From the NCBI GenBank assembly GCA_963924565.1, contig OZ004609.1:17298001-17362000 (forward strand): a stretch of DNA of 64,000 nt. The letters run 5' to 3'. Both the position numbers and the translations under genes were made by a program. The notes under the pieces were generated by a model that was given only the letters and a program-made list of their open reading frames with translations, made no database searches and had not been told where the DNA came from. This document shows, piece after piece, positions 1-64,000 of this stretch. Every line of letters begins with the position of its first letter. Within the stretch, counting starts at the first letter, position 1. This stretch comes from Ascidiella aspersa (Eukaryota).

Positions 1-1192
1 TATTAAAATGTATTTTTATTTATTCCCGGGGACCAGGAATTTAAATTAAAACAAAACACAGGCGTCTACATCTAACGATTGTTTAACTTAACAAGAAACC
101 ACATTATTTAAAAACACCGTTTGTCTAAAAAAAACAAATAAAGTTGAACTAATTCCTTCGAAGTACCACCTTCGTAAATAATGAAAATATGGATCTTTAA
201 ATGTTACTTCTGTGGACTTTGCTACCAGGGGCACTCACCTCCAATAAACATCAAAACAAGTAAAGAGAAAAGTGGAAGCAAAGATGGTAGATTTACATAA
301 CAACATCATTTTTTGTGGCACACCGTTTATCAGCAAACATACTCATAAAATGGCAGGTAGAACAGTATATAATTAAATGAGTTAATTAGTTTTTTATACT
401 CTTGTTTAGGATAAAGTTCATTTGGTTAGACTAATATTGTATCATATATTTTTGTATGGTGAAAGTTTTAGTATACAATTTCGATGAAAACACTTAAAAT
501 AGGCGTTTGGCATTACCTTTCTCTAAATGGAAGTAAGTGTATATCGTAACGCCTATACTTAAAAAGTTACTTTTCAACTCAGGTAAGTTCAAATATTGTT
601 AGAAGGATCGTTGTGCCCTTAGTCAATCCACAAGACAAAAAAGGACGTTGTCCACAAATTTAGCATACCATTCAAAATATTATTACGACGGCACGGCATG
701 CAAGGATTTCTCCTAAACATCCTAAGTGTTGGAATCCGTTTTGTTTGGGGCACGCATGATTTGTTTTAGGCAATGAAGGTCAAGGTATGACCACACTAAC
801 TATAAGTGTAACAGACGTACGCAGCAGTGAATACATTTAAACACAACCTGCGATTTAAGCCTGAAAACCCTTTCCTTGTTGCGTGCCGTCAGGTCTGCTG
901 ATCGTCCCTCTTAGCGTGCGAGTCGAGATCTATTTCTAAATCAGGATGCTTAGACCAGTCATTACGCACCAACCAATTCAAAAGCCGTCATCACAGCGCC
1001 CCAAATCTGTGCACTATTATGCTTTACACTATAGCATTTAGCAAGTGTCACGCACGTCCATTTCCGTAAGCTCGGATTACGGTTGTATTGAACATTTCTA
1101 CGGCAAAAAGTTCGCAACGTATAAACTTTCATAAGGTTAACTTAATATTTTACGCATTAATTTATCGTTGGTGCGCTTTATACAATATAACC

Positions 1193-1484
1193 CAGTGTTT
1201 CTCAACCTATGAGTCGCGCCCAAAAATTGGGTCGTCAATGGATTTGGTTGGGTCGCCAACTGCAGTATAGTTGTATTCGGTTAGATTTATGGAGATTGCT
1301 TCTGAGTATTTGTTCAATATTTAAGACCATTGCAGAAGCAGTACAAAAACGCGGCGTATATTAAGTGCATTTGCACTGATTGATTCTATTTTGTCACGTT
1401 TTTGTTTACCTACAAAATGTTCAGTGAAAACAATAGGTTTCATTTAGTTTGCGGGTCGCCACGAAAATAGGTTGAGAAAAACTG
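1193..1484. mobile_element. Non-autonomous hAT (Charlie-like) MITE, 292 bp
   Basis: The left TIR CAGTGTTTCTCAACCTAT matches the reverse complement of the right end (CAGTTTTTCTCAACCTAT) at 17/18. A perfect 8-bp TSD, ATATAACC, lies at 1185-1192 and 1485-1492. An 8-bp TSD with CAG...CTG termini is typical of hAT elements. Confidence 0.92.
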
Positions 1485-1597
1485 ATATAACCGATCATAT
1501 ATTGCGGACCCTAATTACTGTAATTACATATATTGGTCATAATGTATAATATGCTTTCTTTAAATTGCTCTACAGGCAAAAAAAATACATTCACAGG

Positions 1598-3148
1598 CAG
1601 GGGCGGATCTAGGGGGGCGGCGATATGGCCATGCCCCCCCTCCCCCCCCAAACTAAAAAATATGTACATTTTTTTACTTAATAGGCAGCTTTTTTTCGCG
1701 GTTCCCTAGGTAGTATGGCCTATTTTCGCCAAAATAAGGCATATTTTTAAGCTTTGTAGTGGTGTACGAGCTTATGGCGCCATATAATGAATATTTCAAA
1801 AAAATGGTAAAATTCGTTTCGCGCACTCGCGCAAAGCGGCGTTTTTCAGATTTGCAGAGACGGCTTAAGTGACCGTACGGTACGCTGACCTCGACTATAT
1901 AATAACCAACTTATATCCAAGTACTAAAAGCTTTTTTGTTGTTAATGCAAATCTGTATCAGAACCAGCCTGCACGAGTCCATTTTAAATACTTTTTGACT
2001 ATTTTAAGTGTGTAAATGCAAAAAATTTTCGCGCTTCGCGCTAATCATCTTTTTACATCCAGTGTGTTACATCACATTTTGATGCTCTTTTTGAACTAGA
2101 TCAGCGCTTCTTTACTGTTGCGCCGTGGAAAGCTGCCAAGTGCGTCGCGGACAAACGAAAAACGTATTCAAACATAATCGACAAACATTTTTTTTAAATG
2201 TAACAAAAACAAGAAAAAAAAAGAAATACCGGTATACCAAAAAAATCGCGCTCGCTTCGCTAGCCAGGTGTGCCCCAATTGGTTAACAAACACTAAAATA
2301 GATTAACTATAAAATTTATCGCGTTTTCTCAATATAGTTTTATTACACTTTTCAATATTAGTAGGGGGATGGCGACGTGTGGACTCGAATTTTAAACCAA
2401 GTATACGCTTTTTTAGCGAATTTGCGCCAAGACTTTACTGCCTCCTTAAAAGTAATTATAAACACGTTTTTAAAGTGCAAAAAAATCCGAGGCCCACCTG
2501 ATTCACATTTGTTATAAAGTTGTAATAACACAAAATATCATTTAACATATGTTGTGCGGCCCGCAGAGACCTTTCTGAGTTTGGTTTTAGCCCGCGACTA
2601 CTACACGTTGCCGACCCTTGTGTAAGGATTTGAATAACCTATCCAATGTTAGGATTAACTCTGCATAGAGTTTTGCTCATTTCAGCAACCTTATATGGCA
2701 AAAACCAGATACAGTAACATAAAAATTGAGAGAAGTGTTATAAAAGAACCACAGCTGACCGCAGCAGACAACGCTATGGTTTTATTGCGACGTGGCCTCG
2801 GCGCTTTTTCGGTGACATGTGCGGTTGCTCTCGCCTTTTCGGGAAAAAGCAAGATGTTTAGACAATAGACATGGTAGCGTCTTTCAGCGATATTCTTCAT
2901 ACCGGGTCAAACTAGGAAACCGGCCCACTGTAAAGGCTAACCTTATGACTTTTTCGTGCTTTCAAAAGGTCTGTTTTTCGCGTTATTTTGCAGGAGTTAG
3001 TTTATTCAACCAGCCGATGTTATTTTTACCTGAATTATGACGTCACGCAATGGTATACTTTTGTGACGTCATATCTGAAAAAATTGTGACGTCATATCTG
3101 AAAAAATTTCATAGCCCTCCCCAAACTGAAATCCTAGATCCGCGCCTG
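1598..3148. mobile_element. Non-autonomous hAT element, 1551 bp, composite with internal MITE fragments
   Basis: TIRs CAGGGGCGGATCTAGG and CCTAGATCCGCGCCTG match at 15/16. A perfect 8-bp TSD, TTCACAGG, lies at 1590-1597 and 3149-3156. There is no transposase ORF. Other MITE-like ends occur inside (about 2102, and ...GTTGCCGACCCTTG at about 2620), plus a 23-bp tandem duplication at 3061-3107. Confidence 0.9.
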
Positions 3149-6100
3149 TTCACAGGCAAAAAAGTCCACAGGCAAAAAAGATATATTTTTTATATGTTGT
3201 TATATTGTAAAATAATCTCTCGAGTGGCTCAAAGTTGAAAAACAAGCCAACAGTTTTTTAGCCATGGAGAAAACACCAAAAATTAAACGATGATAACTTC
3301 TTTTAGCAATTTTCGTTGTGGTTTTCGGGTAAACAACAAACACAAAAAAAGATGAATTATTTCGACTGTTTGCATAAAGCGCACCAGCATGCAGCAATTT
3401 GCAAAAATAAAATTTGGCCAACATCTCAAGTTGACCTTTTACCATTCCCATGCTGGCAAGTTTACACTTAAGTGCCGTACGCAGATTACGAGGCAAAATC
3501 ACCAACTAGCGAGTGGCAATCTCAAATTAACTACAATTTTTGCATTCCAACAAACCAGTTTAAACATAGTAATTAGGAACACGTTAAATACTGCATTAGG
3601 TCATGTCAAAGCAACCTTTCCGACTTAATTGTGGTGTATTTGTCGGACAGGTGTTATTGTTAACGAAACTGGGAAGCGAAAATAGAGCTCTTTGTTACCA
3701 ATTAAGTATACTTTCGTCGTTCAGTCTTCCTTCGCTACATAGGTGACATTTGCTTCTTGTTTTTGCCTTACTATTGGCTAAGGAAAATACAACGTATGGT
3801 TTACAAAGAAACCGAACTTTCCATTTGTAACCCGCTGCGAAAATCACGCAATTTATTGATTTTGATATATTTGTTGATATGATTATTTTAGGGGAACAAA
3901 AGTGGACCCCATTTAGTGGTGGTTAACCCCTGGGTCGACACCCAAGAATGGGTCGTGGTTCTTTTAAACATGGGTGTTTCCAACTGGGTCTTAAATACGT
4001 CACTAAAAGAGGACATTTCTATGTTTGTTTAATTCCTTAGGATAAGCTTAAAGGCGTTAAAAATATACACCCATAATTCAAGTGTGTGGTATTAAATCTT
4101 ATTTAGGGATATAGAAAGGAGAATAACGGATCCGAAGGATTCGAATCTCAAGGTATTCGAATTTAAATCCGCCTTCTGTTGCTGTATATCGCACAATACA
4201 AGTGCCAATTCCCAATATTGTTGCCTAATTTTCTGACTCCGATACTTTTACACCATAACTGTGACACAAACGGTTGCCAAGTTAAACAACAGGGACGTTA
4301 GGTTTCCTATTCAGAATACACTTGCAAATTAACGAGTTATTGTCGCTTGTGTGTTGAGAGGAAGTGTCCTATATAAGCGGCTTTCCTGTCAACTTGGTTT
4401 GCTATGCGAAGGTGGTCGACTGCGACCGGTGTTACATTTCCAGTCGTTTTATGTGATTGGAAAAAAATTCCGACATTTTCCAATACTGAAACAATTTTAA
4501 CATCAGTATAGGTTTTCTGTGGTAATTTAAACAGAAGAAATTGCAGTATTTGCTTTCTTTGCTTTAACACACAACTTTGTAACATTATTCTATTTAAATA
4601 GGCTACAGCAAGGTAATACAACAACGCGTGCAAGGTAATACAACCTCGCTAAAATATGGATATAAGGTTGTATACATATATTTAAAATAAAGAAAAGAAA
4701 AGTGCCAATTATACAAAAAGGGTTTACGGGGATATTTGCAGCCTAAAATGTATTACATTATCCTATTTGGCACTATTTGTGCCTTTGGATATTCACACCA
4801 CGATACCTGAAAGAACAAAAAGACAACTATTAAGCACTTAAGTAACAACCGGTTTGTGCGAATAACTGCTTAAGCAGGGCAAAGCCGTGCCTGCTCGAGT
4901 GCCTACAAACCTGCGTTTCCCGCTTCATAATAAAGGGTTAGGACAACGGCTAACAGGATTCTTCGATTAATTGCTTCCAGAAACAAAAAATCCTTTCACG
5001 CTGTGTGCACCGCAATTACGTGTAGTTGTGCCTTTTGCAACGTTAGGTGTATCAGCCAGAACGTGCGCCCGATCGACAACAATAATACGCATCCGGATTG
5101 GGGAAGGAAGTGATCATGTAATTTCGCTTTGCGCATCTGAGCATCACAATTTAGGATAAAATTAGGGGCGTTCGTCATGAGTGCGGTTCAAACTACAAAT
5201 ATTCTGGATAAAAAAGGTCGTTTCGTACGAGCCAACCAAATATTTTTGAAAGCAAGTTTTGCATTTGAATAACCGCAAACTATCAGTCGTTTGACAATTT
5301 ATGTTAGTAAGAGTCATAACATTACGTAAGCACGTATACGTTTTTTTATATACCGACAAACCTTCCACAACTATAAGGCCTTCATTATTCCCCGTTGGCT
5401 GCCAATCTCGGCTCGATTTAATTAGATACAGTTGCGGTTGCGCGACCAATTTGTAGTCTGCCGGTGTTTAGGCTCGGTGTAGCTGTTTTATTTAGATGAT
5501 TCAAGGCGCGACAGCACTGTTTTAGATTGCACCAATGACGCAAAACTGCGTTAAACGATGCTGGTCCATCATTCTTGTAAGTTTTCTTGTAATCCCACGC
5601 ACGGGCGCACGTCTTAAACCGCCTACATTCGTATAGTTTGTGTTTTGACAGCACCGCACGAAGCCGGTGAATGTGTAAGTTGGATGATAACTTCCGTTAA
5701 CTACAAGTCCTAGTGGTTTAGTTTATTGAGGCAGACAATGTTTACACGCTTCTGTAACGATTTGTGTTATCTCTAACAGTTAACAAAACTTCTACTACAG
5801 CATGTTGTGTCTAACGCTTAGGATAAGGTTTGTTATTGGCTAGGAGATAAGGAAACAGCGAAAATTTCAAGTTGTAACCGAACAAATGTTTTGTACTCAA
5901 TTTCGTCATGTTAAAAATACATCGTGGTTAGGTATTGACATAACATATGCCGTACTGATATTTTTTCATAATAATGACAGTGAGATGTACATTTTGACGA
6001 CCCTTATGGGCTTCATAATCAACATATGACCTTCAACGCAATAGTACTTGGGTTATAGGTATGTAGACATTAACTCTCGGAACGGCTACTTCCCTTCCCC

Positions 6101-9100
6101 TGCTCGGCGACAGCCAATCGGAGTGCGGCGCCTCAGTGGCAATCAAAGCCGCTCGACCGAATTACGCTTCCTGATATTATTTGCTCGCTAAGCGCCGTGA
6201 CGTGACCGGCTGTCGTCGGCGCAGATGCGAGTCGTCCCATACTGGCCAACACAGTTCGGCGATCTGCGACGTGCAGAAGCTCTTTACCATCAGCGGTCTC
6301 GCTCCGCCGCACACTTGTGTGTGGGGGTGAGGAGGGGTACGGCTGGGTAGGGGTGGGTTAAGTGGGCTTCAAGCAAAGCGACACGCAGCGCTGCCGAACG
6401 CGTTTCAAAAATTTGAATCATTGTTTGACAAACAGAAACCGTAAAAGAGCCGTTTCCTTTTTGGTCGCTGAGCGATAAATAACAATAGAAGCCCGACCAG
6501 GCAGTCCGCTGCACGGGGCTTTGAAACGGGATACCTGGCGGCCATGGGCGCTTGCCACGGTTTGTAGCCTCTTCCTTTGCTAGACCTCATTAACTGTGGG
6601 AGCTGAGGTTCAGGTTGGCTCGAGTTCAGAATGTTTCTACTGTTGGCAAAACTGCATGGTCTATATAGTGTCCTAAATTAGATTCAAGTTTGTCTGATGG
6701 GGTATGGCGCTGCTCTTTTATAGAAGTTAAAATCAAATTTCTAAGACTTTCTTTAGATATTAATATTTAACATTTAACTCTTATTTATAATTTAAACTAT
6801 AATAAGTATGCAGCTAATTTTTTGACTTGGCAAACAAAGTCAAAATTTTGTCAAAATTCACACGTAAGGTCAAAATTTGTCAAAACGATTTCAAGTCAAA
6901 ATCGTTTACAAAATCGTTACAAAATTTAAAAAAATGTAATAAGCTTTTTAAAATTTTCGTTCAGTTTAAAACTTTATTAAAATGTACTTTTGAACTACAT
7001 CCAAGAACACTTTACCGGTATTATATTTGCATTAGAGCAATATACGATATACGTTTAAGGCGTTTAGCGATCTTCGAATTGGCTGATAGTTATGTATTTC
7101 AGATTTGGACAAATGCGTTGAACAGTATTTGTGGTAAGTGTATTCGGTGATGATTTGCAATTATCACGTTTGCTATTCGATGATATATTACGACCTTTAA
7201 TTTTTTGCAATTAATTTTTACCTTGTATTTCAACTAAACTCTTAACTCGGCAAATACAAAAAATGACCGGTGTTTGTTTTTTCTTCGGCATTTCTCTTGT
7301 TTTTATATCCCCAAAGAATACGATTGACGACGCTAAGATACTAATGCAGTACTTCATACAACAATGTTTTCAAAACATATTTTTAGGTCAAAATTTATCA
7401 AAATTTTAACTTTATTAATCACTGTTGAGAGGTCAATCACTCGTTGCTAACTGTTTCGATTGATGCATGACACTACAATAATTGCATCTTATTTTTTCCG
7501 AAAAAGGTTTCAATCAAATTAACTATAGCTTTTCTAGTCTGAAAAAATAAATGGGTCAACAACAATTAAGCGAATCAACGAAAAACTATTACCAAGCTTG
7601 TAAATTTATCGTCACCTTTTAAGATGGTTAAGTTTAGTTTAAACCAAATTAACAAACCTTTCACATCCAACTAAAATTTTAACAATAACATGTTAAAATT
7701 ACTGGCAGGGTAAGGTAAAAATCAAAGGTAATAATCATGTTTTTAAAACAATAAAGCAATCCCAATCATATTCGGGATGCATAACTATATATAATTTATC
7801 GCTTCTTCAGGCTGAAATGGTAAAAGCTGTTTTTAATTATTTTATATTCGTGATACATTGTTATGAAAGTCTTGGTATATACTTTCGTGACGTTGTAGTA
7901 TTTATCAGAGTAAAATACGAATTTTAATAATAAGAAAAGAGAAAATTCCTGTTGCTGAATACAAAACAAGGCGTCAGTATATTTAATCGAACTGACATTG
8001 CGACACGTCATAATGACAACAGTAATATCCTTAAAACGGTTATAAAACAATGGTATTATCCGTAAGATGGCGATATTGAACACTTCTTGGTAAGCCAAAT
8101 CCAGGCGCTAGAATCGAATCGGCTACATCCATATTTCGTGAAGATCGCAATCTAATGTGACGGCGTAACCGGTATAATTCCTGTTTCGCATTTAATCAGC
8201 ATACAAAAAGCCGACGAAAGCTCATGTTGGTCATATTGGATGGCAAGTCACGCTTCATAAACAATGCCTCGATATTGCGCCTGCAACATTTCTGCCATAG
8301 ATAGTGAAGTTTGATAGTTGGAAAACTGCGAACGTTTGGAGGCGACCGCAAAAGGATAGAACAAGAGTTGACGACACGAAACTGAAGAACTGCTGAGTGA
8401 CCTGCAACTCCTTCGCGAGTTTACAACCCACAGAGCTGCGGCGACTACAGGCTGCGCCTTCCAACCGGGCTTCGCTCAGATTACGGCGAGCAGGGCCATG
8501 TTTTCTCAATGGGCGTTAAAGACAGCCCGGCGTAAGACAAAATTCCTTCCGCTCTTTGACAGGTGATCGTTCAACGCTATCATAAAGGCGGATCGTGTCC
8601 CAGCATTTCAGTCTCGAAAACAATGCTTGAGAACGCCTTTTTTCCAGTTGCGGATTTATATTTATGCGTTCGGCCGTTACATGCGGACAGGCGATGACTA
8701 ATTAAATTTTGCAATGCGTTATTGGTGAAGCATTGGTTAATAACAAGATTATAAAATTGTAAATAAAAAAATATTTTTTTCACAAGTAATTTTAGAAATG
8801 AATTAAATTGTGTTAGCCTTCTAATTTTGGTCGAAAATGACTAAAAACACTATCACGAGCCGGGTAACCGTTACGCTGCTTGTTTTTGTTTCCCTTAATT
8901 TTTGAAACTATTTTCCTAGGGAAGGCTATCCGTCAGTGAAGTGGCCACTCGTAGCGTAAATCGTCGTGCCGGGATGAGATAATGCCAAGTGATAGCCGGA
9001 AGAGCTAATGCACGGCGCAGTTGAGCCCTAATATACAATGATAAATTCAACTGTGACACCGCAAATGGCTATGCTGCCACAGGGCGATAAGCATCGCACC

Positions 9101-10689
9101 CCGATCAGTGCGGACGCGCCGCTCCTAGTTTGCGTGATCAACGGAACAAAGAGAACGGGAGCTTCGGTTTTAGGAAGATTTTTAGCGCCTGATAAAATCA
9201 GCAGACTTGGCGTGTTCGGACTGTCTTCATTTCCTCAGTGCGGACATTTTGGCGACCACGCACGACATAACATTACTGGAACAAATTGTGCATCTATACT
9301 CGAGATTTTTGCGCCACTTTTTAAAGATCTGCTTGCTATGAAATATATGATATTGTCGACTGGCCCCAATGTAATTTTAGAAAAATACATCATTAGTTAA
9401 CAATATAATACAAACTTTACCTGAAAATCAGCCTTTCAATTCGACAAGGCACTAAGTATATACCATAATATAATCAGTTATCCAATGTTCAAATTGTATT
9501 AAACTTTCGGATGATTACCTGCATGCCTATTTGTAATAAGAATATAGACTATTTTCCAAACTATTGTACAAACAGTCTCATTCAATCACGCGTTTATAGA
9601 TCACAATTTACGCGTCATTTTGCACGTTTTGTTCAGCGACGTCCAGGTGTTTGTTGCTCGCGTTGTTAAAAAACATTTCCATAATGTTTCTTTTTGGTTT
9701 CTATTCATCACAAGGCTTTATAACATTAATTGTTTGAGCTAAATTGGTTTAAAGTTCATTGGGGCTAACTTGCATTTTCGAATAAATGGGTTACCCAAAT
9801 CCTCCTTTTAGTCGTAATGTGTTTCTGGTTTTGCGGGCTGGATGGATGCAAAGGATTATGGAGGGATTTTCTCGTTTAGCCAAGCGGAAGCTAAACGTCG
9901 TCAATACTTGACAGGGCAGCGGCAAACGTTGAAAAGATAGGCAAATTGTTACCTGTCGGGACAGCTCTTACTATAATTTCGACCCACTCAATCCGGAGGG
10001 TTATCAGTAATGATGAGCAAACCCAGAAATGAGTCTTAGACGACTTTGTGGCTTTCGAGCCCTATGCATCAAGGGCTTTTAAAACCCACAAGCAACTTCG
10101 CAATAAAGAACATACTTGAATTGCACACATTCTCGCCATATTTAGCAATACGATAACCTGAAAAATGTTGCGTTCATTATCCCAAAGAAAAAAAAACTAT
10201 GCGTATGATGTAATCTGTATTAATCACTGTACATTCCAAATGTAAAACGTAACCTAATTAGTAGGGGAAGTAAACGTCATTAAAGTCATATTTTTTTGAT
10301 GATACAGAAACTTGTGTAAATTATATTGGTATGTGCTCTATTTAAGAAGTTACAAAGTCATAAAAGCCTTATTTTCTGTTTTAGGTAATAAAATATGACC
10401 TTTTTATTGTACTTGAAAATTATAATATTTGGCCCTAGTAATTTCGTAGATGTAGTTAAAGCAGCCCCTGAAAACATTGAAATTTGATAATTTGTGAATG
10501 AGGAAGGCAGTGAGACTTGTCATGCTGAATTTCCCCAAGGGATTCACGGAATCTTGTCACCATGACAAACATTTATTAATGGTGAAAGTTTTTGCATCAA
10601 GTTACCCTTGGTAAAATTAAATCGCCCAGATACAAAAGCTTTTTCGAGATTTGGGACAAAGATGCCTTTCGAAACTCTCTGTCGCCTGA

Positions 10690-10830
10690 CAGTTAAGGAA
10701 TGAAGTGAAATAAATGATCAGAAGTTCGCAGAAGTTTTGATTGAGAAGCCGTTGTTTTTTGTGATAGATGTTATCTAGAATAGAAGCTGATTTTGATGTT
10801 TGTTGAAGAGCTCTACAGCTCATAATTACT
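10690..10830 (-). mobile_element. Probable degenerate LINE (CR1/L2-like) APE-endonuclease fragment
   Basis: The minus strand reads TSKSASILDNIY (10799-10764) and then, after a frameshift, RTSDHLFHF (SDH at 10722-10714). This resembles the C-terminal S.lDNI ... SDH motifs of LINE endonucleases with plausible spacing. Identified by motif recall only; boundaries are approximate. Confidence 0.45.
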
Positions 10831-11193
10831 CGTTGAAGGAGTTGTCTGGATGCTGTTTACTAGGCCATCTAAGCTAAGAAACTTCCACAAGTAAATATAT
10901 GTTCTTTTTTAAAATATAAGTAAAAAATGAATGGGAGTTCTTCTTTTGGAGATTAGCATAAATGTGATTCTCAAAAGTAAAGTCCTATATTTCAAAAAAT
11001 AAAGTCATTTTTTTGACTAAAAAAATCGCCTTTTTAATTAATTCATGTTAAAATGTTTGCTAAAATAAGAAGACTAGGAAACCAATTGATTAGATAATGT
11101 TTGGAATACACTATTTTAATATTTTATTGTATCCAAACCGTTTAATTTTCTTCAAACTTTTCCTAAAATACCATATATCACAAGCCCCTAAAG

Positions 11194-11575
11194 CAGCCTT
11201 TCCTAACCTGGGGTAAATCTACCCCTGGGGGTAAATTTCCTTGTTTTGGGGGTAAATCCAAGGATAGGTATTCAAGCTCTCAATATTCGGGTTCCGTTAT
11301 CTTTACCTAACTTATACAAATGCGGCTTCTCTGCATTGCTTACTATAAAACCGAAACCAGGAAACCGACTTGAATGTGATATTCGTTGTGCATTATCTAC
11401 TACTTTACCAGACTCATTGCCAAAAAGCAACGGCAGCTGTCGCACTGAATATAACTCATGTCATTTTTTATTTTCGTTTTTTTAATAAATGAGCATCACT
11501 TTATATGTTGGGGGTAAATCTATTATTCATCTTTGTTGAAAAGATAAAACAAACAAAAAAGGTCAAGAACCCCTG
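11194..11575 (+). mobile_element. hAT (Buster/Charlie) internal-deletion derivative retaining the transposase C-terminus
   Basis: A perfect 8-bp TSD, CCCTAAAG, lies at 11186-11193 and 11576-11583. The TIRs CAGCCTTTCCTAACCT and AGGTCAAGAACCCCTG are imperfect (11/16), and there are GGGGTAAAT subterminal repeats. Positions 11276-11448 encode ...CGFSALLTIKPKPGNRLECDIRCALSTT, then after a frameshift RLIAKKQRQLSH*, which resembles the end of the hAT dimerisation domain. Confidence 0.9.
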
Positions 11576-14500
11576 CCCTAAAGTAAAACCAATACCTTAA
11601 ACAGTATATTTGAATTTCGTTTGGAATAAATGCAAAAGCTGTGTCATGCGAAAACTAAGTCGTAAAGCACGAAGGCAAGCATTTAGTATTGAAGTATTGG
11701 CGCCGAGAGAAGCAATTCGATGTTCGTGCGTCGTGTCGCCGACAACAGAAATGCGATTTAGAAAGCCTCGGAGCGATGGCGACCGGCGGAAAGGAAGTTG
11801 CGGCACATTACGGATAAACACCAAAACAAACGATCCGCGTCGAAATGCCGAGCTCTCTCTATTTTGGTAGTCTTGGTCGCTTCAGCAAATGAAGCAAGCT
11901 GCCACCGTCGAGTTATATGACATGCACGTTCAGTCATACACTTCTCAAGCAATGTTTGTATCCTGTGTATGACGAAGGTGCATTCCACTAAATCTAAAAG
12001 CGAGGTCCACGCACTCGCTCGGAGTTGAAGTCAAACTGGGTTTCCAATTAATACTGGATTTTCATCAAAAAAACAAAATTTTAAATTGAACTGCACGGTT
12101 TTGTAAGATGTGTCATCGGCCAACATAACGTAATGTACCGGAAAGATTGACCTTCAAAACAACCGATTAGGACTTGCGTGACAATATTTGCCACGTCATA
12201 TCGCGGTTTCCTGTTTCGGACAAAAGCCTCATTACGCGATCGCAAGTATGTGACGAAGGTCACTGCCCAGTGCCCGCACCACTGGCCTCGAAAGATGCGC
12301 GACCGGAACATGCCTAGAACCTGTCTCTATATATCGCCGGCTTCTTCAGAAGGCATTTGACGAACAAGCAAAATCCGATGATGGTAGTTTGTGTTGTGTA
12401 AGCTCATGTTCGTGACGGCTGGGGCGTTACCCTGTCGGCTGTGTACACCAACAACAAGGTAGCGGCCCTTGCATTAAACTTGTTTGTACAAGTTTGGCGG
12501 GGAAAAGCTGACAGTCAATTAATTCCGTTTCCAATGTAAAAAACAATTTATATATCAAAATAGGTATTAAGGCTTAGTATGTGTTTTAACAACAGAATCT
12601 TCCCCTCCAACAGAACACATAATGCCTACGATGAAAGTTGTAAATGTTTTTAATAGTTTCAGAAGGGCACCGCTTCAAACAACAATCAGTCAGCAAGGTC
12701 TAAAACTTTTAATATAAATATGCATTTCGCCAAAAAATAAATGGAATCGTCAGTTTATCTATAAAAATAAATAGTAAAAATTATTATAAAATAGGTATTA
12801 TGAGATTCAATATTTTCACAGAATTTGATTACTACTCAACAAAAACGATCTTGTTTTGAAATATACTAAAGCAGCTCTTAACTACATAAATAGAAAAATA
12901 TCACCTTTTTGTTGAATGCTCTGTATCCAAGGCATTTCATTTGTCAAAAGTTTGAGGAGAAAAATATAGACCTTAAGAAAAGTACGATAGGAAGCAACTC
13001 TGAGGCAATGATTGAACGACAAAACCAACGAACGGGGTGCCGCCCGTCCAACGCCAATCCGTTTCCGGTCATTTTCCGCCAATATGCAGAATGCTAATTA
13101 TGTTTCTCTACTGAATATCCGTACGGAGGTCTATATGCTAAGTTATAGCGGTCAGTGCACAAGCACTTAAGAACACTTATCTGCGTCTCCATCTTAAAGC
13201 TGAAGTTCGGTCTTCGTCAACCGGAATGCCAAACACTATCTTACAATCTCGCTTCGCCACTGCAATGGCGGAAAATCAACCGCTGGTTGTTGCTGGGGCA
13301 GCCAAAAGTGAACGCCTGACGGTCCTCACGTGGACAGTTCAAGAACATCACATGGCTTTTCAGAAAAAAAAACTACACCCCCTTCACTATAAAGTATGAA
13401 TAGGCGCATTTATGTTATACATTTTATTGCACTGTACAGAGTGTTACAGCGCTGGGATAATTGCCTACCCGAACGTCGAGGTAGTCCCTTAATTAAAATA
13501 TTATTTGTGAAAGTCAAATAAACCACGTCTCCTGGTTGTGTTATATCTATTTTAAGTGTGAAAACTATGAAAATAAGTCGACAAATTTACAGTGAAGTCT
13601 CATAAACAAAGTGCTTATCTAGGTCGTAGTAACATTTTATGGTCCAGAATACGTTAAAATTGTAGTACACAGAATGCTATTTTTGTTGCTTCACTGCAAA
13701 CTATATTGTATGAGACGAACTAAATTCCGTTTAATGCTTTTTTGTCAAATTAAATTTTGAGTTAAAAAATTAATCCAACCTCAGTTTTAAACTACAAAGA
13801 ATGCTTGATTTTTGCCCCCAGTGGTTTTGCCAACGGAAATCCGACACCGAGCTAGATTTAAACGCTTAGAAAGTCTGTAAGCGTGCTACGCGCTACTCCC
13901 ACGGTGTGCCCGCGAGAGGTGATATCCTGAGCAGGGGTTGCGCTGCGTGCAGCGGGGCCTATCTAAGAGGTGCGGGAACAAGCACCTACTGTTCGCCATC
14001 GCTGTGGTCCTGAGGGGCTTCGGGGGGTTTGTTTTCTTGCTATAGTGCGCTGCAGTAGAAAACTCACATGCATGAAAAAGGGAGTTGACGAGACGGTTTC
14101 GTTTGCATTGTACCTCCACTGATCGTTTCTCGCTCGTCAGGTTAGCCGCACAAGAATGGTTGTTGCAATAACGTTGGCGCCTTGCGTGCAGCTTATAGAC
14201 AACACAAACTGCCCCAGGAACGCAACTTGACCTGATAGGTCCTACTGTATCCCGGTTACGCGCTTGCACATTCGACAAGCAAACCAAGTGTGTTACTTAC
14301 ATAAGTTTGAGCCAACACGTCCCGGTGGTTTCCCGAATTTATGAACATTTTGCTACAAGTGGCATATGCGGAGAAGGTTGCCACTGCGTTACGTCGAGGT
14401 CTGAATAATGGTTTACGATGTTGTGTCAACATATTAGTGAACGTTTATTGTATTATTTCAAAGGTGTAGTTGCAATAAATTATTAAAATTATTATCGTTA

Positions 14501-17500
14501 AGAGTAGTAATATCAGATAATATCGGATCGGAGCTAATACACGATGCCAAATGGTAGTGCCGCTACTCGCCCGACACTAGGGTGCTATTAGTGTTGATGC
14601 GCTACCAAATTGATATGAAAATACCTGCCGTGAATTGCAAGTCAATACCGTACGTTCTACCTTAAAAGGTAAATTTATCAACAAATAGTAAACGTAAAAA
14701 ACTGAAGGTACTAAAAATAAAAACGCTAATCTCAATTCTGGCCTAATAACCTATATTACTTCAGACCTTGCGATTTGATCTATCTTGCTTGTTTGGGTAT
14801 ATTTAAGACTTAGGCATTGGATCGCACCCTATAATAGATTTAAGGCAGTAAACGTATTGGGCATCCCTAAAATTTTACCCACGAATTAAAACGAAAGTCT
14901 GTAAAATGACTCATTAAACTTTAAGATGTATTTATGGCAACCTGAAAACATCGGCAAAACCAATGGTTCCATTTCTGGCAGTTTGAATTGATTACAACCG
15001 ATCGCTAATGAAAATACTATAGCAAACAACGATTATATATGACCCTTAACTAAAATAATCAAGAGGTCAAGTACAGGGACTGAGATGATCAAATCGGTCA
15101 CTGTCTGCTCCGTGCCGTACAGCAATTTCAATGTAAAAATGGTCGTTATACAGAGCGGAAGTAATTTACCCGTCACAAGACAGCAAGCAATTTACGTGTC
15201 GGTCATACCAATCGAAAATTGAGGGTGGAAAAGCTGTTTGTTCAGTGGCAAATTACTATTTCTTATAATGTGCGATTCATAAGCAAAGATAATATCTCCA
15301 ATTAATCTTTGATACGCTCCGTTCCGTTTTACAATTATATTAAATCGATGATTGCTGAATAAATGCAATTATCGAATTTTCGACGGAAAAACTTAGATAG
15401 ATGGGCGTTCGCTTATTTACTGCACTTCGGCTGATCAACCCGTAAATTGTTAATTTCGAGTGGACAGCAAGTGACCGTACAAGTTGTTATATTACTGAAA
15501 CACTTGATAAGATGACGTGTCAACAGGCGAAAGCCTAACGTTTGTCGTTCATGCTACAATCTCCTAAAATAATCCCACATAAAGCATTGTTAAGAAACTG
15601 GCTATTTGCGAGTGGCGTCCGTTACTATAGTTTTAAGGAAGCTCTAAAACCAAGTGCAAACAAAAGTCGGAACTGAGCAAATTTATCAGACAAAAAACAA
15701 ATGACCCTGATCCCAGCAGAACCCTTGTTTAATGCTTGTTGAAAGCTCCAGTTTAAATCATCGCTGGCAAAAATAACACTTTTCGGGTGGGTTACAGTAG
15801 CGAAAACAAAGGGACCATTGTCTCACACTAAGTTGCGACAGCTATACGTCACACTCGGTTGGTCGCCATCGTCTTTCGTATCCATTCATAAACAAAAACT
15901 TCCTTTTCAATTTTGTCTGTGCAAAGTGTTCTTCATACCGAAGCAGGTTTTTACCATGTCAAACGTGATGCATAACGTCGCGCCAAACCTACGAGGAATA
16001 GTTTTATATAACGTGCTCATTACACCACATAAAATCAATAGTATAATTAAATATTAGATATAGTTAAGTTGTTTTATGGGGGAGGCAGAAATAGAATACA
16101 CCTTACTAACCAGCATGAAACCTCTATTCGTGCAGTTTCCCATTGCGTGCGATTTCATGGTATATTCGTCATACTAAATCGATCGAGCCACAAAATACAA
16201 GTATACTAAGTATTTGATCACTAAACCAATCATGGAAGTCATCAAACCAATTCAAACGCAATATGTTTCTACACTCGCACGAAAAGCTGAACACATTATT
16301 ACAAAAAAAGTTACAGCGATTGATTTCGAGTTTTATTTTACAAAATTTCGAAAGCTGTGCACGTCGCAAATCCAAAAAATATTTCCAAAGGCGTCGCGAG
16401 AAACGCGCACACGTCATACACACAACACACAATATATATATACGGTATATCGAAGGTAGCGCGATATTTTTTTGGTAAATCGAGGAAAATTGCTTTTTAA
16501 TTTTATTACATAGGACTGATTGTAATAAATCCAATTTAAATAAAGTACTGTACGCACAATTTAATACGCAGAAAGCAAAGCCTTTAATATGAAACTAATT
16601 TTAAATTATGATAGCACAAAGCACAATCCCCCTTCAAAATATCACACATTTTAATAAACCTAACTACTAATCAAACTACATACCACCAAGAAAAACAAAT
16701 AAAACAGATGTTTAAATATTTTTTTCCATTTGCTTACGCGCACCCGGCAACCTTACATGGCGCACCAATGCGTCGCGTCGTACTGGTTTAATATGCGCTT
16801 ATATGTACAAACACGCAAACATACATGCATACATAATACATATATACCCAACGCACTTCCATATTTATACGCATGAACTCGAACACACTTGTACGCACAC
16901 ACTAAAACGAAGGCCATAAAGCGATGGTGGACAGTAATAGTCTTTCAGTGGGTTGCAGCGTGGCAATTGAACGCGCAGTGAGCGCCAACAGTACAACGAT
17001 TCGGAAGAGCCGTGGCAGCCATCGCGGAGCCCGAGTTAAAATTACCCGAACTCGTGAGAAAATTGCTCTGGTAGATATAGGCGATTGGAAGGCGGGGGGA
17101 GAGAGGCCATACAGCACCTACAATACGCCTTCGCCTGGGCACGACCGAATCGCCATCAATAAATTGCTGTTACCTCCATTGAAAGCTTCGATTGCTTATT
17201 GCTGCCTGCTGTATACCGAGCGAATGCAATATGAGAGTTTTTTTAAGGTGTTTTGGGAGACCGAAACGGTCCCCCAAATTTCTCCAGCGGTTACCCAAAT
17301 TTTGGACTTGCAACTTTTTGGTATTTAAATGCAACACTTCCGGTCTTTTAAAACTACTTAGCGGTCACCCAAACCAAACCTTAAAAAAAAACCTGTGAGA
17401 GTCAATAGTAAAATAATATAAAACTGGCATTGGTCATCAAAAACCACGAACAATCGAACATACATAAAGTAGCAATAGTGCAACCGAAAGGCGGACGGTA

Positions 17501-17570
17501 AGTTAATCATTCATAAAGTAAGTTCGCCAGAACAATTTGAATACAGCGGTAGATCTTATCATGTCATGAT

Positions 17571-18065
17571 CCAGTGTTGTAATGACTTAGTAGTCACTGT
17601 TTTCAAATGACTTGACTTGACTTAACTCTTTTGGGCAAAATGACTTGACTTGACTTAAGTCTTTTGGAAAAATGACTTGACTTGACTTAAGTCTTTTAGA
17701 CAAATGACTTGGGTTAAAATTAAGTGTTTTCATTAATAATTTTGTCGTAAAATTGGGTTATTGATCCTAATTTTTTCACATAAACAATTTGCTTGCAGTC
17801 TATTGCCTTATTGGTATTTTTAGTTAAGGTATTGCTCATAATCGAACGAGTTTACCCAATTTTAATAGCTTAACGTGTAATTTTTATGACAAGGACTTGG
17901 CTTGGAATTGACTTGCTTTAATTATAACTTGACTTGCGATTTATTCAAAAAGACTTGACTTGGACTTAAGTTATTTTCCAAATGACTTGACTTGGACTTA
18001 GGTTATTTGAAAAATGACTTGACTAAAATTTAAGCCATTTTGAAAAGACTTGTTTACAACACTGG
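17571..18065. mobile_element. Non-autonomous DNA transposon with subterminal GACTT-based tandem repeats
   Basis: There is a perfect 12-bp TIR (CCAGTGTTGTAA / TTACAACACTGG). Units of about 32 bp built on AAATGACTTGACTTGACTTAA cluster near both ends (17600-17711 and 17950-18025). The TSD is ambiguous (GAT, or a degenerate 8-mer), so the superfamily is not assigned. Confidence 0.7.
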
Positions 18066-18820
18066 GATGAACCCCACACAAACTATATTTTTGCCAACTT
18101 TTGTTATGTAAATAAACAATATCTGGCGCTTCGCGCGAACTTTCTTCGTTTTTTCTACGATTTTGTCCATTTTTAGAAATTATAATCATCCAGAATACGC
18201 CAGTGCATACTTTTGGGTGTTATGCCGTGTGAGCTCATGAACTCTATAAAGTGTTTTTTTTTTCAAATTATACTATATATGCTGTTACTTTGAGCAAATA
18301 TGCTATTTTATGTGCTTAATGCCTCACTTAGCTCTAAAACTTAAAAGTTTTGCCAATTTGAAGCAAATAAACGCATTTATTTCGATTGGACTCGGTTCGC
18401 TCGAGAAAAAAGTGTTTAAGATTGTGCGTTAGTAGTTTTATAATGTATCGTTTTAATACTAAATAGGGATTATCCGGTATTGTTATAATACACTTGTTGA
18501 ATTACAAAGACATGGAAATATGCATATTATTGTTGTAAATAACTTATTTTATCTCCAAAATAAATACTCGGAGCATTTTGGGACATAATTTAAAACAAAT
18601 TACAAAATCGTATGTAAAACCAAAAGCTTTTTGAGAGCCAAAGAATTCAATATACAAACCTAAACTAAATAGTATCAAATGATAATACTTAAAGGATAGA
18701 AAAGGTAAATAAAAAATCAATAAGGCTGCTTTGCATCCACTATTTTAGATAACCTTGGTAAGGCCTTTAAAAAAGAAATAAATATCCGTGAAAAAAATCG
18801 AATATTATTTTCTGGTTAGT

Positions 18821-18902
18821 AATAACTCTTTATTCATTTTCAACATAGAGAGAATTCACAAATGGTAAGTCTCTCTATGTTGAAAATGAATAAAGAGTTA
18901 TT
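18821..18902. repeat. Perfect inverted repeat with 33-bp arms and a 16-nt loop
   Basis: AATAACTCTTTATTCATTTTCAACATAGAGAGA (18821-18853) is the exact reverse complement of 18870-18902. Confidence 0.95.
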
Positions 18903-20033
18903 CGAAACGTTCAAAATGATACCTACTTCTGTATGGGCTTTGATATTCTTATTACGTCTTACTACAACCTCCAACCATTATGCTCCAAAATTTTCTGGTT
19001 AGTTTTGCCAAATGAAAAAAAATGAAAAAGCATCAAATTGTTTTGCCCAAACATAACCCTTTAAACTACTCGGCGCACAGTGAAAAGTTTGCAAAAAATC
19101 ACCCAATTAGCCTAGCTAGGATACCGATGGTTTAGTTTAGGCTAATAAATCCATCTAAGAATAAATTTAAGATTTGAAACCATAAGCGACGCTTAAGTAA
19201 TACTTTCAAAGTGAGTAGACGCAAAATCCTGTGTCAGGGGCACATTGGCTACTCGTTGTTGCGATGGACAGCGGAAACAACCCAAGCGAGCAGGCAGGAG
19301 CGGGGTTTTGTGGGCGTACGAGTGTCCCTGGTGACGCAAATGATGCAATAGCGCCTGCAGCTCGAGTGCGGGCTGATGAGTTTACGTAGCGATGCACTGG
19401 GCCGGTGAGAGGCCGATGATGGCAAAGCACACAACTTGCGCAACAGCTGGGCCAACCTCTGGCACACGAGCCCACGCTGCGCTGGCGAGTGGCCAACAGT
19501 TGCCCCCTTTTGCACTTAACTATGTCACGCAATGGCTTTAATGTAGGCGAGGTCAGTACTTAATGTAACTTTAATGAAACCCGTACATCGCGATGAAAAC
19601 TTTATTCAATTGATGTTAGATTTATTGTGTGAAGGTCAAGCCGTTAAGGACTTTTAAAATAAAAAGGGCCAACAACCAGCTCAAAAAGTTTTGTTTTACG
19701 CTGCTTTTAAAAAAGGATGTATGTAGCCAAGCGTTAGACATAGCAACAAGCAGTGCCAGATTGACCATTAGGTTACTAAGGCTGTAGGCGCTGGAAAAAT
19801 TCGGCCGTCATTTTTTTAGGTTAAATGTAATTTTTTTATGTATGTATTTTTATTACTTTGTAGCTTGGTTTGCAAAACTAGGCTCTCCTCTGGTAAACAG
19901 CCTTAGGCCTTTGGGCCAGCCTAAACGATTTAATATATAGCTTTAACGACTGGTTACACATATCGCCACGTCTAAACTATATTCTAAATCTGTATTCACA
20001 ATTTTTCAAGGCACAGAGACAGATTAATCTGAT

Positions 20034-20039
20034 TTTATT
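20034..20039 (-). terminator. Candidate polyadenylation signal (AATAAA) for Sprouty, implying a 3'UTR of about 1.35 kb
   Basis: TTTATT on the plus strand is the first canonical minus-strand AATAAA I found after the Sprouty stop. The intervening sequence is U-rich on the minus strand. Alternative signals occur further downstream (e.g. 19601, 19621). Confidence 0.4.
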
Positions 20040-21370
20040 TTGTGTATTGGTTCTCGTATTGAAAGCCAATCGACTTAACATCGTCATAGTAATTTGTTAC
20101 GAAAAGTACAACAATAACAACAATGACAACGACAAGAAACACATCGTCATCTTAAAGAAGGTGCGAAAAACGAAATGTTGAACGAAAAATAAACGAAATA
20201 AGTGAAACTGTCGTCGGAAAAAAACTAAAATGGACAACTAGTTTCCAGAGACGAAAATCTTAGGAAATTCAAACTTAATAAGCTGTTAATAGTAAAATAG
20301 GAAATCGTTTTACATGCTGTAATAATATTTAAAATCCACAATGTTACTTTCATTATTCCTCAATTATAATAAACGTTTACCAAATCAAAAGCTTTGCCTA
20401 TTTGCAAAAAACAGCTGAGTAACGACATCACTTATATCAATGAAGGCTCCAATGGGTTTTACATTCTACATAGACAACCATACACATCGGTTTGTAATAT
20501 TTTGCCCACAAACGTGGTTAGTCAAACTCAACATTGTACGAGCACTAGTTCATAAGGCTAGTAGTTTATAAAACTTATGCTAAGGCGTTCTTTTTAAATG
20601 TTGCAACACGCTTTAGTGGGGAGTGGTAAATCGCATCAAAACAGCACCAGCAAGTTGCGATGCATAGAGCAATAAATATAACTGATACAAATAAATAAAA
20701 TGACTCAAGAGAGAACTTTGCAGCAAGCACTTCAAACTATGGAGAAAAATAAAATTAACAAAGGAAAACGCATTTGCCAGTACAGCTGAAAGTGACTGGT
20801 TGTCAATGTACTAAGAAAGAAGTTTGGATATGTTACATATAATGAGCCCCTCGTGAAATAACCTCTTTATCATTACTACTACAAAATGTCGCACTCTTTC
20901 GGTGCACCCGGGCAGTAATGTTTACGCGCAAAATGGCAGGCAATGGACGACTTTGGTAGTTCAAAGGCAACGGTTGGTTGCCTTGTCTAAGTTTCAAGGC
21001 AAGGTGTGGACTCGTTTTACTAATTGTAAGGTTATTCGAACGGCTGCCTACAGTTGATTATATCGATTACCCACTAGAAGGGAATATGTGGGCAGGAGGT
21101 AAAGAGTAGAAAAAATATGCAATAACGTAACATGTTCTTAAGTTACATGGAGGTATCGTGGTAAACGTAATTTCAAAGAAAAACAACGGGACGATATATG
21201 AGAAAAAGACGAGGCTCGCAGCACTACGCTCTCGAACAGGAACTAGAGTGTTTGTTGTAATCGAAACAATCCTTCGCGACCACAGACCTTTTCGCGACTG
21301 CCGGCCATTGGAACCTGGATCACCTGGCAAGGCCCAATACTCATAATTGGCCTGAACCCACGGTGGCTCG

Positions 21371-22765
21371 TCATCTGTATGATTCCTTACATCTGCAGCC
21401 AGGCTTTACGCAGTCCGCACACGAGCGACAAGCCCGAATGCAACCCCTTGCCGCTGGGTAGCAGAGCAAACAGGGGAGCACAAGGGACAGTGCAGACAGT
21501 GCGGTCCATCGCAGACAGCACTGAGAGCCGCGGCACGAACACGGTTTGTCCGTACATGTATCGTCATCATCGTAATTGGAGCAGTGGTAAAAACATGCTC
21601 GAACGCAGCAAAGACAGGTGGCTGTCTCGACGCACGAGTCCAGGCTGCAAAGGCACCTGTGGTTGCACATCCAACAGTGGCTTGCGGAGCGACGAGCTGA
21701 CTCGCTTGTGTTGGGAATATCACCTTGACAACGGGGACACATACATTTTCCGCATCGAGGACACGGGTAATTGTGGTCTCCGGGTTTGGGGAAAGCCCTA
21801 CACTCCCCCGAACCCGGTCCAATAAGCTGGTGATCTTCGTCGCCAATAACGTTGTCGAGCTCTGTTATCTTTTTAAGCGAAGACTTGTTAGACGACTTGT
21901 TTAGTTCGGAAGAAAGCTTTTTCTCGTCGGTCCTGATCTCGCGCGTGGAGGTCTTCGATTTGTCGCTCTTTGAATCGGCAAGTTGATCCTTGTGGGGGAC
22001 CTTGGGTGCGGTTGGCTGAGTGATGACTACGTCGGAACGACTGTTCACAGAAGTTCGACTTAACGGCTGCGTCGTTTTCACACCAATGGATGTGACAATG
22101 TTAACGTGACTGTGAAGTTCTAAAGTGGGAACTCCCAAACGCGCCGCGACCTCTGGTGTAGGCGGGGGAGGGCGAGGAGGTGCTATCGACGGGTTTACTT
22201 GAAATGTGGTCGCCGGAAAATTTGAATCGGGGATGGGCGGTGGCGGTCGACTGATTAGCAAGTCAGGGGGTCCGGTATTTCGTCTTCGGGAAGGAAGGTG
22301 ACCGACAGTTTGCGGATAGGGTCGCGGTGGTATGACAGGTGTGTGACCAGTGGACGATTCCAATCGATTCGAAGGTCTCGCTTGATCGATCCGCGATGGG
22401 TCTCTTGAAACGAGGTACGACGGTAAGGATGAGCTTGAAGTGTTGACTCGAGACGCTGAGCCAGGCATACGCCGCGTTCGACCCGAATGGTGCTGCTGAC
22501 GTCTGGACCTTTCGGCGCCTGGGTGTCTGTGGGTTCTCGCGTGTTGGTTACTGGAATCTCTGCCGTGAATATGATCTCGCTGTCCCGTATTGGACTGTTG
22601 CACCAGTGGATGGTCGCTGTAGTCGTTGTCCACAGCCCTACTTCTGTTGCCAGCTTCGGACAATAAGGTAAGTGCGGACGTGTCGGGGGAAGGGCTGGCT
22701 TGCGAAACGGCCGTGCTACCGGTTTCGCTACGAGCAGCAGATGATGATGTCCGAGGCCTAAACAT
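21371..22765 (-). CDS. Spry: Sprouty (RTK/FGF-ERK feedback inhibitor), single coding exon, 464 aa
   Basis: The C-terminal Cys-rich SPR domain spans aa ~335-460 (CPRCGKCMC...TCLCCVRACFYHC...DKPCSC...CCLRW...LPCLLCYP...PGCRCK). The N-terminal NDYSDHP (Y49) fits the Cbl-TKB consensus (N/D)xY(S/T)xxP, equivalent to Spry2 Y55. There is no EVH1 domain, so this is not Spred. The intronless CDS matches vertebrate SPRY genes. Confidence 0.96.
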   Translation of the reverse strand: MFRPRTSSSAARSETGSTAVSQASPSPDTSALTLLSEAGNRSRAVDNDYSDHPLVQQSNTGQRDHIHGRDSSNQHARTHRHPGAERSRRQQHHSGRTRRMPGSASRVNTSSSSLPSYLVSRDPSRIDQARPSNRLESSTGHTPVIPPRPYPQTVGHLPSRRRNTGPPDLLISRPPPPIPDSNFPATTFQVNPSIAPPRPPPPTPEVAARLGVPTLELHSHVNIVTSIGVKTTQPLSRTSVNSRSDVVITQPTAPKVPHKDQLADSKSDKSKTSTREIRTDEKKLSSELNKSSNKSSLKKITELDNVIGDEDHQLIGPGSGECRAFPKPGDHNYPCPRCGKCMCPRCQGDIPNTSESARRSASHCWMCNHRCLCSLDSCVETATCLCCVRACFYHCSNYDDDDTCTDKPCSCRGSQCCLRWTALSALSLVLPCLLCYPAARGCIRACRSCADCVKPGCRCKESYR

Positions 22766-23026
22766 AACTGGAAATGTCGCTTTAAACTATGCCTTTATCA
22801 ATGAATTATCATTGTACTGTGGAAGTTGGCAATATCCCCTTAATAGCTGACGGGCTGGTAGTTGAAGTGTTCGGCGATATCCCGAGTTTCTTTGCGCAAA
22901 ATAATCCAGATGAACTTCAAGTTTGTGCTAATCAAATAGCACTTGAACCTTGGTTTGACAGTCGCAATCCCAAAGTTGAGCTAGCGATAACTTTTTAGCC
23001 TTTATTATATACAGTCGGCTTAATAT

Positions 23027-23055
23027 CTGAAAATTAAAAAAAAAAAAGATTAGCT
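23027..23055 (-). other. Splice acceptor opening the Sprouty coding exon (exon starts at 23026, giving 261 nt of 5'UTR)
   Basis: The minus strand reads GCTAATC (branch-point-like), a long T run, then AATTTTCAG|ATATT, which is a strong acceptor arrangement. Confidence 0.75.
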
Positions 23056-26000
23056 TACAGAAATAGGGTAAGCCTATACCAAAGTACGGAAATACAAACA
23101 CGTGTAGCTTGACACAGCGTGGTCCTAATCCCTGAAATCATAAAACAAGAGAACCGCCACAGCGATACAAGCCAGACGTATCTGTTTTAACATTTGGGCC
23201 GCAGGGCTTCGACGAGGTCAAAAAGTAGGTCGAATACGCTCCTTTACAATACTAAAAGTTTCTCTGATCTGTACCGCTAGCTGCTCTTTAGAATTGCAGT
23301 TCGTTTCGTATTAAAAAAACACACACCGTGTTTTGTTGAATGAAAACTTTTAGATTGATATAATCCTAAAATATAACCTGCAAACATGAACTCAGATAAC
23401 GAGACGCGCTAAAGCACAATTTAACAACATTCCAAAAATAAACAAAATCCACAATACTCGCAACTCATTTAAAACTAAACACTTTTTTGATAAGTCATAA
23501 AGCAGTTGATAAGGTTCAACTCCTAATTACAGCGCATCTACATATACAAGCTAACACAAAAATAAACACAATATTAGAACTGACATAAAAATAGCTATAT
23601 TGAAGTTGTTAGACTTCTATGTAGGGCTGCGCACGCGAAATGAACTTCCCAATCTGACGCGAGATCCGTCACGAGTTGTGTCTCAAAATCGGATCGGCTC
23701 GCGCGAACACGCTCGTAAGAAAGAGATAAGGGGCCTCCGAGGCAGACGCGATAAAATCGCCGTCAAGCTCGAATGAGACCCTACTCCGGAAATTAACGAG
23801 CGGATTACGCGATTGCCTTGGGCAGGCGAAGCTGCAATCTCGAACGCTCGGAAAGTGTTTTGAAAAACGACATTGCGAACATGCGAACGCACCACGATCT
23901 ACATAGGCACTTGTCGGCGAATTACTGACATTCTTTACTTGTTGCAACACAAACCTATTCGCTTCCTCCGCTTAGCGCACCTTTCCAAGTAAGCGCATTT
24001 GTTGCCTTCAACTCTCCGTTTTAATCGCTTAAGCTTGCAAATACAATAAAGCCAGCCCGTTACAATTGTCATATTGAAGAGCGACTTAACACAACTGGTG
24101 TTACCTCCAAATTCAATATTCATCTAACCTTGCAGGCGGGTGGCAAATGGGTTAAACAAAGGGCAATATAGGAATTTAAAAAAGGGGCCCAGAAGAGCGA
24201 GCGAGATAAGGCCGCTGCGGCTTTGCAAACTGTGCGGCGACGAAGGGGGATGTTTAATCAGAGGTTGGGCGGCAAGTCGATCGGACAAGCACAAAGGGAC
24301 GGCGACTGTTTACTCGCGCGTTTCCGCTGTGACAGCACCGCGGGGGTTTTACTGCTCAGATCTTTGACACCTGCTAAAAGAACGAGGGCGGTTTCGTGCG
24401 GCGCAAACCATTGTTTGAAGCGTCCTACATTTTTGCCGATCGCATTAGGCGGTCACCTGTGCAACAGTATCAAAAGTTGAAGAGGCAAAAAAGAGATACA
24501 GTCTCTCGGCAGCACCAATCACCAATACAATCACAAAATGTAACACGGGAATTTTCTAAAAAGATTCGCAAGTTATCTCAAGTACGCCTTCACCAGAGTT
24601 TTGTTCCACTCATAAACCATAACTACGCTGGTCGTCAAATAAATTGTTTACGACCGGGTGCGTTCCGTCAGCGCTCTGAACAACGCCTGAATAAATCTGG
24701 CACCAAACTACGTGCGGAAAATTTATGATGGGCTAAGGATACTCTTTAAATACCAGTAAATGCGAGTCTTAGATGCCTCATATACCGCAAAGTATAGGTG
24801 GCGACAAGCCTACTCCAGTCACCGAATGACTTTTGTCGTGTCAAAACCCGTTATTAGATCAAATGCCCGCGGATGAACGGCGGCTTGAAAGCCACTATTG
24901 CGGAAGGAAATTTACGGCATGACATACTCCTGATGAACTGCGTTGCGACACCGAAAGATTGAAGTAAAATGCAGGCCACAATTCGAGTAACAGGATGTAA
25001 AAGCCACCACACAGTTAAAACCAAATATAATTACGCATAACACGAACCGCAGGTCCAATAAGACTGCAAGTAAATACTGATTCAAGTTTTTTACATATCC
25101 TTAATACTGACTTCAATATTTCACATAACTCACTATTTGTAAAACTTAAGAGGCGTAACAGAGATATCTGCTGAGTGGAAGTAGAAATATAAAGCATTCA
25201 AATAGGCATGCTGACTTCTGTAGCACAGGAGAGTATTTGAGGCTATTAGTCAATTGAGTTTTATTATATACTGAAGCTAACCTAGGGGACAGAGCGAAAA
25301 AGGCCACTATAAACATCAGGTTCATTTTTGTTACGAAGCTTTTTTATTAATAAGCACTTGATCAGGGCGCAGTGTAATAGATCAGCTTCGTTTGAGTGTC
25401 ACATGGCAGAATTTTCGAAACGTCTGCAAAAAACGTTTCGACAATCACTTCTAAAAACTACATTTAAACTATTCAACATGAAAGATAAAAAACACACGTC
25501 TGAGTATGTACAAAACTCAACAAGATATTGCTGGTAACTAGTTACTCAGTTGCGACAAACCTTAAAACTCATACTGACATATGATGCAATCGTTTACCAA
25601 TAATTCAGTCATTAACAATCGTCTTTGTTTCGTTTGCCCATCACAAGGAGTATTTGTGACGTTTATCGAAAAGGTCGATAACATCCGGTTCCAAATATGC
25701 CAAATCTAGTTCTGTGCGTCGCCGTTTTTAAACTACGGATTTGACTCAGGAAACGACGTATGTAATTGATCAAATTGTTGGCGGTGTTGCCCAACTTAAC
25801 CTGTCAAGCGCTTTAAGACAGCTAACCTTTTTCGCGTAGTGAGTGGCTGGCAATTTTGTTCAGCCCATTGAACCCGAAACAAATTACGCCAAATGCGAAA
25901 CAATAAACCCGCACATCCGGCGCCTTTAGAGCAAAGCCGCTGTAGTCGATATTAAATTTGCCACCAAGTCGTCTCCATTTGGGGCATATTTTTACGAAGC

Positions 26001-26121
26001 TTCCAAGGCATCAAGTGGGTTTTTGACGCTTGTAGATTTACCACGAAGGACAACATATCTATTTTTACAACCCACTTGGTTTCTTTCACCGCCTACCGAA
26101 TTTACGAGCTATCTTCCGCTT

Positions 26122-26136
26122 CTGCTGCTGTTGCTA

Positions 26137-26168
<32 letters not shown>

Positions 26169-26169
26169 A
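26122..26169. repeat. (CTG)n/(CAG)n microsatellite, 16 imperfect units with a pure (CTG)9 core
   Basis: Directly visible; the pure run is at 26140-26166. It explains the spurious poly-Leu ORF 26023-26277. Confidence 0.95.
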
Positions 26170-26289
26170 CCTTTTGCCTTTTCGCAGTCGCCTTTTCGCG
26201 ATACCATCCCGAAAACTATTTACAAACGCATCCGTGAAGCTGTTCGCGGCTCCGGTTTTCACAGTTCGGTGACGTAACGTACAACAGTC

Positions 26290-26545
26290 ATCAGGGTGCG
26301 AGATTTTGAGCCTCTGGTTTTATAGATGTCCGACAGTGGCGCTGTGTCCCAGGGCCGAGCTGGCTCCAGCGAACGATAACAGTAAAACGGCGAAGGGGTC
26401 GAGTTACCGGATGCATGCCGCGCACCTGATCTGGCCGCGCAAGCTCTTCCCGACCTGGGTATCGAGGCTCAACGAGCCACGCTGACGTCAGACTGGAAAT
26501 CGGAGCCTGGGTCCCAACCACAAGCTAACCTTGGCCAATTTCTGG
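26290..26545 (-). promoter_or_regulatory. Candidate Sprouty core and proximal promoter
   Basis: A minus-strand TATA box CTATAAAA (26325-26318) lies in a GC-rich island. Upstream of it are an ETS site ACCGGATG (26406-26413), a full CRE TGACGTCA (26483-26490) and CCAAT (26535-26539). The orientation is correct for Sprouty. Motif-based only. Confidence 0.45.
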
Positions 26546-27559
26546 CGGTCTGCGAATGGGCTTGGTCGCTCAGACAAGAAACTAAAACCGGTCAAGTTGG
26601 GACTTTAATTATTTACTTTTGACGCCCTTTTGCTAATTATAGAAACACATATTTTAAGGTGAGATACTTTTTTAGTTTTTGTTTAAGTAACGTAATTATC
26701 AATCTACTAAATTTGTTAACAGAAGTTCTAGTTTCCGGCCTGGCGCGATGCTTAGCTGCAATTTACCAATAAATACAACTTGTGACAACGCGAGAAGGGC
26801 CACGGCCACGGGAACGGCAAGCTGCTATTCTGATCTGTTTGTCGAGCTTGCGTGACCACATCCTACGCTGACTCACGGCAACACGAGAACAAAAAAGCAC
26901 GCTACCTAAATCTCTACTGGTTTAGCAGACGTAGCAGACCTTTCTATATGTGTGACCTAGACTTGAGTTCGCGCCACAAACCTCCTTTTCATCTTAAAAG
27001 CTGCACACTTTTGATATTAAAAAAGGCTAGGTCAGCTGCTAGCAGTAAAAGTAGTATAACATTCTGTGATGAAGGTCAAATGTCGAGTTATCCATAGTTT
27101 TAGTATTCTGAAACTACTATGAAATAAATCCATGTGATTTTCGAAGCAAGACAATATGCTATTGAAAGTCGAAGAAAAAAGTATAACTTTTGCAAGTTTT
27201 ACAAAGTATTGTGCTACCAATTAGATAAGGTTTTCCTATGGTTTCCTGTAAAACAAAAATACAAATGTTAATAATTGAACTGAAACAAAGAATAATTTAA
27301 AAGTCAAACGCACATATTGAAAACATCCACCTAATCTGCCACCAAACTGCGGCAATTCCTGCTTTAAAACACGGCGGGAAAATTTGTTGCCTTTGGTCCT
27401 AGCTTACGTGAGAGAAAAGAATGGTCGAGCGCCTCGCTTTGGAGCGAGCAACCTTTCGTCTGCACAAATCAATTCTATGCCCTTCCGCGGCCGCCTCATT
27501 TCCTTTTTCGACACGCTCGCGCGTTCTTCAGAATGTTTGGCTGACCCTCCGACTCGCAA

Positions 27560-27960
27560 CTATGCGGGGCCCCGGGGAAACGCGGCGGCGCGGCGAATAT
27601 AGAGACGGGCGCGCTTCGCATAAAAGAGAGAGGCCCTAGGAAAAAGAAAGAAACGCGAGCGGCGACGGGAGAAGATAAGCAAACGGAAGAGGAGCGGAAG
27701 AAAAACGGATAAACAAGCGGGGAGGTAAGACTCCGGCCGAAGCAAATATCACGGAATAGCGCAAAGAAAGCGCATGTGCTTAACTACTTCCTCAAAATCG
27801 GCCAAGCATCTCTCGTAGCGCTCAGCTTAACCGCCTCCAAGTCCCTTCAGGCGTCCTCGCTCCGCCATTATTGTTATTAGCGGCGTGCGCGAGGCTCCCC
27901 CTAACCGCTTGCCCGCATCCGGTTTAACCAAAAGGCCCCGCCGCGAGTAGACCGCAAGAG
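27560..27960. promoter_or_regulatory. CpG-rich candidate enhancer with clustered ETS and GATA motifs
   Basis: Motifs present: ACGGAAG (27683), GCGGAAG (27694), ACGGAT (27705), ACGGAAT (27751), ACTTCCT (about 27786), CATCCGG (about 27916), and GATAA (27674 and 27708). Confidence 0.4.
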
Positions 27961-30900
27961 CAACAAGGCCACAGCGACCGAGAACTTATTACTTGTGTGT
28001 ACCTTAATTCTTATATCGGCAACTAAAAAGATAACCAGATTGACCTTAATCGACCGATTAGTTAAAAACTAACACTCAACTATCTTACAAACCTTAACCC
28101 AAGAACGTCGCTGTGGCAAAACAGCCACAAAAGGCGCAAATGAGTAACAAAGCTCGTCAAAGAAATCAAACTTGCAGAATGAACAGATATTCGCCATTTT
28201 AAAAATATTGTGATTTTATTGCACCACAATAAAAATGCAACTAATTAGTGATAACAGATCGAAAAATAGATGCCGAAAATATGCGTGACATTTTCATTGT
28301 ACTTATCGCCAATGGTGCTTCCGACCACGATAAGTGGCGAAAAAAATCCCCAAAGCAAAGCCACTAAAATTAAACGAATTTGTTTGGTGAGTGTCTTTTA
28401 AATAGTAAAAAAGTTGACTTTTAAACACGGTTAATCGGAGACGGTGATTGCCATAGCTTTTATTTTTCGTATTAACATGGTTTTTAAATTTGGAATAAAA
28501 TATCAATTTTATGGCAAATGTTTTTGATAACCAACGTAACCCAAAGATAGAAGGTATACAAAATCAGTTAGTATTCAGCAACTAAAATTGTAATGAATTT
28601 AGCTACAAAACGTTCTTAATTTCACAAAATTTGTTTAACAATAATTCACAATGTTTGGATTTGCGCTTAACCTGATATACCTGATATATTATTTCAGTCT
28701 AAGCTTTCTATATGTGAAATTCGTTAATTGTTTAAAACAACCACCCTTACTACAAAACCTTTTTCTCAAAATATCCTTAAGGTTTCTCTTAATGCTAAGC
28801 GACTATAGTCTTTTCTCTATGGTATGAACATATCCATCGCAGATATAAACCAATGACGTGTCGGCCAAGAGATTCATTTCGATCTTATGAAAAAAAAACA
28901 CGCTTGAAACAAGGATTAAATACATACACAATGAAAAAAAAATAAAGACAGCAATTTTCTCCTGGTGTGCTAGGGCTTTTAGGTAGACGAAAAATCGATC
29001 GTTTTATGGGAGAAAATTTGGCAAATGATTCGCCTCGTCAATATTTGCAAAAACTGTTCGGTTTATCAGCTACAATTCCAGGAAAATGTAAATACTCTTG
29101 GTAAAATTGTTTTGGGAGGACTTTATATTAAATCATGTTGGCTATGGAAGTGCATTTGCAGGCGAGTCCCAAGAGGAACAAGTCAAAGAGTGTGAAATGT
29201 TACAAGCCGCGATTGGCTATATTTGAAATAATCAAATTAAAAAACGACCGACCTTCCAACAACTGTTTACTGGAAAACAAGCACCCAAGCAAATCGATAT
29301 AAATATGCGAATGTTGTCTTTTTATAGGCACACCCGCGTAACATTTTTTTAAAATCCTTATGAAAAATGTAAATACCTGCTGGAGCTTTGTCAATGCGTA
29401 CAAAGGTTTGGTACAATAATTATGAAAATACAATTCCTCGTTGGGGTGAGGTTCGAGCCCATTGAAATCCAGTTACTAGTGGAGCGACACATATTATACA
29501 GAGGAACAACAATTATAGGCGTCAAGCCGTGAGCGGGGTATAGCATGGCTATAAATGCAAATTAAAATAACAGTTGGAATGTAACGGCATCATTCCACCT
29601 TTAAACATTCGTGACATGCGATCATGAGAAATAAACAACTCAATCGCCAAATAAGTTCATTTACTTTTGCATTATTTTATGTTTGGGAGTTTAAACAATT
29701 TTTTTGACTTTTTGGCTGTCATTATGGCGCAACGTACATAAGCACTTTACTCCACTGTCATTTCCTAGTGTATGGGTAATTACTGGCCAATTAGTGCACT
29801 AATGCGTAGAATTGTTTAGCAAAGAACCTCCTCCGACTCGATCCCAAGCATATAAACACAGGTAATAAGGCCTAGCGGCAATTAGTTGGGTGCGACAAAA
29901 AGGCAAGCGTACAGAATTTAATCAAACTAGCCATTTAAATACTTAGGTCTGTAATGAAAGGCAACGTTTTGGCTACTGAGGTGAATGACGTAAGGAAATG
30001 GGTAGACAGGATTTTTTCGCGAATTGCCTTAAACGTTACAAACACACTTATAACATGTCGGTATTTCTGACAAATTAGCCACCGTCGACGATCGCCATGA
30101 TGTGGCGTCAGCTTGTTCGGTATAAACGTCGCACATAAAACACTGTATAGCAGATTGCTGGAAGAGCCTGCGTCAGTAAATAAACAAAACTGATTGGGCG
30201 ATTCTTTTGTAAGATCAAAGGGTGATCTGGAACTAAGTACGCGATAACACGGACTGTTACGTATGGTACTGTGGTGTCCAATTAGCGCACCTTGTAGGAT
30301 ATATATCACCGGCCATGGCAGCTACCGACGTCCAGAAGTATCTTCGTCGAATTACAAGCAATCACAACTCGAATTTGTTGGAAGTCAATGAATCATGATA
30401 CATGAACATCATACGTCTGTATCTGTAAATCCTCCGCAAACAGGGAAAGTTGACTTATTAATCCTTGCACATTAGGCGAACGTATATTTAAAGCATCTCT
30501 TGCTTGCGCATATGTTAATTTTCCACAATGTTGTATCCAAGATGCTTATGCTTGCCATAAGTAATTACACTGGATTTAACCTAGATTGTCCAGTGTGATT
30601 TGCGGCCCTAATCAATCTAGCAACGTTAAGCCAAGTGCGAATTCCACTCAATCTAGTCTAATATCGACATTAACCCCGAGACCTCGGGCAGGTGCGTTAT
30701 TAACACTTATCACAACCAACCCTCACCATTAGAACTGACGGCGAAACAGGTGCTATGCCTTTACCGAAGTGCAATAAATGACGTGTGCTCTGACAGGATT
30801 TATCCCCAATTAGGATATACGTGGTCATCGACTAAGCGATTGTTGTGGCTTAGTCAACCCGGAAACGAATTTCGTGTGGCTTAATACGCTTGGAATTTTT

Positions 30901-33900
30901 AAAAGGCAGTTTTAGGTGCAAACAGGTTTGGGCTCGTTCTTTACCCGCGAACCATAGAGTAGTGACACAGATTCAAAGGGTAAATAAAATTGTCAGATTC
31001 ACACAAACACGCAGTGTAAAAACTAATCTAATCGTGCCTTTTACCTCGATAATCGCTCACACATAACGTGCACATACCGAGGAGCTTGGACAAACTAAAT
31101 AGTCTCGCCCTAATGAATGGCGAGAGGTTAGTGCCTTTTTAAACTTCCCCATCTTCCTGTCGGTGATTGGAGCCTATTGAGTAATTCCCGGTCGCACAAT
31201 CGAAGAGCGGATATTGCGAAATTTCGCTCGATTCACCGCCGAGCGCGTCCATAATGAAAGTGAAATCGTCCCTGGTGTGAAAGGAAAGGTCCCGCGAGGT
31301 CGTTAAGCTTTCCGCCAGTCAACGCAATTCTTAGCTATACGGCCTTGCCTCGTTTCTCCCTATTGGTAACTGTTTGTTGTCGAAGCAAAACAACATCCTC
31401 TAACACGTTCAACAACAAAACAAAAGCCGCACCATGTCTTATTTAAAAGTGGCAAACAATCCGTACGTACAAAGATGAATTTACTTTAACCAAAGAAAAA
31501 ATATTAATAACACAGTAAAATAATCACTTTATCGGCAAATTATGTATGATAAATGTTAAATTACTTTTTAACTGTTAATGAAGAAAAAATCACTGCGTGT
31601 CATCGTCGAAAATGTAAATAACTTTCCGCCAAAAACGTTCCATCAAGTTTACATTTTGTAGCGTTAAATACGAACATTTTAGGCAAACTGTTAAGTGTTT
31701 AAACGTCAGTTTCATCGATTATCCCAATTAAAGTAAACGTTTTAAAAGCACTCTTAAAGGCCAATGCATAAATCCTTTGATATCATATATTGGCCCACTT
31801 TAAGTTATGTCAGCAACTGTGTTAGCGCACTATGAAGTAAATACGTGCCAGCAATTGTCAACAGCAAAATGCCACAATTGTCAACGGACGGTAAAGATCA
31901 TCCGGCCAGCGGACGTTAGAGCGTAGTGTATACGTGGCTCCCATCATTTTAAAGCAACAGGGCAGTCCACAAAGTGGCATTCACGTCTGCCAATATGGTA
32001 AATGTAGATGTATATGACGTAACCACCGGCGGATTAACTAGAAACCTACAAGAGAATACTGAGAGTGGCGGTCTTACGATATGGGGAGGGGAATAAGTCC
32101 ACTAAGCTGATTGTCCTACACGAGATGTGAGGATGACCGGCTTTGTAGACGCACCCGCGGGAGCTTGTTTGTTTATCCGCCCCGAAAAGCATGTCCGACA
32201 ACCGTTTCACAAATACGACATGCATGTTACGAAAGACATGATGATCACTGGTGTTCAGCGCGTTTCCACGGTTGCCTACATGATTTGAATGGCAAAACGC
32301 ATCGACACGTACACATAGCACTCGACTATACCGCCACAGATTATTTAATTGCATTTCTCTACCAGCAAGACGACGTGACACGCAGCAAATTTACAGTACA
32401 GTTCCCCTAGCGAAATTAGGTTTATTGTTATCCATCTTTAGTTAAAAAAAAAGTTTATTCTACCTGTCCTACACGTATCAAATGTCCAGCCTACAATTCC
32501 AAAAGAATCTGACGCATGTAAACAAGTTACAAGCAGCCACAATGTGTATTGACCACCTTGCGTCACAATAACGTGTTGCGGAATGGAACATTTGACTAAA
32601 TAGTTTAGTGCTATTATTTCCTCAATATTGCTTTTTGGCACATTTGTAGTTATCTGAAGAAAACATTTAAGAGTTTTGGGCTACTAACTTCTAATAGTTT
32701 CTCGGTTTTCGGACTAAATTTGCTCCTTTATATGGGTTAGAGCCCTGCTTAACCAGAAAAATATGGTAGAGTTAATAGAGACTCAAGTGGTACGCAAGAA
32801 TCGGAACCGCATGCAACTCTTGTACAAAATTGTTTTTTTTTACAACTTTCAAAAAAATTAAGTCTCGGTGAATACCAATACCATGTTTTTTGTCTAATAA
32901 AAATACATATATTATGGAAAGTATAATTCAACAGTTTTTTTTCCTAACTTCCCTATTCAACAGTTTTCCCAACATTTAAATAAACGAAATAAAGCTATAA
33001 AGGATACCTTCGAAGACTATTATTGCACATTTTTATATATGACATCAGGCTGGGGACTCTTTTTTTCGCTTCAGGGGACGTGATTTTATCCAGCCTTACA
33101 ACTGTGGAGTCAACGCCCTCGCAACATGTTTTTCAAAATCAGATTAATATCTAAAGCTACATGACAATTACGAAAGGGGACGCTGTAAAAAAAGCTTAGA
33201 ACCACTGCACAAGACGTTCTTAATAAATTTTGAAAAACGAACGAAGTTTTGCGGAAACATAGAGTAGGTTTAGGTTTACCGACGGAACTGCATGGAGCCC
33301 TTGAGTGGATCCGTTCCGGACTCCGTTATCAGCCAAGTGGCAATATATACAGTGCAGCGACACTCGACACAACCCGGTGGTCGGAAGGGCTGGGTAGAAC
33401 ATTAACCCAGCCATACAAGGCTGGCTCGCGTCCATCGGCTACGACTTGCCAGCATCGACCGGATGAGGGATATTGACTGATATGAAAACTGTTTGCCCAG
33501 GGCTTGCTCGTTTATCGCGCAAATAATACGACGATGGCCGAATGTCAACATTGCCAGTGCTATGGTTGGTTCAGTTCCACAGCGGCTTGATGGCTTTGCG
33601 CACCTAGTTAGCGCTGTATCAGGTGAAGGAAAGGACTAGACGGCGCACCGTGGCATACAAAGCAGCTCGCTGAATGTCTTGTCAGTACACACGTCAGTAT
33701 GTCCTTATAGCAAGAGTAAAACGTTTGTTGATAATTATTTTGGTCGGACCAAGTAAAAATCTTTTGAATAATTCATACATTGCAGTTATAGTTTCACTGA
33801 ACAAGATGTTTCTTTTTTACAAAAGGTCCTACTCTATTATACTGAGGAAACGAGCAGAAACACGCAAACAATTGTATAACAAATTGGCATTTGCATAAGC

Positions 33901-36900
33901 CCGTTGGCAAACTCACCGAACGATCCGTTAAATTGGAATGTACTATTGTTGCTTTATCACCTTAAAAAGCACGCTTATTTTAAAATTGATCGCATACGAA
34001 AACAACACAGCGTGGGGCGCCAATATCGATCGCACCGGAAGCACTACAATATGTCGGTGTTTGCCATTCTCGCGATGCCTTCCGGGCCTCCCGCCACCAA
34101 AATAGTGGCTAGCGCGTGGAATTTATTGATCTTCCACCGCACAGGATGTTGCTCGCCCGGTCGACACAATAGGTTAAAATATAATCAGAACGTAACGGGC
34201 CATGGGCCATAGGAATTATGGATACGCACATTGGCACCGTGTAATTGGACGAGGAAATTAAGCATCACAAAACTTCAAATACACTTAATTTTTTAATTGA
34301 ATTATGAGACAATTTGAGCTTTAATTTTGTTGTTACTGAAAGTCTGTATCATATAAGGCAATTCAAATTTCAAATTCTTGCTACCTTAGTACCTGTTACG
34401 GCGAGCAAAATGTGCTTGTTGCTAAATAGGAATTTTATTAGGTATTAATCCTACTAGTTTTGACCGGGATTTTCGCAGTCGCTGCAAGCAGTGATGCGAT
34501 CTGACGACGTGGGTGGTAAGAAACAATCTCGGTCAATATTATTCCGTGGCCGCGATGAACCAACCAGGCAATGAGTGTAGGCTGTACAAAATTTGTCACT
34601 TCTCAGTTTTTCTTTTGGCCACAATGTAAAATATAGTAGTTAGGAGTGAATTCATCTCGTATATATATTTTCAGATTATTACTCCAAATATAAATAAGTG
34701 AGACTTGTTATACATTTCAAGATATCCACAATAAGATATTCGTATTATGTCCCTTCGAATGGTGAACATTTGGATATTTATCATGTTACGATTACTTTAT
34801 TAACAAAAAACGTTTTAAAGCTCCATATGCTTTACGTCAAACATATATTACCTAGAAGGATTTACTATCTGGCCAAAAGGGCGCGAAGGCCCTTCGTCCG
34901 TGGGGGAAACAAGCAAACTGTATCTTTGGCCAACTCCTTTACATTTTGCAATTTTTTATGCAATTTTTCAGCCTGAACGCGCTGTCACATTATGCATCGC
35001 AATTGCGCAGTATGTATTAACATTAAATACGATTATATCGAGTATTACGCAAGTGTTCAATATATGACCAATGCGTTAACCAAATAAATATTTTTTTCGC
35101 GCACGGCGTGATTGGATTTAGCTTAAAGTGCATATTTGAGCACGAGTTAATTTGAGAACAGCATTTTTTCAAGATAAGTAGTTTTATGACACGTTATGAC
35201 TCAACATTGTGATATCATTTCTCAAAAATTTTATGCAACCCCGAAAGGCCTGGTTTTCTACATATTGCATTTATTTTCACCTAATATGTTATTTTTGTTT
35301 TGCATAAATATTCTTTTGCAATTCCCGGGGCGCACTTGTAAACTTTTGAAAATCTGGCGGCGCACCTGACGAGCAAAAACTTTGTTTGAGTATCTTGTTA
35401 TATCTCTTCGAGTGCTAAAGTTTGTTATTACATAGGCCTCCTAATTTTAATATCTAGAAAGTAGGGTATGCTCTATGAGACAAACCTAAAGCAAAAGAAA
35501 CGATTAAAATATGCCTGCAATATTGTAAATCGTGAAAACACAGTATATTAGTTAGAGCTGGATGGAAAACACAATAAGACCCGCAAGGAAACATCTAAAT
35601 CAGAATAATCTATTTTACCATAGCAGTAAGACCAACGACCTAACAAAGCCAAATACGCAGTAATAACCACGACAGAATAAAATTAAATCGTCTTAATAAG
35701 ACCTAAATCTGTCGGAATACGCCTAAATGGACAAAATAACGCCCAAAGCACCCTGCAATTAGTGTGCAAATCCACATTTGTCATCTGCGAAAAGTGTTCA
35801 TTCGCACCCACAAATAAACAAAACGCTAAAATCACGAAATACTAGCTCGCGTTAGCGTACGTCAAGCCTAAAAAGTTGATAAGAAATGTGTGTTTGAAAA
35901 CAAAATTAAACGCCGTATAATACAGTGCTTCGTCTGGAGTCGAAATTCCTAATGTTAAAATACGCTGAGACGTTTGTCGTTTGGTCACTTAAATCGATTA
36001 ATAAAAAAAAATATTCGATTAAAATTGACTCCAATTTTTTTTAGCCTTATAGCCCCAAAAATTTCGCACTCGCTTTGCTCGCCTTATCTGCACGTATGCC
36101 ATGACGGAAAATAACTTCAAAATCACTGATAGTCAACGACATTCTACAAGATTGAATTTAAATTGCCTATTGTGACTGAATAATCCTGGATCGGAGAAAG
36201 GTTTTTTTAGGGACAGACAGCGCGTAGTCCACTTTATTATAAGCAGAGTACACTATAAATTCAACCCTTAAAACACGCATTCGCTTTAAGAACAACTTAT
36301 TCCGACGATATTACAAGAGATATAAATCATTAATTTAAAGATAATGCCCGGAATCGCAAAATAGTTTTTCCGAGAGATGTTACGTTTTGTCTGTGATGAC
36401 TGGTTAGTAAGCATTTTGTACTGGCTCAAAAAAGCCCTAGGATTTTGAAAGTTCGGCGCCCAGGGGTTAGGGGACACCTTTTTGGCATCGGCCGTTTTAG
36501 TGTCGACGTTTTGGGGTTATATAGGCATTAGTCCTATTTCGATATATTCCGAACTGTGCTGGATTGTTGTCGTGAAAAAACAAATCTCATAACAAATCAC
36601 AAATGCAGACGATACTGGACAAATATGTTCGTTCACGAGATAGCCTGGTGGTTCAAAACGCCAAAAAATTGAAACCCCTTTCAGTTATTCTTAACTTTTC
36701 CGCAGTCCTAATATTTTTAGCCTAGTCACGCAATTCAGGTGAAATGGTTACATATATAAGCAATTTACATACCGTGGCCATTTAAATGAAATTCATTAAA
36801 AATTAACTAGCAACTTTTAAAAAGGTATAAATTTCTGAAATCTAATTTTGTTAGTTAAGAAACTACATGTGGGCGGGCATCCTGACCTCCTAAAAATTAT

Positions 36901-39406
36901 TTATTGGCTTGTTAAATATTAAAACTTCCGACGTGCGTCTACTGAGATCTGACCTTGAAGGAAGAAAAGCGGCTTGTCGGTTTACAGGGCGCGACGAAAT
37001 AAGTTTTATCGCTTGCCTTCGCGATGAACGCATATTAATTTGCGATCACACAACGGGATAAAAAGCATATTCATTAAGGTTAGTGTGCGAAACGACTGCG
37101 TCCTGTGTACACTTTGCGAGAAAGCTACGAACTTTGTGTCTTCTTTCGCTGCCAAGAATTCCCAAGTGTCGTTATACCGGTCGTCGACGGGCCCTAATAA
37201 AATTAGATCAACAGACAAGCACGTCATAAAACGATTGGGTCCCTGGTCAAACAAAGTGCACAGAAGATTCATGACCAAGCAACTTACGTTTGCTTGTTCG
37301 GCAAAGCGAACAGGTGCTGCTCACAACCGCGCCTTCTCGTAACTTTGAAAGATTGAAAAATTGCTCAGGAATAACGCGATAAAGCCGCCAATATCACGGT
37401 CGTCAGCAAAAGTATGCGAAAATTCGCCGGCGGGTTAAAATCCGTGAGCCTCTGCAAAACAGGCGGGGAAAACTTCTCACAAGAGGCGCGTTTTACGACT
37501 CGGCTGAGGAAACAAAGCGCCAACGTTCCGCTGTCACGCGATTCTGTTTGTGAATGCGGAAAAAACAATAACGCCTCGGCCGACGCGGACACGAGCGGCT
37601 TGACGTGGATTCGGCGACAAGTGGCTCCCCACGACGCTGTTCCAGATCTACAGATTCGAAAAGATGCTTTTCAGAAATAATTAAACTTGTGCTATAATAA
37701 AATATGCGATTCCACCTAATTGGTTTGCAGAAAAAGCGACCGATTGTGAGAAGTTGACAAATGCCACACAGCCAATACCGTAGAATTGCATCAAAAACGG
37801 ACCAACAGTAAACAGGCAATGGCCGTTGTTTTACGGCCGACAAAGTAGCAGACAGAAGACTCAAGTGAAAGCAAACACCATTTTACTATACACGGCGTGG
37901 TTGAATTGTAAACAAGTGAACGCAAGCGAACACCGCGCGCCAAACTGCGGCGTTTGTTCGGCCCACAAAGCTATATACTTAAACGAGCGACGGCGAGCCT
38001 TTTCACCGGCTTAACGCCACACAAGGTTACACTGCAGGTTGGTTTACTTCCGGATAAAGTGGCCAGGCGAGGACAAAGGCGACAACGAACAATCGGCACG
38101 ACTCGTTACTAAACTGTGACGAGGGTCGCGCGGCCGAGGCAAGTAGATCGCCACTGAAAGGAATAATGCTGGCTCAAGACGTTGCGTGATGGCTCTTAAG
38201 CGGAGGCTTTCCAAACAAACATCACCAGGCACTGTAACACGCGGACCAGTCATGCAAACACGGTGGTACGTAAGTGTTGATTCCGCTGTTTAGCCATCGT
38301 TTGTGATAGGCAGCTGTCTCGCTTACAAGTTAATTGCGAAACAAGGACCGCTTCTGGGTGCAATCAAACTTCGATCTGCAAAGAGGCAATCTTAAGCACT
38401 TTTGTCGGCGAGGGGAGCGATAAACGTGACTGGTGACTGCACTACTCCACTCATTAAAATCCCGTCTAAGCGCCATGTGTTAAAATTATCAACGATAAAA
38501 ACGGCAAAAGGCTCTTTACGGATGCAAATCATGGCCGGGCGCATACTTTCCTGGTGTAAATTTGGCCCGCGGCATATTTTCTAAATGAAGATGACGTTCA
38601 GTTGGAATGTTGTCGAATGCAATTGAAAACAAAAAAAAGGATCACTACAGCTTTTGCTGCATAGATATTTATTTTCCTTGATTTAACGTTAATTAAATTA
38701 ATAAAGTTTAAAACGAAATTTTATATCCGGTCCGCGATCGTAAACCCAACAGTTATTTGACCCGTGGTGACCAGGCCTTACAGTTATCCGGCCTTTTGTG
38801 AAAAAAAAATTGTGATCCCTGTATATAAGACCAAAACAAAGCGTATCGACATCTTAAAATATCATCAGCGTATTTGTCGTTCGCTCATAGAATGTATATT
38901 TTAAACTTGGCACCGGTTTGGTCTATCGTGAACGGCTTTCCTTATATAGGCGACAAGGAAGGGCTGTATGCATGGGAACGGCGCCACTACACTCCAAATG
39001 CCGCTATCGCGGTAGGCATCTATCGCAACCGCCGCTGCGTCAATCGTTGTGCCACTACAACAGTCGGTTGCTTGAAGGTCGAAGTGGCGAAGAAGCACAA
39101 GCACCGTCAGATAACACCGCCATGTTCTAAATGCCTTTGCTTCCGATTCCTATTGGCTATAGTTCCCAGGGGATACGCAATTGCCAGAGCCAAATTAACT
39201 TTGTTGGGGAAGAGGTAAGCCGAAATCTTGAAGACGAAACGATGTAAATGAATAAAAGACACTCAAATTAAACTAAAAGCATACAAACAATTATTTGCAC
39301 GTTTTCCATTGCGGATATATTTGTGCTGTTGGTATCAAGTAGAAGCTGGTTCGGGATAACCGTCGTGGTTGTTGTCGGGTCTAAGATATCCGTAGGACCC
39401 CCTAAT

Positions 39407-40155
39407 TAGGGTTCCGCTCCGGGAATGTTTCGACGGGAAATTCCCGGGATTTCCCGCGAATTAACAATCCCGAATCACGGGAAATTTTTTTTATACTCCT
39501 GGGTATTCGGCAACCTAGCAAAACTTAAAAAAAGATTGTAGTTTTTGAGTAACATAAAGAAAAAAGTAGTACCAACCATGTTAAAGTCGTTGCTTGAGTT
39601 TCTTTATTCGCGCTTAAGAGCGGAAAAACTTAATTAAATTTATTCTACCAATAAAAATGCATGCGCTTTTTGTTTAAATAAAAACAAATAAGGGTCCTGA
39701 CTTTAATACGAGAAGGTCTTGTACGATTGCAGAAGCAATACTACAGAACATAAATGGGCGCTTTTTCAGTTATGAACGCATAGATTAATTTAAAATAAAA
39801 CGGTCTTCAAATACCGCATACCACAATGCATATTATTTGGGTTAGGGTGCGGGTTAGCGTTTGGGTGAGGGTTGGTCAAGCGTTATTATTAATAATAAAC
39901 ATAATAATACTTGACCAACCCTTACCCATGCGGTATTTTTTGTTTTATTTTTTGCATAACTTTCCACGTACTTAAGTGAAAGAACGCCCATAAATGAGCT
40001 TAATTAAAAGTTTAGCTAAAATAAATAATTTTAAACGTCATAATGACGTAATTTTATGTATAATTTTTTCGTCGGGATCCCGGGATTCCCGGGAAGTTTC
40101 ATTTTTCAATCCCGTTTCCCGGGAGTGAAAAAATCCGGGAAAAAGAGGAACCCTA
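39407..40155. mobile_element. Non-autonomous hAT (Ac-like, TAGGG termini) element, 749 bp including a nested insertion
   Basis: TIRs TAGGGTTCCGCT and AGAGGAACCCTA match at 11/12. A perfect 8-bp TSD, CCCCTAAT, lies at 39399-39406 and 40156-40163. CCCGGGA subterminal repeats are present at both ends. Confidence 0.92.
39756..39989. mobile_element. Nested palindromic MITE, 234 bp, with an apparent 6-bp TSD
   Basis: The TIRs GGGCGCTTTTTCAGTTA and TAAGTGAAAGAACGCCC match at 14/17. ATAAAT flanks both sides (39750-39755 and 39990-39995). Internal inverted pairs are AAATACCGCAT/ATGCGGTATTT and GGGTGAGGGTTGGTCAAG/CTTGACCAACCCTTACCC, and there is a GGGTTAGGG-like tract. Confidence 0.75.
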
Positions 40156-43100
40156 CCCCTAATGTTAACAAGCATCTCGAATTAAGCCGCGCTCAATTCG
40201 CGCAAATAATGTTCACGTAGAGATAGATATAGGTTTGTTGTCTAAACTCCACATGCTTTTATTCAAGCACCAACGCGAAGTAACACAAGAGAGATGGAGC
40301 GACGAGCAATGCCAAAATTAAGCACCGAACGTCCGGTATGCAATAATTCGACGTCATTCTAATCCCAACGGTGACTCGGGCGAATAACGACCATTACCGA
40401 CTTGGCACTATCGTCGAGTCCGCAATGTTGGCCTTGTGTACACACAGGACCTCATAGATGAGCAGTACAATGTCCGGCTATGTTCTGTTCACGTCAATCT
40501 AATAAAATAATAGTGGGGGTGGTGTGTGATGTTTGCGAACCGAACAAAACGTTTTTGCAACCTCGCTCAAAACGCTGTTGCTCGTCTTACCACAAACTTA
40601 TAGGCGCCGAGCGTAAAAGGTAAAACACAGCTCACGCCCGCTTTGTGCTCGGTGGAGTGCCAGATGCTTGCGGTGACAACATGAATTTCGACGCCCGACC
40701 TTTACAAACACGGAAACAGCGATATCCGAATTCGAATTAATAATATTTGCGCTGACAACAAATGCCTTCTCACATTCGTGCCGAGCCCGATCGGATGTTG
40801 TCACACCGGTCAACTATTCAGCCAGCTCCATTAACAGTGCCAACAAAAACACGACGCCGGAAAATGAACATGTGCCGGTCGTGTATACAGCTGACAATAT
40901 CGCATCGTCAGGCGATATTAAGCAAACTTCTGCGAACCTCCCCCAATCCACGCCTTTTACAACGGCCAGTTACTAGATGAAACTCGCAGGGCGCAACAGG
41001 TCGAAAAAAATAATTCACTATAATGGAAATTTAAACACATATTTATAAATTTATCACTAAACAGATGGAAAATATAGTACACCTGTATTAACAAAAGTTT
41101 GGGGTGTCTTTAAGAGTTACCATTGTCACTGTAAAACAGGACATTTCTAGAATTTCTAATTCAGGTAATGCAAAACTCAAACTGTCACTCTCAAACTAAG
41201 GGACATATGACCTTATGATGACATCGCCATACCAATTCAAGTTAAATTGTAAGTATATACAACGATTAAACTCTCGTATTAAAATATAATAAAATGTTCT
41301 GGCAATTTGTCACCTAGTCTCAGCATGAATGCTAACTATTTTTCTGCTTCATCATTCCCATCGCAAAGTGGGAACTGTGGAAAATATATCTTGTGTTCGG
41401 AGCCCTTGTTAGTGCCGTGAGTGACACAGCTGCCGTGGATTCAAAGTAACTGCTATTTCAAATCACACCATTCGCGTAAATTGTTAAACAACATAAACAG
41501 ATAGTATGGAATATTAGCCTGGCTCGCGTGCTAAAAACTCATGCCAGTCGCAGCTCGCCCTTTTTGTCGACCCAATGAGTTTGGGCAATTACCGACTGAA
41601 TCCATTAGCTCTGCGTCGCTCATAAGCTTTCAGGAAAACAAATTTCCAAGCTCGGACGTCGACAAAAATAACAAGCCACCTACTTTTGACAACGTCCATC
41701 AGAAGCTAAGGTTTTCCCAGTTATGTAAAATTGTCCAACATCTGTATGGCAATAACGACTATTTTTTTAGGGATATAGGCTTATTAAATTTTTTAACACG
41801 CAGCCAGTTTTTTTCGCTGCATGTTTTAAGTAGCACTTATATCTATCAAGCGTGTTTAGGTGCAATTGACCCTTACACTCGATTAAAATCAAATCGTCGT
41901 TCAAGGAAAAATATCTAAATGAGCCGGATTAAAATTCGCAAAGTAAACGGAAGATCGCCCGAAAACGTCATCTGCTCTAAACGTTAGTCATGTCAATATT
42001 TTAAATTGACCACAAAAAGGCGTACAGGACATTTACCGGTTATGTAGTAGTGGTCCGTCATCCCTGCCTTATCGTAACGTCGTCCCTCAGCGACAAACGA
42101 CTTTGCTTTGGCGCCACAGCGCTAACATACTACGGATACTTTGGAAGCTTGAAGAGCATCTCCAATAGGCGGGTCGAGATAAGCTAAGTGTGTTATAGCG
42201 GTAACGCAGCTCCACGAGAGCTTGATTAACCTATGATAGAGAGGCCCAATTCAAATCGCTCACTTCTTAAAATAAAATAATTACAATCAGCTATTCTCGC
42301 GATTCAAAAACAACATAACAAACCAAAGTCAGCACAATTACTATATGCTAACTTACAATGCCACGTTTCAAAGAAACTTGATTTACGTGCCAGGTATTAC
42401 GCACCTTATAGAGACTAGCGATATTTGTGCAGCTTATCGAGGTGCCCGGTTGTGAGTTGAAAACATGGGAGGTGGTAATAGTTACAAGTTGTCTATGAAG
42501 AGATGAAACGCGCCGCGGTTACATTGCTCGCATTTGTTTGCCTGCTTGCCGTATACCGCTGCGCGAATGCGAGCCTTGATGAGCAAGGCGACACCACGCA
42601 CGTATTTACTTCTCGAGTCGAAATCGAGCATGACATATCCGGTGCTGCGGCCGGGTGCGGGAGTAAACATGCCAAACCTTGTACTTTCCCACGACCGCTT
42701 TCGGCGTTCTGCAACAGCTTTTATCGCCCGAACGGATATGGATTCCATCGAGCGTGTCCGCCAGAAATTCCCTTTAAAATTGTCGTCAGAACTTTACCAT
42801 ATTACACTGAATTAACCTTGTTGTGACGATCATAACGAGGGGTTTATTTTAATTTGATGAAGGGAAGAATGCGTATCAGCAAATCTACGCATAGCTGCTG
42901 TCTAACAGTCAGATTCTGAAATTGCTTTTATATTCAGTTAAGCTTTGTTAACCACAATTGCGTCATGTAGTAAAACAGTAAACATATCACATGTTTACGA
43001 AAACGTGAAACCTTGACTACATTAAAACAAACCAGTGCATAATTATTAAGCCGTTTAAACCGGAACACAGCTTAAATGTTTGCAACCAGCGATAGCGCGA

Positions 43101-46100
43101 AAAAACAGCCGCGAGCGCTCGATGTCTGATAAAACGCTAAAGGCTTGGCGAATGCGACGAGCCACAATATGAGCAAGCAAAACTGGCTGCAGCTGCCAGC
43201 CACTCATGCCACTGCAGTTGCATCGCACAAACAGCGAGGCGACTTTTCGCTGGGATCGCAACGGCTTGCAAGTAAATGAAAGGTCATCATCTAAGTTGTT
43301 CTGCCGGCTGCAGACCTTAACGGTTTCCGCTTTCTCGGCCCAGCTGAGCGTTGGTGGCTCGGGCAAGCAGTTTTAATTGGGCTTGGCAGGTCGAGGCCCA
43401 GCGCAAGGCTTGAGCGGGACTGCCGTTACTTTCGGGAAAGAAGATGCAATTCGATATGGACAGTGGCGATCAGCGTTCAAAAGCGTGGCCGAGTAAAAGT
43501 ATTAGGCGCACTGACAAATTTTGGTGTTCGTGTTGATTTTATTATATCTTAATGATATGGACACCTACTTTTACGTCGCAACATTCAAATGAAGGGTATA
43601 CAATAAATCATTATTTGAAAGTTTAAAATAACTGAAATTTTACAGTTTGTTTTTAGTTTGAAAATTGTTTTCTACATAGAAGGTTTTTCTGTAGGAAAAC
43701 AAGTTCGTGAACAAACGACATAAAACATATTTTTTTGCGAAAGTCAGATTGGTTTTATTTTGGAAAAACATAAATGTTTCTAAATCTCTTCTCTATTTAT
43801 ATAACGGAAATACTATCGAAAAGTTTTACCTCACAGAAATTAATCACTCGACAATATTTACGACATTCGAAACATGTTTCTGTGCCAACATATTACGCCT
43901 TTTTACACAACATGCGCGATAGGCAATGTTTGATTAGACCTTAAAGAATTTAAGTTGTCTAGCTAACACTTTCTATATGCATATAACTAACTCTCTTACT
44001 TCCTGCAACAGAAGAACTAGCGAAGCGAGTTCGAGTAAACCTTCACCACGATGATACTGGGAGCGTCAATGAAGCAAGACAAATCGCCAATTAACCCAGG
44101 AACAGGCGAGAAAGAACAACAAGACGGGTGTCGGTTACTTCGCCCGCGAAGAATAGGGACCATTAGCTGGAAGAAGTGCTCTCGCGAAGGTGACACGTCA
44201 ATCCATTAGTTTTTGTTGCATTGGGTGTGGCATGTCAGGTGGATCACGTGGAATTGTCGTTTGCTGAAGTTTAGGCGGACCACACTCAAAAACGCTTTAA
44301 ATACAAATCGCGTAAAGTTTTTAACCCCATGTATTGTCAAACCCGGTTTTTCAATATTAAATAACCACCGATTTTGCTGCGCGACCTAGAAGAACTAAAT
44401 TACACACCAATTAAAAAAAATAGTGTTAGGAGTTACATCACTAATTTAACGCAGTTTTCTTGAAAAGTTGTTTAAAACATTCAGGCCAACGAAACGAGAA
44501 ACCAAGTGCAGATAAATATTTAACGAGTGCACAGTTAAATAATTTGCGTTTGTCAACTATATTTGCTAAAATGCTTACTAAAAAGTAAAATGCTTACTAC
44601 TGCTTACTATTTACTAAAAAAAAATGATAATTGCAAATCCCTACTAAATTTAAAACTTACCTGGCGAACTAATTTTATTTGCAGTACCTGCTTGGCCACT
44701 GCTACCGCAAGTCACGCACCCTAAAACGCGACGAGCACGTATCGTCGTACGTGGTCTGTGAGTCCAGTCGTCCGAAAGCCTTAAGAGATTTTCTACTGCT
44801 AATTTTATTATGGGCATTCGGTTTAAACTTAAACAGAGAGTAAGCTACCATGCAACAGACGCTATTTGTTCTAGTAAAGTCCACATAGTAACCTGAGAGC
44901 GATCCATCCAGCAACCGCGCCGCGGATCGCCTTACTTGGACGATCAAAGAATGGTAAAGTCACGCAAACAAAAAGCTGAGCACGTCCGAAACACAACGAC
45001 GAAACAACAAACCAGACCCACGCATCTCGTATACAACAACCCCCTGCACCACCTAGATGGCTTAAGGTAAGGTATAGACAAGCGGGACACGAACTTTGGG
45101 CCTGTGTGTCCTGTTTGTCTACAAGGGCACAACCACTATCGACATAGGGCAGCAAAAAGCGAAGCGGTATCCGATTCGGTTGCTCCTGGTGTGGTGTGCC
45201 TTTTGTCACGTGTCATCAGAACTGTTTCACGGTGGCGGGAAATTATAATTGCGATGTCGATGAGCCCACTTTGAAAGTGCCAAAAAGTTTAACTTATGGA
45301 ACCTTATGATAAAAATAATAAGTTGTTCAAATCGTCTTTTTAATAGTAGTCTGTATAGTTTTGTGAAGACATGTCTAATTTTATCGTACATTATAAAATC
45401 TCTATTTTTTGGTTATCTTACCAGAAATCAATTGCATACTTCATGTAACCAAATTATCAAAGCACTAAAACTACGATAAAAATATTATATATCAGATGAG
45501 CTGTTTATTAAACTTCAGTTTACATGCCAAGTAGTAAAAGATGTTCTTGTCCTCTCGCTTACGACGTGGTGTCCTACATTTATGCTATTGGTTATCAATC
45601 GCGGTAATTAAATGAACAAAAGCGTTAAATAATAAAAATGTTGTGAGGAATAAGTCGCAGGATACTGTAGAATTAGCTTCAACGTTTGATTTTTTTTTTT
45701 TGAAAGGACTGGGTGGAATGTCGTTCAAAGTATTTGTTGCACAGTATCGCAGGCAAACCCTCGAAAAGCGCAAGCCTAGAACCAATAAAAAATGCCAGGA
45801 CAAGTCCCATTGAATTGACAACCAAGCTTAAACATTCAATGACACGCTGCCCCAAGGAATGATTCTTGTCGCTAAAATAGCTTAATTATGATTCACGCAC
45901 AGACCAGGACAAATTTAAAATATTTTCGAAATATTGTTTAATTAAAAGTATATTGTAAGTATTAAGGAGTGATGAAAGTTCAAAACACTTCATAGCCAAC
46001 CTTGCTGCAGTGACTATGTATTTCTTTACGATAGAGTTGTCCAGTCTACTCCTTGGAGAATGGGAAATCAACAGCAAAGCATCCTACCCGCCAAAATGAT

Positions 46101-49100
46101 AATCTTTTGGATCGCAATGCGAGAAAGAAAAAAGGCCGGCGATCGGTTCTTAGTTGACGAATGCTAGAGAAGGGGTAGAGCCAATAATATACATGCCCGC
46201 CACGATTCAGCTAAGCATGAGACCACATAAGGCAGCCTGTCCCTTTCGGTCGCTTGCATATACACTATACACACAAGAATACCCGTCACTTGACACGTTC
46301 AGTCGTACACATACATTATGCATACGAGGGCAAAAGAAGAACGGACGCCAACCAAACATAGCGCGGCCGTAAAAGGATCGGAAGTGTGCATTATGTATGA
46401 TCTTGGTGACAGTTCGCATCCGGCTATATCCGTCACAAGAGACAAAAAATATTGGAATAATATCGAGATATCGCCCATTTATTTCTACAATTGTTGTATC
46501 TCGCCGCGTTAATATTTGTCACTGTTTATTTCAAGTATAGACAAATGCCAAAAATCGTATTTTTAACGTTCTTAATTTAGCGTTCATATAAAAAAGTAGT
46601 TTTGCCTAACGACATATTCATGTCAAGATTTTCTTATAATAAATAAAATACATCAACTAGGCACAATACCTATTTTTAATTGCTATAGACCAAAAATGAA
46701 CACATAGATTATAAACTGATGCTTACAAATTATTTTTGTTGCATTGAAATCTTATAGACAAAGACACTAGCCGACAGCATAAATCACACACCGTTCTACC
46801 TGGGATAATTTTAAACATAGCATAACACCGCAACAATACGGGTTATGCTCGATTATAAACCGCTATACAAACAAGTCCTGCTAAAATACTACACTCTTAG
46901 ATAGACACACAAACTGGTTTCCCAAAGAGACCTGCATATCGTATATCACTCACAGCCAATGCTAAAATAATCGCCTGTCCCAGGAACTCATTGAGTAAAC
47001 ATAGTTCACAAAAGAAAACGTAATAAGCCTCACAAGTAACGCGCTCTACGGTTCTAATAAATCTTCTCCGTAATGCCCACGTGTGCCACATTGCGCGCCT
47101 CAGCTGTTTAATAACGGACTTCTGCGACGCAGGAAATCGCGAGCACGCAAACAGGGGTGCAAAAGGTTATTGTCATAACGCGTCGACACTGCTTACAAGG
47201 ATTTGAAAACAAAAAGAAAAATCGAGCAACGCCGCCAAAAAATGCAGACTAACCTCCTACTTAGGCTATCTCGCAAAAGCGACCGAAGCTTGGGCGAATC
47301 GAGCCTGAAAAACGGAAAGGCAGTAAACATGGCCAACAGCATGGCCGCGACTAGGAAGCCGATGGCAGCGTGTGTGTGCGTGCACCTCGCGCCGCGGGGA
47401 AACTTCGTTCCAAAGCAAACACTTGAAACCCGGGCGAGCGCTACAGTGGAAACGGAGCCTACAAACCCGGCTTTATGGTCTGCTCGTACACAGCTCAAAC
47501 CACGGATGACCACCAGTCTAGCAGCCGGTACACTCCCATCAGCGAAATGATATTTGGGTAAACAAGGGGGTATTTGTTTGAAAATTAAAACCGACATCGA
47601 GGAGTAGAAAATTTGCTTAATTTGTAGAACGGTATCCCACCTAAAGAGTTATTTCATAATTGGATTTGCGAATCATACCAGACGTGCGTTGGAAATTTTG
47701 CGACAGAACCTATTGAAACTTGCGTTGTTGAAAAAAGTCTTTTTTAAAAGCTGTTGCATAGTTACGTGGGTTGTTTAAGGTATCGGTCTGAAAACGGCGA
47801 CAACTTTCTTTATAGATGCTGGTACGTATAATTCGTGTTACATGTGCTTACGTACCTCTTTATTATGACCTTTTTATGCAAGCTAAATATGGAAGGGACG
47901 AATCAGAAGTGACTGTGATATCAGGCAAAAGTCGTACTCCTGCAGATGGATGGTGCCAAATACCTTTATTAATGGCGTTGCAGCTAAACGACAGAGTGGC
48001 TAACGTCGTCTAATGGCCTGGATAAAAGGCTTTGTGATGTGCTTACTAATAGTAAGAGGTGGTTTCGCGTCGGCTACGTTTCACGGACGTTCGTGGCGGG
48101 ACAATGCGCTGCCTTGGTATGGCCACACGCGTCGCTTTATCAGTATATTTCGACATATTTCCGTCGTCAAACCGTTTCGGGATTATCGCTCGGCTTACGC
48201 GGGCTTAATCGTGAACGAAATCCGGCCGACCTGATAGAAACTTACAACGATTCATGCAGGGAAAATACGACTCTCTACTCGTGTCAATTGATTTAAAACA
48301 GGCCGTTTCAGCACAGTTCCGAATCAAGGTGATCGCGTTCATCGGAAAAGCTGTTTGTACAAGCGTATCCGAAGCGAGGTCGACGTAGAAACAACTAACA
48401 AATCTCATGTTTTTACTGTGCCGGTTTGTCGTTGGGATTGTGAATAGTGCGTCGAGGCTCGCGGGCCGCTCAATGCTGGTTCCAAAAATGCCTTCATTTC
48501 GATAGGACGGTCGTAAAAAACTGCGGCGTAGCACTGCACCTATTTGTAATTAACCACGCGTGTCGCTATTTTTAACGATACCCGGAGACGCCACCAAAAG
48601 ATCGGAAACAATTCGCGCTGGAACAAACGACAACAATGGGTCATTGTGACGTAAAACTTTCCTGGATTAAAACAACACGATGGCAGTGCGGCGCACTCAG
48701 AAGCGAAGAACCAAAGTTGGGCTGAATGAAAAATCCATCTTTTTGACATCCATCAATATCAAAACGTGGTTAAATTAGGGCGATTATTTTTTGTCCTAAA
48801 AAGTGAAAGATTTTTAACAGAAAAGTAACAATTTTGGACTCAGACTTAAATTTTGACTTAATAAGGCTACCTTGATTTAAACCAGACAATGTTGCAAAAA
48901 TGTCTGAATTAGTGTCTTGGCGTCGTTAGTCTACCTGGCAAGGAACACTTTTTGGTGTGCTAGACGCCAACTACCCCATAAAATTACACAGTAAACAGTT
49001 TATTTGAAACACAGGGTGAAAAAATGGCAAAAAAACAACACAGGCTTGGCATATTTAAAAATAGGAAATAGGCTAATTGCAAATCATCAAAAAACAACCA

Positions 49101-52100
49101 AACCTATTTAATACATTTGTCCATAATAAAGATATATGACTATCTTAGCACTAAGCACAGGTTTTTAATAAGGGGCGCGCCCCGCTAGGGGCCAATTCTT
49201 AGGGAAACTCGAGCTCTACTACAATATTTAACCTTTCGTATAGTAATATTAATGGTTCCACGCTTCGCTTAGTATAAATTTTAATTTTATACTGTGTCAC
49301 CCCTAAACTACACATGTGTAGAGATAAGTTACTGAAAATTTGGTTTATGATTTTAGATTTGCAAGTTTTTGAGCTGCTAGTTTTTATTCATTTTTCGGTG
49401 TTTTTGCCTTTTCTATTTATAATTGCCACTTTTACGACCGATTTGTGCTATATTTAGTTACAAATCTGGTTGAGTTAACGGAAATCTAATTTATACACAT
49501 GGGTTCGGCACCAGACCGTGCCCCCGAGCTATATTTTTTGTGCTTTACATTTATTCTGAATTGTAGGCGTTTTTTAGCTAACTCTTCGCGCGTATTACAT
49601 GTTCAGTTTGCACTGTCACATAGCTAATGATTTTATTCAATATTTTAGCAAACTATTTTTCAGGGGGTTTATTCAATACTTTGTGAGGGCAATTAACCCT
49701 ACAGCTACATAGCTGCCCAGAAATCAGACAAATAGTTAAAAAAATTGTAACCTACGGATAAGTTAGTAAAACTATCGTTTAACTAACACAAAGACCGAGA
49801 AGAAAATTGGATTAGTGTTAAGAAAATAAATTTACGCGAAAAAACTTTAACACGGGATTTTTGCTTTTATTTTATATTACATTAATAAAATAGGTAAATT
49901 ACTCGTTTTAACATGGTCAAAAATATATCGTTTACTAGTACGGCGCATCGACAATACTTATTTTGCGTACTCTCTTAACAACAACCTGTTTGGTTTAGTC
50001 TTTGTCTATATTCTCCTTCCTAATATAACCCGGGGTGTGCCTAACGTTAAACAGTGAAACAATTTATTTTAAAAGTATTATTATAACTTATGACCGGTTT
50101 GGCCAACCAGGGGCTGATATAAGGCCCTTTACTCATGTTCAGTGCAGTATAGGGCGACACCTTGCTCAAATCACTGATTTACAAGGATCGATATCGTATA
50201 TTGTATTACGTTCTAGGAACCCAGTGATTTCATATGAGAACCATCAACAGCCGCGTTGAAACATTTTTTTATCAATTCCTCCATGATATACAACAATTTG
50301 GCAGTATGTCGTCTCATTATTGTTGGTGTAAAAATTGAGCTTGAATCTCGCTAAGGAATCGCGTTTTTTGTGTAAAAAATAAATGGAATGATATTCACTT
50401 CTGTTCAAGTGTATAGTGTGGCTCTTTGCGGTTCATAAAATATTTTGAAGAAGTGTAACCTTTGGTCACTTACTGGTTTGCTAACCCTGGCCTATAACGT
50501 TTATGAATTAAGCGAATATAACATATTTCATTTTCCGATTGACTAGTAACCTCCGAAACAAACGGGAGTAATATATTAAAACCGCCATAATAATATAAAA
50601 TTTGTTACAACATAGAAATCCTTAATATATTATAGTACACATCAATCGTATGTATTGAAAAAACTGTGGCCTATGAAAAGCAACTGACATGTCCTTCATA
50701 AAATCGGGTGACAAAACGCGATTTAACACTAGCTGGTTTATGAGAGTTGTTTAACGAGAGGAATAATGTAACAGGGGTATTGTTTTGCAACTGGGTCGTT
50801 ATTCATTTGTCAAAGCTGTGCCATTCTCTGTTAAGGACTAAGTAAAGTTAGCGTGGCTTCGTAAATTTTCCCATTTCCAAGCAAACCGACCCTTATCAAA
50901 TCTTGGCCTGTGCAAACTGCCCATAAAAGCGCAGCTCTTCTCAAAGCACCGCGCGATACGCTTCATTTTGTAACTGTATTTTTGAAAGCGACACGCGACA
51001 CCCTAAGTCGCAAGGAAACGGGAGTGCCTGGGCCTTTTACCGCGCGAGTGCAATTGGTGCAACGAGCAAAGCAGCCCATTGTCTCGTGGAGGGTAAAGGC
51101 ACGCCAAACTCGCGGCCTCCCTCTACAAGTAGGAAATACTAACACCACACAGGGGGCGACGCCACTCAAAATGTCACAAGGTCATGTGAAAAGAGGATTT
51201 TTTAGCCCGCTGGTAGATTGGCGTGTAGCGTGATATAGAAACTAAATCACACGTTATATCGAAACGAAATCATATGTTTGCACATTCACTGTTCAGCCAT
51301 ATCTGATGAACTTACAAAGAGAAAGAAAAAAACGATGCGGACACCAACGCTAGCAGTTTTTGTATATTTCACCAAACCTTTGCACTATAACATGTAGAAA
51401 GTAAATTTTAGAGAGGCCTAACATCATATAAACAATACAATAAATCCCTGTGTTACCAATTGGTTGAATAGAATACAAAGTAAGTTTCTGTACTGGGGAC
51501 ATCTAAAAGTCTTAAAATGGTCAAGTTCAAGTAATATTCACGACTGGACAGTTGCAAAACATTAATGCCATAGGCAACATTTTTTTAATCAGTTTTTACG
51601 AATGGTGTTTTATTTTTATGGGAAATAGGAAGTGTTATAGCTGACCGCTGAATCTTCCACCAAATCGCCGCATGTCAGCCATCTTTGCAGACAAATATTG
51701 GGTCGACAAAGAACAAAAACTGTACGTACAGTAAATCTACGAATTATAGTAAAACCCCACCTAGTCGTCAAAACTTGGGAAGCGGAAGGCTGATTTGATA
51801 ACCCTTTTTTACGCTTCCTAATTATTATATCAGTCAAAAGAAAGAAGGATATACCATAATTACAATAAACGCCAGACAATGGTTCAAAAATCCAAAAGGC
51901 GTTTTAGCGGATTCTAAATCGGCGAGTTGAGGCGGAATGGTAGAAAACAAACTAATAACTTATTAGGTAGATTTTTCACCATAAGAAATCAAACTTGCAG
52001 ATATAAAGTCTTCCGCGCTATAATGTAATTCAATTATTCCAATATGCCGTTTTTGCACAAAGATTTACACTCCCCACTGCCTTTTCATTTAAAGCCTGGT

Positions 52101-52865
52101 TTTAAGCGAAGCAGAATTAACAACTTAGTCATCGAATTATGTACGCGGTTCAGCTTCCGGAATGGACACCATACAGCGGTATGCGCGTGAAGTTGAAGGG
52201 AAGGGTCGTAAAAACTGGGCACAACAAAGCGCCGAACGCAAGCAAAGGGGAGCCAAATTAACGCCGAGCGACTTGGGGCCAAGCGGTGCGTGTCCAACTG
52301 GGGACGGAAACGAACGCGTGAAGGGAAGGGCGTAATTACATTAGCGCTGAAGCGAGGGAGCGAGGCAAAAGCCTAATTAACCTCGCCGAGACCTTACGGT
52401 TAAGTGCTGGTGATTCTACTGAATAGCGTACTCTGCAACAACGGCGGGTGGTATCATCGCACTCCTTTAATTCGTTAGCAAAAATAGCAAACGATTTTCT
52501 TTTCTTTTGAATTTCTTATGTGACACGATTTTTACAAGTGATATAGCGGGACCTTGTGGCTGTTTTCTAGCGAGATTATTACAATTTGTCCCGATAGACA
52601 TTCTGCGGTTTGTGCATTTGGCAAGCTTTAGCAAGTCAACATTATCTGCTGCTACTGTTAAGCGTTTTGCATTACGACCCGCTAAGCTAGGCTAATACAA
52701 TCAACATAATCCAGCCGCGGACAACTGACATTGTCTCGACAAATTTGCAAATCTAAGGATAACTTTTAAATGAAGACGGGTCGCTTTATATTAAGCGCAA
52801 TGAAAAGAACTAAAACATTGTTACTGCGATAAGAAAATAACTGGATTCGAGATACAAGACGGTTT

Positions 52866-52871
52866 TTTATT
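52866..52871 (-). terminator. Polyadenylation signal AATAAA of SPATA5
   Basis: A minus-strand AATAAA lies about 57 nt after the TAA stop at 52928. Confidence 0.65.
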
Positions 52872-52927
52872 TTGTACACGAAAACACGCGTTCATGTCAA
52901 CTAATAAACCTCGCCCAACCAGGTAAA

Positions 52928-53104
52928 TTATTTGATCCGAGTTTGGAGCGTCCTTCCATATTCTTCATACATCCTGGCACGTTCACTGGTAGTCTGTGGG
53001 TGAACAAGCGAGATTGCCTTGACGAAATGCCGTTTACAAACCAGTGAAGCTTCTTGGTCGTCGACAAGTGCCTCTAGCGCCGCTTCGCGGCAAACGGAGC
53101 AGAT
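52928..53104 (-). CDS. SPATA5: SPATA5/AFG2A (AAA+ ATPase, 60S ribosome biogenesis), terminal coding exon
   Basis: The acceptor is TTTTTGATTCAG|ATC. The exon encodes ICSVCREAALEALVDDQEASLVCKRHFVKAISLVHPQTTSERARMYEEYGRTLQTRIK* (177 nt, phase 0). It continues the exon at 60803-60967 in frame, and CREAAL...KRHF is the AAA lid region. Confidence 0.92.
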   Translation of the reverse strand: MCSVCREAALEALVDDQEASLVCKRHFVKAISLVHPQTTSERARMYEEYGRTLQTRIK

Positions 53105-53711
53105 CTGAATCAAAAAGAGCGCGTCAAGTTTATTGGTAGGAAGTGAAGGGTTCGTAAAGTTTAGGGTCTTTTGCATAGTTAAAAATGGTTTCAGGCGTGT
53201 TTTGTTTGATACATTTAAGCACATAAATTTAAACGTAGACGTTTCTTTTTAATTTAAAAGAAACAACCCTTTATGTGCATTATCATATCTCAGTAAAATA
53301 GTCTTTGATCACGGTCTAAATTCCAACAACAAACATAATATAAATTCTAGTTTATTGGTAACTATGGCATAACACTGTGTCCTACAGTATGCAAATAATC
53401 GGGGATATCGATTTTCTTAAACGTTATCAAATCAAAAAAGCACCAATTCGTTACAGTTGTACTAGCCCGAAAATAGGACATCACAGCACAGGCAAGCAAC
53501 AATAAATAACGTGAAGAACAACCTTTTTTTTTTTTTTTTATGCCTAAAATATCCCACAACACATTCTTACAAAGGCCGAACTACCTAAATAGGCATGATA
53601 TTTAAACTATTTTTGAAAGAGGTATAAAACGTAAAATCATGTTTGAAAATTCAACCGAAATATATATTTCATCGTATTAGTAAGCTCATCAGATTTTAGG
53701 TTTTATACCTA

Positions 53712-53809
53712 TTTTATAAACAGTCTAAATGTCATCCCCTTCGAAAGCAAGCATCTTTATTTTACATTTTATTGTCAACGGGAGCTTCCCAACATTCAGA
53801 AGTGTTTCA
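53712..53809 (+). repeat. Dispersed repeat of about 100 bp, copy 1 (copy 2 at 57611-57705)
   Basis: The blocks TTTTATAAACAGTCT, TTTACATTTTATTGTC, CGGGAG and AAGTGTTTCA are shared in the same order and orientation. Confidence 0.75.
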
Positions 53810-56800
53810 ATTATATAAATAGAGAGGTACACAAACTTTTATTAGAATATGTGACAGTTAGAACCTTTGTTTACATCTTTTATTCAGCATCCATTCATTA
53901 GTAGGCGGGTCTTTCCTGCACTTAGGCGGGAGTGCGCTATTTGACGCAACACGCCCCACAATATATCACTCACATAGGCGCAGTCTATTAACACTGAGGC
54001 TAGACTTTCTTCTTCCCTTTGACGGATGAAACGAAACGCAAACACGCTTTGTGACGCCACTTGAATGTGAATGGCATCCGGTCGTTCCTGTTTACGGTCT
54101 CCCGGGTAAGACGGATGAACCGAAAGCAATAACACGGCAGGAAGTATGTTTTTTTGTGAAAAGGAAGGGGGTGACGTCACATTTTTGTCAGCGCACAATT
54201 TTGCAGTGGGCAGGTGTTGGATATCAAACACGGAATTAGGGGGGCGTAAAACCGTAGGCAGACCCTGTGGATGAGGCACGTCGCAAGGGTCGCGCGTCAC
54301 TGCAACAAAATGTCGGCCCGATAGAAATGGTCGCGCATAGCGTGACGACGACTCGGTAAGAAACGCGGAAGAGTGAACAAGAACGGAGAAGAACAAAAGC
54401 ATCGACCCACATTTCTGCCACGGGTGGAGGCTATGATTTACCCGACTCACCAACCGCTGGCCCTGTTGGTAGATTTACAACCAATACTTCAGATAAAATA
54501 CTTATACCGCAACAAATCGTCGGCAGCTGCTAAATGGACTACGTCAACACCCGCTTGGGTTCCGAAACGCGATTCGTTTAGCAAGAGCCCTTGACATAGG
54601 TGACATCACGTGAGGTTGGAACAGCCGGTGGAAAAATTACGCAAAATTGCCAAGCCAAAATACGTTACTCTCAGGTACAGGTGCGTCCTCTATATAAAGC
54701 TTGGCAAACTCGAGTTGCGAGGGTCATATGTACGGGAAATGTAAATCGAAATCCGCCCGAAATCAAATCCCGCCTTTCGCCTCTGGATTCACAAAGCCCA
54801 TTTCAAAGTGTCGGGCGAAAGGAAAGTCAGCGTAATTGGTGTAACGGGATAAACCCGTTTCCCGACGAGACTGGGCAGCTGCGACGGTGGGCTTGAGATA
54901 AATTTACAGCTGCGTTTGCGCCGCCAGCCCAGTCCGATTTGAAAACAAATTACGGATTTTTTCTTAAAGCCTTCTTGACTCGCGCGCCCGGGCGGTGGCA
55001 ATATGGGCAGCTGGGGAATTCAGCAACATCCATCGTTAAATCACAGTCATCAGGAAAAAAACGCCGAACTATTTCGCCGTAAGGCGGGCCGTAATCGAAC
55101 ACGCAAAGCCGGAAGCGCATTACGCCTGTGAAGCAACTTGGCAAATCCTCCAAAAACAAGCGCCCAAGACGGCGCAGATGATGGTGTGACCCCGCGCCGG
55201 GTTCACGCCACATCATAGCGTCTCCGCCAGCGCTTGTGGATACCCACGACGCCTGTGCGGGTTTGGCGGCCTGTGTACACAACCATATGCAAGCACTTTG
55301 CACCGTTTTGTCATCACCGAAACCAAGGTGTACTAAATTGGTAAACGTCCGGAGTATTTTGCAGCAATTTGGAATGTATGGTGTCGAGAACAATGTAATT
55401 ATTACATATTAGCAGTTTCTTTAAAAACCAGACGTAGTAAATTATATAAAGTAGGTACTATTTTTATACACCGAGACACATCGTCTCGAGACACATCGTT
55501 TGAAGCTGACACATTTAAAAAAAACATAACTCAATAAGACGCCGGCTTTGGTCTCTTTAAGTACAGCTGTATATGTAAACGAGTAGCCAGGAATGTACCA
55601 CACAAAAAGCAGCCACTCTTAACATATTTTACCGACTGGACGGAGTTGGCGTTTTTAGTGACAGTATCTCGAGTAGAGTAGTGCTGTCACATCACCAAGC
55701 TTCGTCAACCAACGGCAGTGCCAGAACTCATATTAATGCTTGTGGTAAGCGGCCGGTAGTGATGCGGTGAAACGCCGAGAGCCGCTGCAGACTGAGCGGC
55801 ACCAACAGGCTCGCAAGGATGCGACGACCACGCTTAAGTGTGCTGCCAGATGCCAGTAAACGAGCCGAAAAAGAGTGTATGTAGTGGTAGTGGCTGAACC
55901 GGCGTTTGATGCGTTCAGTAGTGGATTGAAAGCTCCTTGGTAATCCACGGATTCGCTAAGTGCTAGTTCGCCAACGGCATTCGGCCATCTCCCACGAGGT
56001 ATTCAGGAAAGAACTAGGATTACGCCGGATGCTTACAACTCCTGAATAAATGGGCTACTACATTACACGAACACGGATGGCGATGACGGGCAAGAATGTG
56101 GCGACGCGCCCGCCTGACAGTTCAAATCACACGATCGGAAATTGACAAATCCGCCTGCCGGGAATTATGCATTAGCGGTAAGACCAAACGACAGCTTCTT
56201 AAAAGCCAACCGTCTTGAGTCGACCACCAACGACAAGACTAAGGCCTTATACGCATCACGTGACCACAAAAATATGTTATACTGATTTACCAGTAAACAG
56301 ATACACATCAGGTTTGTCGACAGGTCTGGGGGGTAAGATTGTACAGCTACGCCATTTACAAAACACTGCGAAAGCCGTTGGTCGGAGCTTAAGGAAGATA
56401 AGCTATTGTAAACGCAAAAGTAATTCTTCAGAAAAAAAATATAAAATGTTACAAATCGATCTGACAATGGCAGAATTACGTAAACAGTCTTAGAGGCAAA
56501 CTGAGGTTTTAAATTCACGTCGCAAACGTAAACGAAGCAACAGAACGAGACCAACTCGAAGTCATTACAGACAGCATGTCCGGTCGTTTTGTGCGAACAA
56601 ACAGCCAGCAAATCGATTGGGGCGACATGATTCATCGATCATTGTGCAGCAAACCGAAGAATTCCTGTGGCAATGTAAACGAAAATAGCTTTACATTTTG
56701 ACACGGGTGCAAATTTTACCCCTTTTAACACCGGCTATGACGCAAACGAAGCGAAGCCCCCTGCTTGAATATCACTGCGACGAGCTGCGATGGAATTTTA

Positions 56801-57610
56801 TTACGGTCTACGTGTCCGTGTGAAAATTTCCGGACAGCTTGTTGCGCTACGTTTGAAGAAAAAGCATCCATTCGCGAAGGTAAGGCGAAATAAAGCCGAA
56901 TGAAAATGGTATATATATAATGTTACTTCTATAAATCCCTATTTGTAACCTACGAGAAGTTCATTGCCTTATAGACATGTAGAAGTGACATCTCTGCAGG
57001 TTTTGTCAATCAAGAATAGAAATGAACTTGACAACTGCACTTTACAGGACAAGAAGAGTATCGCGTTTTAGCCAAACCCGTAATCACGCGAAAGCGTCAG
57101 ACTTCCACTCACCCCGCCTTAAGATTAAAAGCAAGTGGGGTCGGGACGGGTTTCGATTCTTCGATGCGTGACAAAACAAAACAAGCGCCAAAACCGACAA
57201 ACAAACACCAACATCCGGATGACGAGTGCTCTGAAAGGCGCCGATGCGTGCCCCCGGGACCTCATTAGGAGAGGGTGGACCCCCGCGAAGAGCACAAGTA
57301 AGGCGATATACACGATTGTCCGCCGGGTGGCTGCTGTCACTCAACTCCCCAATAATCAAGTGGCTGCATCTTTTTTTATGAATAAGGCTCTGTCTATCAA
57401 AAGTTGTGAATGGGCTTTGCGTTGGCCAGCTTTACACGGATATTCGGCACTGTGTTCAAACAAAAGAGTATGATTCGGGAAACGTGCGACGTACGCGGCT
57501 TGAATTACTAATAATTCTACTGCATACTGGTTCTATATACAGATTCCGTGTTAACTATTCCAAAGAGATTTAAACAATGGAAATAATATCATTTTTTATG
57601 TTTCATCTGT

Positions 57611-57705
57611 TTTTATAAACAGTCTTAGATCATCAGATACGAAACAAGAATCTTTCGTTTACATTTTATTGTCTGCGGGAGATTCCTTACTTCCTAAGTG
57701 TTTCA
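57611..57705 (+). repeat. Dispersed repeat of about 100 bp, copy 2 (copy 1 at 53712-53809)
   Basis: It contains the same ordered blocks as 53712-53809, with substitutions and small indels. Confidence 0.75.
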
Positions 57706-60544
57706 GCTGGGAAATATATCAGTCATACTTTGGTGTTCGAATTTATCCTAGACAATTAACAACTTAAACCCACAACAAACACTGAACTTAAATAGTTTAT
57801 TAGAAACCTGGGTCCTTCCTCATTTTTTTAATTGAAGACGCCCGAACAGTATATCTATATAGCAACGAAATGGTTCAATAAGTGGTTTATACAACTTACT
57901 GTATATATTAAGTAACTGATGTTTATTTGCCCTGTTGAGGTCAAAGCAGTGCCATGGAACGTGTTCATCGTGAACGAAAAAGTAACAAGCTTGCATTGTC
58001 AAAACAACAGTGGACTGTAAAAATGTAAAGCTTCTTGCGACATATGACAATAAGGGGTTCAGCTTTAAATACCAACATATACTCAATAACTAATAAAACG
58101 TTAAATAAATAAGCTATGTATTCGGCGGAGTTAAAAGGAAATGATTTTAAACGTAAAGTATAGTTTAGTGAATGTTTTATTTTCATATTTTACGTACAAA
58201 AGTGAAATTTCGTAGTCCCTAAAATGGCTATAGGAGATCTAATACGCAAAATATATGTTAACGCTAAGTTAATCAAAATATCACATGAATATTCCTATGT
58301 GATTTATCCTTTTTCGGCAAGTTAAACATCTGTTGCTTTATATCACAAAAACCATGACTAAAAAGATGATATTTGAAAAAAAATTGCCGAAATAATCAAC
58401 AGTGAGATTTCCTTATAAATAGCTAAAATCCCCGTTTCCGCCAACTCATCCCCAAATCAACCATCATTAGAATCCGACAGCTGTATGCCTGTCAAGTGGA
58501 TAGGAAAACAAATATCACCAGTGTAAACTAGAAGTTCAATCCGAGTGGCCTACGTCTCCGTGGCGATCCGTATGACGTCAGCACGACTTGCAGGGAACGC
58601 AATCTCGCCATACGATCTCGCAAAACCCGGATACCTTCGCAAATCTCATCGCCGCGCTTCCGACTTAAAGGCTGTCGGGCGGTAATGTAAGTTAGAGCCG
58701 AGCGGTGCCGCGCGGCAATTAAACGTGCGACCTTCGGCAACGATCAAAGGTTAAAGAAACAACCGGTCGGAGGTCGATTTCGCGATATATGCCCTGATCG
58801 GGTTACAACAGTGCGCGGCTATGCCCGGTCAGGTTTTTATACTCTTGTTGCTACAATTCGGTCGCGAAGTTTGCGCGCGCAACGCACATCGGGCCAAAGA
58901 TACATATCTTATAGGAGGTTTATTTTAAATCGCACCACTCTGTTTGTCGCGTCCAGTGGAATGTAGAAGCAAATCGTGATTTAACAACGATATTAACAGC
59001 ACTACGGGTGTCCGTCTCGGAGTTGTCATTTACTCATGATCAGGGTTTCTGTCGTCACAGCAAACGAGGAAGTAAATACAGGATATGTGTTCTGGTGTGA
59101 AATGTAAAAGCGGCATTCCTGTCTGGGACAGGTGCTTCGCTTCTTTTTGTTGCGGCACAAAGAAGGTAACACGGCCAGTGCGCTGTCACGGTAGATGATC
59201 GTAGCTGGAAGACGTCAACGAACGCTTTGGGGAGCTTAGACGTGGAGAGGCTGCTTCCGAAGTGGCTTGCTCGCGTAACGAAAGGTTAACTGCCGGGATG
59301 ACGCGCGTCAAGTCAAATTGGCTGCCTCAGTAATCTGAAATTTGGGCCGATCTGGCATCGCTGTTTAAGGATTTTTTTTCAGTCGGATTGCTTTCGTCGG
59401 CCCTATAAAATTTCATGGTGCATTTACGATTGTGTGAAAAGTAATCTGTACACAGTTCAAATTATTTTACAATAGGACTATAATGAACACAATCTTGGCA
59501 GCAATCAAGCGATTGCCTTTAAGTGACCTACTGGTTGCAGTTGAAAAAGGTGGCAAAAATCTGTTTCTTATGTAATTTTGTACGACGTAGTTGTTTGATT
59601 ATTTATACATTTTATAATATGTAACTAATTCCGTTGGTTTGGGCACTGCATTTCGCCCCACACAAATATTAAATCAGGCAATAACAATTTTAAAATCCTA
59701 GCGCGGTAAACTTCCCTTTGATGTTCGTTTTGCTTTAACCACTACCAATTCCGCAAAATCGACTGCCACGTTTTTTAGTTTAGGTTGTATGAGTTGTCTT
59801 TTGAAACGTAATTTGACACAATTCAGTGTGCCAACGTGACTTCCATGACATCATCGGATCGGCGCGTCAGCCCAAGCAAACCCAAGGAGCCGTTCTGCCC
59901 TTGCTTCCGATCATTTGACCTCCAGCCCACGTAAGCTTCAGAAGGGGTCAAAGGTCAAAGCCGGGGTCACAACGACAGATAAAGAAGCGAAGACCAACAA
60001 CAATGGGAGGCGGACTACAATCCACCAAGGGCCAGGGAATTACATCGAGATAAAATGTGTGGTCTATGTTAAAAAAATGTTTAGCGTATTTTTGTCACAC
60101 GCAACAAACATTGTGGTCTGCCATTCCCAACTGTTTTACCTTTTTTTTTACTTTTTTAGAAAAATTGCGCAACGGTCCCTCAGCAATTTTAAATTGCTCA
60201 CGGTCCCTATACACAAAATAACATTTGTTTTTAATGGTATCAATGGGACGGTTGCACTTGTTCTTTGTTATCAGCTCGGCTATGTTAACCTCTAACGAAT
60301 CACTTTTTTTGTGTGAAGCAATCACGAACAGTTTTAAAACCGTGGCCGTACAGCTCAGCAAGCTGTAAAAACGTAACTCTCATTAGAACAATGCAATACT
60401 ATGACGTCACAATGGACAATTCAACTCGAAGTGTACAATAACGTGAATGAACAACTAATCAGCTTGCTTTGGAAAAGTAAGTTTCCTGAATTTTTTTGGC
60501 ACAAGAGGTTTTCTTCTTTAGGAGAGTCGTTTTGATTTTTTGTT

Positions 60545-60599
60545 AGGTGCTTCGCGGTTCCAGAAAATTGTCTCGCGGACCCCAGTTTGAGAACCACTG
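60545..60599. mobile_element. Terminal fragment of a Charlie-type hAT MITE (other end not resolved)
   Basis: ...GCGGACCCCAGTTTGAGAACCACTG is followed by CTCTAGAG, an NTCTAGAN-type Charlie target site. No clean left TIR was found. Confidence 0.55.
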
Positions 60600-60802
60600 C
60601 TCTAGAGGTTTATGTTTTGGTGTGACTTTTTAATCGCACTGATTGCCTAATTATGTGTAGGGCACAGGGAATAGAAGTTAAAGAGAATATATAGAAAATA
60701 AGAAAATAACTGTTTTAAACTAAATGGGCAAGAAAACGTGACGCAGTTGTCATATCCCGGCAATAGCGTGCATCAATGCCATAATTGGTGTTGTGTACTT
60801 AC

Positions 60803-60967
60803 CTCCGCGCCCGAATACATATCAGTGGCGTGGACGAGCTCGTCAATGCTGACATCACAAGCGATTGGCATCTTTTGAAATCGGATTCGGAAGATTTCGC
60901 GCCTGGTCATGACGTCAGGCAGGGGAACGTGGAGGATCCGGTCGATTCTGCCAGGACGCATGAGGGC
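60803..60967 (-). CDS. SPATA5: SPATA5/AFG2A penultimate coding exon (D2 second region of homology and start of lid); the gene continues beyond the window
   Basis: The acceptor is TTTTTCAG|GCC and the donor GAG|GTAAGT. The 165 nt encode [59 protein letters not shown] carries the arginine finger. [11 protein letters not shown] fits SPATA5 better than VCP, NVL or SPATA5L1 (from recall of those sequences). Confidence 0.93.
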
Positions 60968-63727
60968 CTGAAAAATCAAGATATGAGGGGTAAATCACTT
61001 GCAGCCACTTACCAGCCGTAACGTGAAATGGAGGCGGGCAAAATTCGATTGGCATGTCGTACACACGATAGAATCAAATACCATCACGATAGTGCGCTAG
61101 AATTGGGCGAATCTAGGTCTAACTTTTGCCTCGGTTTCCTTTCAGGTGTCATTAGTGCTGATTAAAATAAAAAAAAATAAGGTAATTTAATATATTTATT
61201 CAAAGTTTCATTTTAGAGAGAAAATTTTGACGAAAAACGTTAATGGTGCCTAAATACTATTAGGCTACATATACTATAGGTTAACATATCGAACCTAAAC
61301 ATCAAATGTTTGTAATATGGTATTAATTAGATATGAAGTTTTTCGTACGGTTTTCAAAGCGATCACTTTTTCAATCACCAAAAAATATATATCTAATTCC
61401 CATATGTCGCTCGCAAAGCTATCGAAAAACAAATGATACGACAAAAAACAGCAGTAAATAAGAAACAGAGACATCAACAACATCATTAAAACGCATGACC
61501 GCACAGCAAGTTCACTAACGTTGAGGCGACAATTGTTGAGATTCGGAGGAAATAAAATGCCACAAGAATGGTAAGCATTCTGTTGCGCATATATTGCGCC
61601 GACCACGTTGTTCCTGTGAGTTGCATGCCAAGACTCGTGCGTTAAAGGTCAGCGCAAAAATGGGAAAGTTAAGGTGTTCGAGAGTCACGAAACACTGGAT
61701 CTTTCTATTTTGCGTTGTTTAACTTTGAATCGAAACAGCGCTGTTTATGCCTGGTATATAGCAACAACTTTCAAAATGATATACTTCTACATGTCTATAG
61801 CTAGTAATAGTTAGGGTACAATTTTATACAAAATATGTGTGAATGTAGCTCACAATGTTTCATTCACAGAAAAGAAAAAGTATTCCATGTAAAACAATGA
61901 GCTTACAATGTTATGATTTGAATGGTTTGGGGATCAACAATCTAGAAATTTCTGAATTCCCTGTTTTTGATATATTCTACGGCTGATCAGCTTATACTGT
62001 GCTAAGCAGATGATTTGTGTTTTAGAGGTTACATCTTAAAACGTAACAGTTTACGATGTTTGTCTTGTGCGCATTAAGATGTTTACTCGATAAGTTTAAA
62101 CTCTTACCCGAGCGAATGTATTGCCCAAAATTGTCGCATAATAAAGGTAGAGGGTCGACGACCCGCCATTATAAAGCAGCGGCCGCGCAAGAAACAAACA
62201 GAAGGCAAAGCGACAAGCCGAGAATGCTGCTTTGTGACAGCCAATAGGCCCGCCTATTTAATCTCTGCACACAAATAAAACCCGCGCGGGTCAATACGAG
62301 CGTTTCCGTTTTAACGCAATTCGCCTTTGGCGTGTACACACTCACACGGCGAAGGTTAACGGTAAACAGAGAACGGACGTGGCCGTGCACAACACAAGTC
62401 ATTTCCACGCCCTAGGGCGAACGAACAAGGCAAATCTCACCTACTTCTATGGGCTGGCTGCTGTGTGTATGTATGTCGACTTGAGGTTGTCAGTCTTAGA
62501 ATTAACGACGCAAGATGTGCCAAGTTTCCCGTATTATTTGGCCAATAATTACAAATATTTCCCTGTGATTATTTGGTTGGTATAATATAACAAACGCGCG
62601 ACAGCACCGTTTGCTTTTAATGAACTGTTTTATTCGACATTTGAAAATACTGAGGTAGTCATTTAAAAAACCAACCCACACATTAACCGTTTTCCAGTTG
62701 AACACAATTTAATACTTCGGTTGAAAAGATAACTATCCAACCTTGTCACAAATAAAGCAAATATATTACAACGAGTAAAGGGCCGGTAACCCAATGTTGT
62801 CCAAGGGAAATTATAAAAGAAAGATAATAAGATTATCGCATACACCGCTTGTAGGAAAAACGAGAACCTTTACCGTAGATGTTACAACGAATCTACCCTG
62901 ATGAGTCATAACAGATATCTACCAGGAAACTACTTAAAAAAAATAATAGAAAATTGTCGGTTTACGAAACCGGTAACCTATTTTGTTCTTATTGAACCTC
63001 CCCTTTTTGTAATGCAGCGCTAAGGTTTAGGATAATGTCGAACCTATTACACCTTTAATCGAAATTTTGTAACTTAACAGTTTAAACTTTTATTATTTTA
63101 GATTGACTTATGCAGAAGTTTGCATTTGCCAAGACAGTGATAGTACGTTTAACGTTAAAAATCGCTCTACCTTATTGGGGTCAAAAATTTACTGCAATGC
63201 AAGTGGTAAAAAAAATACTCAAAAGCGTATAACAGCGAAAACGGGGCTTAAAAACTGCGTGTCGTGAGGTCGTTAAAGACTGGCAAGCAGCAGGTTTTCT
63301 TTTGTCACCCAAACCAAACTTAATATCGTCGTAACACAGCAGCGCTTTTGAATCAACATCAACAACACAGAGACCGGCTTGGCTCGTAGGTCGCTGCTCG
63401 AGCACGAGCGCTCGGTGTATACAGGCTTCGCGCGCCACGTCTTATTAAATTTCGAGTAACCATTGTTTAGCTGACGGACACAATTGGACTCGGCGGGAAG
63501 CCGCGCGCGCCCCATTCCGGATCTCGCGGTCGCGATACTTCCGCTCGCGGCGAGTAATTCGCCAACGGCGGCATCCATCCGTTCCCTTATATATTGGTCG
63601 ACCAACGCAACGGGAAGGAGCCTATTGTCTTCGTGTCGGTGCACCAGGTGCGCTTGTCATAAGGGGATTGTCTTTTATTATTCCTCCTACGAGTAATTCA
63701 TTAATGCGCACGAGCACAGGTTGGTGG

Positions 63728-64000
63728 CCGGGTTGCCAGTCTTTGGACTTTTTAAAGTCAAATTTCAATATTTCGGATTTTTTTGAACCTCTTTGTTTTG
63801 TATTTTTTTATTTTAATGAAATTTGGCTTTTTTCGGATTTTTTGGTTTCATTCAAAAATTTCATAAGTTTTATTTTGAGAAGAGATCAAACTATCGCTAC
63901 CAAGAAAAAAATCACAAAAAGGGGAAAATTGCCAAGAAAAATTTCCAAATAGAAGAAAAATTTCCAAAATGAAAAAAAATTGCTACAAAAAGAGAAATTC
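63728..64000. mobile_element. Probable left part of a DNA-transposon MITE, truncated by the window end
   Basis: It starts CCGGGTTGCCAGT (CAGGGTTGCCA-like terminus), followed by repeated TTTCGGATTTTTT and AAAATTTCCAAA motifs. The other end is not visible. Confidence 0.4.

Follow-up and report, generated by a model that had tools for sequence, protein, structure and literature searches.

In the window analysed here, a stretch of 64,000 nucleotides from the phlebobranch ascidian Ascidiella aspersa, Sprouty and SPATA5/AFG2A both lie on the minus strand, about 30 kb apart. On balance, it is fairly probable that the two form an ancient pair, kept together because the regulatory domain of Sprouty likely reaches through the gap into the last two large introns of SPATA5. 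The Sprouty end of the pair consists of:

21371..22765, minus strand: Sprouty coding region, a single exon of 464 aa (ATG to TGA open reading frame, Pfam match, RNA reads)
23027..23045, minus strand: pyrimidine tract and CAG, 261 nt before the Sprouty ATG, a likely 5'UTR splice or trans-splice acceptor

The Pfam Sprouty family matches the open reading frame 21371-22765 at E 6.9e-28, which is the single match genome-wide and marks the sole Sprouty gene of the genome; PF05210 is the only domain match on the 471-aa Sprouty frame. A C-terminal cysteine-rich SPRY domain and an N-terminal NxYxxxP motif, with no EVH1 domain, indicate Sprouty and not Spred. This motif is kept as NDYxxxP, which we take to be the Cbl-binding motif of Sprouty. 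Minus-strand RNA reads cover 20.3-23.7 kb. In a second ascidian (L021), with a Sprouty about 51% identical and a sequence extending only 10 kb from it, an equivalent acceptor-like site is found approximately 258 nt before the ATG. As such a site occurs in two ascidians, Sprouty probably has a 5'UTR intron or trans-splice site. The preliminary description of Sprouty as intronless therefore stands for the coding region but not beyond it, given the acceptor-like site about 260 nt before the ATG.

The SPATA5 end, as far as it falls in the window, comprises:

52928..53104, minus strand: last coding exon, with stop, aligning to Phallusia and Ciona SPATA5
53105..60802, minus strand: last intron, 7,698 bp, phase 0 at YSGAE|I, with 20 ETS-type sites
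60803..60967, minus strand: penultimate coding exon, 55 codons, aligning to Phallusia and Ciona SPATA5
60968..64000, minus strand: part of a 12,209-bp intron reaching as far as extended position 73176 (G000:C3:17371176)

SPATA5 is a ribosome-maturation ATPase. Here it has about 14 coding exons and reaches approximately 82.4 kb in window-extended coordinates; both exons in the window have GT/AG phase-0 ends. Once spliced, the D2 domain reads without a stop and is 84% identical to Phallusia SPATA5, compared with 48-52% to archaeal CDC48. In a tree that included archaeal CDC48, with eukaryotic VCP and AFG2B left out and compared by score, it clusters with phlebobranch SPATA5. Against the PDB, an upstream exon scores best with AFG2A, ahead of VCP and AFG2B. 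The gene is single in the genome (the next-best locus is only 48% identical), and with two AAA domains nearer AFG2A than VCP, AFG2B and NVL, its assignment holds. Tree, PDB scores and ascidian alignments thus agree that the 3' exons are those of SPATA5, as first proposed, and not of another AAA ATPase.

The first ten SPATA5 introns measure 67-1,373 bp, while the last three measure 3,199, 12,209 and 7,698 bp. Of the two large 3' introns described earlier, the one of 7.7 kb was correct and the one given as more than 3 kb measures 12.2 kb. The last intron indeed lies at the shared YSGAE|I position, common to vertebrate, Ciona and crinoid SPATA5 based on isoform breaks; no human SPATA5 intron positions were found in the literature searched. 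The intron position IDK| is found in a sponge SPATA5 model too; therefore, shared intron positions are uninformative on enhancers.

Between the two genes lies one interval:

23046..52927: repeat-poor, 30 kb, without a detected gene; it may hold Sprouty 5'UTR exons (about 24-27 kb) and the SPATA5 3'UTR

None of the 83 open reading frames of at least 68 aa across 23-52.9 kb has a Pfam match, and Rfam gave no matches across 84 kb. The RNA evidence is shallow (about 6% of one run, covering 27-37 and 41-52 kb of the gap) and reveals no further clearly transcribed unique segment in these portions, only faint and repeat-overlapping bins; no splice joints were listed at this depth. This bears out the claim that the SPATA5 3' exons and Sprouty are co-oriented and separated by about 30 kb in which no gene can be detected. 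Repeats cover 3.6% of 20.3-77.2 kb; random 10-kb tiles average 14.0%, and 13 of the 40 examined are equally repeat-poor (0.08 or less). The GC content is 0.41-0.43 vs a background of 0.37. The 5' part of SPATA5 is likewise repeat-poor, and its last intron has 8.8% repeats. Enlarged bystander introns in a gene-poor, repeat-poor domain are thus present to a moderate degree.

On the other side of Sprouty lies cwf18/CCDC12. The suggested NUDT6 or FGF neighbours are not next to SPATA5: a GALNT-type gene is its head-to-head partner instead, and no FGF or NUDIX match was obtained near the locus. A NUDT6-type family search gave no match anywhere, controls included. NDFIP is 1.67 Mb away.

Human SPATA5 and SPRY1 are presumably co-oriented as well. 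The vertebrate order SPRY1-SPATA5-NUDT6-FGF2, as given in part of PMC6070626, agrees with the order named in the preliminary description, and supplement 4 of PMC8851819 lists the larger block as block 5476, 'Vertebrata novel'. The A. aspersa locus resembles it in having the two orthologous genes side by side and the last intron positions ERG|, IDK| and YSGAE| (vertebrate isoform breaks). It differs by a single Sprouty, a scale of tens of kb, and the GALNT-type gene in place of NUDT6 and FGF2 beside SPATA5, and the two-gene core occurs outside vertebrates. According to a portion of PMC3420111, Ciona has lost FGF1/2.

In the Ciona ATAC tables (PMC6952182, supplements 2 and 8), the peaks of Spry (KH.C2.825) lie at KhC2 5,327,368-5,343,703 and a peak of SPATA5 (KH.C2.814) at KhC2 5,372,357, i.e. 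less than about 45 kb apart, the latter being assigned by distance with another model, KH.C2.625, within 10 kb. The Ciona robusta locus thus has CCDC12, Spry and SPATA5 in the same order over tens of kb, together with an FGF-MAPK-dependent Sprouty. The text of PMC6952182 is without Spry or SPATA5 and makes no synteny claim, nor a long-range one, since peaks are assigned within 10 kb only. Both genes of the crinoid Anneissia, Spry (XP_033113450-53) and SPATA5 (XP_033113460-61), sit on one 473,105-bp scaffold; as a yardstick, the accessions of known neighbours in a seahorse differ by 5. Scaffold lengths are identical for both genes in all five invertebrates placed (Ciona, Styela, Anneissia, Patiria and a tick), although three of these indicate the same chromosome only: Patiria (10 Mb scaffold, 93 accessions apart), Styela (20 Mb, 327) and the tick (84 Mb, 761; chosen after the match was seen). 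Coral, amphioxus, hemichordate, abalone, Owenia and Clavelina, with just one of the two genes placed, fall outside this count. Beyond A. aspersa, invertebrate linkage here means proximity or a shared scaffold, from coordinates and accessions, not orientation or strict adjacency. The close Phallusia accessions (CAB3266520/541) were discounted as linkage, their numbering probably being alphabetical. A tblastn search of seven SPATA5 proteins against 56 metagenome Sprouty loci gave no match, which is uninformative because the flanks are 10 kb or less.

Survival of the linkage in invertebrates, as first suggested, is supported by the Ciona coordinates and the crinoid scaffold, and the pair is therefore likely older than vertebrates and deuterostome-ancient. 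The literature searched contained no account of a SPATA5-Sprouty link in an invertebrate; the pair is absent from the supplements of PMC4729200 and PMC13012124 and from the main text of PMC13317027.

Blocks of this kind were described by Irimia et al. 2012 (PMC3514665), whose main text covers Otx and Islet with bystanders, Foxc-Gmds and Fgf20-Efha2, and not Spry or Spata5; the full pair list is in its supplement, outside this check. As at the present locus, a developmental gene lies beside an unrelated large-intron housekeeping gene, with linkage across phyla. Some of those blocks, according to the same text, have 3C and transgenic proof, whereas SPATA5-Sprouty is known here from sequence and published tables. 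Long-distance linkage is found in vertebrates, Ciona and the crinoid, indirectly in the last (scaffold and accessions), and the developmental target lies beside an unrelated bystander. SPATA5-Sprouty is likely another instance of an ancient microsyntenic regulatory block.

Next, non-coding conservation and motif content define the following elements (no strand assigned, except where given):

16984..17062: conserved element downstream of Sprouty, 80% identity to L021
20035-20224, 20642-20703 and 21096-21170, minus strand: conserved patches within the Sprouty 3'UTR or immediately beyond it (L021 comparison)
23743..23948: conserved element upstream of the Sprouty ATG, 74% identity to L021
27673..27965: conserved element, 70% identity (E 7e-37), four ETS-type sites kept in L021
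54023..54371: a single-copy stretch of 350 bp holding 6 ETS sites and a TGACGTCA site, the tightest such grouping in 264 kb

The element at 27673..27965 is a candidate FGF/ERK-responsive Sprouty element, and that at 54023..54371 a candidate intronic Sprouty enhancer. Organism C, a close relative in which no single contig spans both genes, shows 4.7% substitutions over 27321-27994 and aligns to 53852-54341 with 5.9%. Counted as [AC]GGA[AT]G and ranked among 9,216 like patterns, the ETS motif occurs 86 times in the domain vs 55 expected (rank 18, the top patterns being mostly GGA-core variants). It ranks 1,220 in the flanks, 1,955 downstream of Sprouty and 20 in the upstream 10 kb of L021. In the 264-kb locus and 400 kb of random DNA together, just one cluster packs five sites into 300 bp, and it lies in the last SPATA5 intron; the ETS ratio of this intron (2.04) was equalled by one random tile in 40 (2.05). 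GATA, E-box, TAATT and CRE motifs, tested beside ETS, have no consistent excess across the domain.

An unlikely but serious alternative is that the pair is ancient and SPATA5 merely walls the intergenic desert of Sprouty, all needed enhancers lying in the 30-kb gap and the introns being neutral. Breaks in the gap would then do harm, and SPATA5 would remain in place by default. The deeply conserved elements detected, in a comparison reaching 10 kb, all lie no more than 6 kb from Sprouty, and the SPATA5 introns are covered only by organism C (86-95% in the listed pieces, no neutral control). The FGF-responsive Ciona peaks listed in PMC6952182 are likewise all within 10 kb of Spry, the table being limited to such peaks. 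Furthermore, no exon was detected over 7.5 kb of a proteasome-ATPase gene, so ordinary housekeeping genes can have long introns. Against this, the ETS excess is greater in the last two introns (rank 20, with 40 observed vs 23 expected) than across the gap (rank 241, though GGA-core variants head that list), the densest cluster is intronic, and intron expansion is confined to the Sprouty-facing introns.

It is considerably less probable that the ETS/CRE elements in the introns act on SPATA5, alone or together with Sprouty, and so tie ribosome biogenesis to ERK signalling. Ribosome biogenesis is under growth-factor control, which favours this idea. Foxf loss closes one Spry-assigned and one SPATA5-assigned Ciona peak, the latter assigned by distance (PMC6952182). 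However, Ciona Spry is down with dominant-negative FGFR (log2FC -1.27, padj 7.6e-4) and present in the table of FGF-regulated genes with differential peaks, where SPATA5 is not (PMC6952182), and the 5' part of SPATA5 is CpG-poor, in part of PMC3827831 a signature of a stably expressed gene. CpG o/e is 0.48 in its 5' exons vs 1.19 in its 3' exons, and synonymous CpG use is 10/99 in D1 vs 50/124 in D2 (p 3e-7). This switch was dropped as evidence for the edge of an unmethylated Sprouty domain, because the 5'-low/3'-high pattern is also seen in the GALNT gene and in the majority of the 11 AAA-ATPase loci used as controls. Finally, some pairs persist by chance and three of five species give same-chromosome evidence only, but chance adjacency or an unconstrained remnant of slow rearrangement is highly improbable, given that tunicates lost 95% of bilaterian novel blocks (PMC8851819), that Ciona yielded just 197 deeply conserved pairs (PMC3514665), and that NUDT6, FGF and NDFIP moved off while SPATA5-Sprouty stayed.

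For the preferred reading, a Sprouty domain extending into SPATA5, ERK-activated ETS factors would bind site clusters both next to Sprouty and within SPATA5 introns, and these elements would drive Sprouty as negative feedback. SPATA5 would be a bystander; separating the two genes would cost Sprouty enhancers, so that selection would act against such a break. Support for the enhancer-in-intron mechanism first proposed is indirect, coming from the ETS excess, the scarcity of repeats and Ciona chromatin. From peak numbering, Ciona ATAC density is 1.44 peaks/kb between the Spry and SPATA5 peaks vs 0.31 and 0.24 in the flanks; near CEP135 it is also high (1.1-1.3/kb). The Foxf-dependent peaks, one assigned to each gene, also fit this reading. 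A bolder version is tentative and rather doubtful: an unrecognised block of at least deuterostome age, perhaps bilaterian because both genes share a chromosome in the tick, with FGF/ERK feedback via ETS enhancers in the last SPATA5 introns, and one of few survivors of tunicate scrambling.

The regulatory block with a bystander is an established concept, and the few gene pairs that survive in tunicates are as a rule a sign of genuine cis-regulatory constraint. The present pair takes a block listed as vertebrate-specific back at least as far as the common ancestor of tunicates and vertebrates, and a deuterostome origin is likely. The 350-bp intronic ETS cluster is testable within days by ascidian electroporation, and the pair suggests where SPRY1 enhancers could be sought in vertebrates. 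If the bolder version is true, human AFG2A/SPATA5 intronic variants or deletions would act partly through SPRY1.

The genome measures 308.6 Mb and the contig with the locus 39 Mb; flanks of 80 kb (left) and 120 kb (right) were added to the window; positions above 64000 are in these extended coordinates. The preliminary description named both genes correctly. Sprouty, with a single match in the genome, carries the PF05210 domain, while five D2 exons of SPATA5, joined at GT/AG splice sites, encode 267 aa without a stop, with 84% identity to Phallusia SPATA5. Phallusia, Ciona and Clavelina are the top named matches for both, and in a SPATA5 tree the Ascidiella sequence clusters with phlebobranchs, which identifies the source as a phlebobranch ascidian.

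Features of the locus (L021, contig of a second ascidian; L013 and L014, flanking segments)
22765-21371, minus strand: Sprouty coding region, single unbroken ORF (Pfam PF05210, E 6.9e-28)
~82.4 kb to stop at 52928, minus strand: SPATA5, ~14 coding exons
54023-54371, last SPATA5 intron: densest ETS cluster, single-copy, with a TGACGTCA site
27673-27965, 23743-23948, Sprouty 3' region and 16984-17062: non-coding elements colinear in L021
L013:4971-5754, L014:5507-5767 and L014:9444-9722, downstream of Sprouty: cwf18/CCDC12, TAFA-family gene and ZP-domain gene

Sprouty had been called intronless, which holds for the coding region but probably not for the whole transcript. A splice-acceptor-like site lies ~260 nt 5' of the ATG in both Ascidiella and L021 (whose Sprouty is ~51% identical), and faint sense RNA reads are found upstream at 24.3-27.0 kb. 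Therefore, the 5'UTR probably contains an intron, or else the transcript is trans-spliced. A minus-strand segment conserved in a close relative, with a TATA-like TATAAAA and an upstream TGACGTCA site (window 26320-26330 and 26482-26490), is a possible Sprouty promoter. At least three divergent Sprouty-domain paralogues are present in coral metagenome contigs (L044-L064, L075), and in several of them the domain lacks its N-terminal CxxC portion.

Introns 1-10 of SPATA5 measure 67-1,373 bp (the ends of the first nine exons being approximate), and the final three 3,199, 12,209 and 7,698 bp. Vertebrate SPATA5 models break, by skipping or ending, exactly after IDK and YSGAE (P0131, P0155, P0158, P0181, P0184, P0189, P0195, P0199), as do models of Ciona (P0204, P0208) and a crinoid (P0082), supporting the intron position between YSGAE and I that had been proposed earlier. 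An abrupt CpG-poor to CpG-rich change at ~78.5 kb inside SPATA5 was ruled out as a Sprouty domain boundary, since GALNT and the majority of control AAA genes show it as well; it probably reflects 5'-limited gene-body methylation in this genome. CpG depletion of housekeeping genes seems limited to their first ~3-6 kb (extended 78.5-86.5 kb, segments L002-L003; control loci L077-L096), unlike in Ciona, where the accessible part of PMC3827831 describes methylation over the whole gene body. GC3 of SPATA5 is 0.30 in D1 exons versus 0.58 in D2 exons. One control locus (L095, G000:C4:14829407) is an AAA-ATPase gene whose 1,291 codons form one unbroken open frame; it may be an intronless SPATA5L1/AFG2B.

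As described before, no gene was seen between the pair: none of 83 ORFs (>=68 aa) matches Pfam, and shallow RNA over 27-37 and 41-52 kb reveals no further clear transcript. A GALNT-type gene stands head-to-head with SPATA5, followed by a large PKD/REJ-like gene; a minus-strand PA28 proteasome-activator gene (L006:5257-6222, extended ~119.3-120.2 kb), antisense amid REJ-domain exons, is apparently nested in one of its introns. Past Sprouty, ~25 kb show no Pfam match (ORFs >=80 aa only) up to cwf18/CCDC12, which adjoins Spry in Ciona too, close to the first Spry peak (PMC6952182 supplements 2, 8). High-copy short repeats (MITE-like or minisatellite) occur at window 17605-18024, 18870-18990, 35564-35898, 57594-57704 and 60150-60599, some of them in RNA reads of both strands. 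The sole NDFIP match (G000:C3:18988095) shares the chromosome with Sprouty at a distance of 1.67 Mb; in vertebrates, SPRY2 flanks NDFIP2 and SPRY4 flanks NDFIP1.

The vertebrate order is Spry1, Spata5, Nudt6, Fgf2, according to the accessible part of PMC6070626. NUDT6 or an FGF gene, sought beside SPATA5, did not turn up: 6.6 Mb separate the locus from the nearest FGF match, and no NUDIX match lies near it. The vertebrate block is represented here by its two-gene core only. In the part of the PMC8851819 supplement seen, this block (5476) is labelled 'Vertebrata novel'; the method requires three genes, and a surviving two-gene pair would thus escape it. In Ciona, Spry peaks lie at KhC2 5.327-5.344 Mb and a SPATA5 peak at 5.372 Mb (PMC6952182 supplements 2, 8). 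A 473,105-bp scaffold of the crinoid Anneissia carries both proteins, with accessions 7-10 apart; known neighbours are 5 apart in seahorse and far apart in turtle, so only closeness of accessions, not their distance, is informative. Common scaffold lengths in Patiria (10 Mb), Styela (20 Mb) and the tick Ornithodoros (84 Mb) indicate the same chromosome only. Both genes thus share a scaffold in 5/5 invertebrate species where both could be placed, the tick having been chosen once its match had been seen. The pair was very likely present in the tunicate-vertebrate ancestor and is likely as old as deuterostomes; adjacency by chance is highly improbable.

Repeats cover 3.6% of the domain from Sprouty to the SPATA5 3' introns (20.3-77.2 kb, against a 600-kb panel), while 40 random tiles average 14.0% (cover <=0.08 in 13 of the 40) and the flanks have ~14.5%; the GC content is 0.41-0.43 versus 0.37. 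The ETS motif, with the consensus [AC]GGA[AT]G, was one of six patterns picked in advance, and counts were corrected for second-order composition and the CpG-rich background. It occurs 86 times in the domain versus 55 expected (rank 18 of 9,216), and 40 times versus 23 in the last two SPATA5 introns (rank 20 of 9,216). Enrichment is absent from the flanks and downstream of Sprouty, is also found upstream of Sprouty in L021, and 1/40 random tiles equalled the ratio of the last intron. Enhancers confined to the gap between the genes, where element 27673-27965 keeps its ETS-type sites in L021, are an unlikely alternative next to these intronic counts. The intronic cluster 54023-54371, aligned to the close relative with 5.9% substitutions (Sprouty gene 7.6%), is a candidate enhancer for the locus.

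According to the PMC6952182 supplements, Ciona Spry falls under dominant-negative FGFR, and perturbing FGF-MAPK alters four peaks near it. Foxf loss closes one SPATA5 peak and one Spry peak (same supplements). Regulation of SPATA5 itself by these elements is improbable: SPATA5 is absent from the FGF-MAPK table. Peak density, derived from sequential peak numbers assumed to follow position, is 1.44 peaks/kb from the Spry peaks to the SPATA5 peak versus 0.50 for the part of the chromosome that precedes them.

The invertebrate pair was not found described in the literature searched. The supplementary pair list of PMC3514665 may already hold it; the main text, as far as available, mentions neither Spry nor Spata5. 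The accessible text of PMC3420111 has no Spry or Spata, and its Fig. 3 (amphioxus and human FGF1/2 loci) could show the pair; PMC5684340, PMC4698300 and PMC13594500, as far as available, have no bearing on it.

Anatomy, motif content and proximity in Ciona are directly established, and the FGF dependence of Sprouty comes from published Ciona tables, not from Ascidiella. It is rather probable that FGF-ERK-ETS feedback enhancers extend upstream from Sprouty and into the SPATA5 3' introns, which would constrain rearrangement of the pair. The most likely reading of SPATA5-Sprouty is that of an ancient microsyntenic regulatory block, a concept already known.
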